From UHGV virus genome UHGV-0468246: a stretch of 64,000 bases of DNA; one strand, given 5' to 3'. Each line of letters starts with the position of its first letter. The stretch's first letter is position 1. The notes beneath the pieces are model-generated. The model was not told the origin of the DNA, did not search any database, and saw nothing but the letters and a program-made list of their open reading frames with translations. Positions 1-64,000 of the stretch are shown here, piece after piece. Both the position numbers and the translations under genes were made by a program. This DNA is from a virus.

Positions 1-2592
1 CGAGAGGGTCGTGGTTGACTTGACGACGATGGTTGCGGCATCGCCGTCAGCGCCCTTCGCGCCGGTAGCGCCCCTGTCGCCCTGCTCGCCCTTGTCGCCC
101 TTCGCGCCGGTCTGTCCGACGGGGATGCCGAAGTCGAACACCGCGTTCGACGACGTTCCCGCGTTCGTCACCGTGGGCGTGCTGCCCGGTGCGAGCTGCT
201 TCACCGTGCCGACGGCGACGGTCGCCGCCAAGCCCGTGTCGCCCTTCGCGCCTGTGTCGCCCTTGTCTCCCTTCGCGCCCGTAGCGCCCTGCGGTATCCC
301 GAAGTTGAACTGCGCGGCAGATGCCGTGCCTGCGTTCGTGACGGTGGCGCTGCTCCCCGGAGGCAGGGTGGTGACCGTGCCGACGGCGACGGTCGCGGCG
401 GTTCCCGGTATGCCTTGGTCGCCCTTTGCTCCCGTGTCGCCCTTCGGCCCCTTCTCGCCGGTGTCGCCCTTGTCTCCCTTCGCGCCAGTGCCCCCCTTCG
501 GGATGCCGAAGTCGAAGCGCGCTGCGGTCGCCGTGCCGACGTTGGACACCGTGGGCTGCGAGCCTGCGGGGAGGCTCGTCACGGTGCCGACCGTTATGGT
601 CGCGGCGGTGCCGGGAACGCCCTGCGCGCCCTGCGGTATGGCGAAGTCGAGGATTGCCGCGTTCTCGGTGCCCTTGTTCACGACGGATGCGGGAGACCCG
701 GCAGCGCCGGTCGTGACCGTGCCCACGTCTATCGTGGCCGCTTGGCCCTGCGCGCCCTGCGGGCCGCGCTCTCCCTGCGGGCCGGGGTCGCCCTTCTCGC
801 CTTGCACGCCCTGCCCCCCTTGCGGGCCGCGCTCTCCCTGCTTGCCCTCGACCAAGCCGAAGTCGAGCACCGCCGCGCTCGCCGTGCCCTTGTTCTCGAC
901 AGTCGGCGAGCTTCCCGGAGGCAGCGATGTGACCTTGCCCACCGACACCGTTGCAGCGTCTCCCTTGTCGCCCTTCGCCCCCGTGTCGCCCTTGGCACCG
1001 GTGTCGCCCTTGTCGCCCTTGGGGATGGTGAAGTCGAGCACGGCGGAAGAGGACGTTCCGGAGTTGACGATCTGGGCCTCGCTCCCGGCAGCGCCGGTGG
1101 TGACCGTGCCGACCGACACCGTTGCAGCCTGTCCAGGTATTCCTTGGTCGCCCTGCGGGCCTTGGTCGCCCTGCGGGCCTTGGATTGGGCCGACGTTCCG
1201 CCAGTCGTTCGTGCTCCCGGCGACCCACACCCACAAGTCGCCCTTGATCGTGTAAGCGTCGCCGACCTCGCCCGTGGGATGGGCCGCCTTCAGCTCCTCG
1301 TAGGAGCCGTACATTCCTTTGATGACGACGCTCGTGCCGTCGGCACCCTTGTCGCCGGGGTCTCCCTTGTCGCCCTTGGGGCCTTGGGGTATGCCGAAGT
1401 TCAGCAGCGCCGCGTTCTGCGTGCCCGCGTTGTCAACGGTCGCTTGGCTTCCGGCAGGGAGCGTCGTCGTGGTTCCAACGGTGATCGTGGCCGCTTGACC
1501 CTGCTGCCCTTGCGGCCCCGTGTCGCCCTTCGCGCCCGTGTCGCCCTTCTCGCCCTGAACCAAGCCGAAGTCGAGCACGGCGGAAAGCGACGAGCCGGAG
1601 TTCGTCACAGTGGGCGAGCTTCCCGGAGGCAGCGACGTGACCTTGCCGACCGTTACGGTCGCGGCCTGTCCGGGCGCGCCCGTGTCTCCCTTGTCGCCCT
1701 TCGCGCCGTCTTGGCCCGCAAGGCCCTGCAGCCCTCTCTCGCCCTGTATGCCCTGTATGCCCTGCGGGCCTTGGGGTATCGTGAAGTTGAACACCGCGTT
1801 CGTGGTGTCGCCGGAGTTCGTGACCTGCGCTGCCGTGCCGGGGTCTCCGGTCGTGACGGTGCCCACCGCGATGGTGGCGGCTATGCCGGGGTCGCCCTTG
1901 TCGCCTTGCACGCCCTGCAACCCCTGCGGGCCGCGCTCGCCGGTGTCGCCCTTGGGGCCTTGCTCGCCCCTCTCGCCTTGGTCGCCCTTCGGGCCTTGCT
2001 CTCCCTGCGGCCCCCTCTCGCCCTGTATGCCCTGCGGCCCCTGCTCGCCCTGCTCGCCCTTGTCGCCCTTCGCGCCCTTGGGCAGGAAGAAGTTCAGAAC
2101 GGGGTTCTGCACCGTGCCGGTGATCGTCACCTGCGGGGTGTCCGACGTTGCGACGGTTCCGATGGTGAAGTGCGGTATCAGCTCGCCGCTGTCGAGGCGG
2201 TCGTTTATCTCCTTGATCTGCGCGTATATCTGGGCGAGAATCTTGTTGAACTCGTCCTGCGTCTGGTTCACCTCGTAAAGGTGGGCGCGCATGATGCGGC
2301 GGGCGAACGCGATGTAGGCCACGCGGTAGAACTTCGTGTTGTAGTCGTAGGCGAGGAAGTCGCCCATGATGTCGGTTATGGTCTCGTCGGCTGGGTTGAC
2401 CACGTAGTGGTCGCTGATCTCGTTCGCCTTGATGTCAACCTGCTGCTTCTGGTCTGGGTCGAAAATCTCGTCGATCTTCGCGCACAGCGCCGCGAGGTCG
2501 GTCACTTCCAAGACCTCGTACAAAGCGCCCGTGAGGGTGTTCGTAATCCAGTCGCCGAGATTGACGGCTGTTCCGTTCTTGTCTACCAGCAT
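1..2592 (-). CDS. Tail fibre protein with collagen-like Gly-X-Y repeats and repeated ~40-aa beta modules. C-terminus lies outside the window.
   Basis: Minus-strand frame with ATG at 2592 preceded by AAGGAG. My translation starts [15 protein letters not shown] and continues into [22 protein letters not shown]... Gly-X-Y runs alternating with AATVxVGTVTxLPxGS modules. The ORF track lists no stop in this frame, so it runs off the window start. ORFs 11..1255(+), 47..1234(-) and 415..2631(+) are shadow frames of the repeat. Confidence 0.8.
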
Positions 2593-2667
2593 CTCGCGCT
2601 CCTTCAATCCGATGTTGCCTCCATTGTATGAAAAAGGCGGGGTTCGCGCTATGGAGCTGGCGCGCCC

Positions 2668-2699
2668 TTGACATACGTTGCCCCCCCCCCAGTTACGAT
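2668..2699 (+). promoter_or_regulatory. Promoter of paralog unit 1: TTGACA (2668-2673), C10 tract (2681-2690), TACGAT (2694-2699)
   Basis: A consensus -35 hexamer, then a 20-nt spacer containing a 10-C homopolymer, then a TANNNT -10-like hexamer. It sits 35 nt upstream of a GGAGG ribosome-binding site and the ATG at 2735. The same layout recurs upstream of all four paralogs. Confidence 0.55.
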
Positions 2700-2734
2700 A
2701 GTCCCGAAACGGAGGCTGATGCGGAGGAGCGGCA

Positions 2735-3175
2735 ATGGCGGTGTTGAAGTATCGAGGTTCGGGCGGAACTATCCAGACCCTCTTGGACGTGACCGGCACG
2801 CTGGCGCGCATCGGCGCGTTGGAGACGAAGACGAACAACCTCCAAACGACCGTCAACACCCTCAACGCCTCCTCCGGCTGGAAAAGGCTGTCGAAGAACT
2901 GCTGGTACAAGAAGGTCGGCCTGTGGTGCATAGTCCAATGCGACTACATAAGCCTGTCGGCGAGCACGTGGAAGACCCTCGGAACCCTCCCTGCCGGTTA
3001 CAGGCCGGTGATCACGGGGCTGACCGACGAGTTCAAAGTCGTGTCGGGCGCGGCGTTCCATCGCGGCGAGAACAACATAGGCCTAATCGAGATTAACGGC
3101 TCCGGCGTGGTGAGCATGTACGCGACCGTCGCGAGCGATTATTGGTCTGCGAACATCGTGTTCCCCTGCGCTTGA
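2735..3175 (+). CDS. Paralog 1 of a tandem small-protein family (146 aa). Conserved N-terminus MAxLKYRGxGG, variable C-terminal domain.
   Basis: ORF preceded by a GGAGG ribosome-binding site. The first ~35 aa resemble those of the ORFs at 3230, 3783 and 4288; the C-terminal ~110 aa are divergent. Confidence 0.65.
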   Translation: MAVLKYRGSGGTIQTLLDVTGTLARIGALETKTNNLQTTVNTLNASSGWKRLSKNCWYKKVGLWCIVQCDYISLSASTWKTLGTLPAGYRPVITGLTDEFKVVSGAAFHRGENNIGLIEINGSGVVSMYATVASDYWSANIVFPCA

Positions 3176-3202
3176 CATTCTTTGCCCCCCCCCAGTTACC
3201 AT
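3172..3202 (+). promoter_or_regulatory. Promoter of paralog unit 2: TTGACA (3172-3177), C9 tract (3185-3193), TACCAT (3197-3202)
   Basis: Same layout as unit 1 with a 19-nt spacer containing a 9-C tract. GGAGGG ribosome-binding site, then ATG at 3230. Confidence 0.55.
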
Positions 3203-3229
3203 TGTCTGGTAAACGGACGGAGGGCTGCA

Positions 3230-3730
3230 ATGGCGAAGTTGAAGTACCGCAAAGGCTCTGAAATATTCGAGATTTTCGACACGGACGACATCAAGGCGCT
3301 CCAAACGAAGGTGGACGAGGTGCCAAGGCTCCCGACGTTCGGCTCGACCTCCGGCAACTGGCCCTTCGGAGTGGTCTACTGGAACGTCAGCGCCGACAAG
3401 AAGCGCCTGTCGCTCCATGGGAACATCTACTTCGACAGCTGCGGCGACGCGTGGAGCGCCATGAAGGCGATACCGGGCGGAGCGTCGAACGAGTGGGGCT
3501 TGCAGGTCGCAACTCCGCTCGGAGCGCAATCCAAAGCCCTCTGGATACCTGCCGTCGGCTTCTCCACCACGAACTCCACCATATCGGCCCAGAACTTCGG
3601 TCGCCTTACCATGAAGATAGGCACCGACGGCTACTGCTACGTATTCCCGACGACGACAAAGCCGGAGGGCGACGGCCCGTTCTCGTGCTTCATAGATTGC
3701 TGGTACATGAGCATAGCGGACTACGCTTGA
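3230..3730 (+). CDS. Paralog 2 (166 aa). Starts MAKLKYRKG, with a Trp/Tyr/Cys-rich C-terminal domain.
   Basis: The track ORF 3182..3730 begins at a TTG inside the poly-C tract. The ATG at 3230, preceded by a GGAGGG ribosome-binding site, is the likely start. The N-terminus matches the paralog family. Confidence 0.65.
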   Translation: MAKLKYRKGSEIFEIFDTDDIKALQTKVDEVPRLPTFGSTSGNWPFGVVYWNVSADKKRLSLHGNIYFDSCGDAWSAMKAIPGGASNEWGLQVATPLGAQSKALWIPAVGFSTTNSTISAQNFGRLTMKIGTDGYCYVFPTTTKPEGDGPFSCFIDCWYMSIADYA

Positions 3731-3757
3731 CATTTTCTGCCCCCCCCCTGTTACGAT
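3727..3757 (+). promoter_or_regulatory. Promoter of paralog unit 3: TTGACA (3727-3732), C9 tract (3740-3748), TACGAT (3752-3757)
   Basis: Same layout, 19-nt spacer. Ribosome-binding site AAGGAAGGG, then ATG at 3783. Confidence 0.55.
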
Positions 3758-3782
3758 CTTCGCCGATGAAAGGAAGGGTCGA

Positions 3783-4226
3783 ATGGCTATCATCAAGTAC
3801 AGGGGCAGCGACGGCGTTGTCGAACTGCTCGACGTGGGTGCGCTGCTGGGGCGGGTGAGCGGCTTGGAGGCCAAGACGGCATCGTTCGAGCGGGCGACAT
3901 CGGGGATATGGAAATACGAGAAGCGCTCCGACGGCACCTGCGTCTGCGAGGGCCAGCAGACGCGCACGGTCAACATAGAGAACATATATTCGGGGAACAT
4001 CTACTACGGCGACTTCGCCGCCGTCTCGTTCCCCAGCGGGCTGTTCACCGCAGTGCCGGACGTTCGCGCGACGATTCAATCGGCACCAGTGACCGTGTGG
4101 GTCGCGACGGTCTCGAACTCGAAGCCGTCAACGTCGTCAACGCAGGCGGTGCGCCTGCTGTCGGGCGGCCCGGAGACGAGCATATCCGTCACGGTCTCCT
4201 ACCGCGCGGTCGGTCGCTGGAAGTAG
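3783..4226 (+). CDS. Paralog 3 (147 aa). Starts MAIIKYRGSDGVVELLDV.
   Basis: ORF with a ribosome-binding site. Conserved N-terminus and a distinct C-terminal domain. Confidence 0.65.
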   Translation: MAIIKYRGSDGVVELLDVGALLGRVSGLEAKTASFERATSGIWKYEKRSDGTCVCEGQQTRTVNIENIYSGNIYYGDFAAVSFPSGLFTAVPDVRATIQSAPVTVWVATVSNSKPSTSSTQAVRLLSGGPETSISVTVSYRAVGRWK

Positions 4227-4228
4227 CC

Positions 4229-4259
4229 TTGACTTTCCGTGCCCCCCCCCTGTTACGCT
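4229..4259 (+). promoter_or_regulatory. Promoter of paralog unit 4: TTGACT (4229-4234), C9 tract (4242-4250), TACGCT (4254-4259)
   Basis: Same layout. Ribosome-binding site GGAAGGGAGAGGG, then ATG at 4288. Confidence 0.5.
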
Positions 4260-4287
4260 TTCCCGAAACACTCGGAAGGGAGAGGGA

Positions 4288-4761
4288 ATGGCGAAGCTGA
4301 AGTACAGGGGCACGGGCGGCGTGGTCGAGCTTCTTGACATCTCGAACGTTCTCAACCGCCTGTCGTCGCTCGAAGCCAAGATGACGGCGGTCGAGACAAA
4401 GCTGACGGTCAAGTCCGACGGTTTATGGCGTTATCTCGTCCTCGGCTCCTTCGTCATCGGATGGCGCACCGACCGTTTCGTCGTGCCGCAATGGAACTCG
4501 TGGGGCAATCTCTGGGAAAGCTCCGCAAAGCTCTCTTCGGTCATCTATCCGGGCGGCTATCAGGGGAAGTTCTCGCAAGTCGCCCTGTTCTGCAACGCCA
4601 AGAACGTCGGAGAGGTCACATCGTGCGGCGTGGAGTTCGAGGACAGCTCGACCCCGGACGTTCTCAACAAGTTTCCCAGCGTGTACCTGCTGCGCCCGAA
4701 CAACGCGGGCACGAACGTGACGTACGACGTGTACCGCATGTTCATAGGTCAGCTCAAATGA
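4288..4761 (+). CDS. Paralog 4 (157 aa). Starts MAKLKYRGTGGVVELLDISNVLNRLSSLEAK.
   Basis: ORF with a ribosome-binding site. Its N-terminus is closest to paralogs 1 and 3. Confidence 0.65.
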   Translation: MAKLKYRGTGGVVELLDISNVLNRLSSLEAKMTAVETKLTVKSDGLWRYLVLGSFVIGWRTDRFVVPQWNSWGNLWESSAKLSSVIYPGGYQGKFSQVALFCNAKNVGEVTSCGVEFEDSSTPDVLNKFPSVYLLRPNNAGTNVTYDVYRMFIGQLK

Positions 4762-4845
4762 CGGCTTGACAACCTCCGCCCCAGCTGAACAGAACGTCGT
4801 ACGCGACCGAAGTGCCCGTCAACTTGATTGGCGGCGTAAAAAAAA

Positions 4846-4867
4846 GAACCCCTCTCGCGAGGGGTTC
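4846..4867 (-). terminator. Rho-independent terminator after the endolysin gene
   Basis: Hairpin GAACCCCTC-tcgc-GAGGGGTTC, followed on the minus strand by a T8 run (complement of the A8 at 4838-4845). Confidence 0.75.
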
Positions 4868-4883
4868 TTCATTCGCTGCGGCT

Positions 4884-6053
4884 TTACAGGTAGATGACCT
4901 GACCGGGGTAGATCACGTTCGGGTCGGAGATGCCGTTCTTCGCGGCGAGGCCCATGTAGTTGGAACCCCAGCCGTTGCTCGCGGCGATTGCGGAAAGGTT
5001 GTCGCCCTCCCGAACCGTGTAGGTTCCGCCTCCGCCGACCTCCGCCGCCGCGCCGCCGTTGGTCAGGGCGATGTTGCCGATGTCGATGGCTGCGGTCACC
5101 TGACCGTCTCGACCGATCACCGCGCGGCGACCGTCCAGCTCCATCACGACGTAGGTGCCGTGGACGGCGAGCGGGGTGCCGTTCTCGTCAACGGGCGTGA
5201 CGACCTTGACCAGCGAGCCGACCGAGATTGTCGGGGAGCCGCCGGAGCCGCCGCCGACCTTCGCGAGGTTGGAAGCGTCGATGGCCGCCGTGACCTGACC
5301 GCCGCGACCGATCACGATGCGGTTGCCGGACACCTCCATCACCTCGTAGGTGCCGGAGGTCGCGAGCGACGTGCCGTTCACATCGACGGGGTTGGTCACG
5401 GTCACGATGTCGCCGACGCTGAAGGAGGCCGACGGCGCTGGCTCCGGGGAAGGCTCCGGCGGCACGTAGCTGCCGCCGTGAATCTCCTGCGGGAAGTCCC
5501 TGTAGCACTCGTTCGCGTCCAGAGGGCCGATGCCGCCGATGTAGGCGGTCGAGGTGTACTGCCAGATGTCCGCCGTGCCGTTGTAGGACAGGTCGGCACC
5601 GTACTCGGCGACCCAAGCGGTGTAGGGCAGGATGCGCATGTCCTGCGCGTTCGCGTTGTAGCGCCCGGTGTACCAGCCGAACCAGTACCCGGCGGCCTCG
5701 ATCTGCGGGCCGACGACCTCGCACGCGCGACGGTAGAACCATTCCAGACCCGCCTCCTCAACGTCGAGGTAGGCGGGGAAGCCCATCTCGGACGGGTCGG
5801 GGAGCAGGCGCAGCATGTGGGCCGCCTCGCTGTTCGCCATGGAATCGTTCGACGCGTAAGAGTACAGGTACACGCCGAAGGGGATGCCGAGGCGCTTGCA
5901 CTCGGACATGTTGCGATGGTACTGCCGGTCGTCTTGGTTCGCGTAGTCGCTGCCGTAGCCGCAGGACAGGATTGCCCCGTCGATTCGGCCCACGAGGGCA
6001 TCCCAGTTGATGGTGCCCTGATGGTGCGATACGTCGATGAGCGTCATTGTCAT
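4884..6053 (-). CDS. Endolysin: GH25 muramidase, two ~50-aa internal repeats, C-terminal LysM
   Basis: N-terminus IDVSHHQG...GVYLYSYA matches the GH25 lysozyme signature. Two repeats of the form G(D/S)IVTVTNPVD..GT...GTY.VME. The C-terminus YTVREGDNLSAIAA...YPGQVIYL is a LysM domain. Confidence 0.85.
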   Translation of the reverse strand: MTMTLIDVSHHQGTINWDALVGRIDGAILSCGYGSDYANQDDRQYHRNMSECKRLGIPFGVYLYSYASNDSMANSEAAHMLRLLPDPSEMGFPAYLDVEEAGLEWFYRRACEVVGPQIEAAGYWFGWYTGRYNANAQDMRILPYTAWVAEYGADLSYNGTADIWQYTSTAYIGGIGPLDANECYRDFPQEIHGGSYVPPEPSPEPAPSASFSVGDIVTVTNPVDVNGTSLATSGTYEVMEVSGNRIVIGRGGQVTAAIDASNLAKVGGGSGGSPTISVGSLVKVVTPVDENGTPLAVHGTYVVMELDGRRAVIGRDGQVTAAIDIGNIALTNGGAAAEVGGGGTYTVREGDNLSAIAASNGWGSNYMGLAAKNGISDPNVIYPGQVIYL

Positions 6054-6117
6054 GGTGTTTCTCTCCTTTCGCTCGATGGGGACATTCTACCACCGAGAAG
6101 GGAGGAGGGACACGCGG

Positions 6118-6345
6118 TCACGAAACGGGCAGGTAGTCCTTCAGGACTTCCTTCGTGTTCGCGTCGCGCCTGACGATGACGGGCTGCGGGATGCCGTTGA
6201 CGATCTTCACGCCGAAGACGACCTCCTGCACGGGGTGCGCGATGTCGGCGGTCTTGTATCCGCTCGAAGCAACAACGTCGATGGGGTCTGCGGTCGCCAT
6301 CGCCCTACCAAACGTCGGCGTGGACTTCGACAGCCATGCCGTCAA
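6118..6345 (-). CDS. Hypothetical protein (75 aa), lysis-cassette neighbour
   Basis: ORF directly upstream of the endolysin in the direction of transcription. No recognisable motif. Confidence 0.4.
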   Translation of the reverse strand: MTAWLSKSTPTFGRAMATADPIDVVASSGYKTADIAHPVQEVVFGVKIVNGIPQPVIVRRDANTKEVLKDYLPVS

Positions 6346-6799
6346 CCGTCTTGATTCTAAGGCCGTCCACGGCCTCCCAGCCGCCCGAAGGAACCGTTAT
6401 GGGGGCGCAGGCCGCCTTGCGGTAAACCATGGCCTTGGAGACGTTCAGGGAGGCTCTGGCGTATATGCGCGTGCCCGCGTACTCGCCAAGGTAGCTCTCC
6501 TCGTCGTCGAGAGCGTCCACCGCCTCGGACATCGCCCTCTCGACATCGGTCTCCCCGAGCGGGTTGTCGCCAACCCCCTCCAAGCCGAGCATCTGGTACA
6601 TCTGCTCGCGCTCGATCACTTGGATGCGGTCGTCGTACTCGTCGCGACCGTGGTAGAGGACGCGGAAGTCGTCGTCTCCCTCTTCGAGGACTTCGAGCGA
6701 CCGGTACTTGCCTCCGGGAAGGTAGTAGGGGTTTGCGAAGTCGGAAGGCTCGAACACGGCCCCCGGCTTGATCTCGTCGTACGACACAGGGGTTGCCAT
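6305..6799 (-). CDS. Hypothetical acidic protein (164 aa)
   Basis: ORF with codon usage consistent with its neighbours. Confidence 0.45.
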   Translation of the reverse strand: MATPVSYDEIKPGAVFEPSDFANPYYLPGGKYRSLEVLEEGDDDFRVLYHGRDEYDDRIQVIEREQMYQMLGLEGVGDNPLGETDVERAMSEAVDALDDEESYLGEYAGTRIYARASLNVSKAMVYRKAACAPITVPSGGWEAVDGLRIKTVDGMAVEVHADVW

Positions 6800-7002
6800 C
6801 AGCGCTTCTCCCCTATCAGGAACACGATCACGACGAGGCAGGTGATCAGGAGCGTAAGGTAGGCCTCCATGATTCCCTGCGAGGCCACGGCCACCGCGAT
6901 CACGGCGAGCGCTATGTAGGACGGCAACCGCAGGTCTTTCGTCCGCTTGCCCTCGTTCCCGCGCATAAGCTCGTAACGCTCCTTGGTGGTCATCTCAAAC
7001 AC
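6799..7002 (-). CDS. Holin-like small membrane protein (67 aa)
   Basis: Charged N-terminus, then a hydrophobic stretch ALAVIAVAVASQGIMEAYLTLLITCLVVIVFLIG. Located upstream of the endolysin. Confidence 0.5.
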   Translation of the reverse strand: MFEMTTKERYELMRGNEGKRTKDLRLPSYIALAVIAVAVASQGIMEAYLTLLITCLVVIVFLIGEKR

Positions 7003-7060
7003 CCGCCTTTCTTGTCCCTTTCGCTAAGGATAGCAGGAAGTCGGCTCGCCGCGCAACGGG

Positions 7061-7384
7061 TTAGCCGCACAAGCGGTCGATGATGAGGGCCTTGTCAATC
7101 GCCACCATCTCCGAATCGACGACGTACGCCTTGAACTTGTCGAGCATCACGCGGGTGTTGCGGAAGTACAGGCTGAACGGCATGTCCTCCAAGCGCAGCG
7201 TGGCGCGCACGAAGCCGTTCTTCATGAACTCGACCGTCGCCGGGAACTCCATCCCGCTCTCGATCAGGGCCGCCTCGCCCTGCCCGACGGAGAAGAACGT
7301 GTCAACGCCCCGCCACATCAGCGTAAGCCCGTACTCGCCGTCGCCCACCGCGTACCTGCCGTTCGCCCCGGTGACATGCACCAT
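7061..7384 (-). CDS. Hypothetical protein (107 aa)
   Basis: ORF; no motif recognised. Confidence 0.4.
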   Translation of the reverse strand: MVHVTGANGRYAVGDGEYGLTLMWRGVDTFFSVGQGEAALIESGMEFPATVEFMKNGFVRATLRLEDMPFSLYFRNTRVMLDKFKAYVVDSEMVAIDKALIIDRLCG

Positions 7385-7396
7385 TGTCGGCCTCCT

Positions 7397-7594
7397 TTAG
7401 TCTCGAATCTCCAAGTTGGAGCTGATGCGCGCCGTCAGGTTGCGCTCGCTGAAGCAATGCTCCTGAACGGTGGCGACGTGGCGCTTGCCGAACTTGTCCC
7501 TGTAGCGGACGCGCCTGCCCTTCCGCGACACGACCGTTATCAGGTCGCCGTCGAGCGTCTTGTAGCTCTTGCCCGCCTCGAACTTGGTGCACAT
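7397..7594 (-). CDS. Hypothetical basic protein (65 aa)
   Basis: ORF; Lys/Arg-rich. Confidence 0.35.
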   Translation of the reverse strand: MCTKFEAGKSYKTLDGDLITVVSRKGRRVRYRDKFGKRHVATVQEHCFSERNLTARISSNLEIRD

Positions 7595-7618
7595 GCCGCC
7601 GTCCTTCCTCTCTGGCTC

Positions 7619-8125
7619 CTACTTCCTGCCATTCTCCTTGTCGGCGGCCTTCTCCGCAAGCCGCTTCTCCGCCTCGGCGCGGCGCGCTTCGTATGCCGCA
7701 GCCATCTCGTCGCGGAAGAGGGACAGCACATCCACGACGCTCAAATTCTCGGGCAGCATGCAGCCGTCAATCGCATCGCGGCACCACCTGTCGAACGGCT
7801 CGACCGCATCGACGCGCCCGCCGTGATCGAACTCCGTCATGGTCGCCGGTCTGCCGAAGTTCACGGCCCGGCGCGCCGTCTCGATGCCCAAGGCGCGCAG
7901 CTTGTCGGACAGGATGTCGGGCCGCTCCGCGCGGCCTCCCTCCATGGCCGCCGTCAAGCGGTCGGACAGACGGGCGTTCTCCGCCGTCAGCGCGTCGATG
8001 GTGCGGTACGCCCGCATGATCTCCGACACCACCGCCTCCCCGCTCATCGGCGCTGCCGCCTCGTGCGCCCGCGTCTTCTTGATGCTGCCGCCCAGCGTCG
8101 GCACGCTCTTGTGCTCCACAGCCAT
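7619..8125 (-). CDS. Hypothetical protein (168 aa)
   Basis: ATG at 8125 preceded by a GAAGGAG ribosome-binding site and the palindrome at 8140-8155. Confidence 0.5.
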   Translation of the reverse strand: MAVEHKSVPTLGGSIKKTRAHEAAAPMSGEAVVSEIMRAYRTIDALTAENARLSDRLTAAMEGGRAERPDILSDKLRALGIETARRAVNFGRPATMTEFDHGGRVDAVEPFDRWCRDAIDGCMLPENLSVVDVLSLFRDEMAAAYEARRAEAEKRLAEKAADKENGRK

Positions 8126-8139
8126 GTCTTTGCTCCTTC

Positions 8140-8155
8140 TCGATTATTTTATCGA
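8140..8155 (-). promoter_or_regulatory. 16-bp palindrome TCGATAAAATAATCGA immediately 5' of the ribosome-binding site (copy 1)
   Basis: Inverted repeat TCGATTA/TAATCGA. Read on the minus strand it is followed by GAAGGAGCAAAGAC and then ATG. Nearly identical to copy 7 at 31331. Confidence 0.6.
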
Positions 8156-8175
8156 GCGCGCCAAGGCGCTCGCCC

Positions 8176-8514
8176 TTACTGGTATCCGTCGTACGTCTTG
8201 CCCTTCGGCTCGTTGAGCGAAAGGCGGAGCGCGAGGCCGCTGCCGACGCATCCGTCGCGGTCGAACTCCGTTTCCGGCGAGTTGAAGAAGCCGTCCGCGT
8301 CGAAGCCGAAGCGGTAGTCGGTGCCGGTCACCTTGAACCCTCTCGACATCAGGTCGGCGGCGCGCTCGTTGAACCTTTGCAGCGCCTCCCCGAACTGGTG
8401 AAGCTCCTCCATCGTCTCCTCCTCGATGAACGAAGTCTCGACGAAGCAGCCGCCCTCGGCAGGCTCCCACGCGCTGCCGTAGTGCTCGACGTACAGATAG
8501 ATCGTGTTCAGCAT
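8176..8514 (-). CDS. Hypothetical protein (112 aa)
   Basis: ORF. Confidence 0.4.
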   Translation of the reverse strand: MLNTIYLYVEHYGSAWEPAEGGCFVETSFIEEETMEELHQFGEALQRFNERAADLMSRGFKVTGTDYRFGFDADGFFNSPETEFDRDGCVGSGLALRLSLNEPKGKTYDGYQ

Positions 8515-8527
8515 GGCCCTCTCCTCC

Positions 8528-8740
8528 CTACAGCTCCGGTGCCAGATAGCACTTGCCGCCCAGCGCCTTGTACGCGCCGTATCGCTCGTCGGACATGCCG
8601 ACGTAGGAGAAGCTGCAACCTTCCAGCTCCGAACGGAGGTACTGGCGCATCTCCTCCTCGGTGCCGTACACGGCCATGACGCTCTCGAAGCCGTTGGTCA
8701 TGAGCCTCACGAGCCAGTTCCCACGATAGCCGTCCAGCAT
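8528..8740 (-). CDS. Hypothetical protein (70 aa)
   Basis: ORF. Confidence 0.35.
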   Translation of the reverse strand: MLDGYRGNWLVRLMTNGFESVMAVYGTEEEMRQYLRSELEGCSFSYVGMSDERYGAYKALGGKCYLAPEL

Positions 8741-8797
8741 GGTGCTCCTCCTAAACGAAACGGGCGGTGCCTTTTGACATCGCCCATTCTACAGGAT

Positions 8798-8840
8798 GTA
8801 AAACAAGAAGTAAAGAGAAAAGTTAAGAAAAGAAATTAAG
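8798..8840 (+). repeat. AT-rich intergenic motif copy, plus orientation (GTAAAACAAGAAGTAAAGAGAAAAGTTAAGAAAAGAAATTAAG)
   Basis: Member of a ~14-copy AT-rich motif family standing out in a 65% GC background. Confidence 0.6.
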
Positions 8841-8842
8841 GC

Positions 8843-9076
8843 TTAACTTGCCAGATTGACGGTTGCATAGAAATGCTCGTCATAATATTCGAGGGTAAAA
8901 TGAAACCCATTCGGCTTGTCGTCGAAAATGAACTCGCAGGTGCCGACGATGTTCGGCTTTGGCTCTGCGAACGCACTAAGAAGCGCCTCGTCCGGGGTCT
9001 CCCCGGTCACGCTGAAGCGATCTAGCGTTTCTCTATTCTCCGTCTTGGTCTTTACTTCGACATTGTAAACGTTCAT
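8843..9076 (-). CDS. Low-GC moron-like small protein (77 aa)
   Basis: Gene and flanks are about 48% GC against ~65% around it. It has its own upstream TTGACC..., an AAGGGAGA ribosome-binding site and an ATG. Confidence 0.5.
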   Translation of the reverse strand: MNVYNVEVKTKTENRETLDRFSVTGETPDEALLSAFAEPKPNIVGTCEFIFDDKPNGFHFTLEYYDEHFYATVNLAS

Positions 9077-9137
9077 CGTTCCATCTCCCTTTGTCGTTGC
9101 TTGCCTAAAATCGGCCTTTCAAAAGGTCAATAGAAAT

Positions 9138-9791
9138 TTACAAATAGCCCTCGATAACGTCCTGTCCGAGCGCGTCGAACAACGCGTCCCAAGCGTCGGC
9201 CCATTCGCCGACCCACGCCGAAGGCTCGCCGCCGATCTTGGCGCAGCGCTCGCACGTCTGGCGCTCGCACTTGATGTCGCGGGCGATGACGTACCTCGCC
9301 CGGTCGTCGAGTGATTCCACGTGCCTCTCGATGAAGCGCGCGCAATCGACCGACACGTGGTTGCCGCGTCCGATGGCGTAGCGCTCGGCGTTGATGCACA
9401 TGTCGGAGAACTCGTTCGCTTTCAGCTCGACGGTCTTTGGGTCGTCCGCGCGCGCGGCCTGCGCCTCCTTCGTGTCAATCCAGACCAAGCACGGCTCGCC
9501 GCCGTCGTCGCTCTTCGGAGAATGGAACGCGCCCGTCATGTCGCAGTGCCCGAAGAAGCCCCAATCGGACACGACGTGCTCCGCATGGGAGCGGTACGCG
9601 TCCTTGACGCGCATGGGCTTCCCGTCGATCTTCACCCTGCGCTTGTCGTCGTCCGTGAGCGCCAGCAGCGCGCCCACCGTGATCTCGCATTCTCCGTCCC
9701 ATAGGTGCTGGTCTTTGATCTTCATGCCCATGCCCTGAACCTTGCCCTTTCCTCGCGCCGATACGCCAGCAGCTCCCTGTGCTGCCAGCAT
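9138..9791 (-). CDS. Hypothetical protein (217 aa or shorter; alternative start MGMKIKDQ at ~9731)
   Basis: ORF. The N-terminal ~20 aa of the track ORF are Gly/Ala-rich and may not be translated. Confidence 0.45.
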   Translation of the reverse strand: MLAAQGAAGVSARGKGKVQGMGMKIKDQHLWDGECEITVGALLALTDDDKRRVKIDGKPMRVKDAYRSHAEHVVSDWGFFGHCDMTGAFHSPKSDDGGEPCLVWIDTKEAQAARADDPKTVELKANEFSDMCINAERYAIGRGNHVSVDCARFIERHVESLDDRARYVIARDIKCERQTCERCAKIGGEPSAWVGEWADAWDALFDALGQDVIEGYL

Positions 9792-9928
9792 TCCTGATAC
9801 TCGACCCGCCTCCCGTAGGAGCGCAGAAGCCGCTCGTGCTCCTTCAGGTCGTCCGGACAGATGTGTCGCCGCTGCGGCCCTCCGGAATCATGACCTTGCA
9901 ATGGCCCTCGTACGCCATTTCCCCCTCC

Positions 9929-10129
9929 TTACGCCGACAGCAGCACGGCCATGACGAACCCGCCGAGCAGGAACGCGACGGCGCACGGCACGACGAACGG
10001 CTCGACCTCCCGCTGCCACGCCTCGCGCCACTCCTGCTCGGTCATGCGCCCCCTGCCGTCCCCGAACTTCCTTGGAACGCGCCTCTGGCGGCTTCTGACG
10101 GCCCTGTGGGCCGAGTTGTCGGTATACAT
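9929..10129 (-). CDS. Small membrane protein (66 aa)
   Basis: C-terminal hydrophobic stretch VVPCAVAFLLGGFVMAVLLSA. Confidence 0.4.
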   Translation of the reverse strand: MYTDNSAHRAVRSRQRRVPRKFGDGRGRMTEQEWREAWQREVEPFVVPCAVAFLLGGFVMAVLLSA

Positions 10130-10196
10130 GGTGTCTTCCTTCCTACGCCCGTCTATAGGGCGTTACGCGAAGCCCTGCGGCTTCATTCTACACGAT

Positions 10197-10240
10197 GTAA
10201 GATAAGAAGTAAAGAGAATAAATTAAGAAAAGAAATTAAG
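10197..10240 (+). repeat. AT-rich intergenic motif copy, plus orientation
   Basis: GTAAGATAAGAAGTAAAGAGAATAAATTAAGAAAAGAAATTAAG. Confidence 0.6.
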
Positions 10241-10357
10241 ATGGGCGCGGGCATGCTGCGTGTCCGAGGAGGGAAAGGCCAATGGATGCCCGTAGGCTGG
10301 GTTCGCCCGCGCCCGCACCGATTGTCTCACGTCCGGGCTGCGGGCGAAAGCCCCGTT

Positions 10358-11116
10358 TCACCGCTCGGACAAATCGAGGCGGGGAAGAATGTCGGCTGTC
10401 AGCTGGAACCCCTTCATGCATCCGAACCTGTCGGCTCCGAGCCGGTACGAGCCGAACGCGCACCCGGCGCACCCCTCGTCGCCCATGCCCCATTTGCGGA
10501 CGCATTCGCCGATGCTCGCGCATCCGCGCGCCATCCTGCACGCCGACACCACCTGCTCCGGGCTTATCGGCCTGTAGTCCCAGAGCATGCACCCGACGTT
10601 GACGATCTGCATGGCCGGTTTCTGGAAGATAGCCAAGTTGCGTATCATGTCGTGCTCCGGTGTCGCATGGACGTGGCCGTGCAGCATGAAGATCGTCTCG
10701 TTCTCGCGGTTCTTCGTGTGATGCCTGCCGTTGTAGCAGGGCATGGGGTAGTGGCTCATGAGGAACTTCATATGGTCGTGCCGCACCTCGCGGTAGTCCC
10801 GCGCGTCCTCGAACTTCACAGCGGCCTTGGCCGTGAGCCTTCCGTTGCGCATGGCGCGCCGAAGCCCGGAATCGTGGTTGCCGAACACGAGCCTGATCTT
10901 CCCGTTCAGGCGCTCGGCGATGGACGAAAGGTACTCCGGCTTGCCGCTCATGGCGAAGTCGCCGAGATGGTACACGATGTCGCCCTTGCGCACGGTTTCG
11001 TTCCACCGCCGCACAAGCTCCTCGTCCATCTCCTCGGCGGAGCCGAACGGCCTGCCGTCCATGGCGATCACGTTCTCGTGGCCGAAATGTGTGTCCGCTG
11101 TGAAGTGTATCGCCAT
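10358..11116 (-). CDS. Calcineurin-like metallophosphoesterase (Ser/Thr phosphatase family) with a Cys-rich C-terminus
   Basis: Probable start MAIHFTADTHFGHE (ATG at ~11116). Motifs DTHFGH, GDFAMSG and GNHD...GHVH match the metallophosphoesterase fold. The track ORF 10358..11245 carries an extra N-terminal extension. Confidence 0.7.
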   Translation of the reverse strand: MAIHFTADTHFGHENVIAMDGRPFGSAEEMDEELVRRWNETVRKGDIVYHLGDFAMSGKPEYLSSIAERLNGKIRLVFGNHDSGLRRAMRNGRLTAKAAVKFEDARDYREVRHDHMKFLMSHYPMPCYNGRHHTKNRENETIFMLHGHVHATPEHDMIRNLAIFQKPAMQIVNVGCMLWDYRPISPEQVVSACRMARGCASIGECVRKWGMGDEGCAGCAFGSYRLGADRFGCMKGFQLTADILPRLDLSER

Positions 11117-11149
11117 TGCCGCGTCCTCCGTCCGTCGTTCAAAAAAAAC

Positions 11150-11182
11150 GGGCGGCGGCAACCATCCATCAATCCGCCGCCC
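11150..11182 (-). terminator. Hairpin plus T8 terminator upstream of the phosphoesterase gene
   Basis: GGGCGGCGG...CCGCCGCCC stem, followed on the minus strand by TTTTTTTT (plus A8 at 11141-11148). Confidence 0.5.
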
Positions 11183-11774
11183 TTGGGAGCCGCATTGAGC
11201 GCGCGCTGGCTCCCTTCCACTTCCGGCAAAGGCTTCTAAGGTCAAGCAGCCCTACTCCCGTTCGGGAACCCAGCCGGTCGCGGCATCCGCGCTCATGATC
11301 GCCTCCGCCGCGTGCTTTGCGCCCAGCCGCACCTCGATTCAGTGGCGTAGGACTGTGCCTGTCCACCATGCACGAATAGTGCCGCCCGCCCCTATGCCGG
11401 GTCTTTCGCATAGGGTTCGATGGGCGCTCCGCCCCTCCGAACAGAGCGCGCATCGAACCTCATGCCGAAGGGAAGAGCGCGGGACGGCGGAGGAATCGAA
11501 CCGCCTGATCGCCGACCACCTCAATCAAGGCGAACCCGCCCGACGACGCTTCCCGCCCTCAACGTATCGCCCTGCCGTCGCAAGGGGTATCCAGTGGGCA
11601 TCCAACGCCGCATGCGAGCCGTCCCGCTCCCCGCAGGACGCGTTTTCGGGCTTAGGTGACTCACCCTACTTGCATCCCGCTGACAGTGCCGTTCCGGCTA
11701 TTCACAGCCTTGCAGTGAGTGGTCGGCCTGTATGCCGCATCTCAACCGACTTGACCGCAAGGCGACTGCTCGTC

Positions 11775-11849
11775 TGGCACCCCCGGTAGGAATCGAACCT
11801 ACGACCTGATTCTTAGGAGGAATCTGCCCTTCCGCTGGGCTACGGGGGT
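11775..11849 (-). tRNA. tRNA-Arg (anticodon CCT)
   Basis: Cloverleaf: acceptor ACCCCCG/CGGGGGT, U8 A9, D arm GCCC-AGCGGAAG-GGGC, anticodon arm GATTC-CTCCTAA-GAATC, T arm GTAGG-TTCGATT-CCTAC, discriminator G and an encoded CCA. Confidence 0.85.
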
Positions 11850-12086
11850 GCGTTTTCAATGTTTCGTCCGGGAGGGTGTACGGCCCTCCCGGCTCCGGGC
11901 ATCCCCGTCGCGCTTGCCCGCTCTCCTCCCTCCACGGGAGGCGCGTACATGGGCGCTCCGAACGCCGTTGGGCGGGCATTGCCCCGCCGCCGCAACGGTA
12001 CGCGTACCTCGCTCCGGCGCGTTCGTCCTTCGTGCGCGCCGCCGAGCGTCTTATCTCGCCGGTGCGTCGCCCATGTTACCACACTT

Positions 12087-12129
12087 CTTAACTCTTGTCT
12101 TAACTTTTTCTTTCTTTTTTTTATCTTAC
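12087..12129 (-). repeat. AT-rich intergenic motif copy, minus orientation, with a TGTGGTAACAT extended -10-like box at 12073-12083
   Basis: Minus-strand reading GTAAGATAAAAAAAAGAAAGAAAAAGTTAAGACAAGAGTTAAGAAGTGTGGTAACATGG. Same architecture as the copies at 19928, 25001 and 29121. Confidence 0.55.
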
Positions 12130-12138
12130 AAAAGAAAG

Positions 12139-12156
12139 GCCCGCGATTGCGGGCCG
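12139..12156 (-). terminator. Hairpin GGCCCGC-gatt-GCGGGCC with a T-rich tail, next to an AT-rich motif copy
   Basis: Stem-loop followed on the minus strand by TTTCTTTTGT. Confidence 0.5.
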
Positions 12157-12167
12157 TGGCTTCAGTC

Positions 12168-12245
12168 CGGGAGGGCGGGAATCGAACCCGCACATGCTGT
12201 ACCTGTTATGGCGCGCCCAGTGCTCTGCCGTTGAGCTACCTCCCG
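12168..12245 (-). ncRNA. tRNA-like element with acceptor stem, D arm and T arm but no canonical anticodon stem
   Basis: CGGGAGG/CCTCCCG acceptor pairing, TA at positions 8-9, D arm GCTC-AACGGCA-GAGC, T arm GCGGG-TTCGATT-CCCGC. The ~30 nt in between (containing the GGCGCGCC palindrome) cannot form a 5-7-5 anticodon arm by my reading. CCA is not encoded. Confidence 0.4.
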
Positions 12246-12426
12246 ATGCATGGGAAGCGCCGGAGGAAGGTGCAATGCGCACCGTTCGGGCGCTTCCCAA
12301 GTTCGCTGCGGGTGCCCTCGCCGTCCGCAGTCAGGATGCCCACCGATGATGACTTTCGGCATCCTCCCTCGCCCCTCTGCGCGGCCCGTTCGCAGCGGCC
12401 CGTGCTCGGAACCCGCGTTCGGGAAA

Positions 12427-12649
12427 CTACCGGATAACGGCGTCCTCCCACCGCGTACCCCGCTCGCCTCCCCTGCGAAAGTCGGCCACGGGGGTGCCTT
12501 CGTGGATGCGCGCGAGCGTCACGTCCGATTCGTCCATAGCCCTAGCCATCGAAGGCCTAGCGCCACATCCCAAGGCATCAGCTTCGTCGCTGACGGAAAG
12601 TCGAGGGCGGGGAGCTGCGGGCCGACGATGCGACGGCGCGCCCCTCATC
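12427..12649 (-). CDS. Possible small Arg-rich protein (74 aa), or part of a structured non-coding region
   Basis: AAAGGA ribosome-binding site plus ATG at 12649, immediately after palindrome copy 2. Low confidence: the surrounding 12250-12700 is GC-rich and may be non-coding RNA. Confidence 0.2.
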
Positions 12650-12672
12650 CTTTCGGGCAGAACGGCGCAACC

Positions 12673-12688
12673 TCGATTAAATAATCGA
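12673..12688 (-). promoter_or_regulatory. 16-bp palindrome TCGATTAAATAATCGA (copy 2) inside the tRNA / non-coding region
   Basis: Perfect inverted repeat, followed on the minus strand by GGTTGCGCC...AAAGGATG. Confidence 0.5.
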
Positions 12689-12756
12689 CATGTCGCATCA
12701 ACCGCCCTCGGCCTTCCGTCAGCGGGCACCTTTCGATGCCGCGCTGTTTGTCCGTA

Positions 12757-12831
12757 TGGTACGGGGTGCAGGTGTCGAACCTGCGGCCAAGGAATTATGA
12801 GTTCCCTGCTCTACCGTTGAGCTAACCCCGC
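12757..12831 (-). tRNA. tRNA-Met (anticodon CAT; initiator, elongator or Ile2 cannot be told apart by eye)
   Basis: Acceptor GCGGGGT/ACCCCGT with a G1-U72 wobble, U8 A9, D arm GCTC-AACGGTA-GAGC, anticodon arm GGGAA-CTCATAA-TTCCT, T arm GCAGG-TTCGACA-CCTGC, discriminator A, CCA encoded. Confidence 0.85.
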
Positions 12832-12995
12832 ATGGATGTCAAAGAGCGTTCAAACGACGCTTCGATGCGTTCTTCGTTGCCTTACCGCACCTATTGTGTC
12901 CAAGCATACGCCATATCGTTTGGAAAGCGCCGTATACGGTTCGGCACTTTCCCTTATATGCCGCACATCGTCGTTTGTCAGCTTGCGTCTTCCGC

Positions 12996-13409
12996 TCAAC
13001 TTTCTGCCAAGCACATCGCGAGCGTGCAAGATGTTCTCTCTCGACCGGTGCACCATTCAAGGTTCTCGACAGCGTTGTTGGCCTTGTCGCCGTCGATGTG
13101 GTTCACTTGCGGCTTGCCATCGTCGTTCGGTATGAACGCCTCTGCGACAAGCCTGTGGATGCACTTTGTTTCCGTTGCGCCCATGTTGCTCAACAGAACA
13201 AGATGGTATCCGTATGTGTTCACTCGGTCGGCAAGAATCTTTTCCGATTGCATGCGATGGAGGCTTCCATCCGCCCTGTAAATAGGGCGTTCGAGACTTT
13301 TGACGCGACCGCAACTGGATATTTGATAGCACCCTTCGCAGCCTGCTATGCCGCGCCATTCCTCCATCGCATGCACCTTCTCCACCTTGCGTTGCCTCGC
13401 AACGGGCAT
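12996..13409 (-). CDS. HNH homing endonuclease (NUMOD4 plus HNH_3 type)
   Basis: EWRGIAGCEGCYQISSCGRVKSL matches a NUMOD4 motif and VNHIDGDKANNAVENLEW matches an HNH motif. Gene GC is ~52%, below the genome, and it lies next to the tRNA genes. Confidence 0.8.
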   Translation of the reverse strand: MPVARQRKVEKVHAMEEWRGIAGCEGCYQISSCGRVKSLERPIYRADGSLHRMQSEKILADRVNTYGYHLVLLSNMGATETKCIHRLVAEAFIPNDDGKPQVNHIDGDKANNAVENLEWCTGRERTSCTLAMCLAES

Positions 13410-13420
13410 CCTATCACGTG

Positions 13421-13510
13421 TTAAGAAAAGAAGTCAAGTGAAAAGTGGGAAATATGAAGGGTATATGTAAAACAAGAATGTAAGAGAATAATTTAAGAAA
13501 AGAAGTTGAG
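13421..13510 (+). repeat. Cluster of AT-rich motif copies in the divergent intergenic region between the HNH gene and the plus-strand island
   Basis: GTTAAGAAAAGAAGTCAAGTG...GTAAAACAAGAATGTAAGAGAATAATTTAAGAAAAGAAGTTGAG, followed by a TGTAACATGG -10-like box near 13527. Confidence 0.55.
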
Positions 13511-13638
13511 ATTAAAACCGATAGCGTGTAACATGGACGGCATCGGAGCGAACGAAGCGAAGGAGCGACCATGAAGACGAACGAGACCGAGGCGCGCGAG
13601 ATGGCCGACGAGGGGATGCCGGTCGAGACGCGAAGATC

Positions 13639-13851
13639 GTGTCGAGCGACCTGCTGCCCGGCTGCTGGGACGTGGTGCTGAACGGCGAGAGGAAGGGCAC
13701 CATCGGCATCGACCGCCAAGGCGAGTTCAACGTGTCCATGAAGGACGGCATCGAAACCTACGGCGAGGGATACCGCCTCGATTCTCTGCGCAAGGCGAGC
13801 GAATGGGCGATAACCCATCTCGCGCACGAGGAGATAGGGAAGGGGTGGTAG
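13639..13851 (+). CDS. Hypothetical protein (70 aa, GTG start)
   Basis: First gene of a three-gene plus-strand island, downstream of the AT-rich promoter region. Confidence 0.35.
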   Translation: MSSDLLPGCWDVVLNGERKGTIGIDRQGEFNVSMKDGIETYGEGYRLDSLRKASEWAITHLAHEEIGKGW

Positions 13852-13853
13852 CC

Positions 13854-14315
13854 ATGGAGTGGTACGGAAGCGTCGAGAACCGCATGGACGAGGGCAAGCA
13901 GGTCGGCGCGCTGCGCGTGGGCATGGGCGCGACGGAGATGATGTACTCCGACCGCGAGCCGTACACGGTGCAGAAGGTCGTCAGCCCCTCCCGCGTGATC
14001 GTGACCAAGGACAAGTGGACGCGCGTCGATTCCAACGGGCGAAGCGAGTGCCAAGAGTACGCTTGCGAGAGCGTTCCGCTGACCGTCGGCGAGAAGAAGC
14101 GGCGCTGCACGCACATGCTCTTCATGCAGATCGGAACCGACAGATGCGACGACAGGGGCGAGACGGACGGCTGCGGCGGCTGCAAGTGGCTCAGGGAGAC
14201 CGCGCCAACCAACGGCGTGACGCTCGTCAAGACCAAGCGGGGGTGGAAGGCGCTCGGGCAAGACCGACGGTTCGCGCTGGGCATCCGCGAGAAGTGCGAA
14301 GACCCGACGTTCTAG
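13854..14315 (+). CDS. Hypothetical Cys-rich protein (153 aa, MEWYGSVENRMDEGK...)
   Basis: ATG at 13854. The track ORF 13803..14315 starts earlier in the same frame. Contains CQEYAC...C..C..C motifs. Confidence 0.45.
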   Translation: MEWYGSVENRMDEGKQVGALRVGMGATEMMYSDREPYTVQKVVSPSRVIVTKDKWTRVDSNGRSECQEYACESVPLTVGEKKRRCTHMLFMQIGTDRCDDRGETDGCGGCKWLRETAPTNGVTLVKTKRGWKALGQDRRFALGIREKCEDPTF

Positions 14316-14329
14316 GAAGGAGCAGGGAG

Positions 14330-14623
14330 ATGATCTACCAGTTGGAGGCCATGCACGACGCGAAGAAGTCGTTCTACGGGAAGGCGCTCGTGGAATCGGG
14401 GGGGGGCACCCTGACGCTGTACAGCTACGGCGCTAAGGTGGCCGAGACGCAGGGGCAGGGCCGCATCGCGCTCTACCCGGACGCGGACTACAGCCCGACC
14501 ACGCGCAGGCACGTGAAGGAGTTCGTCAAGCAGCAGGCCGGGAAGTCCATATCGACCGAGGAGCTGCGCGCCGTCGTCGATGGGCGCATGCGCTTCGAGG
14601 ACGCGGGCCAGCCGCTCGCGTAG
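14330..14623 (+). CDS. Hypothetical protein (97 aa) with an internal G9 tract
   Basis: AGGAGG ribosome-binding site plus ATG at 14330. The G9 at 14398-14406 encodes ESGGGT. In frame with the spurious long ORF 13859..14623. Confidence 0.5.
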   Translation: MIYQLEAMHDAKKSFYGKALVESGGGTLTLYSYGAKVAETQGQGRIALYPDADYSPTTRRHVKEFVKQQAGKSISTEELRAVVDGRMRFEDAGQPLA

Positions 14624-14624
14624 C

Positions 14625-14650
14625 GGGGGGGGGGCTTTCGGCCCTCCCCT
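14625..14650. terminator. Convergent terminator hairpin built from a G10 run (14625-14634) and CCCTCCCC
   Basis: GGGGGGGGGGCTTTCGGCCCTCCCC between the end of the plus-strand gene (14623) and the end of the minus-strand gene (14650). Confidence 0.45.
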
Positions 14651-15402
14651 TACGCGTCGAGGATGCCGTTCAGCTCCTCCTCGTCCGTCATAACGCCAGC
14701 GGCCACAAGCTCCTCGCGCGTCCGGGCGCGACCGAGCCTGTCGTAGTCGTCGGCGATAACGTCGTAGTCTATCTCCGTCACGGACTGCGCGGCCTGAACG
14801 GGGATGGCCGTGAAGTCCATCTTCATGCCGATGGCCTGCGAGCGGGCGATGATCGAGGCGAGCTGTTCGGGCGTTACCACGCTCTTGACCGCCTCGCCGA
14901 TTGCCGCCAAGGCCATGTAGAAGCCCTGACGGTCGCCGTCGGCCATGAAGTCCCTCTCCTCCTGCGCCTTCTGCAAGCGCTCCATCGCCTCCATGATCTG
15001 CAACATCTCGCCGACGTTGCGCGGCCTTATCTTGCCCTCCGCAACGTCGCGCGCGCCCTGTATGAACATCGTCTGAAGCATGGACTGCGCCGTGATTCGC
15101 GGGGTCTCGCCGTCCTCGTTCACGATGCCCTTCATGATGATGCCCGCCTCCAAGGCGGTCTCTTCGAGATGGTGGTTCGCCATGTGGTTCTGAAGCGTGC
15201 GGGCGCGGAAGTCGGTGCCGTACGCCTTGTTGACGACGGACGCAAGCTCCGTCCACGACAGCGCCGCGCCGGTGACGCACGTCATCTCGATTGCCGCGCG
15301 GTCTGGGTGCGAGCACACCTTGCACTTCGCGGGCCTTCCCTTGCGTATGTTCTTCTGTGCGGTCATGTCGGCAATTCTACGACAAACCACCCATGAAAGC
15401 AA
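14650..15402 (-). CDS. Hypothetical DNA-binding protein (250 aa). Possible terminase small subunit; weak.
   Basis: Basic N-terminus KGRPAKCKVCSH followed by a helical acidic C-terminus. No terminase large subunit is in the window to support the assignment. Confidence 0.3.
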   Translation of the reverse strand: MLSWVVCRRIADMTAQKNIRKGRPAKCKVCSHPDRAAIEMTCVTGAALSWTELASVVNKAYGTDFRARTLQNHMANHHLEETALEAGIIMKGIVNEDGETPRITAQSMLQTMFIQGARDVAEGKIRPRNVGEMLQIMEAMERLQKAQEERDFMADGDRQGFYMALAAIGEAVKSVVTPEQLASIIARSQAIGMKMDFTAIPVQAAQSVTEIDYDVIADDYDRLGRARTREELVAAGVMTDEEELNGILDA

Positions 15403-15448
15403 AAGACCCCGCCTTACGCGGGGTCTCCGTGGCTCCTATGGGCGTTCG

Positions 15449-15922
15449 CTAGGGTTGCAGCCTGCTCGCCATGACCGTCTCCACGAGGGAGCGCGCCGCG
15501 ATCTCGCAGTTGCCCTTGACGACCGACAGCGGGTCTTCCCCGTCGAGCGCGCCAGCGTCGAACGTGACGGAGGTCGTCAGCTCGAAGAGCTGGCCCCCGA
15601 ACGAGAGGCCGACGAGGATGCCCGACGCGAGGCGGTCGCCGTCGATTCCCTCGTTGGCCGGTACGGTGTACACGAGGTTTCCGTGCAGGTTGCGCGCGAC
15701 CAGAGCGCCGCTGACGGCCAGCGCCAGCTCGCGGCGCACTGCGCCCGTCCAGCGCTTGCAGCCGCTTCCAACGCCCTCGCCCGACGCGGCGGGCAGCTTG
15801 GCGACGGCGTTGCCGTTGTAGGCGCACACGATCTCGCGCCCGTCCACGCGCGCGGCGTACGGGCTTCCATCGCCGCCAAGAACGGCCTCCGTGACCTTCT
15901 CGGCCTTACCCTTGCTCGCCAT
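15449..15922 (-). CDS. Hypothetical protein (157 aa)
   Basis: ORF. Confidence 0.45.
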   Translation of the reverse strand: MASKGKAEKVTEAVLGGDGSPYAARVDGREIVCAYNGNAVAKLPAASGEGVGSGCKRWTGAVRRELALAVSGALVARNLHGNLVYTVPANEGIDGDRLASGILVGLSFGGQLFELTTSVTFDAGALDGEDPLSVVKGNCEIAARSLVETVMASRLQP

Positions 15923-16703
15923 CTCGCACCGCCCTCTCGCATACCTTGCGGTAGCCTTCCAGCTTCCACAGCTCGTCCTCTATGCGCTTCTTGCAAATCT
16001 CAACGCCAAGATCGTGGTCGTAGTTGTCCGGGTCGATGCACGCGCTCTGCTCGGTGATCGTCCAGCCGTTGGGCAGCTTGGCCGTGACCACCGTGGTGTT
16101 GCCGTACCTCTTCTCGTCGAAGAACTCGGCGGATGCCATGAGCGCGGCGATCTCCTCCGGCAGCACGCGGTTGGCAGGATGCTCGTCGGGCGCGGGCGCT
16201 CTGTCGCTTCCGACATAGCCCTTGTCGCCCTTCGGGCCGCACGGCACGCGCATCTCCTCGATGATGTCGCGGTTCTCCTCGTTCTCGCGCATCGCGTCGA
16301 GGAGGATGTTCGCGTCGCCCTCGAACCCGTAGTAGACCTTCGACAGGTAGAACTCGGCGCAGTCCTTGGCGATGCGGCGCGCCATCCACCGCACCTGCTT
16401 CCTTCCGGGCCAGCCTTCGAGCTGCATGCCCGTTTCCAGCTCGAACGTGCGGGAGTTCTGATGCGGCTCCCCGTCGGCCTCCTCCAAACGGCGCGCCAGC
16501 TCGACCGTCTTGGGGCCGAACACGTCGATGACGAACGAGTACACGACCTCGCCGCCGTCGAGGCCCTTGATGCGGAGGTCGCAGTCGGTGACCATCGCGC
16601 CGTCGCGCTCGATGTCGAGCTGCGGCATCTTCAGAATCTTCCGTCGGATGCGCTCCGAAAGCTCTCTCGGCAGCAGCTCGAACGGCAGCTTCGCTTTCTC
16701 CAT
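15906..16703 (-). CDS. Hypothetical protein (265 aa)
   Basis: ORF; contains GPKGDKGYVG. Confidence 0.45.
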   Translation of the reverse strand: MEKAKLPFELLPRELSERIRRKILKMPQLDIERDGAMVTDCDLRIKGLDGGEVVYSFVIDVFGPKTVELARRLEEADGEPHQNSRTFELETGMQLEGWPGRKQVRWMARRIAKDCAEFYLSKVYYGFEGDANILLDAMRENEENRDIIEEMRVPCGPKGDKGYVGSDRAPAPDEHPANRVLPEEIAALMASAEFFDEKRYGNTTVVTAKLPNGWTITEQSACIDPDNYDHDLGVEICKKRIEDELWKLEGYRKVCERAVRDGEQG

Positions 16704-16734
16704 GGCTCTTCCTTTCTCCTTTTATCGGCAACGG

Positions 16735-17442
16735 CTATTCTACCGTATGCTCCTTCAACATGCGCACGATTCTCGCCAACGACGGCACCGCGACGGCGCG
16801 CGCGTTCCATTTCGCAAGGGCGCGGTCGAGCATGTGCGCTCGCGCAACGCCCTCGCCTGCCTCGAACAGCTCGAACGGCATCCGCTCGCACACCTCGAAG
16901 CCGCATCCGCACCGCACCGACAAGAGCGCGAGCCTTCCTCCGACGGCAAGACCGGTCGTGCTCCGTTCGACGGTCGGCACCGAACCGCACAGCGGGCACC
17001 TCGCCGGAAGCCCGCGCAGCCTCAACTCGTCGGCGGCTGCGGAGTTGCCCATCATGGCGAGTTCAGACAGCTCGGCATCTCCGACGCACGATGCAGGACG
17101 GCGGAACGGGCACTCCTCGTCGGCCATCGCGCCCGCTACGACAAGCGGAGCGAGCCTTATGCCAGCGCGACCGCGCAGGAACGGGCAGAGCACGAGCGCC
17201 GACGGCGCACGTCCATACTGGCGCACGGCGCTCCACATGTTGACGCACTCGGCGCACCGTGCGAGCTGATAGCAGTCGCGCTCGAACAATGGCGCATCGA
17301 CATCGACCGTCGATGCGAAGAAGTCGGAGCCTCCGCATCTGGCGCACCTGCGCTCCCCATCAGCCGTCGGCACCGCCACGATGACCGCGCCGCATCGTGC
17401 GCATACATCGCATCCGACCGTCTCGCTCCTATTCCCGCCCAT
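16735..17442 (-). CDS. Tandem Lar-family (restriction alleviation) zinc-ribbon protein (235 aa)
   Basis: Two CxxCG...C.CG zinc-ribbon units. The second, CPLCGS...VRCGCGFEV...AKWNARA, matches the Lar pattern C.CGG...V.C..CG...A..WN.R. Confidence 0.5.
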   Translation of the reverse strand: MGGNRSETVGCDVCARCGAVIVAVPTADGERRCARCGGSDFFASTVDVDAPLFERDCYQLARCAECVNMWSAVRQYGRAPSALVLCPFLRGRAGIRLAPLVVAGAMADEECPFRRPASCVGDAELSELAMMGNSAAADELRLRGLPARCPLCGSVPTVERSTTGLAVGGRLALLSVRCGCGFEVCERMPFELFEAGEGVARAHMLDRALAKWNARAVAVPSLARIVRMLKEHTVE

Positions 17443-17454
17443 GCCCGTCTCCTC

Positions 17455-17823
17455 TCACAGAAGCGGCGGCTGTTCCCAAGAGAACGTCTCGCCGTTTCTA
17501 AGCCTCACAGATTCAATCCTAGTTGCAGGGGGGGGGTCGTCCGCCTTCCCCGCCTCCTGCGGCATCTGGGGCACCTTTGCGGGCGCTTTCCAGTCGTCTT
17601 TGGTGTGGTACTCCGACGGGTGCCGCTCGAACTTCTGCAAGTAGTCGAGAATCTTCCCGCACGAATCGTGCCCGTAGCGGTAGAGCTTGCGCACCACCAC
17701 GCACGTCAGAACCGGGTCTACCTCGTTCTCCAAGAAGCAGTCGAGGAGCGGCTTCGGGTCGTCCGGGCCGCACCTCTCCAACGCTTCGAGGAGTTCGCGG
17801 TAGCCCTTCCTCTCACCGGGCAC
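17455..17823 (-). CDS. Hypothetical protein (122 aa) with a C9 coding tract near its 3' end
   Basis: The minus-strand poly-C (plus G9 at 17528-17536) encodes DDPPPAT. Confidence 0.45.
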   Translation of the reverse strand: MPGERKGYRELLEALERCGPDDPKPLLDCFLENEVDPVLTCVVVRKLYRYGHDSCGKILDYLQKFERHPSEYHTKDDWKAPAKVPQMPQEAGKADDPPPATRIESVRLRNGETFSWEQPPLL

Positions 17824-17939
17824 CTTCGGCCTCCCGTTCGAGCGCGCGGGCCAGCGCCTCCTCCGCGCGCCTCCCTATGTCCTCGCGCCTGCCCTTCGGC
17901 ACGTTGCCCGCGCGCTCCTCGCACGCGTCGGGGCGGCGA

Positions 17940-18620
17940 TCAGACATCCTCTACCTCCTCGAAGCCGTGGTCGGAAAGCCCGCGAAGCCACACGTCGCGC
18001 CGTTCGCCGTTCTCGTCCGACAGAACCGCGCACGGGCCTCCCTCCGGGTTCACGACGGCCTCGACCCGGTACCGCTTCCCATCCTTCGCCAGCACTGCTC
18101 CGGGCACGAAGCCTAGGTGCCCGGCCATGTCCTGCGCCGCAGCCGCCTCCTCCGCGCGCGCCCTCTCGTCAACCGCGCCGAGCGGGCGGGCGGCCTCCTT
18201 GCCCTCCATCGCCTGCGCTTCGTAGGCGGCGCTTTCGCGTTCGAGCCGTTCGATCTCGGCCCGCCATGCGCCGTCGGCCCTCTCCTCGCGGTGCGCCCGA
18301 AGGAACTCCCAATGCCCGGCTCCTTCCAGCGCCTCGTGCCGCTCGATGCTCACCAGCCTTTCCGGGTTTGCCAGCATAAGGGTGTCGGCGGGATGCAGCC
18401 CGACCTTGTTGAACTGCTCGATCACGGCCACCGGCGCGGCTTGCGCCACGGCCCAGCCGACGACGGAGAACGGCACGTCCTGATCTTCCTCGAACGCGAC
18501 CTTGCTGCCGTAGAATATGGGCTTGCCGTCGGCACCTTGCGCCGAGAACAGGCCGAGCGCCCTTGCGTTCAGCGCCGCTTGGCTCCTTCCGAGCGCCCAT
18601 GACGATTCGCTTCCCACCAT
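17940..18620 (-). CDS. Hypothetical protein (226 aa)
   Basis: ORF. Confidence 0.4.
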   Translation of the reverse strand: MVGSESSWALGRSQAALNARALGLFSAQGADGKPIFYGSKVAFEEDQDVPFSVVGWAVAQAAPVAVIEQFNKVGLHPADTLMLANPERLVSIERHEALEGAGHWEFLRAHREERADGAWRAEIERLERESAAYEAQAMEGKEAARPLGAVDERARAEEAAAAQDMAGHLGFVPGAVLAKDGKRYRVEAVVNPEGGPCAVLSDENGERRDVWLRGLSDHGFEEVEDV

Positions 18621-19393
18621 CTGTAATTCTCCCTTCTCGGGTATCCTTCCCGTGAGTTAATCCAATCGCATGCGGTCTGGCAGTCCCGCTTGTCGCAGAA
18701 CAGGGTGTCGGAGTACAACGGGTAACAGTCGTCCTCGCCCTCGTGCTGCGTTTTGAACAGCGACGGCATGCCGCCTTCTTCCGGAAGCTCCGCGACGACG
18801 TTTTCGAGGTCGAACCGGCTTGCGCCGTCGATGTCGTCGTCCCCGCTGGGCGCGTAGTAAAGATCGCACGGCTCCGTCCCGTCTGCGCCGCTCTCGTATC
18901 TGAACCGCTTCCGCACGCTCGCCAGCACGTACTCTACCGGCTGGTACTCGACGATGCGAACGCCGCATGTCTGGCACGTCTCGGTGTACACGTTCCCCTG
19001 CGGCGAGGTGAACGCGATCTTGCGGTCTTCGTTGCAGTCGGGGCACTTCTCCGGCCAGTCGGTGCGAACCAAGCTGGGACGGTACGCGACGACGCGCTCC
19101 GCGAGCGCCGCAATCGCCTCTCCGAGCCATGCGTCGCGCAGCGGCTTGTCGATGCGCATGCGCGCGGAACTCAACTCGCTTTCGAGCGCCTTGCACCTTT
19201 CGCGCGTCTCATCGAGCATCCTGCGCTCCTCGTCGAGCTGGCGCTGCGTCTCTTGCAGCAGGGCCATCTCCTTCGGGTACAGCGCGCCGGTCACGAGGCG
19301 GCACACCTCCTCCGGCGTTATGTCGCGGGGAATCCCTTGCGCCTCGTCAGTCATCCTGCCCCTCCTTGCTCCAATCCTCGTAGCTGTCGGCAA
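18569..19393 (-). CDS. Hypothetical zinc-ribbon-containing protein (274 aa)
   Basis: CPDCNEDRK...CQTCG motif. Confidence 0.4.
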   Translation of the reverse strand: MPTATRIGARRGRMTDEAQGIPRDITPEEVCRLVTGALYPKEMALLQETQRQLDEERRMLDETRERCKALESELSSARMRIDKPLRDAWLGEAIAALAERVVAYRPSLVRTDWPEKCPDCNEDRKIAFTSPQGNVYTETCQTCGVRIVEYQPVEYVLASVRKRFRYESGADGTEPCDLYYAPSGDDDIDGASRFDLENVVAELPEEGGMPSLFKTQHEGEDDCYPLYSDTLFCDKRDCQTACDWINSREGYPRRENYRWWEANRHGRSEGAKRR

Positions 19394-19664
19394 GCGACCA
19401 CAGCTTGGGGCACCCCAGCTGCTCCATGCGGTCTGCGAGCGCGCGCACGGCGTATGCGTTCTCGACCTTCATGAGGTTTTCGAGGCGCGTGTGCGCGCAC
19501 GTGTCGCCCGTGCTGTACGCGACGAACGCCGTCATCCTCCCCTCGTCCACGCTCTTCACAACGCCGATCTCGCATTTGAACACGTTGCCGTCCTCGTTCA
19601 TCGGCGCGTACACCACGAGGTCGCCCTTCTTGAAGAACCCGCTCACGTACCTTTTCTCCGGCAT
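19347..19664 (-). CDS. Hypothetical protein (105 aa)
   Basis: ATG at 19664. Upstream lie a GAAAGGAG ribosome-binding site and a degenerate palindrome copy at 19679-19694. Confidence 0.5.
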   Translation of the reverse strand: MPEKRYVSGFFKKGDLVVYAPMNEDGNVFKCEIGVVKSVDEGRMTAFVAYSTGDTCAHTRLENLMKVENAYAVRALADRMEQLGCPKLWSLADSYEDWSKEGQDD

Positions 19665-19691
19665 GTCCGTCTCCTTTCTCGATTATTTAAT

Positions 19692-19883
19692 TCAGGCGAG
19701 CCGACGTATCTTGCCGGTTTCCCGGAAAATATGCCACGAGCTTACCGGCACCTTCGCCCCGCACCCTCCGCACACCAGAACGTGGTCGAACTCGAAGCGC
19801 TCGTCCCCGTCGCAGCGCAGATCGTGCTCGACAGTCCATTCCGTCGGCTTCTCGCAGCGCGGGCAGTAAAGCCAATCGTCCAC
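19692..19883 (-). CDS. Small zinc-ribbon protein (~63 aa, GTG start)
   Basis: AAAGGAGG ribosome-binding site plus GTG at 19883. My translation: VDDWLYCPRCEKPTEWTVEHDLRCDGDERFEFDHVLVCGGCGAKV... The upstream part of the track ORF 19692..20555 is a translation of the AT-rich promoter motif and an Arg-rich shadow frame. Confidence 0.5.
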   Translation of the reverse strand: MDDWLYCPRCEKPTEWTVEHDLRCDGDERFEFDHVLVCGGCGAKVPVSSWHIFRETGKIRRLA

Positions 19884-19927
19884 AACGGCCTCCTTTCGTC
19901 CTCGTGCGATCTTACCACATTCCTTCA

Positions 19928-19975
19928 CTGTTGTCTTAACTTTTTCTCTTAATTCTTTTTTTACTTTCGTCTTTC
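19928..19975 (-). repeat. AT-rich motif copy, minus orientation, with a TGTGGTAAGAT extended -10-like box (19909-19919) and a terminator hairpin (20008-20029)
   Basis: Minus-strand reading: hairpin GGGGCGGCC-atcg-GGCCGCCCC, then TTTGCTTTTCC, then GTAAAAAAAGAATTAAGAGAAAAAGTTAAGACAACAGTGAAGGAATGTGGTAAGAT. Confidence 0.55.
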
Positions 19976-20555
19976 CGCATCCTGTTGAAGAGCGGTGGAA
20001 AAGCAAAGGGGCGGCCCGATGGCCGCCCCTCTCAATCGCCCTGAAGCCCCCCCCCGGCGCTGCTCTTCCAGCGCCTCGTCCACGCGCCTCTCGATGCGGC
20101 CTTCCACGAGCCAGCACACGACCTCCGGCACCGTGAACGGATTGGAGGCGTGCCCTCCCGTAACCTCGTCGTAGACCTTGGGCACGATGTCGAGCAGCAC
20201 GCTGTAGTCGTGCAGCTCCGCAAGCACCTTCTCCTTCGAGAGCGCGCCGTCCTCGTCGGTCACGAGCCGCAGCCAGAACTCCTCGTCGAGCTCGCGCCTT
20301 TCGCCCCGCTTCTTCTCCGCGACCGCGCGCCCGGTCGTGTGCTCCGTTCCGGGGAACGGCTCGAACGTCACCGTCCCGTCGCCCGACCCGTGCAGCACCG
20401 TCGCGCCCTCGTAGCAGCCGTTGCACACGTCCATGTGCGCGCCGAGCGCGTACGGCTCCGTCTTCTGGCCCCATCCGTTGCGGTCGAGCCATACGGGCAC
20501 CACAACGCCGACGCGGATGTCTCCGTGGCCGAACTCGCCTCCGCACACCTCGCAC
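19961..20555 (-). CDS. Hypothetical protein (C-terminal part of track ORF 19961..20950; start uncertain) with a G9 coding tract
   Basis: CEVCGGEFGHGD...EVVCWLVEGRIERRVDEALEEQRRGGASG. The poly-G (plus C9 at 20047-20055) encodes RRGGAS near the 3' end. Confidence 0.4.
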
Positions 20556-20556
20556 C

Positions 20557-20979
20557 TCACGGCCTTCCTCCCTTCTTCTCGGCGAGCAGCATCTTGGCGC
20601 GCATCTCCGCGTAGCCGATCTTGTTGCCGCCGCCGTCGGTCACGCTCACGCACTTGCCGAGGTGCTGGGCGCACTCGACGGCGATTGACAGGTCGCCCTC
20701 CGCCCATTCGAGCAGCCTCTTCGCGCGCATGACACCGCAACGGCACGCCCCGTGCACGCGCAGCACCTTCTCCGTTGTAACGTCGCTCGTCTTGGGCGCA
20801 GCGTTTGGGCACACGTCGGACGGCTCGGCGCGGCTGCTCATGACGCGCTTGCGCGTCTCTATAGGAGCGCCGGGGTACTTCGCGCAGCGGCAACGGGCAA
20901 GCGACACGTCGCCCGCGTTCCACTCGCATCCGTCGCATAGGTACCAGCACGTCGTTCTCTCGTTATCCATCTTCTTCAA
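20557..20979 (-). CDS. Hypothetical Cys-rich protein (140 aa)
   Basis: ORF starting MKKMDNERTTCWYLCDGCEW. Confidence 0.45.
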   Translation of the reverse strand: MKKMDNERTTCWYLCDGCEWNAGDVSLARCRCAKYPGAPIETRKRVMSSRAEPSDVCPNAAPKTSDVTTEKVLRVHGACRCGVMRAKRLLEWAEGDLSIAVECAQHLGKCVSVTDGGGNKIGYAEMRAKMLLAEKKGGRP

Positions 20980-21206
20980 GCCTTTCTCCGCACCACGGGC
21001 AGAACGCCATGCCCTGCCCTTTGAGAACGTTCACCGAATCTAAGCACTCGCAATCATAGTCGAAGTCGATGTCCCGGAGGCCGAGTACCCATTGCCCGTC
21101 GGGAAAGGACGAACGCCCCTCATCGGGCCGGTATCTCCGGAGCGAGAAGCCCTTCGGCATCTTCCGGCACCGGTGCGTCTCGAAACCTGCATGTCGCGGG
21201 TCTCCG

Positions 21207-21415
21207 TCAGTCATAGCTCCACTCCCCCAACTCCACTTCCTCTCCGCAATGCGGGCACTCCACGCTCCCCCAGTCGTCCTGCCAGCATTCCGGCTCGTCA
21301 ACGTCCTCGAACGGCACGCCGGTCTGCCATCTGCAATGCGGGCACGTGAACGTGATGTCCACCGGCGCGCTGTTGATCGTGAAGTCGGCCTTCTCCTCGC
21401 GGCTCGTCATATCCT
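21207..21415 (-). CDS. Small zinc-ribbon protein (~69 aa, MTSREEKADF...)
   Basis: CPHCRW...CPHCGEE motif. C-terminal part of the track ORF 21207..21860. Confidence 0.4.
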
Positions 21416-21853
21416 TCCACCGTTCCTCTCCCTCGCGGCCTTTGCGCGAATCTCGGCGTACATGCGCTCCTCGTCCTCGCGCAGTATGCGGTAGGCGAGC
21501 CGCAGCTGTTCGAGGTCGAAGTAGCCGAAATGGCACTCCTCGACGGGTATGCCCATCCTGCCCGCCAGCCATTCGTACTGGCGCGTACGCTCCTTGCGCT
21601 TGTTCGGAGCGCCCAGCCACCGCCTGTCGAACAGCCGGTGGCAGAACTGCTTGCCGAGCCTCATGCGGTCGTCGGCCAGAAGCCCGAACGCCTCCTTCGG
21701 CCTCGGCACGTGCGTCCCGACGTACGCGCCGCACTCCGTGCAGCGGTAGCACCACCCGCTGCCGCGCTTGATGCCGTACACCTTCCTGTTGGGCACGTAC
21801 TCGACGCGCCCGCCGCACAGGTTGCACACGGTCGGCCTCTTCGGCGGAATCAT
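21407..21853 (-). CDS. Hypothetical zinc-finger protein (148 aa)
   Basis: CNLCGG...CYRCTECGAY motif. Confidence 0.45.
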   Translation of the reverse strand: MIPPKRPTVCNLCGGRVEYVPNRKVYGIKRGSGWCYRCTECGAYVGTHVPRPKEAFGLLADDRMRLGKQFCHRLFDRRWLGAPNKRKERTRQYEWLAGRMGIPVEECHFGYFDLEQLRLAYRILREDEERMYAEIRAKAARERNGGRI

Positions 21854-22650
21854 GCGCCAAGCTCCTTCCTGAACGCGCGGGATACCGCCTCGAACAGTAT
21901 GCCGTCGAGGAGCGCGTCCACGCTCTCGTCCGTTCTAAGGCCCCGTTCCTCGCAGAACGCGTCCGCCTTCGAGGAGATGCGCCTGCACGCCTCCTGCGCC
22001 GTCTCCGTGGCCTCTGCGGCGGTCATGCCGTCCCCGTCCCTCTTCACGCGAAGCAGCTCCGGGTGTCCCGACATGTCCAAGCACTCGCCGTAGGGCGCTC
22101 CCGCGACGTATCGGTCGATCATGATGTCGAGGCGCAGGATGTGGGAGAGCTGCTTCGGGTCGTAGCCGTAGCGCTCTATCCAAGGCATGCGGCTCGGGTA
22201 CTCGTGCGTGAGCGCGTTCAGCTTCTCGTGCGCCATGCCCTTCATGCACTTGACCGCCCGACCGGGGCAGTAGCGCGCGATCTCCTCGCGGCGGCGCAGC
22301 AGCTCCATCCACAGGTCGGCGTAGTCGTGGTTGAACAGGTGCCACTCCGTGAACAGAATCTCAACGAAGTTCACGTTCTGCTTGCGGAACGTCTTGAAGT
22401 ACTCGCGGATGTCCTTCACGTCGCAGTGCTCGCCGTTGCCCATCACGTGGGTGCGGCTCACCGCCTGACGGTTCAGCACGACATCCTCGAAGCATGGCAG
22501 CACCAGCAGCTTGCTGTCGATGTCGCTGCCCTCGTCGGAAAGCCCGTAGTTCTGCGAGCCTTGCAGGCAGATGGCGAACCAGTCGCCGCGCGCGTTTTTT
22601 TTAGATTCCTCCAAGTGCTCCGCGAGCCTCGCCGTCGGCAGGTCTTCCAT
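21850..22650 (-). CDS. Nucleotidyltransferase-fold protein (266 aa)
   Basis: GSQNYGLSDEGSDIDSKLLV fits the GS...D.D motif of DNA polymerase beta-type nucleotidyltransferases. Confidence 0.5.
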   Translation of the reverse strand: MEDLPTARLAEHLEESKKNARGDWFAICLQGSQNYGLSDEGSDIDSKLLVLPCFEDVVLNRQAVSRTHVMGNGEHCDVKDIREYFKTFRKQNVNFVEILFTEWHLFNHDYADLWMELLRRREEIARYCPGRAVKCMKGMAHEKLNALTHEYPSRMPWIERYGYDPKQLSHILRLDIMIDRYVAGAPYGECLDMSGHPELLRVKRDGDGMTAAEATETAQEACRRISSKADAFCEERGLRTDESVDALLDGILFEAVSRAFRKELGA

Positions 22651-22828
22651 ACTCTCTCCTCCTATCGTTCCAGAAGCGGACGGCGCGCTCGGGGTCGTTC
22701 AGGAAGCCCGTCTGGTTGCCGCACGCCTTGCAGCGCACGAACCACCTTGGCGGCTCCGTCCGGCCCGTCGCGTAGAGCGCCGCGCCGCCGCCGCATCCGC
22801 ATCGCTCTATTCTACTGGTAGATGTCAT
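22601..22828 (-). CDS. Lar-family restriction alleviation protein (75 aa)
   Basis: RCGCGGGAALY...WFVRCKACGNQTGF...AVRFWNDRR matches the Lar zinc-ribbon pattern. Confidence 0.6.
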   Translation of the reverse strand: MTSTSRIERCGCGGGAALYATGRTEPPRWFVRCKACGNQTGFLNDPERAVRFWNDRRREYGRPADGEARGALGGI

Positions 22829-23741
22829 AGTTCTCGCAGATTTCGCTCCAATTTTGGATAAGCCCCTGATAGCCGTCGCGCAGGTCGCGCAGCGTGCCCT
22901 TCTCCTCGTTCTCGCGCATCAGCACGTCGCGGTACAGCTCCTCGTCCCGGTACATCCGGACGTTCTCGTCTATGAGGCGGCTGATGACGCTGGGGTCGAG
23001 CGCGTCAAGCTCCCAGCATTCGTAGCCGAACCGCTCGATGTAGCCCTGCGCGCGGCTGTCCGACAGCTTCGTCGGGTTCGGCGGAGGCCCGAACTCCTCG
23101 ATCTGGTCGAGGTTCAGCGCGAGGCGGCGGAACTCAACGTCGTCGGCACTGAACAGCTCCAAGCGCGCCACGATGTCGCGGCTCATGTCCTTGCCGCTGG
23201 GGTCGTGGTCGCCGAGGTGCAGCAGCACCGCGTGCTGCCCAGCGTCGCAGCGCCGCTTCAGGCGCATGGCCGCTCCCCACAGCTCGCTCTGGCTGGTGTA
23301 GCCACGGCACGAGAAGCACGCAACGTCCAGCTTGTCGCTGATCTGCTCCACGATGCCTATGAGCGCGTCCTTCTCCACCCACACCTCGACGTAGTTCTCC
23401 TGCCCCTCCCAGTAGTCGATGTGGTACTGGCGGGCTATCGCGTCGATGATCTCCTGCGGCTCCTCCCAGTGCGGGCGGCGGCGCAGGTTGCGCGTGCGGT
23501 CTTCGATGGCGTGCCAATCGACGAGGCCCGCCAAGCGCGCGTCGTTGATGAGGTTGCCGAGGTTCTTGTAGCTGCGGATGTTGTTCGGGATGATGTCGCG
23601 CGACACCATCTGGTAGTAGAGCTGGCGCAGCGTCAGGCCGTACCCCTGCGCCTCGTACTCGGCCACTATGCCGTTGGCTATGCCGATGAGTTCCAGCTTG
23701 TCGTCGCGGAACGTCTTCTCGATGTACGCTATCTTAGGCAT
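22812..23741 (-). CDS. Spo11 / topoisomerase VI subunit A-like protein (mini-A, 309 aa): CAP tyrosine motif plus Toprim
   Basis: LRQLYYQMVS matches the R(D/Q)(I/L)YY catalytic-tyrosine motif. VEVWVEKDALIGIV carries the Toprim glutamate (vvEKd). HLGDHDPSG matches the Toprim DxDPxG motif. It overlaps the stop of the upstream GHKL gene by 8 nt. Confidence 0.6.
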   Translation of the reverse strand: MPKIAYIEKTFRDDKLELIGIANGIVAEYEAQGYGLTLRQLYYQMVSRDIIPNNIRSYKNLGNLINDARLAGLVDWHAIEDRTRNLRRRPHWEEPQEIIDAIARQYHIDYWEGQENYVEVWVEKDALIGIVEQISDKLDVACFSCRGYTSQSELWGAAMRLKRRCDAGQHAVLLHLGDHDPSGKDMSRDIVARLELFSADDVEFRRLALNLDQIEEFGPPPNPTKLSDSRAQGYIERFGYECWELDALDPSVISRLIDENVRMYRDEELYRDVLMRENEEKGTLRDLRDGYQGLIQNWSEICENYDIYQ

Positions 23742-24948
23742 CCTCGCCCTCCTTCTCCAAAAGCCCGTCTATCTCGTCGCGTATGAGGTGCATGCCGAAG
23801 AACCGCAGGTCGTCCGAGTTGTCGATGATCTCGCGAAGCTCGGCGCGCGCACGCTTCGACAGGCGCGGCTGCCCTTTGAGCCAGACGAGAATCTTCTTGT
23901 AGTCGCTCTTGCCGAAGGCGTTGACTGCGGCCTCCCTGCTGGCGTTCGACGACACCTTCGCCTCCAAGTCCTCGAACTCGTCGAGCGCGTCGTCGGCGAT
24001 GGCGATTATCTTGGAGACGATCTTGCTCTCCTCGTGGAACGCGCTCGCCTCGGCGCTGCCGCCGAGAACCTGCCACATGCCCTTCGTCCCGACGAACGTG
24101 CCCTCGTCAAGCCCGTTCTTCTCGAAGTAGTAGCGCTTGAAGCCCTCGCACTGGTCTTCGTCTATCTCGTCGAGGACGGCGCTTGCGTCGGACACGTCCA
24201 GATGCTTCTCGCCGAGCGAGTTGACGAGCAGGCTCACGTCCCCGCACGACGTGAGGGCGCGGGCCGTAAGCTCCTTCAGCTCGTAGTGGTTGATCGCCTT
24301 GCGGTCTCGGTCGAGGCTCACGTGCTCCGGCAGGAAGTCGTAGCCGTACGCGAAGCCGGTGTCCTCCTGCACGAACAGGCCGCCGACGTAGAACTTGCCC
24401 TTGTAGCGGCTCTCCAACATGATCGTCCCGTACTCGCTCTCGCGCTTCGCGCCGATGTCGCGGCCCATGAAGCGTTCGAGGGCTATGAACCTGTCCCCGA
24501 AGGAGCGCATCATGGCGGGCGAGATGCCGCCGATGCGGAACTCCGTGAACTCGCCGCCCGGAACGCCGGTCTCCTCCACGTCGATCTGCAACGATTCCTC
24601 GCCGAACGTCTCGGACAGGCGGAACTCCGGTGTCCAAGTCTCCGCGTCGGTGACGACCTTCACCGGCTTGCGCTCGCGCGTCAGCACCAGAAGCGCCAGC
24701 TTGTATCCCTCGCCGTACTTCCCGATGTAGCGCTCGTCGTCCTTGCCCGATTCGCCGAGCAGGAGCGTCGATGTCTTCAGTCGCGCGCCGTCGGTGAGGA
24801 TGGACAGCGTTTCGCGGTCGTACGACACGGACACCTCCGCCCCGTCCGCCTTCTGGTCGATGGCGTTCTGCAAAATCTCGCGGACTGCCTCCTCCACGCC
24901 CCAGCCGCTCACGTACTTGGGCGACAGGCTCAACTCGATGGTCTTCAT
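23734..24948 (-). CDS. GHKL (Bergerat-fold) ATPase, topoisomerase VI subunit B-like (404 aa)
   Basis: N-box EILQNAIDQ and G2 box IGKYGEGYKLAL. Lies immediately upstream of, and translationally overlapping, the Top6A-like gene. Preceded by ribosome-binding site, palindrome, -10-like box, AT-motif and terminator. Confidence 0.55.
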   Translation of the reverse strand: MKTIELSLSPKYVSGWGVEEAVREILQNAIDQKADGAEVSVSYDRETLSILTDGARLKTSTLLLGESGKDDERYIGKYGEGYKLALLVLTRERKPVKVVTDAETWTPEFRLSETFGEESLQIDVEETGVPGGEFTEFRIGGISPAMMRSFGDRFIALERFMGRDIGAKRESEYGTIMLESRYKGKFYVGGLFVQEDTGFAYGYDFLPEHVSLDRDRKAINHYELKELTARALTSCGDVSLLVNSLGEKHLDVSDASAVLDEIDEDQCEGFKRYYFEKNGLDEGTFVGTKGMWQVLGGSAEASAFHEESKIVSKIIAIADDALDEFEDLEAKVSSNASREAAVNAFGKSDYKKILVWLKGQPRLSKRARAELREIIDNSDDLRFFGMHLIRDEIDGLLEKEGEDA

Positions 24949-24962
24949 GGCCCTCCTTGCTC

Positions 24963-24978
24963 TCGATTAAATAATCGG
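24963..24978 (-). promoter_or_regulatory. 16-bp palindrome copy 4 (TCGATTAAATAATCGG) between the TGnTAAGAT -10-like box (24988-24998) and the ribosome-binding site of the GHKL gene
   Basis: Read on the minus strand: CCGATTATTTAATCGAGAGCAAGGAGGGCCATG. Confidence 0.6.
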
Positions 24979-25000
24979 CCTTGACCCATCTTACCACAAG

Positions 25001-25050
25001 CCTTAACTCTTGTCTTAACTTTTTCTTTCTTTTTTTATCTTACAAAAGAA
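25001..25050 (-). repeat. AT-rich motif copy, minus orientation, beside the terminator hairpin at 25053-25075
   Basis: Near-identical to the copy at 12087 (CTTAACTCTTGTCTTAACTTTTTCTTTCTTTTTTTATCTTACAAAAGAAA). Confidence 0.6.
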
Positions 25051-25052
25051 AA

Positions 25053-25075
25053 GGGGAGGGCTTGTGGCCCTCCCC
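25053..25075 (-). terminator. Hairpin GGGGAGGGC-ttgt-GGCCCTCCCC with a T-rich tail on the minus strand
   Basis: Stem-loop followed on the minus strand by TTTTCTTTTGT. Confidence 0.55.
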
Positions 25076-25076
25076 G

Positions 25077-25407
25077 TCACCACGCCGTCTGCCTGCGGAA
25101 CGGGCATCTCGTCCGAGAGCACGACTTCCTCGCCACCTCGACGGCGCAGCACGTGTTCGCCTGATCTCCGCACATAGGGGACGCCACGTGCCAGCCGGGG
25201 CCTAGAACCGTTTCGGCCAGCCGGTCGAGGGCGGCCTGCGCGTCGGTCGGCTGCGGCATGATGCCGTAGTCCCCGCCGTTGCCGGTCGCCCCGCTTTCGT
25301 CAACGAACGAGAGCGTGATCTGATACCCTCTGTTTATGTTGTCCATCTGCTGGTCGAAGTCCTTCTTCTCCATCTTGGTCGGGAACTTCGCCTCCATGCT
25401 CCCGCAT
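25077..25407 (-). CDS. Hypothetical protein (~110 aa, MEAKFPTKMEKK...)
   Basis: C-terminal part of the track ORF 25077..25616 from its first plausible ATG. Confidence 0.4.
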
Positions 25408-25414
25408 GCCGCCG

Positions 25415-26118
25415 TCACCCTTCGCATGCCCCTCCTATCTCCTCCAACGTCCTGCGCTTCATGTTGCCAAGCACCTCCTCCATGGCGACGAGCCGCCGCC
25501 AGCAGTCTGGCAGGTTCTCCTTGATCGCGCGCAGTTCCTTCTGGTTCTTGTTCTTGCAGCACCAGCACGACACCCTGTCCAAGATGTCGTACAGGCGCAC
25601 GCCGTCCTGCTCCCACTCATGGCCGTGGGCGTAGCACGCGGCGAGGCAGTCGGCCTCGCGCATGCCCCAGTCAGCGAGCGGGAAGCGCTTGTAGGGCTTG
25701 CGCTCCTTTTCGAGGCGCGCCGTCTCGTCTGCGGCTATGCCGACGTACACGGTCGCCCCCCCCAGCTCCCTCTCCGCATGGCGGTCTATCGCCCGCAGCT
25801 TCTCGGTCGTGCCCCAGCGGCACGGGCCGCCGCACCAGCCGTAGCCGTGCTTGTGGACTTCGCCGGTCTTCCGGCTTTTGACCGGGCGGCAGAACATGCT
25901 CCACCAGAACGGGTCTTTGGGGCGCAGCTCGACGTAGCGGATGCCGTTCTCGCGCAGCAGCGGCAGCATGCGGTCGCGCTCGGCGTAGATCGCGTCGAAC
26001 TCCATGCCCGTGTCGTAGAAGACAACCTCGTCGAGCGGCATGCCGCGCTCGATCAGGCCGTGCAGCATGGCGAGGCTGTCCTTGCCCCAGCTGACGCTTG
26101 CGATGCAGCGCTTCATGG
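25415..26118 (-). CDS. PAPS reductase / PP-loop ATP pyrophosphatase family protein (~234 aa)
   Basis: Probable start MKRCIASVSWGKDSLAM. The SWGKDS motif matches the PP-loop SGGKDS, followed by a CWCC cysteine cluster. An internal G8 tract (plus C8 at 25756-25763) encodes LGGAT. Confidence 0.65.
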
Positions 26119-26279
26119 CTACCCTTCCCTCTCGTCGGCGCGCCTGCGCCTCGCGGCCCTCTTGTCCTGCTCGGCCTTGCACTCCGGGCCGCAGTATTTC
26201 TGGTTGCGGGAGTTCTTCGCGAACGTCCTCCCGCACACCGGGCACGTCCCCGTGCCGCGCGCCTTCCAACCGGTCATCC
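26119..26279 (-). CDS. Small zinc-ribbon protein (~53 aa, MTGWKARGTGTCPVCGR...)
   Basis: C-terminal part of the track ORF 26119..26559. Confidence 0.35.
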
Positions 26280-26657
26280 CTCGCTCCTCTCCCTCGGCAT
26301 CCCTCCACGGTAAAGCCCCGCCTCCTTCAGTCGGCGCAGGGCGAGCCGCTGCCTCGCGTTGCACCGCCCTAGGGCGCAGTCGTTCCACACGGCCACGCAC
26401 CGGGTCATCTCGCACAGAGCGTCCATGCACCCGCAGGCGGGCAGCACGTCCCACGCCTGACCCTGCTCGACGAAGCCGCGCAGGCGCATCAGCTTGCGGA
26501 CGAGCCATTCCTGATGCGACGGGACGGCGTAGTGCGGCGTTCCTCCCTCGTCGATGCACACCTCCAAGTAGTTCACGAAGGTCGCCTTGTGCGTCTCGAT
26601 GTCGAAGGGGGAGCGCAGCACGCGCTGCTGCTCCGACGCTCCGGGGAGGCTACTCAT
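26274..26657 (-). CDS. Hypothetical protein (127 aa)
   Basis: ORF. Confidence 0.45.
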   Translation of the reverse strand: MSSLPGASEQQRVLRSPFDIETHKATFVNYLEVCIDEGGTPHYAVPSHQEWLVRKLMRLRGFVEQGQAWDVLPACGCMDALCEMTRCVAVWNDCALGRCNARQRLALRRLKEAGLYRGGMPRERSEG

Positions 26658-27075
26658 CGTCCGTCTCCGTGGTCATCCAGTCCTCGACGCTGCCAAGCTC
26701 GTCTGCGGCGCACAGGATGCGCGCGAAGGGGTACTCCGGCACCTCCATGTCGCCAGCCGCCTCCAAGCCGATCACGTCGTTCAGGAGGTCGTTCGCCTCC
26801 GTGACGGCGGCGCGCCAGTCCTTCTGCGCATCGACGCTCCCGTAGGTCGCCTCGAAGATGTCGGGCTTCACGGGGTACAGCTCCCCCTTGATGCCCTTCA
26901 CGATGTAGTCGCCCTTGCGCGCCGTCATGCTCCCTTCGAGCGTGCGCACCTTCGCCTCGCCGTCCGGGGTCAGGCGCAGAACGCCGCTCTCGAACGCGAC
27001 GTGCCCCCACTCCGGGGTCGCCTCCTCGCCGTAGCGCCACGCCTCGATCTCCAACGGCTTCTTCCTGTACCTCAT
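26650..27075 (-). CDS. Hypothetical protein (~141 aa, MRYRKKPLEIEAWRYG...)
   Basis: ORF. Confidence 0.4.
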   Translation of the reverse strand: MRYRKKPLEIEAWRYGEEATPEWGHVAFESGVLRLTPDGEAKVRTLEGSMTARKGDYIVKGIKGELYPVKPDIFEATYGSVDAQKDWRAAVTEANDLLNDVIGLEAAGDMEVPEYPFARILCAADELGSVEDWMTTETDDE

Positions 27076-27323
27076 CGCCCCTCCTCGTTTTCGCACTCGT
27101 CGCATCTGTCGCTCGTCGGCTCGTAGTCTCTTATCCCCAAGTCGAGCCAGTCGCGCAAGATGCGCAGCTTGCGCGTGTCGGGTTCCTCGGGGATGACGGC
27201 CTCGTAGCGGCCTCTCTCGTCTTCCAGCTCAATTCTCGGCATGTCGGCGCTCCTCTCAATCAGTCTCGTACCGCTTGATGTCCTCGCGCCAGCGCAGCTC
27301 GTCTCCGAACCCAACGCCTTCAA
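27072..27323 (-). CDS. Hypothetical protein (83 aa)
   Basis: ORF. Confidence 0.35.
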   Translation of the reverse strand: MKALGSETSCAGARTSSGTRLIERSADMPRIELEDERGRYEAVIPEEPDTRKLRILRDWLDLGIRDYEPTSDRCDECENEEGR

Positions 27324-27477
27324 GCTCGCCCGTGGAGACCACGCGCCCCTCGTCGTCCAGAGGGTACAGCGCCGTGTTGCCGTCGAACAGCGACACGACG
27401 GCTATGCGGTGCTTCAGCGTGAGGGCGGTCAGGTCTTCGAGGAACGCCGCAGCGTCCCTCGCGTCAGTCGTCCCCAT
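27256..27477 (-). CDS. Hypothetical protein (73 aa)
   Basis: ORF. Confidence 0.35.
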   Translation of the reverse strand: MGTTDARDAAAFLEDLTALTLKHRIAVVSLFDGNTALYPLDDEGRVVSTGELEGVGFGDELRWREDIKRYETD

Positions 27478-27757
27478 CGCAGCCGCCCTTCGGCTCGTCG
27501 AGCGCGGCCTGCGCGTCGCGCAGAGCGTCGGCGACCATGCGCCCCATGCGCCTAGCCCAGCAGAACAGCAGGAAGGCGCACAGCACGAGGAACGAGGCGT
27601 AGCACAGGAAGCCCCATGCCGCCCCGAACATCACGCCAGCGCCTATGGAGCCTACCAGCCCCGCAGCTCCGAACAGCAGGCCTCCCAGCAGCCACGAGCA
27701 GCCGATCAGCGCGTCCCCGTCCTTGTCGCTCTTGCTCACGTCGAACTCCATCCTCAT
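27464..27757 (-). CDS. Small membrane protein (97 aa, two predicted transmembrane segments)
   Basis: Two hydrophobic stretches: LIGCSWLLGGLLFGAAGLVGSIGAGVMFGAAWGFLCYASFLVLCAFLLF. Confidence 0.45.
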   Translation of the reverse strand: MRMEFDVSKSDKDGDALIGCSWLLGGLLFGAAGLVGSIGAGVMFGAAWGFLCYASFLVLCAFLLFCWARRMGRMVADALRDAQAALDEPKGGCDGDD

Positions 27758-28221
27758 CGCTCGCCCTCCGGCTCCGTCGGAAGCTCAATCCACCTCTTGC
27801 AGTTCTCCACGTTCTGGGAGAACGACAGCAGCACGTCGTCCCAGCCCTCCCCGTCGGGCGGAGGGCCGAAGCTGCAAGACACCCCGGTCTCGTGCCTCTC
27901 CCCCGTGATCGTCATGACGTAGGACAGGCGCGGCTCCTCCGCCCCGTCGCGCTTCAGCACGTCGAAGGCGTACTCGATGCCTATGGGCGTTCCAAGCCTC
28001 GCCTCCTCGCGCACCTTGGCGCGCATGCGCTCGACGACGGCCACGAACTCGTCCGGCACCCCCGCCTCGCGCATCTCCTTCTTCCACGCCCTCGGCCCCG
28101 GCTCAACGCCGGGGACGTACCGCTGCATGCTGACCGGCCCTTCCATCACAGCCCCTTCCTGTGCTCGTCGTCGAGGCGCGCGTACTCCCTGCGCTCCTTC
28201 TGCGTCGATGCGCGCAGGCAC
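27754..28221 (-). CDS. Hypothetical protein (155 aa or shorter)
   Basis: ORF. Confidence 0.4.
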   Translation of the reverse strand: MPARIDAEGAQGVRAPRRRAQEGAVMEGPVSMQRYVPGVEPGPRAWKKEMREAGVPDEFVAVVERMRAKVREEARLGTPIGIEYAFDVLKRDGAEEPRLSYVMTITGERHETGVSCSFGPPPDGEGWDDVLLSFSQNVENCKRWIELPTEPEGER

Positions 28222-28493
28222 GCCTCGGCCTCCTCGTCCGACACGTCGAGGCCGATGCCGTCGGGCGTGCGGAGCACGATGCGGCGCAGCCCGTTCTTCA
28301 ACGTGTACTTCATGTAGACCTTGACCGGCGTTCCCTCCGGCGTGACCACGGGCGCGCCGTCCTCCCCGTAGGTGGTCAGGTCGCAGTCGAGGGCGTAGAC
28401 GCTCCCCATGCGCTTAGTCATCGGCCCCTCCGATCTCCGCGTAGCAGCCGGGCCGCCAGCGCTCGCCCTCCACGTCCTCGGGCAGCGGCGCAA
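28146..28493 (-). CDS. Hypothetical protein (115 aa or shorter; likely starts MTKRMGSVYALD)
   Basis: ORF. Confidence 0.4.
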   Translation of the reverse strand: MRRCPRTWRASAGGPAATRRSEGPMTKRMGSVYALDCDLTTYGEDGAPVVTPEGTPVKVYMKYTLKNGLRRIVLRTPDGIGLDVSDEEAEACLRASTQKERREYARLDDEHRKGL

Positions 28494-28908
28494 CGGGGCG
28501 GATGTGCCCGTGCGAGACGTGCAACATGTCGCAGCGGTTGCCCAGCGGCTTCAGCTCCTCCATGGCGCGAAGGGCGCGCCGCACGGTCTCCGGCAGCTTG
28601 CGCGCGTCGTCGCGCACGCCGACCGAGATGCGCAGGGAGCGACCGTCGAACGGCACGCTTTCGTACGGGCAGACGGCCCTGCCGCATGACAGCTGCGCGC
28701 AGAACTCGACCGTCGTGCGCATCTCCTCGCCCTCGATCTCCCCGGACGTGTTGCCGTAAAGAAGGTAGCCGCCGATCTTGCCGTTGCCCTTCGCCTCGCG
28801 CAGCATGTTCGAGCAGCGGCGCACGGCATCGACGCTCTCGTCGTCGTCGATGCCGAACGCCTCCAAGAAGCGCTTGGCCTCCTTCAGCTCCTTGCCGTTG
28901 CCTCTCAC
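28414..28908 (-). CDS. Hypothetical protein (~164 aa, GTG start)
   Basis: AAAGGAG ribosome-binding site plus GTG at 28908, directly downstream of palindrome copy 5 (28924-28939). Confidence 0.45.
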   Translation of the reverse strand: MRGNGKELKEAKRFLEAFGIDDDESVDAVRRCSNMLREAKGNGKIGGYLLYGNTSGEIEGEEMRTTVEFCAQLSCGRAVCPYESVPFDGRSLRISVGVRDDARKLPETVRRALRAMEELKPLGNRCDMLHVSHGHIRPVAPLPEDVEGERWRPGCYAEIGGADD

Positions 28909-28923
28909 TCGCCGTCTCCTTTC

Positions 28924-28939
28924 TCGATTAAATAATCGG
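28924..28939 (-). promoter_or_regulatory. 16-bp palindrome copy 5 (TCGATTAAATAATCGG)
   Basis: Read on the minus strand: CCGATTATTTAATCGAGAAAGGAGACGGCGAGTG. Confidence 0.55.
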
Positions 28940-29120
28940 GCCGTCGTGCTCGCCTTCGTCGGCCACAAGGCACTTGTCGTCCCCCGTCGGCGACGTAGAC
29001 GAGGAACATGGCGCTCGCGCGCAATACCTCCTTCTCGTCCCCGTCGCCCATGCCCGTGATGCTGATCTCCAAAACGGTCTCCTTCCGCTCGGTTTCGCGA
29101 TACGGTCATCTTACCACAAG

Positions 29121-29155
29121 TCTTACACTTTTGTCTTAACTTTTTCTTTTACAAA
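29121..29155 (-). repeat. AT-rich motif copy, minus orientation, with a TGTGGTAAGAT -10-like box at 29108-29118
   Basis: Minus-strand reading GTAAAAGAAAAAGTTAAGACAAAAGTGTAAGACTTGTGGTAAGATGACCG. Confidence 0.55.
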
Positions 29156-29335
29156 CAGCGGAGGGCGCTCCCGTCCGACGGCTGAAGGGCTTCCGGCCTT
29201 TACGCGAGTTCGCCATCTGCGCTCCGATGTCGAGCGAGCCGTCACCGGCAAGGTAGCCATCGCTTTCCAGCGCCGCGTCTTGACCGCATGGGGATACGGG
29301 CGCGTGCGCGTCGCAGCCGTCGGAGAGGAGCGCCC

Positions 29336-29351
29336 TCGATTATTTAATCGG
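29336..29351 (-). promoter_or_regulatory. 16-bp palindrome copy 6 (TCGATTATTTAATCGG)
   Basis: Located downstream of the 29344..29751 gene's stop, so it overlaps that gene's 3' end. Confidence 0.45.
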
Positions 29352-29751
29352 CGTTCGGGCGCTTCGCCACGGCAAGCGACAGAGCGTCCTCCAACAGCCC
29401 CAGCGGCGACCTCCCCGGCCAGCGCTCCGCAACCTTGTCGAGGTTGACAAGGGCCTCCATCACGATGCCGTCGGTCGTGACTATCGCCTGCTGCTGCACG
29501 ACGGGCTGGCCGTCCTCGCCGACCTCGCCCGTCGGGTTCGCCCGCTGGATGCTCTGCACCGTCATGCGGTCGCCTCTGCCCGACAGCGCGCGCCACGCCC
29601 CGTCGAACGCCTCGGCGGGCGCGGTGAGCGACAGCCCGCAACCGACGCACGCGATGCGCGCGAGCGCGTCTCCCCGCACGGAGCGCCCCCAGTCCGTCGC
29701 GTCCGTCATGTCCAGCTTCCCGCCGCACAGCGGGCACCTGCTCTCCTCCAT
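29344..29751 (-). CDS. Lar-family-like zinc-ribbon protein (135 aa)
   Basis: MEESRCPLCGGKLD...IACVGCGLSL...AFDGAWRAL resembles the Lar pattern. Confidence 0.45.
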   Translation of the reverse strand: MEESRCPLCGGKLDMTDATDWGRSVRGDALARIACVGCGLSLTAPAEAFDGAWRALSGRGDRMTVQSIQRANPTGEVGEDGQPVVQQQAIVTTDGIVMEALVNLDKVAERWPGRSPLGLLEDALSLAVAKRPNAD

Positions 29752-29766
29752 CGTCGGTCTCCTCTC

Positions 29767-30165
29767 CTAGTAGTCGTCCCTTACCGCCGCGCAGGCCTTG
29801 CCGACCTTCAGCGCGACCTCCACGGCGCTTCCGCCCGCCTCCTTCTCCGCAGCCTCCGCGCGCATCGAGCGCGCCCACGCCAGCATGTCGGCGCAGAACT
29901 CCGCGCACCGCGCGTCGTCGAACGGCAGCGGCAGCTCGCGGCTGAAGCTGTGGCGGCGCGGCACCGGGTTGGGCAGCCTCACCGACGCTTCCTTCTCCGA
30001 CACCTCGACGAAGCCCTTGCGCAGGCCCGTCTCCCTCGCCGCCTCGCACGCCTTCATCGCCACGTGCGCCAGAGACGGGCTTCCCGCCTCCATCGCGGCC
30101 TCGTACGCGTCGAACGGCTTGTCCTTCGGCTCGAACTCCATCCTTATGGCCCGCGTCACCTTCAT
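29767..30165 (-). CDS. Hypothetical protein (132 aa)
   Basis: ORF. Confidence 0.45.
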   Translation of the reverse strand: MKVTRAIRMEFEPKDKPFDAYEAAMEAGSPSLAHVAMKACEAARETGLRKGFVEVSEKEASVRLPNPVPRRHSFSRELPLPFDDARCAEFCADMLAWARSMRAEAAEKEAGGSAVEVALKVGKACAAVRDDY

Positions 30166-30261
30166 GGCAGCGCCTCCCTTCCACCGGCCCCTGCCGGTAA
30201 GACTGTCTCCGAAACCCCGTTTTCAGGTCTCGACTGCTAATGTGTTTGCCTTAGCGTCCGA

Positions 30262-30660
30262 TCATGCTCCCGTTTCTGCCGATCTATCGACAGGACAGGG
30301 CACGTCGCGGTCGTCCGCGCGGCAGGGTGTCCAGTGCCCTGCGGCGCGCCTCCACTCGCAGTCGGCAAGCTCCTTCGGAACGTCGTCCCACTGCCGCCAG
30401 TCGTCCGGGTCGTGGCGCGCCCAGAACTCCGACAGGTCGTAGTCCGCGCCCTCCGGGAGGTAGGGGAGCATGGGCGCTGGCCCTAAGTACTCCCCTACCA
30501 GCCTCACGGCGCGCTGGCACATGTCCGCCGCTCCCTTGGCGTAGGCCGCCCGCACCTCGTCGCGCGTCTCGTGGTACTGCTCCCGCTGGCGCATGAGGTG
30601 GTACTGAACCGTCATCGCGTCGCGCACCGTCGCCGCCGTCTGCCTCTGCTTCTTTCCCAT
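30262..30660 (-). CDS. Hypothetical protein (132 aa)
   Basis: ORF. Confidence 0.45.
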   Translation of the reverse strand: MGKKQRQTAATVRDAMTVQYHLMRQREQYHETRDEVRAAYAKGAADMCQRAVRLVGEYLGPAPMLPYLPEGADYDLSEFWARHDPDDWRQWDDVPKELADCEWRRAAGHWTPCRADDRDVPCPVDRSAETGA

Positions 30661-30672
30661 CGTCGTTTCCCT

Positions 30673-31116
30673 TCACCATCGTATTCCGTGCGCCGCGCGG
30701 CGCTTCAGCTCGCCCTCGAACACCGCTTTCAACGCTTCATGCCATGTGCCGAACGACGCGTACCATCCTCCGATGTGCTCCGACGGCGGCTCCTTCGGCA
30801 GCTCCATGATCTCGCCCAGCAGCCAATCGGAGGACGGGAGCCTTTTGAGCAGGTCGAGTATCGTCGAGCGGCCCATCATGGTCACGGGCTGGTAGCCGCC
30901 CTTCCATACCTCCCATTCCGACACCCCTCCGTCGCGCCTGAAGAACCGGTCGAAGCGCTCCTTCGTTCCGGGGCTTCCGCGCCGTCGGCGGGCATGCGGC
31001 AGTCCGTGCGCCGGTCGATTGCCGGAGTTGGTGCGAACGCCGAGCGACGCTATGCGGTCGAGCACGCGTTCGTCGCGGTCGATCATGTCGTCGATGAAGT
31101 CGTCTGCCATGCTCAT
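30673..31116 (-). CDS. Hypothetical protein (147 aa) with a G9 Shine-Dalgarno-like tract directly upstream
   Basis: ATG at 31116. The G9 (plus C9 at 31122-31130) lies between the stop of the upstream gene (31130) and this ATG. Confidence 0.5.
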   Translation of the reverse strand: MSMADDFIDDMIDRDERVLDRIASLGVRTNSGNRPAHGLPHARRRRGSPGTKERFDRFFRRDGGVSEWEVWKGGYQPVTMMGRSTILDLLKRLPSSDWLLGEIMELPKEPPSEHIGGWYASFGTWHEALKAVFEGELKRRAAHGIRW

Positions 31117-31129
31117 GTCTGCCCCCCCC

Positions 31130-31315
31130 CTACTCGAACGCAGCGTCGCGGGCAGCGTCCACCATGTCGTCGTAGTACATGGCCTCGCGCTCCTCGAACC
31201 GCTCCCAGTACGCGCTCGCCTCGGCCTCGTACTCCTCGTAGGTGTCGAAGTCCTCCGGGTCTGGCTGGTTCTCCTCGGCCCTCATGCGGGCGTAGGCTGC
31301 TGTGAGGTTCGCCAT
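31130..31315 (-). CDS. Hypothetical acidic protein (61 aa)
   Basis: ATG at 31315, preceded by GAAGGAGCAAAGACC and palindrome copy 7. Confidence 0.45.
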   Translation of the reverse strand: MANLTAAYARMRAEENQPDPEDFDTYEEYEAEASAYWERFEEREAMYYDDMVDAARDAAFE

Positions 31316-31330
31316 GGTCTTTGCTCCTTC

Positions 31331-31346
31331 TCGATTATTTTATCGA
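31331..31346 (-). promoter_or_regulatory. 16-bp palindrome copy 7 (TCGATAAAATAATCGA on minus). The 35-nt cassette is near-identical to copy 1.
   Basis: Read on the minus strand: TTGTGATAGTCTGTTCCCAGTCGATAAAATAATCGAGAAGGAGCAAAGACCATG. Confidence 0.6.
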
Positions 31347-31375
31347 CTGGGAACAGACTATCACAAATATGCGAT

Positions 31376-31410
31376 TGTTAAAAGAAGAATTAAGAAAAAA
31401 ACTAAGGTTT
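31376..31410 (+). repeat. AT-rich motif copy, plus orientation
   Basis: GTTAAAAGAAGAATTAAGAAAAAAACTAAGG. Confidence 0.5.
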
Positions 31411-31771
31411 ATAGATTCTGCACGGCTTCGTGCATGGCCTGCTCCATGTCGGAATGCCCCCATACGACGAGCTGCCCCGCGCTGTCTAGGAACAAGATCG
31501 CCTCTTGGCAGCGGTCGGGAAGATGCTCCATGAGGCGCTGCACTGCCTGCCATCCTCCGCGTGCGAGCGCGTCGCGCACGGCCATGTCTATGTCTCGCTG
31601 CTCTAGCACGCCGTCTATCAGGTGGTCTAGCCCTTCGTGCTTCAGCGCCTCCCACATGCCGAACGCGTCGCCCTCCTCCTCGGCGATTCTCTCGACGGCG
31701 CGCACCGCCGCTCGGCGCTCCTCTGCGGCGAGCATGTTGTTCCTCTGCACGTGCGTCAGCCCCGCAGCCAT
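31409..31771 (-). CDS. Hypothetical protein (120 aa)
   Basis: ORF. Confidence 0.45.
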   Translation of the reverse strand: MAAGLTHVQRNNMLAAEERRAAVRAVERIAEEEGDAFGMWEALKHEGLDHLIDGVLEQRDIDMAVRDALARGGWQAVQRLMEHLPDRCQEAILFLDSAGQLVVWGHSDMEQAMHEAVQNL

Positions 31772-31814
31772 GCCGCGCCTCCTCGTTCGGAAGCGCCCAT
31801 GGCGCGGGGCTGCT

Positions 31815-31845
31815 TGTAAGACAAGAGTAAAGAAATGAAGTGCGT
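31815..31845 (+). repeat. AT-rich motif copy, plus orientation
   Basis: GTAAGACAAGAGTAAAGAAATGAAG. Confidence 0.45.
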
Positions 31846-31858
31846 CATTGTAAGAGCC

Positions 31859-32080
31859 TTACTTGTCGGGGTATCCCATGCCGTCGGGGTAGAACACCTT
31901 GCACATGTTGCCGGTGCCGGTCACCTCGACCGGGTGGTTCCTCTCCTCGACGATCTCGCGTGCGCGCTCGAAGGCCGCATCCCAGTCGTCGAACTCCCCT
32001 CCGTCGCCGAAAGGCGGAAAGCCGATCTCCTGCGCGATCTGGATGAAGCCCTTGGGGTAGTGGAACGATGCGAACACCAT
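31859..32080 (-). CDS. Hypothetical protein (73 aa)
   Basis: ORF. Confidence 0.4.
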   Translation of the reverse strand: MVFASFHYPKGFIQIAQEIGFPPFGDGGEFDDWDAAFERAREIVEERNHPVEVTGTGNMCKVFYPDGMGYPDK

Positions 32081-32093
32081 TGTCCGTTCGCGG

Positions 32094-32426
32094 CTAGGCC
32101 GTTGCCTTCGCCGCTTCCCCCTTCCCGGCCTTCGGAAGCGTCACCAGAGCCAGCGCCTCGTCCTGCCGGATGCTCACCTTCACGTCGATGCCCAGAGCCT
32201 CGGCGGCGGCGTTCAGGCGGTACCGGAAGGTGTGCCAGTTCTCGCGCTCCTTGTCGTCGGCCATGGGAATCTTCACGGCCTCCGCGCCCTGCTTCATCGC
32301 GATCTGGTAGGCCTCTATGATCTTCAGCACGCGCTCGCTGCGCTTCTTGCCGCGACCGTCCCCCTTGTTGACGCACTCCTCCTTGTCGAAGACAAGCTCA
32401 AAGTCAGCAGTCATCTTTTCCTCCAT
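32094..32426 (-). CDS. Hypothetical Lys-rich protein (110 aa)
   Basis: ORF. Confidence 0.4.
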   Translation of the reverse strand: MEEKMTADFELVFDKEECVNKGDGRGKKRSERVLKIIEAYQIAMKQGAEAVKIPMADDKERENWHTFRYRLNAAAEALGIDVKVSIRQDEALALVTLPKAGKGEAAKATA

Positions 32427-32494
32427 CGTTTTTCATAGTCCGTCGTTCTCGCAAGGTGGATTGCCTTTGACAGCATACCACTTCCCCGTGCTTT

Positions 32495-32527
32495 TGTAAA
32501 ATAAGAAATTAAGAGAACAGTTAAGAC
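32495..32527 (+). repeat. AT-rich motif copy, plus orientation
   Basis: GTAAAATAAGAAATTAAGAGAACAGTTAAGAC. Confidence 0.45.
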
Positions 32528-33169
32528 TTCCGTTCCGCCATCCGTTCCAGCTCGGCCATGCGCATGCGCCGGTCGTAGATGCGCTCGACGCGCCGCACCA
32601 TAGCGTCCATCCTGTCCACCAAGTCCTTGGCCTTCTTCCAGTAGTGCGAGCAGAACTGCGCGCGCCAGCGCTCACGCTGCGCCATGAGCGTGGCCGTGGC
32701 GGCCCTTGCGTCCACCGTGCCGGAAAGCGGCTCGTTGTACGCCTTGCTGTACACCTCGTTGTAGAACATGGTGGCGTAGGCGGCCTCGGCCTGCGCGTTG
32801 ATCGACTGCTGGCTGTCGAACACGATGTACTGCGTCGCCGCAAGCACGAACTCCTCCATGTCCTTCAGCGTGAGCTGCGTCCAGTCCTCGACGTAGCTGC
32901 CGTTCGCGTTGCGCGCGTACCCTCCGCCAGCCGCGACGGGGAGGCGCTGGCGCACCTTGGAGATGAACTGCGCCTCGATCTCGAACAGCTGGGCGTACTC
33001 GCTCGCCAGCCTCTCGTCAGCCGCCTTCAGCAGCATGTCCATCATGCGCCTGTCCTCCGGCTCGAACTTCAAGACGGAATCGAGCGGCATTGATGCCATC
33101 CCCGTCTCGTCGAGCCTCGGCTTCTCGTCCACTATCTCGTCGATGGGCGGCGCTTCCCTCTCCGTCATA
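32521..33169 (-). CDS. Hypothetical protein (~216 aa, MTEREAPPIDEIVD...)
   Basis: Track ORF 32521..33312 trimmed to the first plausible start. Confidence 0.4.
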
Positions 33170-33674
33170 GCATTGCCTCCTTCAGCCCGTCGGTGTCGTA
33201 CATCTGTCCTTTGATTCGCGGGCACTTTATCACGCTCGGCTCGTCGTCGAACGCCGCGTAGGGTATCGACTTGCGACCGAGCGCCGCCATGGTCTCCTCG
33301 AAGCGAACCCACGTCCCTATGGGGACGAGGAACGCCGTGTTGAAGCTGCGCTTGTCGTCCTTGTCGTAGAAGTTGACGGCGACGAAGCCGTGAGCGTCCT
33401 CGTGGAAGCCGTCGAAGTCCACCAGAGCGGCCCTCTGATGCTCCTGTAGGCGGTCTAAGGGCAAAGACCGTGCTGACACCGCCTTTGCCTCAACCAAGGC
33501 CGCAGAAAGGCTCTCCGCCGCTCCGAACACCCAGAAGTCCGCCTCGCTCTCCGAACTCATCGGTCGGTTGCCCGACCAGAACATCTTGTCGCTTATGCGG
33601 TGCGCCCTGAAGCCGCTGCGCTTGAAGCTCGCCAGCAGCTCGCGCTCGAACACCTTACCGTTGTCCCTCGGCAT
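33165..33674 (-). CDS. Hypothetical protein (169 aa)
   Basis: ORF. Confidence 0.45.
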   Translation of the reverse strand: MPRDNGKVFERELLASFKRSGFRAHRISDKMFWSGNRPMSSESEADFWVFGAAESLSAALVEAKAVSARSLPLDRLQEHQRAALVDFDGFHEDAHGFVAVNFYDKDDKRSFNTAFLVPIGTWVRFEETMAALGRKSIPYAAFDDEPSVIKCPRIKGQMYDTDGLKEAML

Positions 33675-33987
33675 CGTCGGTCACCTCCACGTTCAGCCGG
33701 ATGTCCGGGTTCAGCCCTAGATGCCCCATCATCGCCGCCGCGCCGGAGAACTCCGCAAGCGCCAGCCGCATGTTGATGGACGCTTGCAGCAGCGCGTCGG
33801 CATCGGCGCGCTCGAACGCCTGCTGCGCCTCGCGCTGGAACATCTCGGCGTTCGCGGATGCCTCGCCCACGGCGTTGGCGTACGCCTCGTAGACCTCGAC
33901 GACGGGTATGCTCGCGCCCTCGTCCTCCTCCACGATGAACTCGCCGTCACCGTCTATGATTATCACATCGTCGTCGGCGGTTGCCAT
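33655..33987 (-). CDS. Acidic hypothetical protein (~110 aa, MATADDDVIIIDGDGEF...)
   Basis: ORF. Confidence 0.4.
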   Translation of the reverse strand: MATADDDVIIIDGDGEFIVEEDEGASIPVVEVYEAYANAVGEASANAEMFQREAQQAFERADADALLQASINMRLALAEFSGAAAMMGHLGLNPDIRLNVEVTDDAEGQR

Positions 33988-34784
33988 ATCGGTATCCCTC
34001 CTCCTCGTATCACGCCCTCGCGGCGGCAGAAGCCACGGCACGGGCAGCTCTTGAACTTCGACGTGTCGCACTCGCATTCGTAGGGAAGGAGGCTCGGGCT
34101 TCCCGCGTCAAGCGCGTCCTTGACCTGCTGCCAACGGCGCAGCGTAGGCCCCATGTCCATCTGCTCCACCACGAACTCCTTGAAGCTGTGGGGCCTGTCC
34201 TTGCTTATGTAGAGCAGGATGCCGTACGGCAGGCCGGTCAGCATGAGGTACATGCCGAGTTGGAGGCGGTGGGCAGCGTCGGGGGCGGACAGCGACTTGA
34301 ACAGGTCGGCGGTCTTGGTCTTGATCTCGATGGGCACCGGCTCCTCCACGTCGGGGAATTTCAGGATGCTGTCGATTGAACCGGCGACGCGCAGGGCCTC
34401 GTCCGTCACCTTGGCCTCGTTCTCCACGAGGTCGGGAAGCCCCTCTATGTCGGTCATGTTCTCGAACCAGTGCTGAATCATGCCGTGCAGCGCGTGCCCG
34501 ATCTTGAACGTCACCTGAAGCTCCGTGTCGATCTTCTCCACCATCTGGTCGGCGTACTTCGGGTTCTTCTCGAAGTACAGGCGGCGCATGCACATAAGGC
34601 ACTCGCTCGACGGGTGGAGGTTATCGTAGTCCTTCGGCTTGTACAGGTCGTCAACCGTGTAGCTGCCGGAGTTCGGCACGAGCGCCAAGTACCGCTCGAC
34701 GTACGGCACGAGGCGGGCGAACCCGTCGGATGCCTTCGGCGGCGCTGACAGCGCGAACAGCTTTGAGCCTTCCCTAATCCTCAT
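33963..34784 (-). CDS. PD-(D/E)xK exonuclease with a C-terminal Cys cluster (Cas4 / RecB-like; possible 4Fe-4S)
   Basis: PIEIKTKT matches an E.K nuclease motif. C-terminal CECDTSKFKSCPCRGFC is a cysteine cluster. Adjacent to RecA. Confidence 0.45.
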   Translation of the reverse strand: MRIREGSKLFALSAPPKASDGFARLVPYVERYLALVPNSGSYTVDDLYKPKDYDNLHPSSECLMCMRRLYFEKNPKYADQMVEKIDTELQVTFKIGHALHGMIQHWFENMTDIEGLPDLVENEAKVTDEALRVAGSIDSILKFPDVEEPVPIEIKTKTADLFKSLSAPDAAHRLQLGMYLMLTGLPYGILLYISKDRPHSFKEFVVEQMDMGPTLRRWQQVKDALDAGSPSLLPYECECDTSKFKSCPCRGFCRREGVIRGGGIPIWQPPTTM

Positions 34785-35256
34785 GCACGCCCACCAGCTT
34801 CAGCATTCGCCCCAGCTCCATCGCCAAGACCTCCTCGCTCCAAGCGCCGTCGGCCATCGAGGCGACGAGCGGCAGCGCGGTCTTCTCCGATATTCCCAGC
34901 GACATCCGCACGCCCTTCTCGCACACGGCGTAGCTGTCCCAGTTCGCCTCGTTCGCCTCCCACATCTCGCGGAAGTCGCGATGCCGCATGATTCCCACCT
35001 CGCGCCCGCTCGACAGCTTGACCGCGACCATGGGCACGCGCATCTCGTTCATGGCCCACTCCGAGACGCTGCGCCACATCTTCGACGAGAGCGTGTACCG
35101 CTGCGTCTCGGTGTACTTGCAGTCCACGAGGAGGCGGGAGGTCTTCACGTCGCCTTTGTACCCCGTGAGGCGGCCAGACGCTTTAACGAGGTCGCCGCCT
35201 ATGCGCCCGGCCATCTCCTCTTCCCAGAGCTGCCAGCCCGGTTTGCCGTAAGACAT
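34774..35256 (-). CDS. PD-(D/E)xK-like nuclease-fold protein (~160 aa, MSYGKPGWQ...)
   Basis: ATG at 35256, immediately after a G9 tract (plus C9 at 35260-35268) that follows the RecA stop. LLVDCKYTE matches a D...(D/E)xK-like motif. Confidence 0.4.
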   Translation of the reverse strand: MSYGKPGWQLWEEEMAGRIGGDLVKASGRLTGYKGDVKTSRLLVDCKYTETQRYTLSSKMWRSVSEWAMNEMRVPMVAVKLSSGREVGIMRHRDFREMWEANEANWDSYAVCEKGVRMSLGISEKTALPLVASMADGAWSEEVLAMELGRMLKLVGVHED

Positions 35257-35267
35257 TTGCCCCCCCC

Positions 35268-36431
35268 CTATTCCTTGAACTCGCCAGCGCCAGCGTCGGC
35301 GGTCTTCAGGTAGCTTTCCGATTCTCCGATGACGACGGCCATGGTGTCGTCGTGCACGGCCTTGGCGAACTCCGGGTTGTCGCGCAGAAGGCCAACCATC
35401 TTCGCCTTGCCCTGCGCCTTCACGAAGCCCTTCTCGCCCTCGGTGCCGTAGGACATCCACGAGCCGGACGTTTTCAGAACGCCGTAGGATACCGCCAAGT
35501 CCACGAGGCTGTCGGCGCTGTCAACGCCGAACGGATGGTCTGGCGTTTCGGTGTAGTAGAACATGTACCCGGCCTCGCGGTACGGCGTTGCCAGCTTGTT
35601 CTTCCGGTTGCGCGTGATGATGCGCGTGCCGATCTTGACGCGCTCGCCGTGGATGTCGGCCCACTTGATGTCGTCGGCCTTGCCGGATGCCCTGATCTCC
35701 GTGATGGTCTTGCACATGTGCTTCAGGCCCTCTCCGCCGGAGATGATGAGGCCTCCGTGGGGCGACTTCAGGTTGATGCGGGCTTGGCCTATGTAGATGA
35801 TGACGGGCAGCACAACGTCCGCACCGGCGCGCTTGGCGTTGCTTATGCGGGTAAGCTCCGCGTTCACGCGGTTCACCATGCGCGTGATGACCCCGGCGCT
35901 ACCGGCGACCTGCATGGCGTTAGCGTCGCCGCCGTCGCCCTTCTTGCCATCGACCTCAACGCCGCGCGCGACCGCGCCCAAGCTGTCAACCACGATCACG
36001 TCGAAGATGCCCTCGCGGATGATCGCGCAGAGGCTGTTGGCGGCGTTCTCAACGGTGTCGGGGGTCGAGACCCACACGCGGTTCTTGCGCGGGTTGTCGT
36101 AGTCGAACTCTATCCCGTCGAACTTCTCCAACCATTGCGGGGTTACGCTTCCCTCGATGTCCACGATACACGCAAGCGCCTTCGGGTCGAACGACAGGAG
36201 ACGGCCTATGGCGCAGTTGATGAGCGACGACTTGCCAGCCGAGTACTCGCCCATCACCATGTGCTGGTGCCCTCGCATCCACCCTCCGCCCAGCGCCGCA
36301 TCGAGCGTGTCCGCGCCGGTCGATATTACGCCGACCGAGTAGTCTATCTGCTGGGTCGGCACGAAGAACGAGCCGGGAGCCTCGTTCTTCAGAAGGTTGT
36401 CCAAACCTTTCTCCCTGTTCAGTCCCATCAC
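35268..36431 (-). CDS. recA: RecA-family recombinase
   Basis: ISTGADTLDAALGGG, Walker A GEYSAGKSSL and IVVDSLGA align with the RecA core. Confidence 0.85.
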   Translation of the reverse strand: MMGLNREKGLDNLLKNEAPGSFFVPTQQIDYSVGVISTGADTLDAALGGGWMRGHQHMVMGEYSAGKSSLINCAIGRLLSFDPKALACIVDIEGSVTPQWLEKFDGIEFDYDNPRKNRVWVSTPDTVENAANSLCAIIREGIFDVIVVDSLGAVARGVEVDGKKGDGGDANAMQVAGSAGVITRMVNRVNAELTRISNAKRAGADVVLPVIIYIGQARINLKSPHGGLIISGGEGLKHMCKTITEIRASGKADDIKWADIHGERVKIGTRIITRNRKNKLATPYREAGYMFYYTETPDHPFGVDSADSLVDLAVSYGVLKTSGSWMSYGTEGEKGFVKAQGKAKMVGLLRDNPEFAKAVHDDTMAVVIGESESYLKTADAGAGEFKE

Positions 36432-39400
36432 ATTGCCTCTCTTTCTCTTTGCGGGACAACCGGCATGAAGTGCTCTAGCACGTAGTTGTCCTCGTCGTTT
36501 CTAAGCTGCTTCTTCACCTGCATCAGGAAGTAGCAGTCCTGATCGCCGCGTATGTGGCGCTCGATCATCTCCCACATGTCCGTGAAGCACGTCACGTCGA
36601 TCTGCGTGCCGTCCATGTCGCATTTGAGGAACGCCATCGGCCTGCCCTTCTTGGTGACGATTCGCTTCACGTCCTCCAACAGCACGAGCACGTTTGCGCA
36701 CGCCTCGTACGCAACGTCGTCAAGCTCGTCGGCGGAGCAGATCGAGGCCGCGTAAGGCTCGACGGCCCGCAGAACGTCCTCGTACGGGTCGAAGGTCAAG
36801 GGCATGCCTATGGCGCTCTTCTCCATCTCTATGATCTCGTCCTTGGTGAAGTCCGGCTGCTCCTGCGTGAACCGCACGGTCGAAGCGTCGCCGAACAGGT
36901 TGGCGCTCATGTCGTTGTTCTCGAACCTGTGCAGCAGGTCTTTCGCGTTGGGATGCCACTCGCGGAAGAACCTGTTCTTGACGAGGATGCGGACGACACC
37001 GTTGTTCGCGCCGCTGCGCGACTTGAAGTCCTCGAAGTCGGCGTAGGGCGCTCCCGCGAAGATGCTGCGCACGGCCTTCTCCCCTATGCCCTTCAGCGAG
37101 CCGATGCCGATGGCGATGGTGCGGTCGTCGAGGATGGCCCAGTCGTCCGATATGTTCGTCACCGACGGCATCGTGATCTGGAAGCCCTTCTTGCGGGCCT
37201 CGCGCATGTACTTCGGAAGCGCCTTCGGGTCAACCGTCTGGAAGCAGGCGCAGTAGAACTCGACGGGGTACATGAACTTCATCCACGCCGTCCAGAAGGT
37301 GATCTTCGCGTAGCTGTAGCTGTGGGCCTTGTTGAAGGAGTAGAGGCCCGATGCCTTGATCTGGTTGAAGATCACGGTCGCGTCCTCCGCCGATATGCCG
37401 CTGTGCCGCACGCACCCCTCAACGAACTTCGGCTCCTCCGCCTCCATCTCGCGCAGCTTCTTCTTGCCGATGATCGAGCGCATGTGGTCTGCCTCCAAAG
37501 GCGTGTAGCCCGCCACCTGCTGGCATATCGCCATGGACTGCTCTTGGTAGACGATGACCCCGTACGTGTCCTTCAGGATAGGCTCTAGCTGCGGCACGAC
37601 GTACGACACCTGCTCCCGCCCCAGCTTGCGGTTGATGAACACCTGCAACATCCCCGCGAGGATAACGCCGGGGCGGTAAAGCGCCACGATTGTTGACAAG
37701 TCCATGACGGAGCGCGGGGCGAGCTGCTGCGCGCAGGCCGTGATGTCCTTGCCGCCCATCTGGAAGATGCCCAGCGTGTCGCCCTCGTCGAACAGCCTCC
37801 ACACCCCTTCGGGGGCCTGTGCGTCTTCGAGGGCGCGGAAGTCGATGCGCACGCCGTGGCGCTGCTCGACCATCGTCCGCGCGTTCGCGAGGGTGGACAG
37901 GTTGCGAAGCCCCAGAAGGTCGGCCTTCAGGAAGCCCAGCGCCTCGATTGCCACCTTGTCGAACTGCGCCACGATGTCGCCCGTCTTCAGGGACAGGCGC
38001 GTGGGCATCGCGCTCGAAAGCGGTATGGGGGAGACGACGTAGCCAGCCGCGTGCTGCCCCCACTGGCGCGGCACGCCGATGAGGCGCGAGACGTACTTGA
38101 AGACGTTGGGGAAGCGCTGCATCATCGTGTCCAGCTCGCGGCGCTCCTTGTCGGACAGTATGTCGAGATGGTCGAGCCATTCCTTCGGGTTCTTCAGGGC
38201 CTTGTCGAACCGTTCCAAGGTCGCCTTGCAGCGCAGGGCCTCTTGGTGCGGGAGGCGGTAGTAGCGCGCCAAGTCCTCGAAGGCGTTCTTTATGCCGAAC
38301 GTCCCGACGGTGCCCACCGCGCACACGTGGTCTTTGCCGTACTTCTCGTTCAGGTAATCGACGACGCTGTGGCGACCGGCCACGTCGAAGTCGAGGTCGA
38401 TGTCGGGAAGGCTGTCCAGCCGCCCTTCGTTGAGGAAGCGCGAGAAGATCAGGCCGCGCCCCATCGGGTCAACTTCGGTAATGCCGGTTGCCCAGCAGAG
38501 TATGGAGGCGGCGCACGACCCGCGCCCCGGCCCGACCTCCACGCCGTGCTCCTTCGCCCAGCGCGTGTAGTCCGAGACGATCAGGAAGTAGTCCGCCAGA
38601 CCGTTGTCAACGATGATCGGGAACTCGTTCTCCGCCACGTCCTTCAGGTACGGCACGAGCCGCGCCTTGTCGCCGCCCCTGTACTTGATCTTGTGGGGGT
38701 CGTCGTCGGGCAGCACCTCGCACCCACCGGCCTTCTCGAACAGCCCCTTCGCCGTGAGGTACTTCAGGTACTCCCCGCTGTCGTCCCATCCCTCCGGCAG
38801 GGGGAACTTCGGAACCTTGTGGGAGCGGTCGAGGTCGTATTCCTCGATCATCGAGAGAAGGTGGTCTACGCCGTCGAAGCAGCGCTCCAAGTCCTCGTCG
38901 CCGATGTAGGCGAGGCGCTGGCGCACCTCGGCCTCGTCCATCATGTAGTAGTCCTGCTTCATGTGCATGTGCGTCTCGTCGTAGTGCTTGCCCATGTTGC
39001 AGCCGAGCATGACGTTCTGCAAGTCGCAGTCCTGCGGGGTGACGTAATGGCTGTCGATTGCGTAGATCGTGCGGATGCCGTGCCGCTTCGCGAAGTCGAG
39101 CAGCCACATGTTGACGCTGCGCTGCTCCGGCTCGCTGTTCGTGTGAATCTCGATGAAGAACTCGTCGAAGATGGCCCGGAACCGCTCGGTGAACTCCAAC
39201 GCCATCTTCTCGTCGTCGGCCTTCGCGGCCCTCGACAGGGCACCGGCGAGGCATGCGGAGCCGCATATAACGCCCTCGCGGCGCTCTCCCAAGTCCTCCC
39301 ACAGCGCGTTGGTGTACGCGTCCTTCCCTTCCTCGTGCAGCCAAGCCTTCGACGAGATGTCCCAGAGGTTGTGAAGCCCCTCCAAGTTGCGCGCCCAAAG

Positions 39401-39661
39401 GGTCAGGTGGAAGCCCTTCTTGTTCGTGTTGTGGTACACGCCGTCCTTCAGGTACAGCTCGCTTCCGAGTATGGGCACGATGCCGTTGCGCTTCGCCGCC
39501 TCGAACATGGCGTAATGGCCCACGCAATGGCCGTGGTCGGTTATCGCCTGATAACGGCTCCCGACCTCGACCGCGCGCCTGCACATGTCCTCCGGGTCGG
39601 CGAGGCCGTCTAGGAAGCTGTAGTAGCTGTGCGCGTGAAGGTTCGCGAACTGATGAGGCAT
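36428..39661 (-). CDS. dnaE: DNA polymerase III alpha subunit-like replicative polymerase (PHP domain plus polymerase core, 1077 aa)
   Basis: PHP motif HAHSYYSFLDG...ITDHG. Size and architecture match DnaE. A G9 tract (plus C9 at 39668-39676) acts as a Shine-Dalgarno-like element 6 nt before the ATG. Confidence 0.85.
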   Translation of the reverse strand: MPHQFANLHAHSYYSFLDGLADPEDMCRRAVEVGSRYQAITDHGHCVGHYAMFEAAKRNGIVPILGSELYLKDGVYHNTNKKGFHLTLWARNLEGLHNLWDISSKAWLHEEGKDAYTNALWEDLGERREGVICGSACLAGALSRAAKADDEKMALEFTERFRAIFDEFFIEIHTNSEPEQRSVNMWLLDFAKRHGIRTIYAIDSHYVTPQDCDLQNVMLGCNMGKHYDETHMHMKQDYYMMDEAEVRQRLAYIGDEDLERCFDGVDHLLSMIEEYDLDRSHKVPKFPLPEGWDDSGEYLKYLTAKGLFEKAGGCEVLPDDDPHKIKYRGGDKARLVPYLKDVAENEFPIIVDNGLADYFLIVSDYTRWAKEHGVEVGPGRGSCAASILCWATGITEVDPMGRGLIFSRFLNEGRLDSLPDIDLDFDVAGRHSVVDYLNEKYGKDHVCAVGTVGTFGIKNAFEDLARYYRLPHQEALRCKATLERFDKALKNPKEWLDHLDILSDKERRELDTMMQRFPNVFKYVSRLIGVPRQWGQHAAGYVVSPIPLSSAMPTRLSLKTGDIVAQFDKVAIEALGFLKADLLGLRNLSTLANARTMVEQRHGVRIDFRALEDAQAPEGVWRLFDEGDTLGIFQMGGKDITACAQQLAPRSVMDLSTIVALYRPGVILAGMLQVFINRKLGREQVSYVVPQLEPILKDTYGVIVYQEQSMAICQQVAGYTPLEADHMRSIIGKKKLREMEAEEPKFVEGCVRHSGISAEDATVIFNQIKASGLYSFNKAHSYSYAKITFWTAWMKFMYPVEFYCACFQTVDPKALPKYMREARKKGFQITMPSVTNISDDWAILDDRTIAIGIGSLKGIGEKAVRSIFAGAPYADFEDFKSRSGANNGVVRILVKNRFFREWHPNAKDLLHRFENNDMSANLFGDASTVRFTQEQPDFTKDEIIEMEKSAIGMPLTFDPYEDVLRAVEPYAASICSADELDDVAYEACANVLVLLEDVKRIVTKKGRPMAFLKCDMDGTQIDVTCFTDMWEMIERHIRGDQDCYFLMQVKKQLRNDEDNYVLEHFMPVVPQREREAM

Positions 39662-39688
39662 TCCGTGCCCCCCCCCTATCCATGTCTC

Positions 39689-39704
39689 TCGATTAAATAA
39701 TCGG
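39689..39704 (-). promoter_or_regulatory. 16-bp palindrome copy 8 upstream of the G9 tract and the dnaE start
   Basis: Read on the minus strand: CCGATTATTTAATCGAGAGACATGGATAGGGGGGGGGCACGGAATG. Confidence 0.55.
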
Positions 39705-39739
39705 GAGGGACTTCGCAGCCCCTCCCTAGAACGCGTCTG

Positions 39740-41092
39740 CTAAAAAGGGATATCCTCGTCGTAGACGGAAGCGCCGACGCTACCGGCAGCGTCAGTCCAC
39801 GGCACCGTAGCAGCCGGTTGCTGCGGCGCGGCCTGCGCGGGCTGCGGCGCGGGCTGGACTGGCTGCGGCTGCATGGGCTGCGAGCCGACCGGCTGCGGCA
39901 TGTACGCGCTTTGCACGGGTGCCGCTGCGGGCTGCTGTGGAGCCGTCTGCGGGGCGTACTGCTGCTGGGAGGGCATCGGTGCGGGCTGGGACGCAACCGG
40001 AGCCGCAGGGGCGCTCTGAACGCCTTGCGGGGCCATCGGGGGCTGCATGGGCACGGAAGCCGGAGCCTGCGCGAACTGCTGCGGCGCGGCCTGCGCGGGC
40101 TGCGAGAACTGCTGCGTCGGAGCGGCGTACCCCGGCTGCACGGGCGCTCCGTAGGCGGCTGCGGGCTGGGCGGCTGCTGCGAGCGTGCTCTGGGCGGCAC
40201 CGGCGAGCGTCGAGGGCGCATAGCCCGGAACCGCACCGTCTTCCGGCGTGAAGCCGGGGACGTAGATTCCCTTGCTCGTGTAGTACTGCGGCGTGCCCTT
40301 GAAGGAAACGTGCTCCGCGAGGGTGCGCGTCATGTACGGACGGTAGCGCTCGATGTCCACCACTTCGGCGGGGCGCTGAATCTTGGTCACGACGTAGGTG
40401 CGCATGTCGCTGCGGTACACCTCGTAGTCGTAGTACGTGATCGGGTCGCAGAAGTCGTCGTCCTTGCTGGTGAGCTGCGCCCAGAAGTTGGAGTACGCCT
40501 GATCGACGATCACGACGTTCGGCACCATCGCGCCGTTGCGCTCCACCATCTCGTCCTCGATGCTCACGATCTGCTCGACCGGCATGCCGCGCCCGTCGGT
40601 TCCGCGCTCGCGGTTCACCTTGCGGATGACGGCGTAGGCGCACATGCGGTCTTGCGGGACGTTGGCCCCCATGTACTTCGTGCCGTCGCGCTTCGTCTTC
40701 TCGACCTGCGTCTGGCACAGGGGGCACGCGTAGGGCTGGTTGTTGTCGATGTCGTCGAGGCACAGGACGTAGCCCCCGTTCGGGATGTAATGGAAGCCGC
40801 CGCCGCGCACGCCCTCCTTCACCGTGATAACGTCGGTGTCCGCGAAGGGGCGCTGGCAGATGGGGCACACGGGGTTCTGCCCCGTCTGCTCCTTCGTGCG
40901 GTTCCACATGTCCTGCGGAATCTCGATGTTGCACGAGCATCCGACCGACGCGTGGTTGACCACCACGTTGTCCACCATCGGGGACAGGAAGCGCAGCACC
41001 GCGCTCGAACCTATGTCCAGCTTGAAATAGCCGTAGCCCGAAGAACCCTTGTTCTCCGCGTTCTGCGCAAGGCGCTCTACCAATGAACTCAT
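39740..41092 (-). CDS. Atypical single-stranded DNA-binding protein: Cys-rich zinc-ribbon N-domain, long Pro/Gln/Ala-rich linker, C-terminal DEDIPF tail
   Basis: The C-terminal ...SVYDEDIPF matches the SSB acidic tip (DDDIPF). The ~170-aa low-complexity PQA-rich linker is SSB-like. The N-domain carries CPICQ and CPLCQ motifs rather than an obvious canonical OB signature. Confidence 0.55.
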   Translation of the reverse strand: MSSLVERLAQNAENKGSSGYGYFKLDIGSSAVLRFLSPMVDNVVVNHASVGCSCNIEIPQDMWNRTKEQTGQNPVCPICQRPFADTDVITVKEGVRGGGFHYIPNGGYVLCLDDIDNNQPYACPLCQTQVEKTKRDGTKYMGANVPQDRMCAYAVIRKVNRERGTDGRGMPVEQIVSIEDEMVERNGAMVPNVVIVDQAYSNFWAQLTSKDDDFCDPITYYDYEVYRSDMRTYVVTKIQRPAEVVDIERYRPYMTRTLAEHVSFKGTPQYYTSKGIYVPGFTPEDGAVPGYAPSTLAGAAQSTLAAAAQPAAAYGAPVQPGYAAPTQQFSQPAQAAPQQFAQAPASVPMQPPMAPQGVQSAPAAPVASQPAPMPSQQQYAPQTAPQQPAAAPVQSAYMPQPVGSQPMQPQPVQPAPQPAQAAPQQPAATVPWTDAAGSVGASVYDEDIPF

Positions 41093-41808
41093 ATCGTTCC
41101 TCTTTCTCGTTGTTGTTTCTCGAACAATGCCATCAGGACGTGCGCCATGTACTTTTGGGCTTTTCGACCACTTTCGATCATGAAGATTCTTTCGGTCTCT
41201 ATCGCATATTGACGTTCGACGCGCTTCCTGATGCCCACCTCTACCTGCATTCGTATCCTGCGCACCTGCGCAGCTTCAAGAACGTACTGTGCCCAAGCAT
41301 CGACCTCCGTCTCGTCCTCGTCGGACATCACCATGTCCGGCTCCTTGTAATATGCCGTCCTCGCGCCGCGAGGCGGCGCGACAGGCCCTATCTCGACCCG
41401 CTCCGGCACCAGCGCCACTTCCACGCTGAACGCCGTCGCAGGCGGTCTCGCATCGTACTCCGCCCTAGCCGACGGGTCGGTGAGCGTCCGGTAGGCCCTG
41501 TACACCTCCACGAACTCGTCTTCCGAGCCTCCGTGGTCGGGGTGGGCCTCCATGAGGCGCTTCTTCGCCGCCTCCTTCAGCTCGGCATCGTCGGCATCGG
41601 GCGGCACGCCTATGAGGCGGTAGTAGCCCTCCGAATCGTGGCGCGCCCTCGGCACGTGCACCATCTCGGTGCCCGACCAGAAGAACGCGTCGCCGCCCGT
41701 CGCCGAGAGAACCAGCCCCCTAGGGACGGTCTTCGCCCTCTGGGGCTGCTTCGGGCGCGGCGCTTTCGTCAAGATCGACGACCTGTTCGGAACCCTCACC
41801 CTCACCAT
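41089..41808 (-). CDS. J-domain (DnaJ-like) protein
   Basis: YYRLIGVPPDADDAELKEAAKKRLMEAHPDHGG...YRAYRTLTDPSARAEYD, with an HPD motif. Confidence 0.75.
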   Translation of the reverse strand: MVRVRVPNRSSILTKAPRPKQPQRAKTVPRGLVLSATGGDAFFWSGTEMVHVPRARHDSEGYYRLIGVPPDADDAELKEAAKKRLMEAHPDHGGSEDEFVEVYRAYRTLTDPSARAEYDARPPATAFSVEVALVPERVEIGPVAPPRGARTAYYKEPDMVMSDEDETEVDAWAQYVLEAAQVRRIRMQVEVGIRKRVERQYAIETERIFMIESGRKAQKYMAHVLMALFEKQQRERGTI

Positions 41809-41911
41809 CGGCTCCCGCCTTCCGCTCCTCCTCGGCGACCTTCACCGCCGACGGCTTCTCCGCACTGTACTTCCTGAACGCCATTTCCGTCTCCTTTCGT
41901 CGGGGCGGCAA
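41720..41911 (-). CDS. Small acidic protein (63 aa). Overlaps the J-domain gene in another frame; doubtful.
   Basis: ORF with an upstream AGGAGA. Overlaps 41089..41808. Confidence 0.2.
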   Translation of the reverse strand: MPPRRKETEMAFRKYSAEKPSAVKVAEEERKAGADGEGEGSEQVVDLDESAAPEAAPEGEDRP

Positions 41912-41923
41912 TCATACCATGGC

Positions 41924-41957
41924 TGTAAGCCAAAAGTTAAAACAAAAAGTTAAGAAT
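41924..41957 (+). repeat. AT-rich motif copy, plus orientation
   Basis: GTAAGCCAAAAGTTAAAACAAAAAGTTAAGAATACG. Confidence 0.45.
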
Positions 41958-42858
41958 ACGCCCATGACGGCACGACTTCCCTTCCGTACACCGCCTCCCA
42001 GCATTCGCGCTTCGTCATCGCCGCCGGGTCGTCCCGCGTCGGAAGGACGGAGAAGACCTTGCAGAACGGCTCCAACATGCGCATGGCACGCAGCGTACCG
42101 GCGTGGCCCGCCTCGTCCGGGTCGTAGAAGACCAGCACGCTGTCGAACTTCTGGCGTATCAGGCGGGCCTGACCGTCGGACAGCTGGCACCCGAACGATG
42201 CCACCGGGTTGGGGAAACCGTACTGATCGAGCATGATTGCCGAAAGCGGTGCCTCCACCAAGATGCAGCTGTCGCCCTGCGAAGCGTTGTCGTATCCGAA
42301 CAGGATGATCTCGCGAGCCATGTCCTTGCTGTGGAGCCACTTCGGGAACACGTCGTTCGTGAGGGCGCGGGCCGTCCACGCGACCAGCTTGCCGCCGAAG
42401 AAGACGGGCACGACGGCCCTGTTCATCGAAGGGTCGTAGCCGAGCCTCCACTTCGCCACCGTCTGGTCGTTGAAGCCGCGCTCGCGCCAGTACGGGCAAT
42501 CGTGCCTAGTCCACTCCTCAACGTCGCGCTCCAACGGCGTGAGCGTCACGGACTTGTATGAGCTTCCCGCCATGAGCTGCTGAATCTCCGAGAACGACAG
42601 GTCGCCGTACAGGAGCCGGAGCGCCTGCGAGCGCGAGCATGAACGCTGCCTCATCACCAAGCCCGCAGCGTCCCCGCTGAAGCCGCAGCTGAAGCAGTGG
42701 TGGCGCAGCGTGTTCAGGTTGATCGACCACGACGGCTTCTTGTCGCCGTGCCGATGGTTCTCCGGGCACGGGCACGATGCCCACAGCTCGTCCCCGCTGA
42801 TATATGAGTTCTTCAGCTCCAAAAGGTCTATCAGCTTAGACGAATGAACCGGTCGCAC
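41950..42858 (-). CDS. dnaG: DNA primase (DnaG-like: CHC2 zinc finger plus Toprim)
   Basis: CPCPENHRHGDKKPSWS...HCFSCGFSGD is a CHC2 zinc finger. LVEAPLSAIML...VLVFYDPDEAGH is a Toprim domain. Likely GTG start at 42858 behind AAGAGGAGG; the track ORF starts at the ATG at 42882. Confidence 0.8.
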   Translation of the reverse strand: MRPVHSSKLIDLLELKNSYISGDELWASCPCPENHRHGDKKPSWSINLNTLRHHCFSCGFSGDAAGLVMRQRSCSRSQALRLLYGDLSFSEIQQLMAGSSYKSVTLTPLERDVEEWTRHDCPYWRERGFNDQTVAKWRLGYDPSMNRAVVPVFFGGKLVAWTARALTNDVFPKWLHSKDMAREIILFGYDNASQGDSCILVEAPLSAIMLDQYGFPNPVASFGCQLSDGQARLIRQKFDSVLVFYDPDEAGHAGTLRAMRMLEPFCKVFSVLPTRDDPAAMTKRECWEAVYGREVVPSWAYS

Positions 42859-42884
42859 ATCGCACCTCCTCTTATGCCGCATCG

Positions 42885-42900
42885 TCGATTATTTTATCGG
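42885..42900 (-). promoter_or_regulatory. 16-bp palindrome copy 9 (TCGATTATTTTATCGG) upstream of the primase
   Basis: Read on the minus strand: CCGATAAAATAATCGACGATGCGGCATAAGAGGAGG. Confidence 0.55.
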
Positions 42901-42902
42901 AT

Positions 42903-42945
42903 GTTAAAGAAAAAGTAAAGCAAGAATTAAGACAATAATGAAGAT
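42903..42945 (+). repeat. AT-rich motif copy, plus orientation
   Basis: GTTAAAGAAAAAGTAAAGCAAGAATTAAGACAATAATGAAG. Confidence 0.5.
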
Positions 42946-45296
42946 TATCGGATGGTGCGCGGGTTGCCGTTGTCGTCCCTCATGAGGTCGATGAGGGCTT
43001 GGTACTTCAGCTCCCATCGCAGCTTGTAGCCCATCCTCCCGTAACGTCGGGTCTTCAGCGTGACGAGCTTCATCACGCTTATGTTCTCCTCCTCCTCGGT
43101 GCACCCCAGCGCCCAGATAACGTCCGCAAGCTGCTCGACAACCGACGAGTGCGCGATGTCCTGCGCGGTGCCTATGCCGTCCTTCGCGTTCTTAACGCCC
43201 TCTCGCGTCATCTGGTGGAGCAGCAGCACCGGCATCTTCTGGTTGTCCGAAGGCGACGCTATGAGGTTCTTCAGCGTGTAGATGCAGTCAGCCGTCTGCT
43301 CGTAAAGCGACTGAATCTTCGGGTTCTTCTTCACGAACTGAAGCTGGTCGATCACGACGAAGTTGCATCCGCACATCTTGGCGTTCTGGATGAGGGCGCT
43401 CGGCGTGCGCTCCGGCATGGGAGGCTGGTCGATGACGAGCTTTCCGGGCAGGCCGCCTATCTCGTCGCGCGCCCTGTCGAGGGCCTGAACGTAGCGCGGC
43501 ATCTCGATGCCCTTCAGGAACTTATCGACGGGAACCACGATCTGATCGCGGTTGACGTGCAGAAGCTCCGTGCGCCGCCCGATGTCGTAGGGGTCTAGCT
43601 CCAAGCTGGCGAAGTAGACGTTCCACCCTTGCCGCGCCGCCTCCAAGGCGGTCTTGGCGGCGAACCACGTGTTGTGCGTCACGATGTAATCGTCCGTCAG
43701 GTAAAGATGCTCCGGGTCGTCAACCATGATGCATTGCATCTCCGTGTCGAAGCCCAAGTCCTCGACATCGACTATCGAGACGTAGCGGTGAAGGAACTTG
43801 CGATTCGCAACGGCATCGTGCGCGCGCTCGCGACATTCGTGCTTGCCGGATGACGTGATGCTTTCGGCGGTCATCACCGACACAACCCATTCGTCCGACT
43901 TACCGGCACGGCGTTTCATTCGCGCCCGCGCGCACATTCCCAGCGAGCGGCACAACGACACGACATCATCAGCAAGCCTCTTTGAAGCCGTCGAGTAGGT
44001 CTTGCCTCCGTTGCCCATCATGCACCCGTCCGTGTCCATAAGGCCGCGAAGCAGGTCAAAACGCTGCTCTGCCGATGCTCCAAGGTAGTCGGCTGGAATG
44101 AACTTCTCATAAGATTTCACGTTCAGCCCAAGATCGACGACCGCGCTTGAAAGCGGGTTCATGTTCCACTTCGGCAGGTACGATATTCCATAAGAGCAGT
44201 TATCGGCGTTGACCTTCTTGACAGCGTAGTCTTCGCCCAGTCTCTCGCAAAGACTGTTCACCACATCGTCCTCGACGCTCGAAAACGCAAGCGAGCCTCC
44301 GGGAACCTGTGATAGGCATCCGTCGCCGATGAGCACGCCGAGCACGTAGGGGTCGATTGGAAGCTCCTTGCGCGACATCTCAACGGCATCATTGACCGGC
44401 ACCCTCCAACGATACGCCTTGCCGCTCATCAGGCCACGCGCGATCATCTCGCCGAGCGTCATGGTGCGCTCCGAAACGCAAGGAATGCCGTTCGCCTTCG
44501 TCTTGTACGCCGTCGTCCACAAATGGTCGATGCAGCAATCGGCATGTCGCCCGTCGGCAAGATGCACCCGGTACGCACGCTTTTTGCCCTGCGGGTACAC
44601 TCCTATAACCCGTGCAAGCGTGCCTCGGCGCGTTCGCACCTTGTCGCCTACGCGAATCTCGCCCATCGGCTTGAACCCATGCTCCGTGAGAACCTTCGAG
44701 TAAAGCGGCTGGGCCTTGCCCTTGCCCGTCGGGGCGACGAGAACCGCAAGCTCGCCGGGCTTGATGCCGCCCGTCTCCACGTTCAGCTCCTCGAAGGGGT
44801 ACGGCGCGCCGACCTCGGCCAGCTTCGCGTTCGCCATCTTCTTGTACAGCTCCATGCTCTCGCCGTCGCCGTACACGATCTTCTGCTGCCTCGGCGTTAC
44901 GTTGTCAACGATCACGGACAGGGTGTCGCGCAGCATCTTCACCTTCTGCTCCGCGTCAAGCCCCATGTTCTCAACGCCCATGCGCAGCGCGTCGGTAAGC
45001 TGGAACTCGCAGTACTGGTCTTTGAGCTTCTTCGACAGGTACGACGGCGCGGCACCTGCCGCCCCCTGCGTCAGCGCGTCGTAGTCGGGGAACCGCTCGC
45101 GCAGCACGTCGAGCGTGGGCGCTCCCCTCATGGCCGCGAAGTTCAGGAAGTAGTCGCTGGCGAAGCTGTACATCTCCGCCATCTTCGGGTCGGCGAACTG
45201 CGACGCGTCGATGCCCGACTGGTAGTAGACCATGAGGGCGTTCGGGTCGGTCAAGGTCGCGGCGATCTCCGTCTCTACGTCGAGGGCCATTACCAT
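42945..45296 (-). CDS. dnaB: DnaB-family replicative helicase interrupted by an intein
   Basis: Start MVMALDVE (ATG at 45296). The first ~210 aa of the track ORF 42945..45926 are an Arg-rich shadow of the upstream gene. Joining VLVAPTGKGK to TWFAAKTALE restores a Walker A GKGKT. Confidence 0.8.
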   Translation of the reverse strand: MVMALDVETEIAATLTDPNALMVYYQSGIDASQFADPKMAEMYSFASDYFLNFAAMRGAPTLDVLRERFPDYDALTQGAAGAAPSYLSKKLKDQYCEFQLTDALRMGVENMGLDAEQKVKMLRDTLSVIVDNVTPRQQKIVYGDGESMELYKKMANAKLAEVGAPYPFEELNVETGGIKPGELAVLVAPTGKGKAQPLYSKVLTEHGFKPMGEIRVGDKVRTRRGTLARVIGVYPQGKKRAYRVHLADGRHADCCIDHLWTTAYKTKANGIPCVSERTMTLGEMIARGLMSGKAYRWRVPVNDAVEMSRKELPIDPYVLGVLIGDGCLSQVPGGSLAFSSVEDDVVNSLCERLGEDYAVKKVNADNCSYGISYLPKWNMNPLSSAVVDLGLNVKSYEKFIPADYLGASAEQRFDLLRGLMDTDGCMMGNGGKTYSTASKRLADDVVSLCRSLGMCARARMKRRAGKSDEWVVSVMTAESITSSGKHECRERAHDAVANRKFLHRYVSIVDVEDLGFDTEMQCIMVDDPEHLYLTDDYIVTHNTWFAAKTALEAARQGWNVYFASLELDPYDIGRRTELLHVNRDQIVVPVDKFLKGIEMPRYVQALDRARDEIGGLPGKLVIDQPPMPERTPSALIQNAKMCGCNFVVIDQLQFVKKNPKIQSLYEQTADCIYTLKNLIASPSDNQKMPVLLLHQMTREGVKNAKDGIGTAQDIAHSSVVEQLADVIWALGCTEEEENISVMKLVTLKTRRYGRMGYKLRWELKYQALIDLMRDDNGNPRTIR
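43659..44714 (-). mobile_element. Intein (~352 aa) in the DnaB P-loop with a LAGLIDADG homing-endonuclease domain
   Basis: Begins with Ala (AQPLYSKVLTEHG...) right after GKGK. Contains LGVLIGDGC and LLRGLMDTDGC LAGLIDADG-like motifs. Ends ...YIVTHN followed by Thr. Confidence 0.7.
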
Positions 45297-46231
45297 ATCC
45301 TCCCGCCGCGTCGGCGCTCGCGCGCTTTCTCGCGCATGTCCTCGCCGTCCACGCGCACGAGGTCGAAGCTCTCCGTGAACAACGATAGGACGTACTTGTT
45401 GTAGGCGGTCTCCAACCCCGAAGGGCACGACAGGTTCGTCGTGACGATGGTGGGCCGCGACTGCTGCGTGCGCACGCGCAGAAGGTTCTCGATCTGCCCT
45501 ATGGCGTAGTCGGTGCCCTTCGCGCCGAAGCCTCCCTCTATCTCCTTGCCGAGGTCGTCTAGGACGAGGACGCGGGCAGCGTCTATCTTGCGCTTGTACC
45601 ACTTCGCGTACTTCGCGTTGTTCCACCCCCGCTTCGTGTTCTCGATGTAGTCCTTGGCCGTGGTCATGTAGCACTCGATGCCGCGCCGCACGGCCTCCTT
45701 CAGGGCGAAGGAGGCGAGCATCGTCTTCCCCGTGCCAGCCTTGCCGAACATGACGAACCCGCGCCCTTCGAGCATGTTCACGTCGAGCGCGTCGATGTAT
45801 CCCTTCACGAACGCCTGCGCGTTCCGGTCTCCGAAATAGTCGTTCCAGTTCAAGCGCTGGTAGGTGAGGCCGATGCCCGCGTTCAGGTAGTGCTTGTAAC
45901 GCTGTAGCTGGTCGGCGCAGTTGCACCGCATCAGCGCGCCGTCAACGACCACCGTGCCGTCCACCCCCTCGCCGCAGTTCTTCATGCAGGTGGGGCAGAA
46001 GTACAGGTGGCTCGCTCCGAGGTCGGGGTAAACCTCGTACAGCTCGTCAGCGTCGTCCTGCGACAGCGCCATGTCCACGAGGGCCGAATCTTCGAGCCTC
46101 CCCGTCACATCCATAGGTTCTCCTTGCCCTCGTCCGCCTTCAGCTCCGTCAGCGCAAGATCGGTGAGCCACCGGAATCGCTTCGAGAACATTTCCTTGCC
46201 AACGGGGTTCCCGCGGTTGCGCCCCTTCCAC
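45290..46231 (-). CDS. DnaC / IstB-like AAA+ helicase loader
   Basis: Walker A FGKAGTGKT, Walker B VLVLDDLG, TTNL motif. Its stop overlaps the dnaB start within ATGGTAATGG. Confidence 0.7.
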   Translation of the reverse strand: MEGAQPREPRWQGNVLEAIPVAHRSCADGAEGGRGQGEPMDVTGRLEDSALVDMALSQDDADELYEVYPDLGASHLYFCPTCMKNCGEGVDGTVVVDGALMRCNCADQLQRYKHYLNAGIGLTYQRLNWNDYFGDRNAQAFVKGYIDALDVNMLEGRGFVMFGKAGTGKTMLASFALKEAVRRGIECYMTTAKDYIENTKRGWNNAKYAKWYKRKIDAARVLVLDDLGKEIEGGFGAKGTDYAIGQIENLLRVRTQQSRPTIVTTNLSCPSGLETAYNKYVLSLFTESFDLVRVDGEDMREKARERRRGGRIW

Positions 46232-46467
46232 TTCGAGAAGACGAACCGAGTTATCCTCGCCGCGTCCTCCGCGCCGTAGTCGCGGACGAACTGCTGCACG
46301 CTGCGCATCACCGGCGCGGTGAACATGGTGCGCTGCTGCATGGGGTCTACGTTGAAGAACTCGATGTAGCCCTTGCGGAAGATGTCGAACACCTTCCTCG
46401 CGTCGTCGTCCGTCGCGTATATGTTATGCGGTGTACCCGCTATCGCCGCCAAGTCCACTGGCATCAC
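46105..46467 (-). CDS. Hypothetical protein (120 aa)
   Basis: ORF. Confidence 0.4.
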   Translation of the reverse strand: MMPVDLAAIAGTPHNIYATDDDARKVFDIFRKGYIEFFNVDPMQQRTMFTAPVMRSVQQFVRDYGAEDAARITRFVFSKWKGRNRGNPVGKEMFSKRFRWLTDLALTELKADEGKENLWM

Positions 46468-46915
46468 ACACCTTGCCTATAACGTCTGCGGCCTCCTCCG
46501 GCCCCAGCTCCAACACAACCCCTCCGAAAGGCCCCCACAGGCTCTCTCCGACCTTGAAAACGAAGTCCAGAGGGAAGGCACCGTAAACCGCCTCATGCTC
46601 CTCTAGCAGCGTCCTGTACGGCTCGCCGCCGTCCGTGAGGTCTGCAACGTCGAACGGCGTGTCCCGGTGCACGACCAGCTGCAACGGGCGGTACAGATGG
46701 GCGAGGCCGCGCACGGCCTCGTTGACCATCATCGCGTCGCATAGGAGCTGGTTCACCGAGAAGGCCGCTGCGGCCACGTCGCCCATGGCGAACGGGGTCT
46801 TCCTGCGGTACACCTCGAACACGCTGTTCGCATGCCTCACGCAGGGGACGAACCGGCGGGCGAACGCCGCGCGCTCCAACGCGTCCCCTCCCGTCACGGC
46901 CACGTTGAGAATCAT
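46424..46915 (-). CDS. Hypothetical protein (163 aa)
   Basis: ORF. Confidence 0.4.
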   Translation of the reverse strand: MILNVAVTGGDALERAAFARRFVPCVRHANSVFEVYRRKTPFAMGDVAAAAFSVNQLLCDAMMVNEAVRGLAHLYRPLQLVVHRDTPFDVADLTDGGEPYRTLLEEHEAVYGAFPLDFVFKVGESLWGPFGGVVLELGPEEAADVIGKVCDASGLGGDSGYTA

Positions 46916-47223
46916 CGCCGCGCCGCCGCCTGCTGCTGCGCGAGCATCGCCTTGTTGGCGATCTTCTGCGCGATGCTGTCTATCTCCTCCTCGCAGATGG
47001 CCTCGCAGTCATGGTTCATCTGGTGCATGACGGCGGCGAGGTATTCCGTTGGCGGGTAGCCGGGGCCGATCTTGGCCGTCAGGGCCGCGCCCTTCTTTAT
47101 CCAGTCGCCGTTGGGGGACTGGATGGAGAAGTTCACGCTTATCTCCGCCTCGACATGGTACACGCCGAGCTGCGCCGTGGTCTGCGGCTGGCCCTGCTGC
47201 GGCGCGGTCTGCTGCCCCTCCAT
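46912..47223 (-). CDS. Hypothetical protein (103 aa)
   Basis: ORF. Confidence 0.4.
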   Translation of the reverse strand: MEGQQTAPQQGQPQTTAQLGVYHVEAEISVNFSIQSPNGDWIKKGAALTAKIGPGYPPTEYLAAVMHQMNHDCEAICEEEIDSIAQKIANKAMLAQQQAAARR

Positions 47224-47224
47224 G

Positions 47225-47845
47225 CTACTTCACCACCAGAGACGATGCGATCTTGCCTTGCGCGGCGGCCTTCTCGTCGGCCTTGGAGAACTGGCGCAGC
47301 ATGGTCTTGAAGGTGGCGGGGACGCTCACGGAGACCTCCGGGTCGTCGAACAGCTCCTTCGGCACCTTCAGGTTCTGGCCGAGCATCGCCTGCTCCAACT
47401 TCGCCTCGTCGATCTCGCGGGGCATCGAGACGGGGCGCGTGACCGACTTGAAAGCGTCCCAAGCCCTGCCGCTGCGGTCGTTGATGTCCTCTTCGTAGAG
47501 GCGGCACAGACCGGCGAGAAGCCCCTGCTCGGTGATGTCAACGGCCTCCTTGCGCGCGAACTCGCGGCACACCTTCTTCTGCTCCTCCATGCCGTACACG
47601 GACACGGGGGTTCCGTTGTCGGTGTACTCCTCCGTGAGGCGCGCCGCCTCTTCCTTCATGGCCTCGTATTCGAGTTCGGCGATCTCCGCCGCCTTCTTCT
47701 TCTCGGCGTACAGCTTCACGAAGGCGTTTGCCTTCGCCGGGTCTGACAGGTCTTTGGGCTGGTAGTCTTGGATTGCGAGGACTTCCTTGCCGACCTTGAT
47801 GATCTCTGCCATCGTTCCATCTCCTTTTGTTGGTTGCAATGACAA
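47225..47845 (-). CDS. Hypothetical protein (206 aa)
   Basis: ORF behind AAGGAGATGG. Confidence 0.45.
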   Translation of the reverse strand: MSLQPTKGDGTMAEIIKVGKEVLAIQDYQPKDLSDPAKANAFVKLYAEKKKAAEIAELEYEAMKEEAARLTEEYTDNGTPVSVYGMEEQKKVCREFARKEAVDITEQGLLAGLCRLYEEDINDRSGRAWDAFKSVTRPVSMPREIDEAKLEQAMLGQNLKVPKELFDDPEVSVSVPATFKTMLRQFSKADEKAAAQGKIASSLVVK

Positions 47846-47873
47846 GTCATATGTTAAACGGTCTCGCGACCGT

Positions 47874-47909
47874 TGTAAAGATAAAAGTTAAGAATAAAAG
47901 TTAAGACTT
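47874..47909 (+). repeat. AT-rich motif copy, plus orientation
   Basis: GTAAAGATAAAAGTTAAGAATAAAAGTTAAGAC. Confidence 0.5.
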
Positions 47910-48249
47910 ACTGCACGACATCCCATGTCTCGCCGCCGTCTGCGGACTGCGTGATGAAGGTGCTCGGCGGGAAGTTCGCGACGGCGTAGTCAACCATCGC
48001 CTTCAGCTTGGACGGGTCTCGGTCGAATATCTCGAAGCCGATCTGCGGGGCGCTCCCCGACTGCGCCATCACGGCCAGAAGCTCCAAGCCGGTGCAGGTG
48101 ATGCAGTCCCACGAGAAGGCCAGCCAGCCGATGCCGTGGTTAAGCTCTACGGCGCGGGGGTCGTCCGTCCACACGTAGTTCGTCCTCATGTTCTCCGGCG
48201 TGCGCGCCAGCCACACGTTGATGCGCGCCGCTACGAATCTGCGTCCCAT
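47908..48249 (-). CDS. Hypothetical protein (113 aa)
   Basis: ORF. Confidence 0.4.
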   Translation of the reverse strand: MGRRFVAARINVWLARTPENMRTNYVWTDDPRAVELNHGIGWLAFSWDCITCTGLELLAVMAQSGSAPQIGFEIFDRDPSKLKAMVDYAVANFPPSTFITQSADGGETWDVVQ

Positions 48250-48258
48250 TCCCGCTCC

Positions 48259-50019
48259 TTAAAAGCCGAGTAAGTATTCCATGTCGTTCATCATATCATT
48301 CTCGCCAGCCGCTTCATACTCGCCTATGCCCATCTCCTGCGCCAGCGCCTTGCGGCCCGCCATGGTCTCCTCTATGCGCTCCTCGATTGTGTCGCGCGTC
48401 ACGAAGCGGTATATGGTCACGCAGTCGTGCTTGGAGCTGATGCGGTGGATGCGGTCGCTGCGCTGCTGGTAGCGCGAATGCAGCGGCGGCGTGTCGTAGT
48501 GGAGCAGGTAGCGCCCCTCCGGAAGGTCTATGCCCTCGCGCCCAGCGTCGGACATGAGCATGAGGTTGTAGGTGCTCCCCTCTCGGAAAGACCGCTCGAT
48601 CACGCCGCGCTGCGCGTCCGTCTGCCCTCCCATGTACATGAGCGGGCGGTAGCGCTCCAAGTGCTTCGACAGCGGTATGAGGCAGTTGTGCGTGTGCTGG
48701 GCGAACACCACCATCTTCTCGCCGCCTCCCATGATCTGGTCTACCAGCTCCTCGGTCGCCTTCAGCTTCTCGCTGTTCTTAGACCCCGCAAGCTCCGGCG
48801 CGTGGCGCTGCACTATCCGGCGAATCTCGCGCAGCTGCTCGTCCCAGAACGGGTTGTCGCCTTCGTAGCGCCACACGTCCTCCATCAGAAGAACCTCCGG
48901 CATCCTGCACACGCGCTGAAGCATGAGCATGAACAGCGAGCGCTGCTTCTCGTCCCGGTCTACGCTGCCGCCGTACGCGGCGATCTCGTCGTACAGGGCG
49001 CGCTCCGGCGGCGACAGCTCCAAGTCAAGCACGATCTCCTGACGCTTGGGGAACTCCGCCGCTATCTCCGGGTTGGTCTTCTCCGCCATGAACACGCGGG
49101 GAGCCGAAAGCAGCCCCATAACGTCGAGGTTCTGGAAGCCGAGGTAGCGGTTCCACATGTCGCGCTCGCCGTTGCCGTACGTGAAGTAGTGCTCGAAGTC
49201 CTTCACGGTGCCGTAGATCGAGGCATCGAGGATGCGCCATTCGTTGTAGTAGTCCTCCGGGCTTTTCTCCAACGGCGTGGCGGTCAGGCCGCACTTGAAC
49301 CTGATGTCGAGCGTCTTTTCCAGCTTCTTGAACTTCTGGTGGCGGGGCCGCGCTCGGCTCTTCAACCGCTGAACCTCGTCGTACACGAAGAAAAGGTGCT
49401 TCCCGCGCAGGGCGCGCTCTATGAAGTTCCAGTCCTTCGTGTTGGTTCGGTCGTAGTTGACGACCCATATGTCGGAATCGTCGGTGTTGTACCACGCTTG
49501 GCGCTTCGCGGGCTTCGCGTTGCGGTTGACCGTGCCGACCGTCAGGCTCGTCGCCTTCTCCAACCACGGCACCCACTGCTTGACGAGCGGGGCCGGGCAG
49601 AACACCACGATCTTATCGACGGTGCCACGGTCGAACTCGCGCACGGCGAGCATCGTCCCCATGGCCGTCTTCCCCGTCCCGCACGAGCATATGAGCATGG
49701 TGTTGGGAACTCCGTCGAGCGCGTGGCCGCATCTGTTCTGAAACCTCTTCAGCTCGAACGGGAGCGTGAGGGACGGAGATTCGATGGGCGATTCGTCGCG
49801 CACCTGCCGCAAGCGCTCCGCCGCCCGCTCCGTGAACATGACCTCCATCGTCCTCGCCATGGTCTGGCACAGCTCGACGATGCGGTCGGAGTTCTTCAGC
49901 AGATGGTCGCGGGCGAGTATCCCGCTGTGGACGAACGGCATCAGCGCCGCCTCGTCGCCGTTGATCTTGAACTGCCCTCGGAACTCCTCGGACAGGTCAA
50001 CGCAGACCGTCTCTTTCAA
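48259..50019 (-). CDS. SNF2 / DEAD-like superfamily 2 helicase
   Basis: Walker A CSCGTGKT, DEAH-like YDEVQ, motif III LTATP, and C-terminal helicase motifs (...RIHRI...). Confidence 0.75.
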   Translation of the reverse strand: MKETVCVDLSEEFRGQFKINGDEAALMPFVHSGILARDHLLKNSDRIVELCQTMARTMEVMFTERAAERLRQVRDESPIESPSLTLPFELKRFQNRCGHALDGVPNTMLICSCGTGKTAMGTMLAVREFDRGTVDKIVVFCPAPLVKQWVPWLEKATSLTVGTVNRNAKPAKRQAWYNTDDSDIWVVNYDRTNTKDWNFIERALRGKHLFFVYDEVQRLKSRARPRHQKFKKLEKTLDIRFKCGLTATPLEKSPEDYYNEWRILDASIYGTVKDFEHYFTYGNGERDMWNRYLGFQNLDVMGLLSAPRVFMAEKTNPEIAAEFPKRQEIVLDLELSPPERALYDEIAAYGGSVDRDEKQRSLFMLMLQRVCRMPEVLLMEDVWRYEGDNPFWDEQLREIRRIVQRHAPELAGSKNSEKLKATEELVDQIMGGGEKMVVFAQHTHNCLIPLSKHLERYRPLMYMGGQTDAQRGVIERSFREGSTYNLMLMSDAGREGIDLPEGRYLLHYDTPPLHSRYQQRSDRIHRISSKHDCVTIYRFVTRDTIEERIEETMAGRKALAQEMGIGEYEAAGENDMMNDMEYLLGF

Positions 50020-50050
50020 CGCGCCTCCATCTCCCTTGGTTTTCCTCTAG

Positions 50051-50086
50051 TGTAAGACAAGAAGTTAAGAAAATCAAGTAAAAGAA
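50051..50086 (+). repeat. AT-rich motif copy beside the terminator hairpin at 50087-50115
   Basis: GTAAGACAAGAAGTTAAGAAAATCAAGTAAAAGAA, then GAACCCCCTCGG-attg-CCGTAGGGGGTTC. Confidence 0.55.
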
Positions 50087-50115
50087 GAACCCCCTCGGAT
50101 TGCCGTAGGGGGTTC
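50087..50115 (-). terminator. Rho-independent terminator after the tail gene
   Basis: 11-bp stem hairpin, followed on the minus strand by the T-rich TTCTTTTACTTGATTTTC. Confidence 0.6.
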
Positions 50116-50168
50116 TCGGCGCTCATTCAAGCAAGGAGATGGAATCACGCCTCGCTCATTATACCTCA

Positions 50169-52030
50169 TCAGAAGAAGGAATACATGTAGTTTATCGTGT
50201 GCGTCGTGCTTCCCCCGACCGCGCTCTTGTACGTCACGACTATCTCGCCGTGCGAAAGGTCGATGGATGCCGGGAATGTCAGCGCTATGTCCTTCCCGAC
50301 CGTGGCCGTTATGCCCGTCTGGGCCGTCTCGGAGCCGGGGTAGAAGCCGTTCACCTTGACCGACGATATGAAGGCCGTCGGCAGGACGGAGGGGTCGTAG
50401 CTCGCCTCCCCTTCGTATATGACGTACGCGCTGACGTGTATGGTGCGCGCCTGCACGCCGATCATGTTGAGCTGGTCGGTGACGCGCAGCCCGTCGGGGC
50501 CGACGTAGTACACGTCCGCGTAGCTGGCGATGGCGTTGAACCTCGCGGTCTTCGCCGCCACTCCGGGGAAGGTGATTCCGAGCGTGTTGTTCGAGGTCGT
50601 CGCCGTCCCCTTCCAATGCACGAGGTAGTCGTTCCCCGCCACCGTCTCGAAGTCGGTGAGCGTCTTGGAGAACGTCGGCTTGTAGGCGCTCATGTACTTG
50701 TCGTGGACGCTCTTCACGTCCCCCGTTGACAGGCTCAAATGCGGGTTCAGCAGCACGTAGGAAGACGTGCTCCATATCGCCGCGCCGAAGCTGGCGCTCG
50801 GAAGGTAGAACTCGGCTCCGTCCATACTGCCCTGCGCGTCAGAATAGTAGAAGTAGCCGGGGTCGAACGCCGTGATGGCGGCCAGAGAGCTTGTTATGGC
50901 GAGCGTCGCCGTGCTCTGGTTCACCTTGACCGTGAGCGTCGCCGTGCCAGCGGCCACGTAATCGACGGAGCAGGTCTTGCCGACGGTCATGCGGAACGCC
51001 GTCGTGTTGCTTATCGTCCACGTCGCCGCCGACGAGCCGTTGCGCGTGTCGTACCGGATGTCGCCGATGACGTAGGTCGCGTAGAACTCGTTCGTATAGC
51101 TCACGTAGTCCGTCGCGCCGAGACGGTTGATCTTCAGCTCCTTTATGTGGGGGTCGAGCGCAACGCCGGAGCTGTCGATGGCGGAGACCGTGTACGTCTT
51201 GGAAGGGTCGTAGTTCTCCAACTGGTAGGAGGTGAGGCGCGTCTTGCCCACCAGCTCGTCGTCCGCGTAGATGTAGTAGACGAACACGCCGTTGCCGCCC
51301 TTCGCCTCCGTCCACGTCGCATAGCCGACAATCGACACGGCGAAGTCGCTCTCGCCGTCTGCGGTGTTCCACGTGAGCGCGTCAGGCGTTCCGAGCTGGT
51401 AGTCGGGCTGCGGTATGAGGGCGAACGCCTGAAGCCATTCCTCCGGGTTGTTGCTCATGACGCGCGCCTTCAGCGTGTTCGTCGGGCGCGGGAGCGTCAT
51501 CCGGGAGTAGGCCTTGTTCGGAAGGTCGTACCACTGGTACCACTTGTTGCCGCCGTCCGGGCTGAACTCCCACAGGAGGTTCGAGTAGAGGAACATCGAG
51601 TTGTCGAACCACGCGGTTCCCGCGCCGGTCGTGTACAGATCGAACGAGAGGCCCACGCTCTCCGTGGTGTCGTCGTTCTTGCCCCAGCTGCGCCCCTTCT
51701 CCATCTCCTGCGGGTAGTAGCCGAACGTCTGGCGCGTATGGTACTCCGGGCCTTCGCCCTGCGGGCCGATCTCGTCGAGGACGGCGAACATGTTAGCGCC
51801 CGTCGTCGCGCGCGGGTCGGTGGGCGGCTCGAACGTGGGTGTCCACGCCGACTTGGTGCGGGCGAAGAAGCGGGCGGCCTCGTCCACCGTCTTGCGCTCG
51901 CCGATGCCGGTCTCCACCGACGGGTCGAACACGTTGTAGGAGTATTCGCCGAGCCGCCTCTGCCCGTAGCGCACCATGCGCACGAAGCCCTTGGCGGGCT
52001 TCCCGTCCTCGAAGCAGTTTCCTATCCTCA
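50169..52030 (-). CDS. Tail fibre / receptor-binding-like structural protein (~620 aa)
   Basis: Likely start MRIGNCFEDG just after the stop of the upstream gene (52040). The N-terminal 100 aa of the track ORF 50169..52352 are an overlap shadow. Ser/Thr/Gly/Tyr-rich, beta-rich composition. Confidence 0.45.
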
Positions 52031-52039
52031 TCGTAGGGT

Positions 52040-53422
52040 TCACAGCGTCCTCCATTTGCCGCGAGCGAAGACGTAGACCGCCTCCGATTCTCTCCACTTG
52101 CCGTTGACGTACACGCTCGCGAGGCCCTGATGCCATCTCGCGCCGTTCGGAACGTCGTAGCGCCATATCAGGCCGCCGTAGTAATCGACGACCGCCTGAA
52201 CGTCCGCGCCGTTGCGCATATGAACCGCGCGCCCCTTCGCGTCGTAGGAGCGCAGCGTGAACGTCTGGGAGGTGCGCGGCCTCTGCCGCTTCAAAGCCAC
52301 CTCGACCGACTTGATTCCGGCCTGCTCGCTTCGGGCATCGGATGCCTTCCACGAGCGCACGAGGCCGTCAACGCTCCCCACAAGCTCGTAGCGCGCCACG
52401 GGGTAGGAGCCGTCTTCCCAGCCGGAGTAGTAGAACCTCACGGTCTCCCCGGCGCACAGAACCTCGTTCCGCGTTCCCCTGCGACCGATGCACCAGAGCT
52501 GCGTCGGGCCGTAGCTGGGTATCTCGAAGTAGGACACCGCGTCAGACCAAGCGACCTGCTTGCTCCACGCCTGACCGTCGTAGGTGCGGATGCCGAAGAA
52601 CAGCTTGTCGCCCGTCTTGATGTCGAAGAACGACGACGGCTGCACGCTGGCCGACGTGCTGCCGATGCCCTCGACCGCCCGCACGAACTTCGCGTGCTGC
52701 GCAACGGTGTCGGGGTTGCGAGCGCCCGACGGCACCGAATCGCCACGGTAGACGAACAGGTCGTACCCCTTCGCGCCGTTGCAGCGGTTCCACGACACCG
52801 CCACGGGCTGCGTGGCGGCTTGGATTATCTCGATCTTCGGAGGCTCGGCCTTGACCTGCGACGGGGTTGCGGGGCGCGGGTACGCGCCCTCGTGCCACGT
52901 GACGGTGTACATGCCGTCCTTGTTGTTCATGAACGCGCCGTCCTGCGGGCACGGCCTGCTGGCGTAGTAGCCTTGGCCGTAGCGCCCTTCCCAGTTCGTG
53001 ATCTCGTTGTCCTCGAAGCTGCCCGTCCACGGGCGCACGATCATGGGGCATATCGTCAGGTTCTCGTCGTCGGTTCCTATGGGAACGTCCGCGTCGAAGA
53101 CGGTGTAGGGGCCGTGCCACATGGTGCCGTCCCGGTCTCCGGCCCACGAGCCGTTAAGCCCCCAGTCGGCGTACTGCCCCCAGAACTTCCGCCCGCTCTT
53201 GATGGTCGCGCTCTGGTACACGCCGTTCACCGTGCACTGGTGACCGATGGCGTAGCTGAAGAACGAGTTGTAGTACCTCATGCGAACCCAGCACTTTATG
53301 CGCACATGGGTGGAGCGCGCGGTGCGGCCCCACGTCTCCACGGTGTAGCTGTACATGGTGTTGGGCTGTCCGTTGCTCTGCGTCCAGCCCTCTAGCGGCA
53401 TACCTCCTGCGAACCATCCCAT
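52040..53422 (-). CDS. Tail structural protein (460 aa)
   Basis: Trp/Gly/Tyr-rich composition. Confidence 0.45.
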   Translation of the reverse strand: MGWFAGGMPLEGWTQSNGQPNTMYSYTVETWGRTARSTHVRIKCWVRMRYYNSFFSYAIGHQCTVNGVYQSATIKSGRKFWGQYADWGLNGSWAGDRDGTMWHGPYTVFDADVPIGTDDENLTICPMIVRPWTGSFEDNEITNWEGRYGQGYYASRPCPQDGAFMNNKDGMYTVTWHEGAYPRPATPSQVKAEPPKIEIIQAATQPVAVSWNRCNGAKGYDLFVYRGDSVPSGARNPDTVAQHAKFVRAVEGIGSTSASVQPSSFFDIKTGDKLFFGIRTYDGQAWSKQVAWSDAVSYFEIPSYGPTQLWCIGRRGTRNEVLCAGETVRFYYSGWEDGSYPVARYELVGSVDGLVRSWKASDARSEQAGIKSVEVALKRQRPRTSQTFTLRSYDAKGRAVHMRNGADVQAVVDYYGGLIWRYDVPNGARWHQGLASVYVNGKWRESEAVYVFARGKWRTL

Positions 53423-53431
53423 GGCGCTCTC

Positions 53432-54028
53432 CTAGTCGATGTACTTGACGTACAAGTCGCCGTCGCGCAGGTCTTTCGGCAGCGATGCCCTGTCCGGGTC
53501 TGCGGTGCCGTAGAAGATGCGGTAGAGGTCGGTGATCTGGCTCATGGTGTGGGTGTGAACCTTGGCGGCGGCGGGAAGCGTAACGTCTTCAGCGCCGTCG
53601 ATGAACGTGTCGGCAGCGCCGTCTATCTTGATCGTGAAGCCGGGGTCGAGCTTCCCCGACGCGCTGGCGCTGTCGGCGTTGGGGACGTACTCCGGCGTTG
53701 GATGGTAGTGCTGGGTCGTGACCCATCGCGTCATGCCTCCGGGCTTGCCGTCGTCCGCGCGCTTCTGAAGGTAGGCATCGACCATGAAGGTGCCGTCGGC
53801 GGGAACGGTCGCCACCACGATGGGGTCGCCGTTCTCGTCCTTGCCGACGGTTATGTTCGCGCTGCCCCCGTTCGAGACGAGCTTGGCCTTCTCGATCTTG
53901 TCGAAGATCGCGCCGCCCACCTGTTTGCGGAACAGCGCCACGTCCTGCGCGGTGTCGGCCTCCCCCTGCTGCGGGGCCGGGAAGTCCCAATCTCGGTCGG
54001 CTGCGTCGATTTCGAGGGTGTAGGCCAT
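53432..54028 (-). CDS. Tail-associated protein (~199 aa, MAYTLEIDAAD...)
   Basis: Track ORF 53432..54091 trimmed to the first plausible ATG. Confidence 0.4.
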   Translation of the reverse strand: MAYTLEIDAADRDWDFPAPQQGEADTAQDVALFRKQVGGAIFDKIEKAKLVSNGGSANITVGKDENGDPIVVATVPADGTFMVDAYLQKRADDGKPGGMTRWVTTQHYHPTPEYVPNADSASASGKLDPGFTIKIDGAADTFIDGAEDVTLPAAAKVHTHTMSQITDLYRIFYGTADPDRASLPKDLRDGDLYVKYID

Positions 54029-54039
54029 CTTACCTCTCC

Positions 54040-57000
54040 TTAGTACACGCCGTTGTCGTAGACGGCTTCGTTGTACACGTTGTTTATGCACTCGCGCTGC
54101 ACGCCGTCAATCCACACGTCCATGCTGCGCCTGTTCTTGTCGTTCGGGTCGATGCGCCCCGGCGCGGAATGCACCGGCTCGCTGCCCTGCTCGCCCCATT
54201 GTATCAGCACGTAGGACTTCACGCCCGCCTTGAACGGCGCGGGGCTTTTGTCCGCGAAGGTGTTCACGAAGCCGTCAGGCTCGACTATGCGCACCATGAG
54301 CTGCTGTTCGTAGGTGTAGACGCTGAAGCGCCTGCTCTCGTCCATGTAGTCGATGATGTAGCGCTCCTCGGCGGTGCCGCGCTGCCCCGACGGCACGCGG
54401 GCCAATGCCTCGTCCGGGATGTACTCGAACGTCAGGAAGCCCGCGCCAGCGTCGATGCGGAACGCCTCCTCGATCTGAAGCGACGCTTCCGCGTCGTCGA
54501 TGTGAGCGCCCTTCTTCGCCTCGTAGGATATGGTTCCCCTCGGGTCGTTCACGGCCATCTCGTAGCACGGCTGCTCCAAGGGCTTGAACACCTTGTGGTA
54601 GTCCCTCATCGGCGCGCGCGTCTCGTTCGGGTTCCCGAAGTACACGTAGTACGCCCCCACGAACTGGTTGAGGTCGTAGTCGTAGTAGCCCTCCGCTTTT
54701 GTGCCTGCGGGAATCTCGTCCTGCACCCTGAACCACAGCTCCATGTTGTCCGTGATGTCGCAGTCGATCTCTTGGCACTCCACGCCGTTGTAGTAGATCA
54801 CGCGGAAGTCCTTCAGGTCTTGGCGCACCATGGGCGTTGTCTGCGCCCGCAGGATGGAGAAGTCGATGTTCGGCACGAACACCGTGGTTCCGGTCGGCAC
54901 GAAGCCCGACAGCGGTATGCGCAGGCGGTAGTCGTACGCGTTGCTCCACCACATGCCGCCGGTCTGGGGCGTGAACACCGTGCCGATGGTCGTCCACTTG
55001 CCGCCCTCGACTTCGTAGCGCATGTTGAACACTTCCTCGTCGGAGAGGTCTTTGCAGCGCAGGTTCCACGTCCGCGCCTCGACGCTGAACACGTCAACCT
55101 GAACCGACGCTATGGCCTGCGAGCGGACGAGCTTGCTCTGCGACTGTATGCCGATCTCGTCGCCGTCGTCGGGTGCCGGGGTGTACGGTGTCGCCTTGCT
55201 CCCCGATTCCAGCTTCAGGGTGCCCTTCCTCACCTCGACCCATTTGGTAGCGTCGTACGAAGCGAGCGAGTAGAACAGCAAGGCTTGGTAGTTCGTCCTG
55301 ACGTTCGCGTTCGCCATGCTGAACGTCCATTCGTACCTGTTCCACTCGGTCTCCGACATGGCGGACGGGTTCTTCGACGCTATCGACACGTTCGGTGCCG
55401 TCTTCTGCAAGAAGTAGAACAAGCCGAACGAATCTATGTTCCCACGGTACTCGAAGGACAGCGTTACCGTCTCGCCGTCCTGCACGCAGCCGGGGAACGC
55501 GAGCGGCACCGACATGCTCACGTTCGAGTTTCCGCCGAACGTCAGGCGCAGGGCCTCCCCCACGTCGGTCAGCTTGCCAACACTTGCGTTGTACAGGCTT
55601 ATCCCGTCCTGCCCGTTCGCCGTCGCCGTTATGGGCATCTCCTTGGTGAACTTCAGCAGGTTCGCCCCCGGCCCGCTGGCGGGAGCGTCCATCTTCAGCA
55701 CGGTTCCGGAAACGCCGAACTCGGTGCTCTCGACCTCGGCGTTCAGGCCGCTCCACTCCTCGATCATGTCGGAAGGGTGGTCGAACACCTCGCGCGGCGG
55801 GTTCTGGTTCACGGCGAAGTCGAAGCTCTTGAACGCCACCGCGCTGTTCACGTTGACGAACTCCAAGCTGTTCATCTCCTCGGTGGAGGGAACCATGCGC
55901 TCGTCGCGCGTCAGCTCGAAGCCCACGTTCTTGTCGATCACCGAAGCGTCGTTGGCGAACGCTAGGAACTCGCTGTCAGGCTCGACCGCCGCGCGGAGGC
56001 CCGACAGGCCGAACGACACCTCGCGTATGGCCGCGACGAACGCAAGCTCGTCGGAGCGCTCGCGGCGCACGGTCTTGTAGGCGTGCCGCCCGTCTTCGTA
56101 GAAGCGCATCTTCACCGTCTTGCCCTCGACCGGCTCGCGCGGCGACTGCGGAAGCTGCCGCTCGTAGCGCATGTTCTCCGCGAGGACGGAGCTGATCGCC
56201 CCGTTGTCCGTGAAGCGCCAGCTCGCCGGTGTCACCAGCGAGGGGAGGTACAGGGGATTGTAGCTCTGCGATATGATGTCCTCGATGCCGCGCTGGCGCT
56301 CGGCCTCTTGGTAGATGTTCGACGTTCCGATGGCATCGTACACCCCGAGCCGGTCTTCGTAGATCGGGCTGTCCTGCGTGGTGAGGAGCTGGCGGTACAG
56401 CTCGGTCGCGTAGGTGCTGGCGGGCTGCTGCTCGAAGTAGTGCTTCACCTCGTAGGGGTATTCCAGCTCCTCGACCTCGATGCCGTCCGACACAACCGTG
56501 TAGGGGATGGCCGACAGGCCGGTGAACTCCAACTTGACGAACGTGCACTTGCGCAGCGGCAGCGAGTAGTCGGCGCTCTGCAAGGAGTACACGGCGGGGT
56601 ACGGCTTCCACGATGCCGTCTCCCAGTCGCCGTCCTCCGTCGAGTAGACGTTCATCTGGCACCCGCCGTACACCGCGTCGATTCTCATGGAGTTCACGCG
56701 CGAGGCGTTGCCGCTCGCGTCCCTCAAATCGAACACGAGCCATTCTAAGGCGCTCTGCGTGACGTTCGGCTTGCTGCACCAGAACGTGGACGGCATGCCG
56801 TCGTGCAGCCTCTCCGGGCCGCTCACGGCCATCTCCGTCTCCACCTTGTTGCCGAACGGGTCGGAGAACACGGCGGGCGCGAAGTCCTCTGCGTCCATCA
56901 CGTCGTAATGGAGCGACAGACCGGCCATGTCTATGGAGAACGGGAAGTCGTCGGCCTTCAGAGCGCCGTCCGGCAGCGTCTTGTAGTAGGGCGCTTCGAG

Positions 57001-58434
57001 GCGCGTGAAGACGAGGCGGAAGCCGTAGGCCGTCGCGAGGTTGAAGCGGAACGTAACCGTCGCCATGTCGCCCGTCACCGAAGCGCCGCCCCACGAGCGC
57101 GAGGTGTAGGACAGCGGCGTGCCAAGCTCGTTGGTGAGCTGAAGCCACGTTCCGGCCTCCTCGTCCACGAGGACGTACGGGACGATCTCCACGGGCTTCT
57201 TCGACACCTCGAACTCCAAGCGGTTCACCGGCACGCCCTTCTGAAGGCGAACCTCGAACCACTCGTGCGGCCTGTCCGCCGGATAGGCCTCGTCGCTCGA
57301 CCAGATGCGCGAGCTGCGCGCGTCCTCGCTGAACTGGCACTGCACGACGGGGATGTACTCGACGGGGTACGACCAGTCCACCATGCCGTCGGAGCCGTAG
57401 TACGAAGCGCTGTAAAGGCGGCTCGCAACGTCGGACACGGCGTTCGCCGCCTTCTGCAAGTCCGTCCGCTCCGACGTGCCGAGCGACCTGAACGCCGCCG
57501 CATGGCGCACGTCGTACGCCCCTATGTGCTCCGTCGATGCCGTCGCGTCCTCGATGGTGTAGGTGAAGTCGAACGTCTCCTCCTGATGGTTCACGAGGGC
57601 CTGCGTGGGGGCCTCGCGCCGCTCGTTGGGGGAGACCCACAGGTTCAGGTCGTCGTCAACGTCGTACTCCCAGTCGGGCCGCCCCGTGACGTAGCGCTTG
57701 ATCTGCCACAGGGAGCTTGACGCGAAGACATCTGCCACGGGCACGTCGGAATCGGGCCTCGTCTCCAAGATGAGGCTGTTGAAGAACTCGTCGCGCTGCA
57801 CGACGGTTATGACCGCATCCTGCGGCCTTATCCTCTTCGTTACCTTGTTGATGTTGTAGCGCTCCGCCTCGGTCACCTCGTCGGCATCGACGACCACAAC
57901 GTACTCGTTGTAGTCGGCCTGCGGGTACACGCCGGGCCGAAGGCTCGCCTGATCGCCGTCGTCCACGTTGACGCTCTCGTAGAACTTCCACGCTTCGAGA
58001 ACCTTGCACGGCTTTCCGCACGCCGCCTCCGATGCGAGGCGTATGCCGAAGGCGGTGCCGCCGTACTGGAAGGCCGTCACGTACTTGTGGATGCGCGCGC
58101 GGTACTTGGCATCCTTCGCGTCGGCCTCGTCCTCCTGCTCCTTCGTGACGAGGCGCGTGCGCGGGTCGAACGCGTACGATTCGCTTTCGAGCCGCCTGAA
58201 GCCGAGCACGCGACCGTAGAACTCGTCGAGGTCGTTGTAGTGCGTCTCGTCGAGGCTCGTCTGCAAGCGCTTCAGCATGAGGTGGTTGCGCGCGGCCTCG
58301 ACACCAGCGCCGCCGCAGAGAGCGTCGAGCAGGCGCACCATGTGCGACGAGCGCTTCTTGCTGTAGACCTCCTCCGGGAGGCCGGAAAGGTACTCCGCCC
58401 TGTTCGTCGGGCGCAGCTTGTTCACGCCGCCCAT
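54040..58434 (-). CDS. Giant tail / baseplate structural protein (1464 aa)
   Basis: Uninterrupted 4.4-kb ORF in the structural module. No enzymatic motif recognised. Confidence 0.5.
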   Translation of the reverse strand: MGGVNKLRPTNRAEYLSGLPEEVYSKKRSSHMVRLLDALCGGAGVEAARNHLMLKRLQTSLDETHYNDLDEFYGRVLGFRRLESESYAFDPRTRLVTKEQEDEADAKDAKYRARIHKYVTAFQYGGTAFGIRLASEAACGKPCKVLEAWKFYESVNVDDGDQASLRPGVYPQADYNEYVVVVDADEVTEAERYNINKVTKRIRPQDAVITVVQRDEFFNSLILETRPDSDVPVADVFASSSLWQIKRYVTGRPDWEYDVDDDLNLWVSPNERREAPTQALVNHQEETFDFTYTIEDATASTEHIGAYDVRHAAAFRSLGTSERTDLQKAANAVSDVASRLYSASYYGSDGMVDWSYPVEYIPVVQCQFSEDARSSRIWSSDEAYPADRPHEWFEVRLQKGVPVNRLEFEVSKKPVEIVPYVLVDEEAGTWLQLTNELGTPLSYTSRSWGGASVTGDMATVTFRFNLATAYGFRLVFTRLEAPYYKTLPDGALKADDFPFSIDMAGLSLHYDVMDAEDFAPAVFSDPFGNKVETEMAVSGPERLHDGMPSTFWCSKPNVTQSALEWLVFDLRDASGNASRVNSMRIDAVYGGCQMNVYSTEDGDWETASWKPYPAVYSLQSADYSLPLRKCTFVKLEFTGLSAIPYTVVSDGIEVEELEYPYEVKHYFEQQPASTYATELYRQLLTTQDSPIYEDRLGVYDAIGTSNIYQEAERQRGIEDIISQSYNPLYLPSLVTPASWRFTDNGAISSVLAENMRYERQLPQSPREPVEGKTVKMRFYEDGRHAYKTVRRERSDELAFVAAIREVSFGLSGLRAAVEPDSEFLAFANDASVIDKNVGFELTRDERMVPSTEEMNSLEFVNVNSAVAFKSFDFAVNQNPPREVFDHPSDMIEEWSGLNAEVESTEFGVSGTVLKMDAPASGPGANLLKFTKEMPITATANGQDGISLYNASVGKLTDVGEALRLTFGGNSNVSMSVPLAFPGCVQDGETVTLSFEYRGNIDSFGLFYFLQKTAPNVSIASKNPSAMSETEWNRYEWTFSMANANVRTNYQALLFYSLASYDATKWVEVRKGTLKLESGSKATPYTPAPDDGDEIGIQSQSKLVRSQAIASVQVDVFSVEARTWNLRCKDLSDEEVFNMRYEVEGGKWTTIGTVFTPQTGGMWWSNAYDYRLRIPLSGFVPTGTTVFVPNIDFSILRAQTTPMVRQDLKDFRVIYYNGVECQEIDCDITDNMELWFRVQDEIPAGTKAEGYYDYDLNQFVGAYYVYFGNPNETRAPMRDYHKVFKPLEQPCYEMAVNDPRGTISYEAKKGAHIDDAEASLQIEEAFRIDAGAGFLTFEYIPDEALARVPSGQRGTAEERYIIDYMDESRRFSVYTYEQQLMVRIVEPDGFVNTFADKSPAPFKAGVKSYVLIQWGEQGSEPVHSAPGRIDPNDKNRRSMDVWIDGVQRECINNVYNEAVYDNGVY

Positions 58435-58435
58435 G

Positions 58436-60430
58436 CTACATCCACCCCTGCTGCGTGCGGCTGTAGAAATGGACGTACTGGACGTAGAAGCATTCGTTGC
58501 CCTTCTGCCTGAAGTCGGTCGTGTACTGCGCCTTCTGCGTCTTCCCGTCGCGCTCGTACTCCACGATGCCGTACGCGCCGAAGGTGCCGGAGCCGTCGGC
58601 CACCTTACCGGCAGCGTCGGCCTGCGTCGAAACCCTCACGTTATCGACACCGGCGACGTTGGCCGCCACCGTCTCGATGTCGGAGAACTGGATTGTCTGG
58701 CCGAACGGGAGCGAGTTGGCCCAGTCTATCACGGCCTTCTCCACCGCCGCCTTTATCGCGTCCCGCGTGTACACGCTGAACATGAGCGTGAGGTGAACGC
58801 CGTACCTGCGTCGGCGCACCTCGTGAACCAGCGTGTTGGCCGTGACCACGCTCTGCTTCCCCACGAGCTTCTGCACCTCGGAGGGCACCGTGTTGTAGAC
58901 GAACGGGATGTTCAGCGGTGTCTCGTTGGTCAAGCTGATGTTCGTGCCAGCCGGAACGAAACTGTTCTTATCGCCGCTGTAGGTGCCCATAAGCTCCACA
59001 GCGTCCATGGCGCGCGAGCTGCCGTCTCGGTTCGCGTAGCCGGAATCGTACAGCATGCGGAACTGCTTGCCTTCTTGCAGGATGATGTCCGCGCCGACGT
59101 TTATCATGCCGTTGTAAGAGCGCATGACGGGCTGGTAGGACAGGGGTATGTACAGGTTGTTCTCGGTCGGCATCGTCCCGTCGTCGTGCCGCCAGTTCCC
59201 ACGGTTCTGCGCCGTGACGAGCTTGTTGAAGTCGATGAACTGAAGGTCGGCGACCGTCTGCCCGCTCTCGCCGTCCACGAACACCTCGACCGTCTTGATG
59301 CCGCCACGGTTCAGGTTGGACAGGTAGTCGTACTCGATGGTGATGAAGTCGCCGATGCTCGCCGCCTTGTAGACGTAGGACACCAGAACGGTCTGGCCCA
59401 CGTAGTCGGCGGGGAACGAGGACGTTATCGTGATCTGGTTCCCGGACACCGTGAAGCCCGTCGTGATCGGCGTAACGCCGTCGTTCGACGTGATGCCGGA
59501 CACGCGCAGGACGTTGGGCTGCGAAAGCGAGTAGGAGTTGCCCCGCATGACGGGGCCGATAAGCTCGGTCGTCGCCACGTCGTGGAAGGTTATCACGGCG
59601 TTCTCCGCGTCAACGTCGTACTCGCCGCGAGAGTACAGCTTGTCGGTGTCCGCGTTGCGCACCCAGAAGCGGTTCTGCACGTCGAGCATTTCGGCAACCT
59701 CGTCGATTGAGTACGTCGCCGTGTAGTTGCTCTGGACTGCCACCGTCTCCGTCCACGTGCTCTCCTGCCCGATGACCGATGCGCGGCTGTCGGCGGCATG
59801 CGCGAGCGCGAGGCCCAAGTACTGGTCTACGGTGCCGAACTCGCCACGGAATATCGTGTTCACGATTCGGGTGCGGAACTCCGCGTCCGTCTCCAAGTCG
59901 CGCCCGCCGGTCATGGGGAGGTCGTTCGTCACGCCGAAGTAGCCGGTGTAGCTCACGGAGTACGTGACGGTGTTGGCCGCGACGTTCGCCGCGCTGCCAG
60001 CGACGGTGGCGACCACCGGTATCTCCGCCTTGGTGACACCCTTCGCCATCTCCTGATAGCTCGTCGTCTGGAAGTACACGGCGGCCTGCGTCGCGGTCGC
60101 GGGCTTGTAGAACTGCGCGCCGTAGGCTATCGCCTGCACGCTGTCGGCGTTGTCGCGCGTGATGGAGATTGTGCCGCTCGCCGCCTGCGCCTGCTGGCGC
60201 GCGAAGCCGAACATCGCGCCGAAAGCGTCAAGCTCGGAGCCGCTGTAGGAATCGACCGACCACAGGGTGGTCGTTGTGTTCTCGTCAACCACGAGGCTCG
60301 CGAGCTGCGATGCCACGGCGGTGATGATCTTGCGCGTCGGGGTGCCGAGCGTCGTGCTCAACGTGGGGTCTACCGTCGCGAGCTGGTTTATGATGCTGGC
60401 CTCGAATTGCGCCTGCGTTTGTGCTGCCAT
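58436..60430 (-). CDS. Baseplate J-like protein (664 aa)
   Basis: Position in the cluster, size and composition are consistent with a baseplate J/gp6-type wedge protein. Assignment by context only. Confidence 0.35.
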   Translation of the reverse strand: MAAQTQAQFEASIINQLATVDPTLSTTLGTPTRKIITAVASQLASLVVDENTTTTLWSVDSYSGSELDAFGAMFGFARQQAQAASGTISITRDNADSVQAIAYGAQFYKPATATQAAVYFQTTSYQEMAKGVTKAEIPVVATVAGSAANVAANTVTYSVSYTGYFGVTNDLPMTGGRDLETDAEFRTRIVNTIFRGEFGTVDQYLGLALAHAADSRASVIGQESTWTETVAVQSNYTATYSIDEVAEMLDVQNRFWVRNADTDKLYSRGEYDVDAENAVITFHDVATTELIGPVMRGNSYSLSQPNVLRVSGITSNDGVTPITTGFTVSGNQITITSSFPADYVGQTVLVSYVYKAASIGDFITIEYDYLSNLNRGGIKTVEVFVDGESGQTVADLQFIDFNKLVTAQNRGNWRHDDGTMPTENNLYIPLSYQPVMRSYNGMINVGADIILQEGKQFRMLYDSGYANRDGSSRAMDAVELMGTYSGDKNSFVPAGTNISLTNETPLNIPFVYNTVPSEVQKLVGKQSVVTANTLVHEVRRRRYGVHLTLMFSVYTRDAIKAAVEKAVIDWANSLPFGQTIQFSDIETVAANVAGVDNVRVSTQADAAGKVADGSGTFGAYGIVEYERDGKTQKAQYTTDFRQKGNECFYVQYVHFYSRTQQGWM

Positions 60431-60439
60431 GCCTTCTCC

Positions 60440-60877
60440 TTAGAGCGTCTGCGCGACGGAGACCTGCGTGGCCGCCGCCGTGCTCACGATGACGAGGACG
60501 TTCACGTTCGTGCCGGTCGCGCTGACCGTTATGCTGTTGAGGGTGGAAACTATGTCGTCGTCCGTCCAGACCTGTAGGAACTCGTTGTCCGAGAGGCGCT
60601 GCTTGTCCCTTGCGATCTGCTCGTTCTGGGCCGCTATGTAGTTCGTCACGACGCGGTTGACCTCCGAGCGGATGGCCGTCAGGTTGTCGTCGAACGCGGG
60701 TGCCCCTATGTAGTTCCAGAGGTCGGAGCCGAACTTGGGGTAGACGGCATCCGTGCCGATAGGTTCGAGCAGCCAAAGCGCCATCTCCTGCTGGATGCGC
60801 GCGGCCCCCTCGACCATCACGGGCTTGCCGTCCCCTCCTATGACTATATCGCCATCCGCGACCTTGATGCACTTCAT
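60440..60877 (-). CDS. Baseplate wedge gp25/W-like protein (145 aa)
   Basis: Small protein immediately upstream of the J-like gene. Size is typical of gp25-like proteins. Confidence 0.3.
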   Translation of the reverse strand: MKCIKVADGDIVIGGDGKPVMVEGAARIQQEMALWLLEPIGTDAVYPKFGSDLWNYIGAPAFDDNLTAIRSEVNRVVTNYIAAQNEQIARDKQRLSDNEFLQVWTDDDIVSTLNSITVSATGTNVNVLVIVSTAAATQVSVAQTL

Positions 60878-60945
60878 GCGGTCGTCTCCTTACCCTAGTC
60901 GTCTTACGGACATTCTAGCAGCAAGGGCGGTCGGCGGCGACGGCC

Positions 60946-62829
60946 TTACGCGTCGCGGGAAACGGAGAACACGAACAGCTCGCTCGCAAGCTCGGTGAGC
61001 ATGCTTTCCGCGAGAACGTCTATCCCCATGTACACGTGCCTGTCGCGGACGAGGACGGGTGCGTTCACGACCACATTGACGATGTTTTCAGCGCTCTGCA
61101 CCTGATCGTAGCCCGTCGCCCTCCCCTTTCCCATGACGGTGAGCAGCCCGGTTGCCCCAAGCCCTATGTAGAACGAGCGGTCGTAGTCCGAAACCAAGCC
61201 GCCGTCGAGCGTGACCGAGTAGATGTACTCGCGGATGTTCGCTGCGCTCTCGCCGAACAGGCCGACGAACGGGTACGGTCGCATCTCCACGGTGTCGTCC
61301 ACGTAGTATCCGCACCGACCGACGAGGCAGACGTACTTCCCGCCGCTCTCGATTATTTTATCGACAACCGCAATCGCGTCGGCCTCCATGTTCGACACCA
61401 TGAACAGGCATGTGGCGGCGTTCCGGCTGTACTTGTCCTCATGCTTCAGATCGTCATCGAAGAGAACCCTCATGCGGTTGCTCGTCTTGTCGATCATGAG
61501 CGATGCCATGGAGTACCACGCCTCCATGTACGACACGTTGGCCTCGGTCTGCCAGTTCGCCGCCTGAAGCGAGCGCATGGACAGCGCCATGCCGTTGTAA
61601 TCGGAGGCGTTGCGCTCCGATATGCGGTACTTGTCCATCGCGGCCCACAGCTCGATCACCTTCTCGTCCGATAGAAGGCGGTAGTCGGAGTAGTCGCCCA
61701 CGACGACCTGCGAGGCGTTGTACTTCGCGAGCACGGAGAACATTCCGTCGGGCTGCGTTATGTCGGGCACGTCGAGCACGAATACCGGCTTGCACGCCTC
61801 CCCGATGCGGCAGCACACGGCGGTCAACGCCTCGAAGCTGCGAAGCTCGCTCTGCTCGTCGGTGCTCTTCTGGTACTTCATGGGCATGCCCGCATAGGCC
61901 CAGCCGTACGTGCCGAAGTCGGACGCTATGCCGCTCCTCGCATACCCGGCACCGTCGGAATCGACTAGGCAGTAGGCGTAGTCGGGAACTATTGCCGTGA
62001 GGGCCGTCTGCCCTATCTTGGACTTGATCGAGACGCACAGCGCGCGCTGCTCCTCCGCGAGGAACGAGCGCCACAGCAGGTAGTCGTCGTCCACCCCGTT
62101 GATGACGTAGCGGTCGCTGGGCATGACGCGGTTCCGCTCGTAGAAGTTCCTGTCAGCCGTCGCGTTGCGGTCGTATCGCAGACCGGCAAGCCCGATGCCG
62201 TCGAGGCAGTACCCGTACACGTCGGTTCCGTGCATCGTGCGCAGCTCGTCGATGAGGGCGGTGAGCGCGTCCTTCGCCCCGGACGGCGAAAACATGCGCG
62301 AGTACTCGCCCGTGCTCGACCTCTGCTGGTACGGATGGAAGTCGGGGTTCGTCGTGTCGCTCCACAACTCTGACGACACGGCGCACGTCACGGCCACGTT
62401 GCGGTGCCTGAAACGGTCGAGCAGCTGCTTCAGAACCGGGTTCTTGCCCAGCCCGTAATCGGCGGCGACCTCGCTGTCCCAGTAAACCATGCCGTCCTTT
62501 GCGACGGTCAGAAGCACCTCGTCGAAGCCTGCGGACGCTATGTCCTCGACCACGACCCGCTCCTTGCCCACGCAGTCCGCCGCGTTCAGGCGGATGGCGT
62601 ACCGCATCACGTTCGTCTCGCCGTTGGTGACGCGGTTCCACAGCTTCCACTTGTTCGAGGCGATGCGCTGGATGAGCCACACTTCGTTGACCTTCGGCGG
62701 CTGGTCGAAGCCCGACAGGTCGAACGATATGGTGAGCTTGCCGGTCTGCGTCATGCATGTTATTCCGTCGCTGCCAACGTTGGTTATCATCGCGGGCAGC
62801 ATCTCGTTCTTGTTCATGTTCCTCTGCAT
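60946..62829 (-). CDS. Hypothetical structural protein (627 aa). Contains an in-frame copy of the 16-bp palindrome at 61349-61364.
   Basis: The embedded TCGATAAAATAATCGA encodes VVDKIIESG. Confidence 0.45.
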   Translation of the reverse strand: MQRNMNKNEMLPAMITNVGSDGITCMTQTGKLTISFDLSGFDQPPKVNEVWLIQRIASNKWKLWNRVTNGETNVMRYAIRLNAADCVGKERVVVEDIASAGFDEVLLTVAKDGMVYWDSEVAADYGLGKNPVLKQLLDRFRHRNVAVTCAVSSELWSDTTNPDFHPYQQRSSTGEYSRMFSPSGAKDALTALIDELRTMHGTDVYGYCLDGIGLAGLRYDRNATADRNFYERNRVMPSDRYVINGVDDDYLLWRSFLAEEQRALCVSIKSKIGQTALTAIVPDYAYCLVDSDGAGYARSGIASDFGTYGWAYAGMPMKYQKSTDEQSELRSFEALTAVCCRIGEACKPVFVLDVPDITQPDGMFSVLAKYNASQVVVGDYSDYRLLSDEKVIELWAAMDKYRISERNASDYNGMALSMRSLQAANWQTEANVSYMEAWYSMASLMIDKTSNRMRVLFDDDLKHEDKYSRNAATCLFMVSNMEADAIAVVDKIIESGGKYVCLVGRCGYYVDDTVEMRPYPFVGLFGESAANIREYIYSVTLDGGLVSDYDRSFYIGLGATGLLTVMGKGRATGYDQVQSAENIVNVVVNAPVLVRDRHVYMGIDVLAESMLTELASELFVFSVSRDA

Positions 62830-62830
62830 G

Positions 62831-64000
62831 TCACTTCTCCCACGAGACCATGCCGGGGAACCGAGTGTCGCCCTTCTCGCACTGCGGGCACACGAGCGTC
62901 ACGCTCGTGCTGTACTGGCCCGCGTTCGGGCCTCCGCTGTGCTGCACGTTGGTGACGTACCCGGAAAGCCCCAAGCTCTTCACCTTCACGCGCATGCCGG
63001 GCCAGATGTTCGGCATCCACGTTATCTGCAAGCTCATCTGGTACTGGTTGGCCCAGTTTCGCATGAACTCGTACAGCGCGTAAAGGAACGGGAGGATGTA
63101 CTGCGGGTTCGCGTCCGTCCCTCCGCTCGTCCCGCTGTCGTTCGGCTTCTCGATGACGTGCTGAAGCTGCTTCTTGGCGGGCCTCGCCCCGTAGCGGCGG
63201 TACAGCTCGCGCGGCGTGAACCGCCACTCCTCGCCCTCCGGTATGTTGATGAGCTTCTTCAGCAGCTCGCTCGGCTCGTTCGATATGGCGTTCTCCCCGA
63301 CATCGTTCAAAACGCCCGACGACAAGGCGGCTGTGTTGCTCTCGATGGACACCACGCCCTGCGTGAGCGCCCATTGCATGTCGGAGGTCTGGCCGCTGCT
63401 TGTGAGGTACTGCCCGCCGGTGTTCACGCCTGCGCAGAACTGATGGCTCACGAACGTGTCGTCGGACTGGGTTATCTTCAGGTCGATCAGCTCGATGTCG
63501 TCGAGCAGAAGGCACGGCGTGTTGCCAGAAACGCCCCAGTAGTCGGGATACCACGCCATGAAGGTACCGTCCGGCCCGGCCATCACCGTGCGCATGGACG
63601 AGTTGAATATGTCCTTGACCGTGTTCCACACCGGCTCGTCGTTCGCCAGCGCGCGCTCGCCGACGAGCAGCTGGGATGCCGCCGCGTTCATCGTGTCGCC
63701 GAAGCTCGATGCGAAGAACCACGCCGTCGAGGCGAGGGAGCCTGACGAGGAGTTCGCCCCTCCGCCCTGCGCCTCGGCCTCCTCGGTGCTGTCAGCATCG
63801 CCGCCGTACTCGCTCGCCGTTATTCCGTCCTTGCTCTGAACGTACCTCGGCGTAACAAACAAGAAGCCGCCGCTGTCGTACACGTTCACCGACAAGTTGT
63901 ACTTCAGGGCATAGGACGATATTGCGTTGACGGCGTTCAACTTGGTTCGCTCGCCAACGTCGATAAGGGAGAACTCCCATGCAAGCCCGTAGCCGAAATA
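62831..64000 (-). CDS. Hypothetical structural protein. N-terminus may lie beyond the window end.
   Basis: Track ORF 62831..63940. The frame is open up to the window edge. Confidence 0.4.
   Translation of the reverse strand, partial: YFGYGLAWEFSLIDVGERTKLNAVNAISSYALKYNLSVNVYDSGGFLFVTPRYVQSKDGITASEYGGDADSTEEAEAQGGGANSSSGSLASTAWFFASSFGDTMNAAASQLLVGERALANDEPVWNTVKDIFNSSMRTVMAGPDGTFMAWYPDYWGVSGNTPCLLLDDIELIDLKITQSDDTFVSHQFCAGVNTGGQYLTSSGQTSDMQWALTQGVVSIESNTAALSSGVLNDVGENAISNEPSELLKKLINIPEGEEWRFTPRELYRRYGARPAKKQLQHVIEKPNDSGTSGGTDANPQYILPFLYALYEFMRNWANQYQMSLQITWMPNIWPGMRVKVKSLGLSGYVTNVQHSGGPNAGQYSTSVTLVCPQCEKGDTRFPGMVSWEK

Follow-up and report, generated by a model that had tools for sequence, protein, structure and literature searches.

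Poly-G/C tracts as probable slipped-strand contingency loci in a widespread human-gut Eggerthella phage

Homopolymer tracts occur in promoter spacers of the Bordetella fim and Neisseria porA/opc type. In phages of Campylobacter, polyG tracts are reportedly tied to tail or receptor-binding genes, and a diversification of host recognition is said to have been proposed. The hypermutable polyG tracts of these phages are the subject of Sorensen et al. 2021 (Cell Rep 35:109214), which is cited in PMC10877375. In Campylobacter jejuni itself, the modal length of polyG/C tracts is nine, with a bias toward insertion at G8-9 and toward deletion at G10-11 (PMC3401435). Homopolymeric tracts are also described in B. 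pertussis (PMC1891110), their phase variation in the Mycobacterium tuberculosis complex (PMC10334774), and contingency loci of coliphages T2/T4 and others in a 2025 preprint by Gomez, Barrick & Waters (PMC12633550). By analogy, slipped-strand switching with a mode of nine appears to be already known from C. jejuni and its phages.

The stretch analyzed here (the window), 64,000 nt of the virus genome UHGV-0468246, shares 98-99.6% identity with Eggerthella phage LE2-3. In this widespread human-gut phage, changes in run length switch gene frames and are predicted to shift promoter spacing, much as bacterial contingency loci do. The runs are probably mononucleotide simple-sequence repeats that act as contingency loci through slipped-strand mispairing, with nine as the commonest length.

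A run-length spectrum with a mode of nine

The window holds eleven G/C runs of at least nine, and twelve tracts when the G8 at 25756 is counted (Table 1). The earlier note had placed every run correctly, including the four promoter tracts; on the plus strand, the others are G at 14398, 14625, and 17528 and C at 20047, 25756, 31122, 35260, and 39668. Run counts fall off geometrically as far as length 6 before a sharp peak at nine (58, 2, 0, 1, 9, and 2 runs of lengths 5 to 10). The bimodal spectrum with its mode at nine is common to the window, LE2-3, and 623 kb of pooled lineage sequence, in which lengths 5 to 11 number 630, 25, 1, 41, 98, 8, and 3. The count of eleven stands, but the five or so that the earlier note expected do not. 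An i.i.d. model gives about 3.3 runs of at least nine, and it is an unsuitable null, as real runs become roughly 5-fold fewer with every base added; extrapolation of the real decay gives about 0.03 in the window. The spike against this value supports the claim that the tracts are non-random. In a control of 132 kb of bacterial DNA at 69% GC, there were zero runs of at least nine.

The tracts also tend to have CA as their 3' flank (16 of 23 independent contexts, background 9-14%, P=2e-9), which simple slippage does not predict.

Table 1. Tracts and associated features, with the tract lengths seen in natural genomes
Feature	Coordinates	Strand	Composition and context	Tract length (assemblies)
Predicted promoter P1	2668..2699	+	TTGACA (2668-2673), 20-nt spacer with C10 (2681-2690), TACGAT (2694-2699)	7 (1), 9 (8), 10 (2), interrupted CCCCACCC (1)
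Predicted promoter P2	3172..3202	+	TTGACA, 19-nt spacer with C9 (3185-3193), TACCAT; 5' of 166-aa gene 3230..3730	8 (1), 9 (10), 10 (1)
Predicted promoter P3	3727..3757	+	TTGACA, 19-nt spacer with C9 (3740-3748), TACGAT	8 (1), 9 (11)
Predicted promoter P4	4229..4259	+	TTGACT, 19-nt spacer with C9 (4242-4250), TACGCT; 5' of 157-aa gene 4288..4761	9 (12)
G9	14398..14406	+	Codons 23-26 (SGGGT) of 97-aa gene 14330..14623; phrog_4264; DUF8033 (precomputed Pfam)	8 (6), 9 (5)
Hairpin between convergent genes	14617..14656	+	5' arm is G10 (14625-14634), paired with CCCTCCCC	8 (1), 9 (6), 10 (2), 11 (3)
C9 on sense strand	17528..17536	-	Pro-Pro-Pro, 27 codons before end of gene 17823->17455; GC3 frame analysis	8 (3), 9 (2)
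G9 on sense strand	20047..20055	-	Near 3' end of gene 20560->19961	5 (LE2-3), 9 (2), 10 (1); three contigs stop inside tract
G8 on sense strand	25756..25763	-	Mid-gene, PAPS-reductase-like gene 26308->25415 (PF01507)	5 (1), 8 (2), 9 (7)
Shine-Dalgarno-position tract	31116..31132	-	TAG stop of 61-aa gene, G9 (31122-31130), CAGAC, ATG of 147-aa gene	6 (L032), 8 (8), 9 (window)
Shine-Dalgarno-position tract	35254..35270	-	recA TAG stop, G9 (35260-35268), CAA, ATG of 160-aa gene	8 (3), 9 (10)
Shine-Dalgarno-position tract	39659..39676	-	G9 (39668-39676), CACGGA, ATG of dnaE	8 (4), 9 (4), close lineage
16-bp palindrome	39689..39704	-	Sense strand CCGATTATTTAATCGA; 12 nt upstream of dnaE tract	

Length polymorphism and frame switching in natural genomes

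All tract lengths are per-sample consensus sequences. Across about 90 independent gut-metagenome loci, each tract class varies by about one base with constant flanks, and 37 of 142 site-by-assembly observations (26%, independent assemblies) are off the mode of their site, again with unchanged flanks. Between the window and LE2-3, 7 of 33 indels lie inside tracts, which total 101 bp; indels are therefore 149-fold enriched there (P=1e-13). These figures support the earlier suggestion of hypermutability, and the proposed comparison with related genomes did uncover tract-length polymorphism, both in the independent assemblies and in LE2-3. Gain and loss of tracts are seen between 99%-identical genomes. 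Contigs that break inside tracts are the sole hint of heterogeneity within a population.

Inside reading frames, these changes switch genes. For example, G9 at 14398 is the ON state, and G8 or G10 cuts the product to 27-35 aa. Five of the eleven assemblies are in frame and six are frameshifted, with identical flanks; because three pairs of haplotypes one SNP apart are in opposite states, the switching is recurrent. The tract at 25756, noted earlier as a C8, is a G8 on the sense (minus) strand and is in frame in the window. This gene is in frame at G8 or G5, and G9, the form in seven of ten natural genomes, splits it into 148 and 82 aa. The ON/OFF frameshifts at 14398 and 25756 and the tract concentration in tail-fibre-like paralogs are the strongest signals, and the earlier note had missed them.

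The alternative C-termini proposed for tracts near 3' ends are borne out at the DNA level. At 17528, C9 gives 122 aa and C8 gives 105 aa. At 20047, in a gene that starts at 20560 (GTG) rather than at 20555 as first annotated, the native end (..RRGLQGD*) requires G5, G8, or G11; with the G9 of the window, 31 extra codons are read through a terminator hairpin, and the variant products are 174, 199, and about 289 aa long. Frame analysis at 17528 and 20047 found no coding signal in the alternative frames.

Just outside the window, 9 of the 16 LE2-3 tracts fall inside tail-fibre-like paralogs amounting to 6 kb, where 0.87 would be expected (P=3.5e-7), and in ten natural loci of 20 kb all runs of at least 7 fall in the Gp10_C paralog array. 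The internal tracts of these paralogs are OFF in 12 cases and ON in 1, a skew that fits poorly with balanced ON/OFF switching.

Tracts in promoters, a hairpin, and Shine-Dalgarno positions

Predicted promoter P1 lies upstream of a 146-aa gene (2735..3175), and the gene downstream of P3 (147 aa, 3783..4226) matches a tail-fibre C-terminal tip (phrog_2712, E=1e-12). The predicted spacer is 19-20 nt long with C9-10 and shortens to 17-18 nt with C7-8. This means that the modal C9 spacer, at 19 nt, is beyond the 16-18-nt range of sigma-70; P1 was not called in a sigma-70 scan with 16-18-nt spacers, and C7-C8 alleles make up just 3 of 48 observations at the four promoter tracts. TG-C9 is kept in every promoter copy. 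Promoter strength would presumably follow tract length. The tract at 14625, which the earlier note assigned to a convergent terminator, belongs to a strong hairpin between convergent genes that folds at -31.7 kcal/mol (z -3.55) and has no U tract.

Three intergenic runs stop 3-6 nt short of an ATG, with no other Shine-Dalgarno (SD)-like element beside them. As the earlier note held, they occupy the SD position: relatives have GAGGTAA, GGAGGT, or TAGGGAGG there, and the outgroups, with TAGGGAGG, AAGGAGGGG, GAGGAGGTG, or GAGGTAA at the present tract positions, show positional homology with SDs. The 31122 junction, for example, is TAGGGAGG in the outgroup L007 and TAGGGAGGGG in LE2-3 and L034, and among near-identical genomes it is GGGAGGGG, G6, G8, or G9. 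The outgroups show that a canonical SD gave rise to this run (TAGGGAGG to TAG9); LE2-3 has a second SD-derived tract at 109872.

For the dnaE and recA runs, some relatives carry an SD or are tract-free. The gene after recA is Holliday-junction-resolvase-like (phrog_2002), and the relatives L008, L009, and L010 are without the 35260 tract and have overlapping recA and resolvase-like genes. The dnaE tract is G9 in L007 (87% DnaE identity) and G8 in L008 (78% identity, 52% GC); the dnaE start has the canonical GAGGTAA in L009, L010, and L004 and GGAGGT in L006. The palindrome upstream of this tract, a candidate promoter or operator, is kept in L007 and L008. Perfect GGAGG is used by 40 of 138 LE2-3 genes. 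When a 9-G run gains or loses a base, its 3' edge stays equally far from the ATG. Because of this, length changes at the three SD tracts would be nearly neutral, and the suggested tuning of dnaE translation is mechanistically weak.

Mechanism, rival explanations, and known systems

Slipped-strand mispairing in phage DNA replication would add or remove a G:C pair at high frequency, with lengths kept near the mode of nine, and the effect would be set by tract location. A tract in a reading frame restores or breaks that frame (14398, 25756) or exchanges one C-terminal tail for another (17528, 20047). In the promoters of four small tail-fibre-like genes (2735-4761), it would alter how far the -35 hexamer stands from the -10 hexamer, and in the hairpin arm (14625), the length of the stem. 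At 31122, 35260, and 39668, the G-run itself would be the SD element, and at 31122 an A-to-G change in a canonical G-rich SD joined two G-runs. The phage host escapes a lytic phage by capsule phase variation (PMC13131767), and we infer that switching may serve as adaptive bet-hedging, for example, by varying tail-fibre tips against such a host. Mutation pressure plus tolerance could be a source of the same pattern too.

That neutral route would have G-rich SDs, Gly codons, and hairpin arms fuse into runs of at least 6, which slippage bias carries to about nine and which survive where tolerated, with no evolved function. Canonical SDs gave rise to at least two tracts (31122 of the window and 109872 of LE2-3), many tracts lie in tolerant places (3' ends, intergenic, hairpin), the mode of nine is the mutational attractor reported for C. 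jejuni, and tracts come and go between 99%-identical genomes. It is nevertheless unlikely: tracts are concentrated about 10-fold in tail-fibre-like paralog families and their promoters, C9 is kept in four paralogous promoters across 12 genomes, and the dnaE tract persists in lineages of 78-87% DnaE identity, one at 52% GC. Out-of-frame C-terminal segments of the paralogs stay intact, in-frame G5 alleles at 20047 and 25756 look "locked," and the CA flank is non-random. The main reading of the earlier note, in which G9 is a specialized SD variant selected for ribosome binding or coupling, suits the three intergenic runs, two of which begin within the TAG that ends the preceding gene, and the canonical SDs of relatives. 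As a unifying property it is very improbable, since it covers just 3 of 12 window tracts and 3 of 138 LE2-3 gene starts, one junction takes GGGAGGGG or any of several lengths, and the promoter, coding-sequence, and hairpin tracts are left unexplained.

Programmed recoding, in which RNA polymerase slips on the G-run or ribosomes shift there by -1 to yield the functional product, would make the "out-of-frame" consensus the working state. Four Gp10_C paralog types need G10/G7, yet their internal tracts are G9/G8 in 12 of 13, the downstream segment (..HNNMPPY..W.RTA*) remains open and conserved, and the split G9 prevails at 25756. However, G8 and G9 alleles would require opposite shifts, and the alternative frames at 17528 and 20047 are without coding signal; the transcriptional or translational slippage once proposed is unneeded because DNA-level switching is directly seen, and recoding is quite improbable. 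In another reading, some phage or host protein (such as a regulator, nuclease, or primase) would recognize G8-10 plus CA as its motif, and length variation would be incidental; the CA flank, the narrow length distribution, and the conserved TG-C9 agree with this. A recognition motif is exceedingly doubtful, as the tracts share no fixed placement with respect to genes, a candidate binding protein was not found, the strand bias is confounded with gene orientation, and lengths vary or tracts are swapped for GGGAGGGG with nothing else changed. Homopolymers are prone to sequencing and assembly error, and some contigs end within tracts, but artefact is scarcely credible for tracts that recur in the genome of an isolate and in dozens of assemblies produced by separate projects with various assemblers. 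P4 is an internal control at which assemblies reproducibly call a 9-mer; because it is nine in 12 of 12, the length variation is not assembly noise, and P3 is nine in 11 of 12, yet comparable data divide 5:6 at 14398.

Slipped-strand contingency loci, the preferred reading, have counterparts in several systems. In promoters of the Bordetella and Neisseria type, as here, a C-run separates the -35 and -10 hexamers and therefore slippage alters spacer length; in the predicted promoters here, however, the modal spacer is outside the usual optimum, and C7-C8 alleles are rare. The T2/T4 loci are likewise phage simple-sequence repeats with reversible frameshifts across functional gene classes, read as bet-hedging (PMC12633550), whereas run lengths in the present phage form a sharply bimodal spectrum that spikes at G9, and the evidence comes from natural metagenomic populations instead of laboratory evolution. 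The M. tuberculosis complex shares the high-GC actinobacterial setting and reversible frameshifts at G/C runs of at least 7 (PMC10334774), but the tracts described here belong to a phage genome, have a greater length (mode 9), and cluster in tail genes. The contingency loci of C. jejuni share G/C homopolymers with a mode of nine and a narrow range of 8-11 (PMC3401435), ON/OFF switching in reading frames, and recurrent, flank-independent length changes. In contrast, the phage here is lytic, infects a high-GC Gram-positive actinobacterium, and has its tracts replicated by a phage DnaE; further tracts lie in a hairpin, at SD positions, and in promoter spacers, and CA is conserved as the 3' flank. 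The Campylobacter phages reportedly also have polyG tracts associated with tail genes; they belong to another phage lineage and host phylum, and in the Eggerthella phage the tail-associated tracts occur within arrays of small paralogs that have a Gp10_C domain and within the promoters that precede four stand-alone fibre-tip-like genes.

A discrete class of poly-G/C tracts

Every long G or C run listed in the earlier note was found in its place in the window, which has a GC content of 63.6%. The number of such runs drops about 5-fold with each extra base up to length 6 (349 runs of 4, 58 of 5, and 2 of 6) and then spikes, with none of 7, one of 8, nine of 9, two of 10, and none of 11 or more. 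The 11 runs of at least 9 compare with about 3.3 expected in an i.i.d. sequence and about 0.03 when the empirical decay is extrapolated, so the claim that the tracts are non-random holds, while the figure of about 5 expected runs was too high. As in SSR contingency loci, the repeats are longer and commoner than composition predicts. A control of 132 kb of bacterial DNA with 69% GC contains 38 runs of 6, 2 of 7, 1 of 8, and none of at least 9. Given the spike at 9 against the decay, and a control lacking such runs, the tracts are a separate sequence class rather than the upper end of what composition would yield. The A/T runs of the window are bimodal too, with none of length 6 and seven of length 7-8.

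The window shares 98.2-99.6% identity with Eggerthella phage LE2-3 (MW679026; 111,961 bp), which infects E. lenta DSM 2243 and was the sole match in an exact RecA look-up. The LE2-3 spectrum is likewise bimodal (5 runs of 6, 0 of 7, 5 of 8, 10 of 9, and 1 of 10), as is the pooled spectrum of 623 kb of the lineage (630 of 5, 25 of 6, 1 of 7, 41 of 8, 98 of 9, 8 of 10, and 3 of 11). Missing from LE2-3 is a 7.6-kb segment that many metagenomic genomes have. It encodes a PAPS-reductase-like gene and Pfam matches to DUF3268, TerY_C-like, and Tad8-like domains, and is an accessory region, possibly with a role in counter-defence.

Relatives were graded by the identity of their DnaE homologues. The tracts are present at 99% identity (L006, 62% GC); three G9 runs lie in 12 kb at 87% (L007, the outgroup, 62% GC), and G9, G8, and C9 runs in 23 kb at 78% (L008, 52% GC). 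At 67-68% (L004, L009, and L010, 37-39% GC), no G/C run exceeds 6, and the tracts are therefore confined to the higher-GC branch of the phage group. A DnaE search of IMG/VR returned a single relative, with 37% GC and without tracts. The spread of 37-62% GC among syntenic relatives at 67-78% DnaE identity (L004, L008, L009, and L010 versus the window) is unusually wide. In L009, an A8 run lies directly 5' of the Shine-Dalgarno (SD) sequences of dnaE and primase, genes that bear G9 in higher-GC relatives. The DnaB-like helicase is 781 aa long with a LAGLIDADG_3 match in the LE2-3 lineage and 433 aa in L008, L009, and L010, which suggests an intein or homing-endonuclease insertion.

Length variation and its targets

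About 90 loci were pulled by exact-protein look-ups from independent gut-metagenome assemblies (ENA, JGI, and Logan), and every tract length in the table is a per-assembly consensus call rather than a count of reads.

Tracts and other features, with run lengths and, in brackets, numbers of assemblies (positions are those of the window, tracts by their start, unless LE2-3 or its part L002 is named)
Feature	Position	Setting	Run length (assemblies)
P1	2681	candidate promoter, C-run between -35 and -10	7 (1), 9 (8), 10 (2), interrupted (1)
P2	3185	as P1	8 (1), 9 (10), 10 (1)
P3	3740	as P1	8 (1), 9 (11)
P4	4242	as P1	9 (12)
A run	4838-4845	terminator or intergenic region	A8 in window, A9 in LE2-3
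Tract 14398	14398	codons 23-26 of a 97-aa gene	9 (5), 8 (6)
Tract 14625	14625	5' arm of hairpin between convergent genes	8 (1), 9 (6), 10 (2), 11 (3)
Tract 17528	17528	coding, C9 on sense strand, stop 27 codons downstream	9 (2), 8 (3)
T run	19956-19962	terminator or intergenic region	T7 vs T9 between window and LE2-3
Tract 20047	20047	coding, native stop five codons downstream	5 (1), 9 (2), 10 (1), and three contigs ending within tract
Accessory segment	21010-28584	missing from LE2-3	
Tract 25756	25756	mid-gene in PAPS-reductase-like gene (PF01507), G8 on sense strand	9 (7), 8 (2), 5 (1)
Tract 31122	31122	intergenic, before ATG	8 (8), 9 (1), 6 (1), GGGAGGGG (2)
Tract 35260	35260	intergenic, before ATG (recA/resolvase-like gene)	9 (10), 8 (3)
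Mosaic region	about 39661-39740	5' of dnaE; L006 9442-10014, L038 1-606, L037, L039	
Tract 39668	39668	intergenic, before ATG (dnaE)	9 (4), 8 (4)
DnaB-like helicase	about 42945-45290	minus strand; LE2-3 95260-97605	
16-bp palindrome	8140-8155, 12673-12688, 31331-31346, 39689-39704, 61349-61364	TCGAT(W)6ATCGA	
Antisense element	LE2-3 57003-57061 (L002 7003-7061)	TTGACA..C10..ATAACGG	
Gp10_C paralogs	LE2-3 70381-74373	just past right edge of window	
LE23_93	LE2-3 70381-71301 (L002 20381-21301)	306-aa "tail protein"	

The earlier note had called the tracts hypermutable and proposed a comparison with related genomes. In that comparison, tract lengths differ among close relatives, with flanks that are essentially invariant. 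Hypermutability is borne out in these consensus sequences, since 37 of 142 site-by-assembly observations, all tracts pooled, are off the mode of their site, and 7 of the 33 indel events between the window and LE2-3 fall within 101 bp of tract (149-fold enrichment, P=1e-13). The reproducible calling of the 9-mers of P4 and P3 argues that the variation at the other tracts is not noise. Several contigs end within tracts (L006, L042, L043, and L046), a hint of length heterogeneity within populations. Jumps also occur between near-identical genomes, with no intermediates seen, from G5 to G9 at 20047 and from GGGA to G8C at 30668.

The consequences of a length change for the reading frame were predicted in silico for tracts 14398, 17528, 20047, and 25756 and for the tail paralogs. 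For example, one base more or less at 14398 would cut the product of the 97-aa gene (phrog_4264; DUF8033 in precomputed Pfam) to 27-35 aa, and this gene is frameshifted in 6 assemblies and in frame in 5. In its SNP matrix, three pairs of haplotypes that are one SNP apart have opposite tract states, which argues that switching is recurrent and not one inherited change, unless recombination accounts for it. For the PAPS-reductase-like gene, the frame is intact in 3 assemblies (G8, G8, and G5, the last a contraction that preserves it), and in 7 the gene is broken into parts of 148 + 82 aa. The native end of the gene at 20047, which starts at 20560 and not at 20555 as in the earlier note, requires G5, G8, or G11 and is seen only in LE2-3 (G5); at G9, the frame is predicted to continue 31 codons past that end, through a terminator hairpin. 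The patterns at 14398, 25756, and 20047 are the signatures, at the DNA level, of ON/OFF (in frame or out of frame) and C-terminal-variant switching. The idea of C-terminal variants from tracts near 3' ends holds at the DNA level, where frame variants exist at 17528 and 20047. In frame analysis (real genes here have a GC3 of 0.82-0.91), the shifted frame past either tract has no coding signal.

The tracts cluster in tail-fibre-like genes. The four promoter-tract genes (2735-4761) encode proteins that start MAxLKYRG, are annotated in LE2-3 as tail fibre or structural proteins, and include one match to the C-terminal tip of a tail-fibre family (phrog_2712, E=1e-12). LE2-3 further encodes an array of about nine paralogous proteins of 135-160 aa that end in ..HNNMPPY..W(K/E/R)RTA* and match Pfam Gp10_C and PHROG tail and collar-fibre families; G8-9 tracts occur in five of the genes of this array. 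Of the 16 tracts in LE2-3, nine fall within 6 kb that encode tail-fibre-like paralogs, against 0.87 expected (P=3.5e-7), a preferential association with genes of host interaction, and in ten natural 20-kb loci, all runs of at least 7 are inside the Gp10_C array, with none in the other ~16 kb. A receptor-binding role of these paralogs is suggested by the PHROG and Pfam matches. A Pfam search with ten tract-associated proteins had no match for nine of them. The internal tracts of four Gp10_C paralog types would be in frame at G10 or G7, yet 12 of 13 have G9 or G8, nearly always one or two bases short. Despite this, the segment downstream is still open and conserved, as would be expected at a site of programmed transcriptional slippage or ribosomal frameshifting.

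The array has 2 to 10 genes in natural genomes (L051-L060, positions 1-4700), with fused ORFs of 279-585 aa, which suggests frequent recombination among paralogs besides tract slippage. As annotated, LE23_93 fuses two Gp10_C-type paralogs across G9 tracts and is a frameshift chimera; locus tags 94 and 95 are absent from the LE2-3 record.

Tracts outside coding sequence

In P1-P4, the hexamers TTGACA/TTGACT and TACGAT/TACCAT/TACGCT are kept in four paralogous copies, with an SD and a gene downstream, and the 5 nt separating -35 from TG vary among copies. The spacer is 19-20 nt long at C9-C10, outside the 16-18 nt of sigma-70 promoters, and a sigma-70 scan with 16-18-nt spacers calls none of the four. 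Contraction to C7-C8, seen in 3 of 48 observations, would bring the spacers into the sigma-70 range, and we infer only that tract length could affect promoter strength. A MerR-type spacer operator was dropped for want of dyad symmetry, as was an ECF-type promoter on the opposite strand, which contradicts the orientation of SD and gene. Another element with a C10 run, antisense to all neighbouring genes, directly follows the major capsid gene of LE2-3 beside one copy of a 16-bp palindrome. This palindrome has nine copies in LE2-3, occurs also in L007 and L008, and takes the form CTCAATAAATTAATTGAG in low-GC relatives. In most cases, an SD or a start codon follows it at 10-15 nt, and a terminator hairpin often precedes it; the palindrome may serve as promoter or operator in an early/middle regulon. 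The hairpin at 14625 is strong (-31.7 kcal/mol, z -3.55), but its tail, CCCCUUACG, has no U run such as an intrinsic terminator would have.

The SD position of the three intergenic runs was correctly seen. On the minus strand, each reads TAG9CA, 1-4 nt, and ATG, with 3-6 nt from the end of the G-run to the ATG and no other SD-like element ahead of it, and relatives have canonical SDs. Upstream of dnaE, these are GAGGTAA in the low-GC relatives and GGAGGT in L006, which has a recombined 5' end. The pairing of a G-run with CCUCC would need one G:U wobble. At the 31116 gene junction, the sequence is TAGGGAGG in L007, TAGGGAGGGG in LE2-3 and L034, and TAG8 in the majority of close genomes; at the junction at 30660, it is AAGGAGGGG in L007, G8 in LE2-3, and GAAGGGAAACG in the window. 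The G-tracts at these two junctions descend from canonical G-rich SDs in which an A-to-G change fused two G-runs. Elsewhere, relatives carry a canonical SD or a gene overlap, and the polarity of the change could be either; at the primase gene, L008 has G9CAATG versus GAGGAGGTG in LE2-3. As a unifying role, SD use fails. Perfect GGAGG precedes 40 of 138 LE2-3 gene starts (modal spacing 6) and a G8-9 run only 3 of 138, so SD use is not the common denominator of the tracts. The proposed tuning of dnaE and of the RecA-linked nuclease also finds little support, since a one-base change would leave the distance from the 3' edge of the run to its ATG unchanged and should have little effect on initiation. 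Strains differ in mosaic fashion in the region 5' of dnaE. Some have an extra gene (GIY-YIG in L038), another DnaE N-terminus, and a canonical GGAGGT SD replacing G9. An upstream ORF at dnaE was dropped, as it is not conserved in L007.

Probable contingency loci and their precedents

The best-supported reading is that the tracts are contingency loci, whose length would change by slipped-strand mispairing at mononucleotide G/C repeats. On the G strand, the base after the run is nearly always C, and CA follows in 16 of 23 independent contexts, compared to a background of 9-14% after G3-G5 runs; the flank is retained in L007 even where its A is the first base of an ATG. One could consider targeted diversification instead of generic slippage, in which G9-CA holds fibre-tip paralogs one base short and rare slippage of DNA, RNA, or ribosome expresses them. 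The virions of each burst would then form a mosaic with differing fibre tips, and slippage might be promoted or limited by a phage or host factor that recognises G9CA. We regard this alternative as improbable. Other explanations of the flank or run were dropped, namely SD context (of 40 GGAGG sites, 2 are followed by CA), codon usage, Chi-like, primase-site, or nick-site motifs (wrong spacing, and a strand bias confounded with gene orientation), and a G-quadruplex, which one run alone is unable to form.

That switching at such contingency loci is adaptive is plausible, given their targeting to tail-fibre-like genes and the phase variation of the host capsule, which has been reported as an escape from a lytic phage (PMC13131767). 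This phage lineage turns up very often in human gut metagenomes, and the assembly collection indexes single proteins in >1,500 of its blocks. Its host, Eggerthella lenta, is a drug-metabolising, disease-associated commensal considered for phage-based microbiome editing. If poly-G/C tracts let the phage phase-vary its tail-fibre paralogs and its accessory genes, phage and host would both be bet-hedging, which would help explain phage-host coexistence and would bear on the choice and quality control of therapeutic phages. Consensus genomes conceal functional heterogeneity, and frameshift chimeras such as LE23_93 sit in the annotations of these genomes.

Eggerthella phage papers leave homopolymers unmentioned. 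PolyG tracts are said to have been described in Campylobacter phages by Sorensen in 2021. Contingency loci are also known in T2/T4 (PMC12633550), and these two are the closest phage precedents. The length signature is shared with the polyG/C tracts of C. jejuni, whose modal length is nine and which are biased towards insertion at G8-9 and towards deletion at G10-11 (PMC3401435). Phage contingency loci are a known kind, and what is unusual here is that tracts sit in promoter spacers and at SD positions, that they have a CA flank, and that a paralog array is targeted.

Follow-up and report, generated by a model that had tools for sequence, protein, structure and literature searches.

Class 3 inteins are defined by a signature of Trp at B:12, Cys at F:4 and Thr at G:5 (Tori et al. 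2010, PMC2807308), and the KlbA Ala1 inteins (class 2) lie outside this Trp-Cys-Thr triplet group (PMC2807308). Their splicing depends on an obligate Cys nucleophile in block F, where a branched intermediate forms, once again in class 3. The class 3 prototype, the MP-Be DnaB intein of mycobacteriophage Bethlehem (PMC2807308), is by description phage-borne, 341 aa long and equipped with a LAGLIDADG domain, with a non-nucleophilic first residue (Pro1, preceded by Gln-1), Trp67, Cys320, Thr339 and Thr+1. The Cys at F:4 was shown to be obligatory in Msm DnaBi1 and in the Mle DnaB homologue. As long as Cys F:4 has not been mutated, an intein that bears the class 3 signature might in principle still splice by the class 2 route (PMC5222942), so the signature alone is no proof of the class 3 route. 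Grafting the triplet onto gp41-1 gave no productive splicing (PMC7664689); the triplet is thus necessary but not sufficient. [quoted passage not shown]

The window, a stretch of 64,000 nucleotides from the virus genome UHGV-0468246, is ~99% identical to Eggerthella phage LE2-3, an isolated phage whose recorded host is E. lenta DSM 2243. It encodes a DnaB-like replicative helicase (Table 1) of 783 aa when read from the ATG at 45296 (MVMALD), or of 781 aa from the Met at 45290, the start used by GenBank and by metagenome gene callers. The P-loop of this helicase very probably holds, at the classic site, a class 3 intein with a LAGLIDADG homing endonuclease. LE2-3 carries the intein-bearing allele; its counterpart in GenBank MW679026.1, LE23_120, is 99.9% identical to the precursor and is labelled only 'DNA helicase'. 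In the assembly collection, 1108 indexed blocks contain this 781-aa precursor without change, and the intein-bearing allele is the common one in metagenomes. Literature searches on Eggerthella with LE2-3 and with intein found nothing. The intein in the LE2-3-type helicase is real, unannotated and an ordinary member of a well-described kind.

Table 1. Positions of the helicase, the intein and other features in the window (counts are of the 76 aligned homologues)
Feature	Position	Strand	Evidence or remark
DnaB-like replicative helicase precursor ORF	42945..45296	-	ORF list and translation; Pfam DnaB_C
N-extein, 194 aa, ending in Walker A APTGKGK (44715..44735)	44715..45296	-	100% identical to N-terminal part of intein-less allele P0121
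Intein, 348 aa, Ala1-Asn348, 1044 nt	43671..44714	-	exact block absent from L003 and L004
Splicing block A (AQPLYSKVLTEHG), non-nucleophilic Ala1	44676..44714	-	aligns with N-termini of gp41-1 and MchDnaB1
Splicing block B (GRHADCCIDHLWTT)	44511..44552	-	aligns with HQW of class 3 inteins 6rix and 6bs8
His64 (B:10)	44523-44525	-	76/76
Trp66 (B:12)	44517-44519	-	72/76
LAGLIDADG homing endonuclease domain, ~intein residues 96-310	43785..44429	-	Pfam LAGLIDADG_3 E 1.7e-9, Hom_end
LAGLIDADG motif 1, YVLGVLIGDGC, Asp131	44316..44348	-	Asp131 75/76
Lys204, conserved	44103-44105	-	72/76
LAGLIDADG motif 2, LLRGLMDTDGC, Asp229	44022..44054	-	Asp229 75/76
Splicing block F (EMQCIMVDDPEHLYLTD)	43692..43742	-	aligns with catalytic Cys of MchDnaB1 and Msm DnaBi1, PVRCVEVDNPEHLYL
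Cys328 (F:4), predicted initiating nucleophile	43731-43733	-	76/76
Splicing block G (DYIVTHN): Thr346 (G:5), His347, Asn348	43671..43691	-	each 76/76; aligns with PTHN of 6rix and 6bs8
C-extein, 241 aa, starting with Thr+1 (43668-43670)	42948..43670	-	
Helicase stop codon	42945-42947	-	
NUMOD4 and HNH_3 ORF	12996..13409	-	domain match
tRNA-Met	12757..12831		

The insert (AQPLYSK...YIVTHN) splits the Walker A motif in frame between Lys and Thr, APTGKGK|T. The ORF had been judged ~350 aa too long, with a P-loop restored by removal of the excess; taking out the 348 aa in silico does give VAPTGKGK|TWFAAKT. The spliced product scores 63.2 bits against DnaB_C vs 41.4 bits for the precursor and covers profile positions 3-251 contiguously. 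Two Logan metagenome contigs (L003 and L004), 99.2-99.7% identical to the window across >20 kb, differ from it at the helicase by one clean gap of 1044 nt that coincides with the intein. They encode a 433-aa helicase (P0121) that agrees at every residue (100%) with the extein spliced in silico, a match that fixes the intein boundaries at Ala1 and at Asn348 with Thr+1. The junction in the intein-less allele is GGCAAG|ACGTGG, that is GK|TW, in the context GGCAAGGGCAAG|ACGTGGTTCGCC. Intein-plus and intein-minus alleles thus coexist in genomes that are otherwise 99.2-99.7% identical. The span first proposed for the element, 43659-44714, was exact at its start; its end ran 12 nt, four codons (TWFA), into the C-extein. 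Between the window and the empty-site contigs, the SNPs closest to the insertion lie 273 nt upstream and 1276 nt downstream. This SNP-free zone is not taken as evidence of a co-conversion tract, since SNPs are clustered elsewhere too and the only two empty-site contigs share their SNP pattern.

Over its full length, the splicing domain can be aligned with two experimentally characterised mycobacterial class 3 DnaB inteins of solved structure, MchDnaB1 (6rix; E 7e-7) and Msm DnaBi1 (6bs8; E 4e-5). The Trp-Cys-Thr triplet and the C-terminal His-Asn of Msm DnaBi1 and MchDnaB1 (6rix/6riy) are in register with those of the present intein. Among the aligned homologues, Lys-1 is invariant (76/76), Ala1 is kept in 69/76, Gln2 in 72/76 and Pro3 in 74/76, and none begins with Cys1; position +1 holds Thr in 69/76 and Ser in the other 7/76. 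Directly upstream of the catalytic residues of block B lie Cys60 (B:6) and Cys61 (B:7), found in 68/76 and 47/76 homologues, respectively. In class 2 KlbA inteins, the +1 residue is Cys; here Thr stands at +1 and none of the triplet is missing, which is not the class 2 (KlbA type) pattern. With non-nucleophilic Ala1, the Trp66/Cys328/Thr346 triplet and Thr+1, the element has the features of class 3. The original proposal of 'class 2 or 3' can be narrowed by signature to class 3, on the strength of Trp B:12, Cys F:4, Thr G:5 and Thr+1; class 2 KlbA inteins lack the triplet. The core of that proposal also stands: the empty site, the residues and the homologues agree with an intein that starts at Ala1, carries a LAGLIDADG endonuclease and interrupts the Walker A motif of a phage DnaB-like helicase.

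The AlphaFold2 model of the intein (pLDDT 93.8, pTM 0.92) is matched by Foldseek to PI-SceI (E 2e-17), the TliVMA intein, PI-PfuI and the class 3 mini-inteins 6rix, 6riy and 6bs8; the endonuclease part, a two-lobe alpha-beta-beta-alpha-beta-beta-alpha domain, resembles PI-SceI and I-DmoI in fold. For the two-domain architecture as a whole, PI-SceI, the VMA1 intein of yeast, is the closest structural counterpart. Judged from alignment and model, the insert is a Hint-fold intein with blocks A, B, F and G that carries a two-motif LAGLIDADG homing endonuclease of the PI-SceI type. The motifs picked out initially, LGVLIGDGC (44316..44342) and LLRGLMDTDGC (44022..44054), are indeed present, as is the terminal HN followed by Thr; those containing Asp131 and Asp229 align with the motifs of PI-SceI. 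The LAGLIDADG domain is apparently intact, with the catalytic Asp residues kept in the translation. In a PDB sequence search, the gp41-1 intein was found with E 1e-9 and PI-SceI with E 8e-5. The cyanophage-like helicase split intein gp41-1 is the best sequence match to the N-terminal Hint half, and the present Ala1 aligns with its Cys1. PI-SceI and gp41-1 are both class 1 inteins with Cys1, unlike this one, and gp41-1 is a split mini-intein without endonuclease. A search of the window with the intein (tblastn) for a second copy gave matches at chance level only; of the further intein-like elements of LE2-3, the second and the third, neither falls within the window. The HNH endonuclease noted earlier beside the tRNAs also exists: the NUMOD4 and HNH_3 ORF lies 165 nt from tRNA-Met, and LE2-3 has an HNH nuclease annotated there.

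Msm DnaBi1 shares with the present intein the host family DnaB, the P-loop site, Ala1 and the use of the Walker A +1 Ser/Thr as C-extein nucleophile, the likeness of site being limited to site-b inteins. The +1 residue is Thr here and Ser in Msm DnaBi1, and block B position 7 is Cys61 here, Asp in Msm DnaBi1 and Ser in the Bethlehem intein. The mycobacterial DnaB-b inteins are mini-inteins of ~140 aa that have lost the endonuclease and reside in cellular genomes, and their exteins are only distantly related to this helicase; the present intein has 348 aa, an apparently intact LAGLIDADG domain and a phage host. It is close in size to the Bethlehem intein and differs from it in Ala1 and Lys-1. 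Phage P-loop inteins of PhoH, DnaC-like, RecA-like and terminase proteins belong to the same family, with 33-49% identity over the full 348 aa; they too begin with AQPL..., end in ...VTHN|T and are inserted after GK, and they differ in host protein. Homologous inserts were found in 870 phage records and 482 database proteins. The host proteins of 120 homologues are unrelated P-loop NTPases (PhoH, DnaC-like, DnaB, RecA-like, terminase), and in nearly all 120 the insertion follows G-x4-GK. The nearest relatives (45-49% identity) sit in DnaC/IstB-like ATPases of ~210 aa, not in helicases. The GC3 of the intein is 0.727 vs 0.933 and 0.880 for the exteins and 0.86-0.90 for neighbouring genes. Base composition and the location of the nearest relatives outside helicases suggest that the intein is of foreign origin.

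Generic profiles recognise the element poorly. The Pfam Intein_splicing and Hint models and the generic model of the intein N-terminal splicing region gave no match to the intein, and NCBIfam intein_Cterm reached 14.0 bits, below its cut-off of 15.6. Weak scores of this kind are plausible because the intein lacks Cys1. Of the HMM search for intein blocks suggested in the initial annotation, the generic models stayed below threshold, and blocks A, B, F and G were found by homologue alignment instead. Recognition consequently rests on PDB sequences, homologues and the empty site. The homology of the insert is not a matter of chance, given the Pfam LAGLIDADG_3 match, the gp41-1 and PI-SceI matches and the many homologous inserts. 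The generic models miss the element, and the real helicase would be a protein of ~433 aa and not of 781. The class 3 P-loop intein family AQPL...VTHN|T is probably under-annotated across hundreds of phage genomes.

We infer splicing and its chemical route from the class 3 inteins that have been studied experimentally, and endonuclease activity with homing as well. The active homing elements and the coupling of replication to splicing named in the initial annotation are likewise predictions. Cys328 of block F, aided by His64, Trp66 and Thr346, would attack the Lys(-1)-Ala1 bond and give a branched intermediate with a thioester at block F. The N-extein would then move to the hydroxyl of Thr+1, which is the Walker A Thr and also the predicted second nucleophile. 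Cyclisation of Asn348, assisted by His347, would release the intein, and an O-to-N acyl shift would restore the native GKGK-T P-loop of an active 433-435-aa helicase. The unspliced precursor, its P-loop split, should not bind ATP. An isolated phage and >1000 assembly blocks carry the allele in which the insert divides the P-loop, which supports splicing indirectly. During co-infection, the intein-less allele would be cut near GGCAAG|ACGTGG, either by the excised intein or by its precursor, and repair of the cut allele from the intein-bearing one would copy the element in (homing).

Splicing by a class 2 (KlbA-like) route, in which Thr+1 would attack the N-terminal junction directly with Cys328 assisting only, is very unlikely in our view. 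Class 2 KlbA inteins likewise begin with Ala1, and a class 3 signature is compatible with either route until a mutation test is made (PMC5222942). However, the complete Trp-Cys-Thr triplet is present together with Thr+1, and KlbA inteins stand outside the triplet group; Cys328 is invariant among the homologues, and the residues are in register with those of MchDnaB1 and of Msm DnaBi1, where, as in its Mle homologue, Cys F:4 is obligatory. An origin of the insert as a class 1 intein starting at Ser6, or as a non-splicing domain conserved within this lineage of helicases, is practically negligible. There is a Ser six residues into the insert (AQPLYS), and the initial annotation had allowed for a start there. 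What the empty-site allele lacks is AQPLY...THN to the residue, with GK|T left behind, whereas a start at Ser6 would leave AQPLY within the P-loop; the empty-site GK|TW, and the Ala directly after the invariant Lys in 69/76 homologues, dispose of that start. The proposed comparison with intein-less homologues gave the opposite of a conserved non-splicing domain. Orthologous helicases of 425-442 aa, 36-100% identical (two shorter entries are fragments), are without the insert, those at 36-81% identity included, and P-loop proteins of unrelated kinds carry the element as well.

The element might instead be a decayed or splicing-dead remnant, with the phage helicase non-functional or working as the precursor and the host DnaB used for replication. 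Class 3 intein pseudogenes do exist, for example Arth_1007 (PMC3196547), and one ORF of the LE2-3 record carries a related intein between exteins without a family match. We consider such decay even less likely here than the class 2 route. No catalytic residue of the splicing or endonuclease domain has been lost and the reading frame is uninterrupted, the extein does not differ at all (100% identity) from its intein-less counterpart, and the intein-bearing allele is the one that predominates in metagenomes. The physical split of the P-loop speaks against a precursor that binds ATP and works as such. The genes around the helicase encode the phage's own DnaC-like loader, primase and Pol III alpha, which argues that the phage uses its own helicase. 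A class 3 intein that splices and carries a homing endonuclease thus remains the preferred reading.

The finding raises no new question of principle, as class 3 inteins, their phage and P-loop preference and DnaB P-loop insertions are already established. Oxidative stress reversibly stops splicing of the M. smegmatis intein Msm DnaBi1, inserted at the same point of the P-loop, by way of an intramolecular disulfide formed with its catalytic Cys (PMC6195587). Because Cys60 and Cys61 adjoin the catalytic His64 and Cys328, the present intein could conceivably gate phage replication by redox state instead of being a purely selfish passenger, which we regard as unlikely. If it did, a disulfide could keep the helicase as an inactive precursor in an oxidatively stressed cell, the host being a strict anaerobe, and a benefit, not homing drive alone, would lie behind the near-fixation that the allele with the intein shows in metagenomes. 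The natural pair of intein-plus and intein-minus alleles with identical exteins is a ready system for measuring homing and fitness cost in a gut phage. For a prevalent Eggerthella phage of the human gut, protein splicing would be needed before the replicative helicase can assemble.

In GenBank and in the metagenome gene calls, the helicase begins two codons downstream of the Met used here and has 781 residues. Eggerthella phage LE2-3 (MW679026.1), whose host is E. lenta DSM 2243, carries the gene as LE23_120 ('DNA helicase') at 99.9% identity, all three differences being synonymous. The gene lies between genes for an IstB/DnaC-like ATPase and a DnaG-type primase; a DnaJ-domain protein, DNA polymerase III alpha and RecA are encoded further downstream. 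In the precursor, Pfam places DnaB_C on residues 543-766 only and LAGLIDADG_3 on residues 411-480. After in-silico splicing, the DnaB_C match is contiguous (profile positions 3-251 of 255) and its score rises from 41.4 to 63.2 bits. Searching for orthologues with the spliced 435-aa extein retrieved a 433-aa helicase (P0121) that is 100% identical to it over the whole length. Its gene was found on L003 and L004, both Logan metagenome contigs. Across more than 20 kb the two match the window at 99.2-99.7% identity, and at the helicase locus each shows a single clean gap that removes window 44714..43671, exactly 1044 nt; at the empty site GGCAAGGGCAAG runs straight into ACGTGGTTC, i.e. GKGK/TWF. 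The start at 44714 in the initial annotation is exact; its end at 43659 takes in four C-extein codons (TWFA). Its alternative, a start at Ser6, is excluded, because the empty-site contigs lack exactly the stretch from Ala1 to Asn348. Comparison with intein-less homologues also bears out an intein over a conserved insertion domain, since orthologous helicases have uninterrupted P-loops: PPGKGKTW, PTGKGKSW and APKKGKSW in P0122-P0124 (74-81% identity) and P0126 (56%). Among the listed orthologues down to 27% identity, all are 425-442 aa except P0148 (403 aa) and P0125, which is itself a piece of the intein-bearing allele. The spliced query also aligns without interruption to more distant DnaB-like genes of actinophages.

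Over its N-terminal 70 residues the intein matches gp41-1, a cyanophage-like helicase intein (E 1e-9), with Ala1 opposite gp41-1 Cys1, and residues 185-342 match PI-SceI (E 8e-5). An AlphaFold2 model of GKGK, intein and TWFA, built from an alignment of 76 sequences, has a mean pLDDT of 93.8 and a pTM of 0.92. Foldseek against the PDB ranks PI-SceI top (E 2e-17, TM 0.70), then the TliVMA, PhoVMA and PI-PfuI inteins; sub-domain matches are I-DmoI and the mini-inteins gp41-1, MchDnaB1 and Msm DnaBi1. Both LAGLIDADG motifs, YVLGVLIGDGC and LLRGLMDTDGC, retain the acidic residues Asp131 and Asp229 (each 75 of 76 aligned homologues; Lys204, 72 of 76), and the predicted endonuclease looks intact. Empty site, homology, fold and motifs agree with the intein and LAGLIDADG endonuclease originally proposed in the DnaB P-loop. 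In the suggested HMM search, no generic intein model run on the intein reaches threshold, which probably explains the missing annotation, and the class 3 residues were recovered through the PDB alignment and the 76 homologues.

Class 3 inteins are defined by a non-nucleophilic first residue, co-varying Trp B:12, Cys F:4 and Thr G:5, and Thr or Ser at +1 (Tori et al., PMC2807308); most are found in helicase-like and terminase proteins, within the ATPase P-loop. Judged from its sequence, the phage intein carries the complete signature (Ala1, His64-Leu-Trp66, Cys328, Thr346-His347-Asn348, Thr+1), and the earlier 'class 2 or 3-type' narrows to class 3 on the full Trp/Cys/Thr triplet and Thr+1. A PDB search with just the splicing domain (residues 1-100 fused to 305-348) gives end-to-end matches to two solved class 3 DnaB inteins, MchDnaB1 (PDB 6rix, E 7e-7) and Msm DnaBi1 (PDB 6bs8, E 4e-5). 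DHLW, EMQCIMVDDPEHLYL and VTHN of the phage intein lie in register with AHQW, PVRCVEVDNPEHLYL and PTHN of the mycobacterial inteins. Msm DnaBi1 is an Ala1 class 3 intein in a DnaB P-loop whose +1 Ser is also the P-loop residue that coordinates Mg (PMC6195587); Thr+1 of the phage intein has the same arrangement. [quoted passage not shown] By every sequence-testable criterion the element belongs to class 3, and it is predicted to work like the other members. The signature by itself does not establish the class 3 route, which takes mutation of Cys F:4 to prove; the Trp-Cys-Thr triplet grafted onto gp41-1 is insufficient alone for splicing.

Block B position 7 is Cys in the phage intein, unlike the characterised class 3 examples. 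The Cys60-Cys61 pair directly precedes the catalytic His64, lies outside the published signature and recurs in the aligned homologues (Cys60 in 68 of 76, Cys61 in 47 of 76). The pair may have a bearing on disulfide control of splicing; we regard redox gating through these conserved cysteines, by analogy with Msm DnaBi1, as distinctly improbable.

Homologues of the intein occur in 870 phage records, and 482 database proteins match at E <= 1e-10. In the best 120 of these 482, the element nearly always starts AQPL directly after G-x4-GK and ends VTHN before Thr or Ser, a PhoH subgroup having it after RGR or LPG instead; host proteins (Pfam) include PhoH, IstB/DnaC-like, DnaB, RecA, AAA and terminase. 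Lys-1, His64, Cys328, Thr346, His347, Asn348 and a Thr or Ser at +1 are present in all 76 aligned sequences, Trp66 in 72 and Ala1 in 69. The nearest relatives (45-49% identity) are inserted not in helicases but in AAA+ proteins of ~210 aa whose Walker A and B motifs are DnaC/IstB-like, and the helicase orthologues are without intein; the intein and extein phylogenies are therefore decoupled, as expected of an element moving between P-loop genes. Base composition agrees with such movement (GC3 0.727 in the intein, 0.933 in the N-extein, 0.880 in the C-extein and 0.86-0.90 in the flanking loader and primase genes). The P-loop of the loader gene itself, GKAGTGK/T, is uninterrupted; in other uncultured phages, DnaC-like genes carry the closest relatives at this same site.

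Features of the helicase locus and of the phage genome (window coordinates unless stated; paired MW679026.1 and L002 positions denote the same stretch)
Feature	Coordinates	Strand	Remarks
Helicase ORF	45296..42945	minus	783 aa from Met at 45296
Intein AQPLYSK...YIVTHN	44714..43671	minus	348 aa
Cys60-Cys61	44523-44537		block B positions 6-7
DnaC/IstB-like loader gene	45290-46231	minus	end overlaps helicase start
HNH endonuclease ORF	12996-13409	minus	137 aa; NUMOD4 + HNH_3 (Pfam); free-standing
tRNAs	11775-11849, 12165-12246, 12757-12831	minus	
Segment without counterpart in LE2-3 record	21585-28584		~7.0 kb
Extra gene of L004	L004 8088-8786 (window ~39695-39750)		~700 nt, 203 aa
LE23_82	MW679026.1 59054-60673 = L002 30466-32085		outside window
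Intein in LE23_82	L002 30748-31821		outside window
LE23_71	MW679026.1 45222-48335 = L002 16634-19747		1037 aa; outside window

The HNH endonuclease noted beside the tRNAs was confirmed, 165 nt from tRNA-Met. For the middle tRNA, ARAGORN gives 'tRNA-???' and an anticodon of four bases, cgcc; in the LE2-3 record, tRNA-Cys and tRNA-Met are among the features listed at this place. LE23_82, annotated 'PhoH family protein', is interrupted by a second class 3 intein, which belongs to the family of the helicase intein (33% identity; GK/AQPLSE...EHLW...CRCILV...IVTHN/T). The PhoH name probably derives from the intein alone, because the spliced exteins (181 aa) have no Pfam family match and no proper G-x4-GK motif. 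LE23_71, annotated 'tRNA synthetase', has sub-threshold Hint, Hom_end_hint and Intein_splicing matches and also matches the DnaB intein in a LAGLIDADG-like region (E 5e-4); it probably represents a third intein in this phage genome, one of another type. The extra gene of L004, one of the two intein-less contigs, has a 450-aa ORF on one side and DNA polymerase III alpha on the other, has no Pfam match on record and is missing from the window and L003, a further small indel polymorphism of the replication module. The segment without counterpart in LE2-3 falls exactly at the junction of record positions 111961 and 1 ('circular') and is phage-like in composition. The record may lack it, since metagenome contigs of the same phage are 117-118 kb as compared to 112 kb for the record.

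The splicing route is most likely that of the Bethlehem, Msm, Mle and Mch inteins, by analogy. Cys328 would attack the Lys(-1)-Ala1 bond to give the block F thioester branch, the N-extein would then be transferred to Thr+1, Asn348 would cyclise and an acyl shift would restore GKGKT. With its Walker A motif split, the precursor should be inactive as an ATPase, so splicing should be a precondition of helicase activity and hence of phage replication. In the assembly collection, 1108 blocks index the exact 781-aa precursor, with contigs reaching ~118 kb; only two contigs were found to carry the empty allele. LE2-3 has been isolated, its host is on record and it encodes its own loader, primase and polymerase, which together with the 1108 blocks suggests that the predicted splicing works. 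A literature search for an intein in an Eggerthella phage found no mention. The phage intein is new and unannotated, of the already known class 3 kind, and is unlikely to surprise a specialist; it is useful for annotation. The two alleles in near-identical genomes fit a predicted homing element close to fixation and are a natural pair for homing studies.
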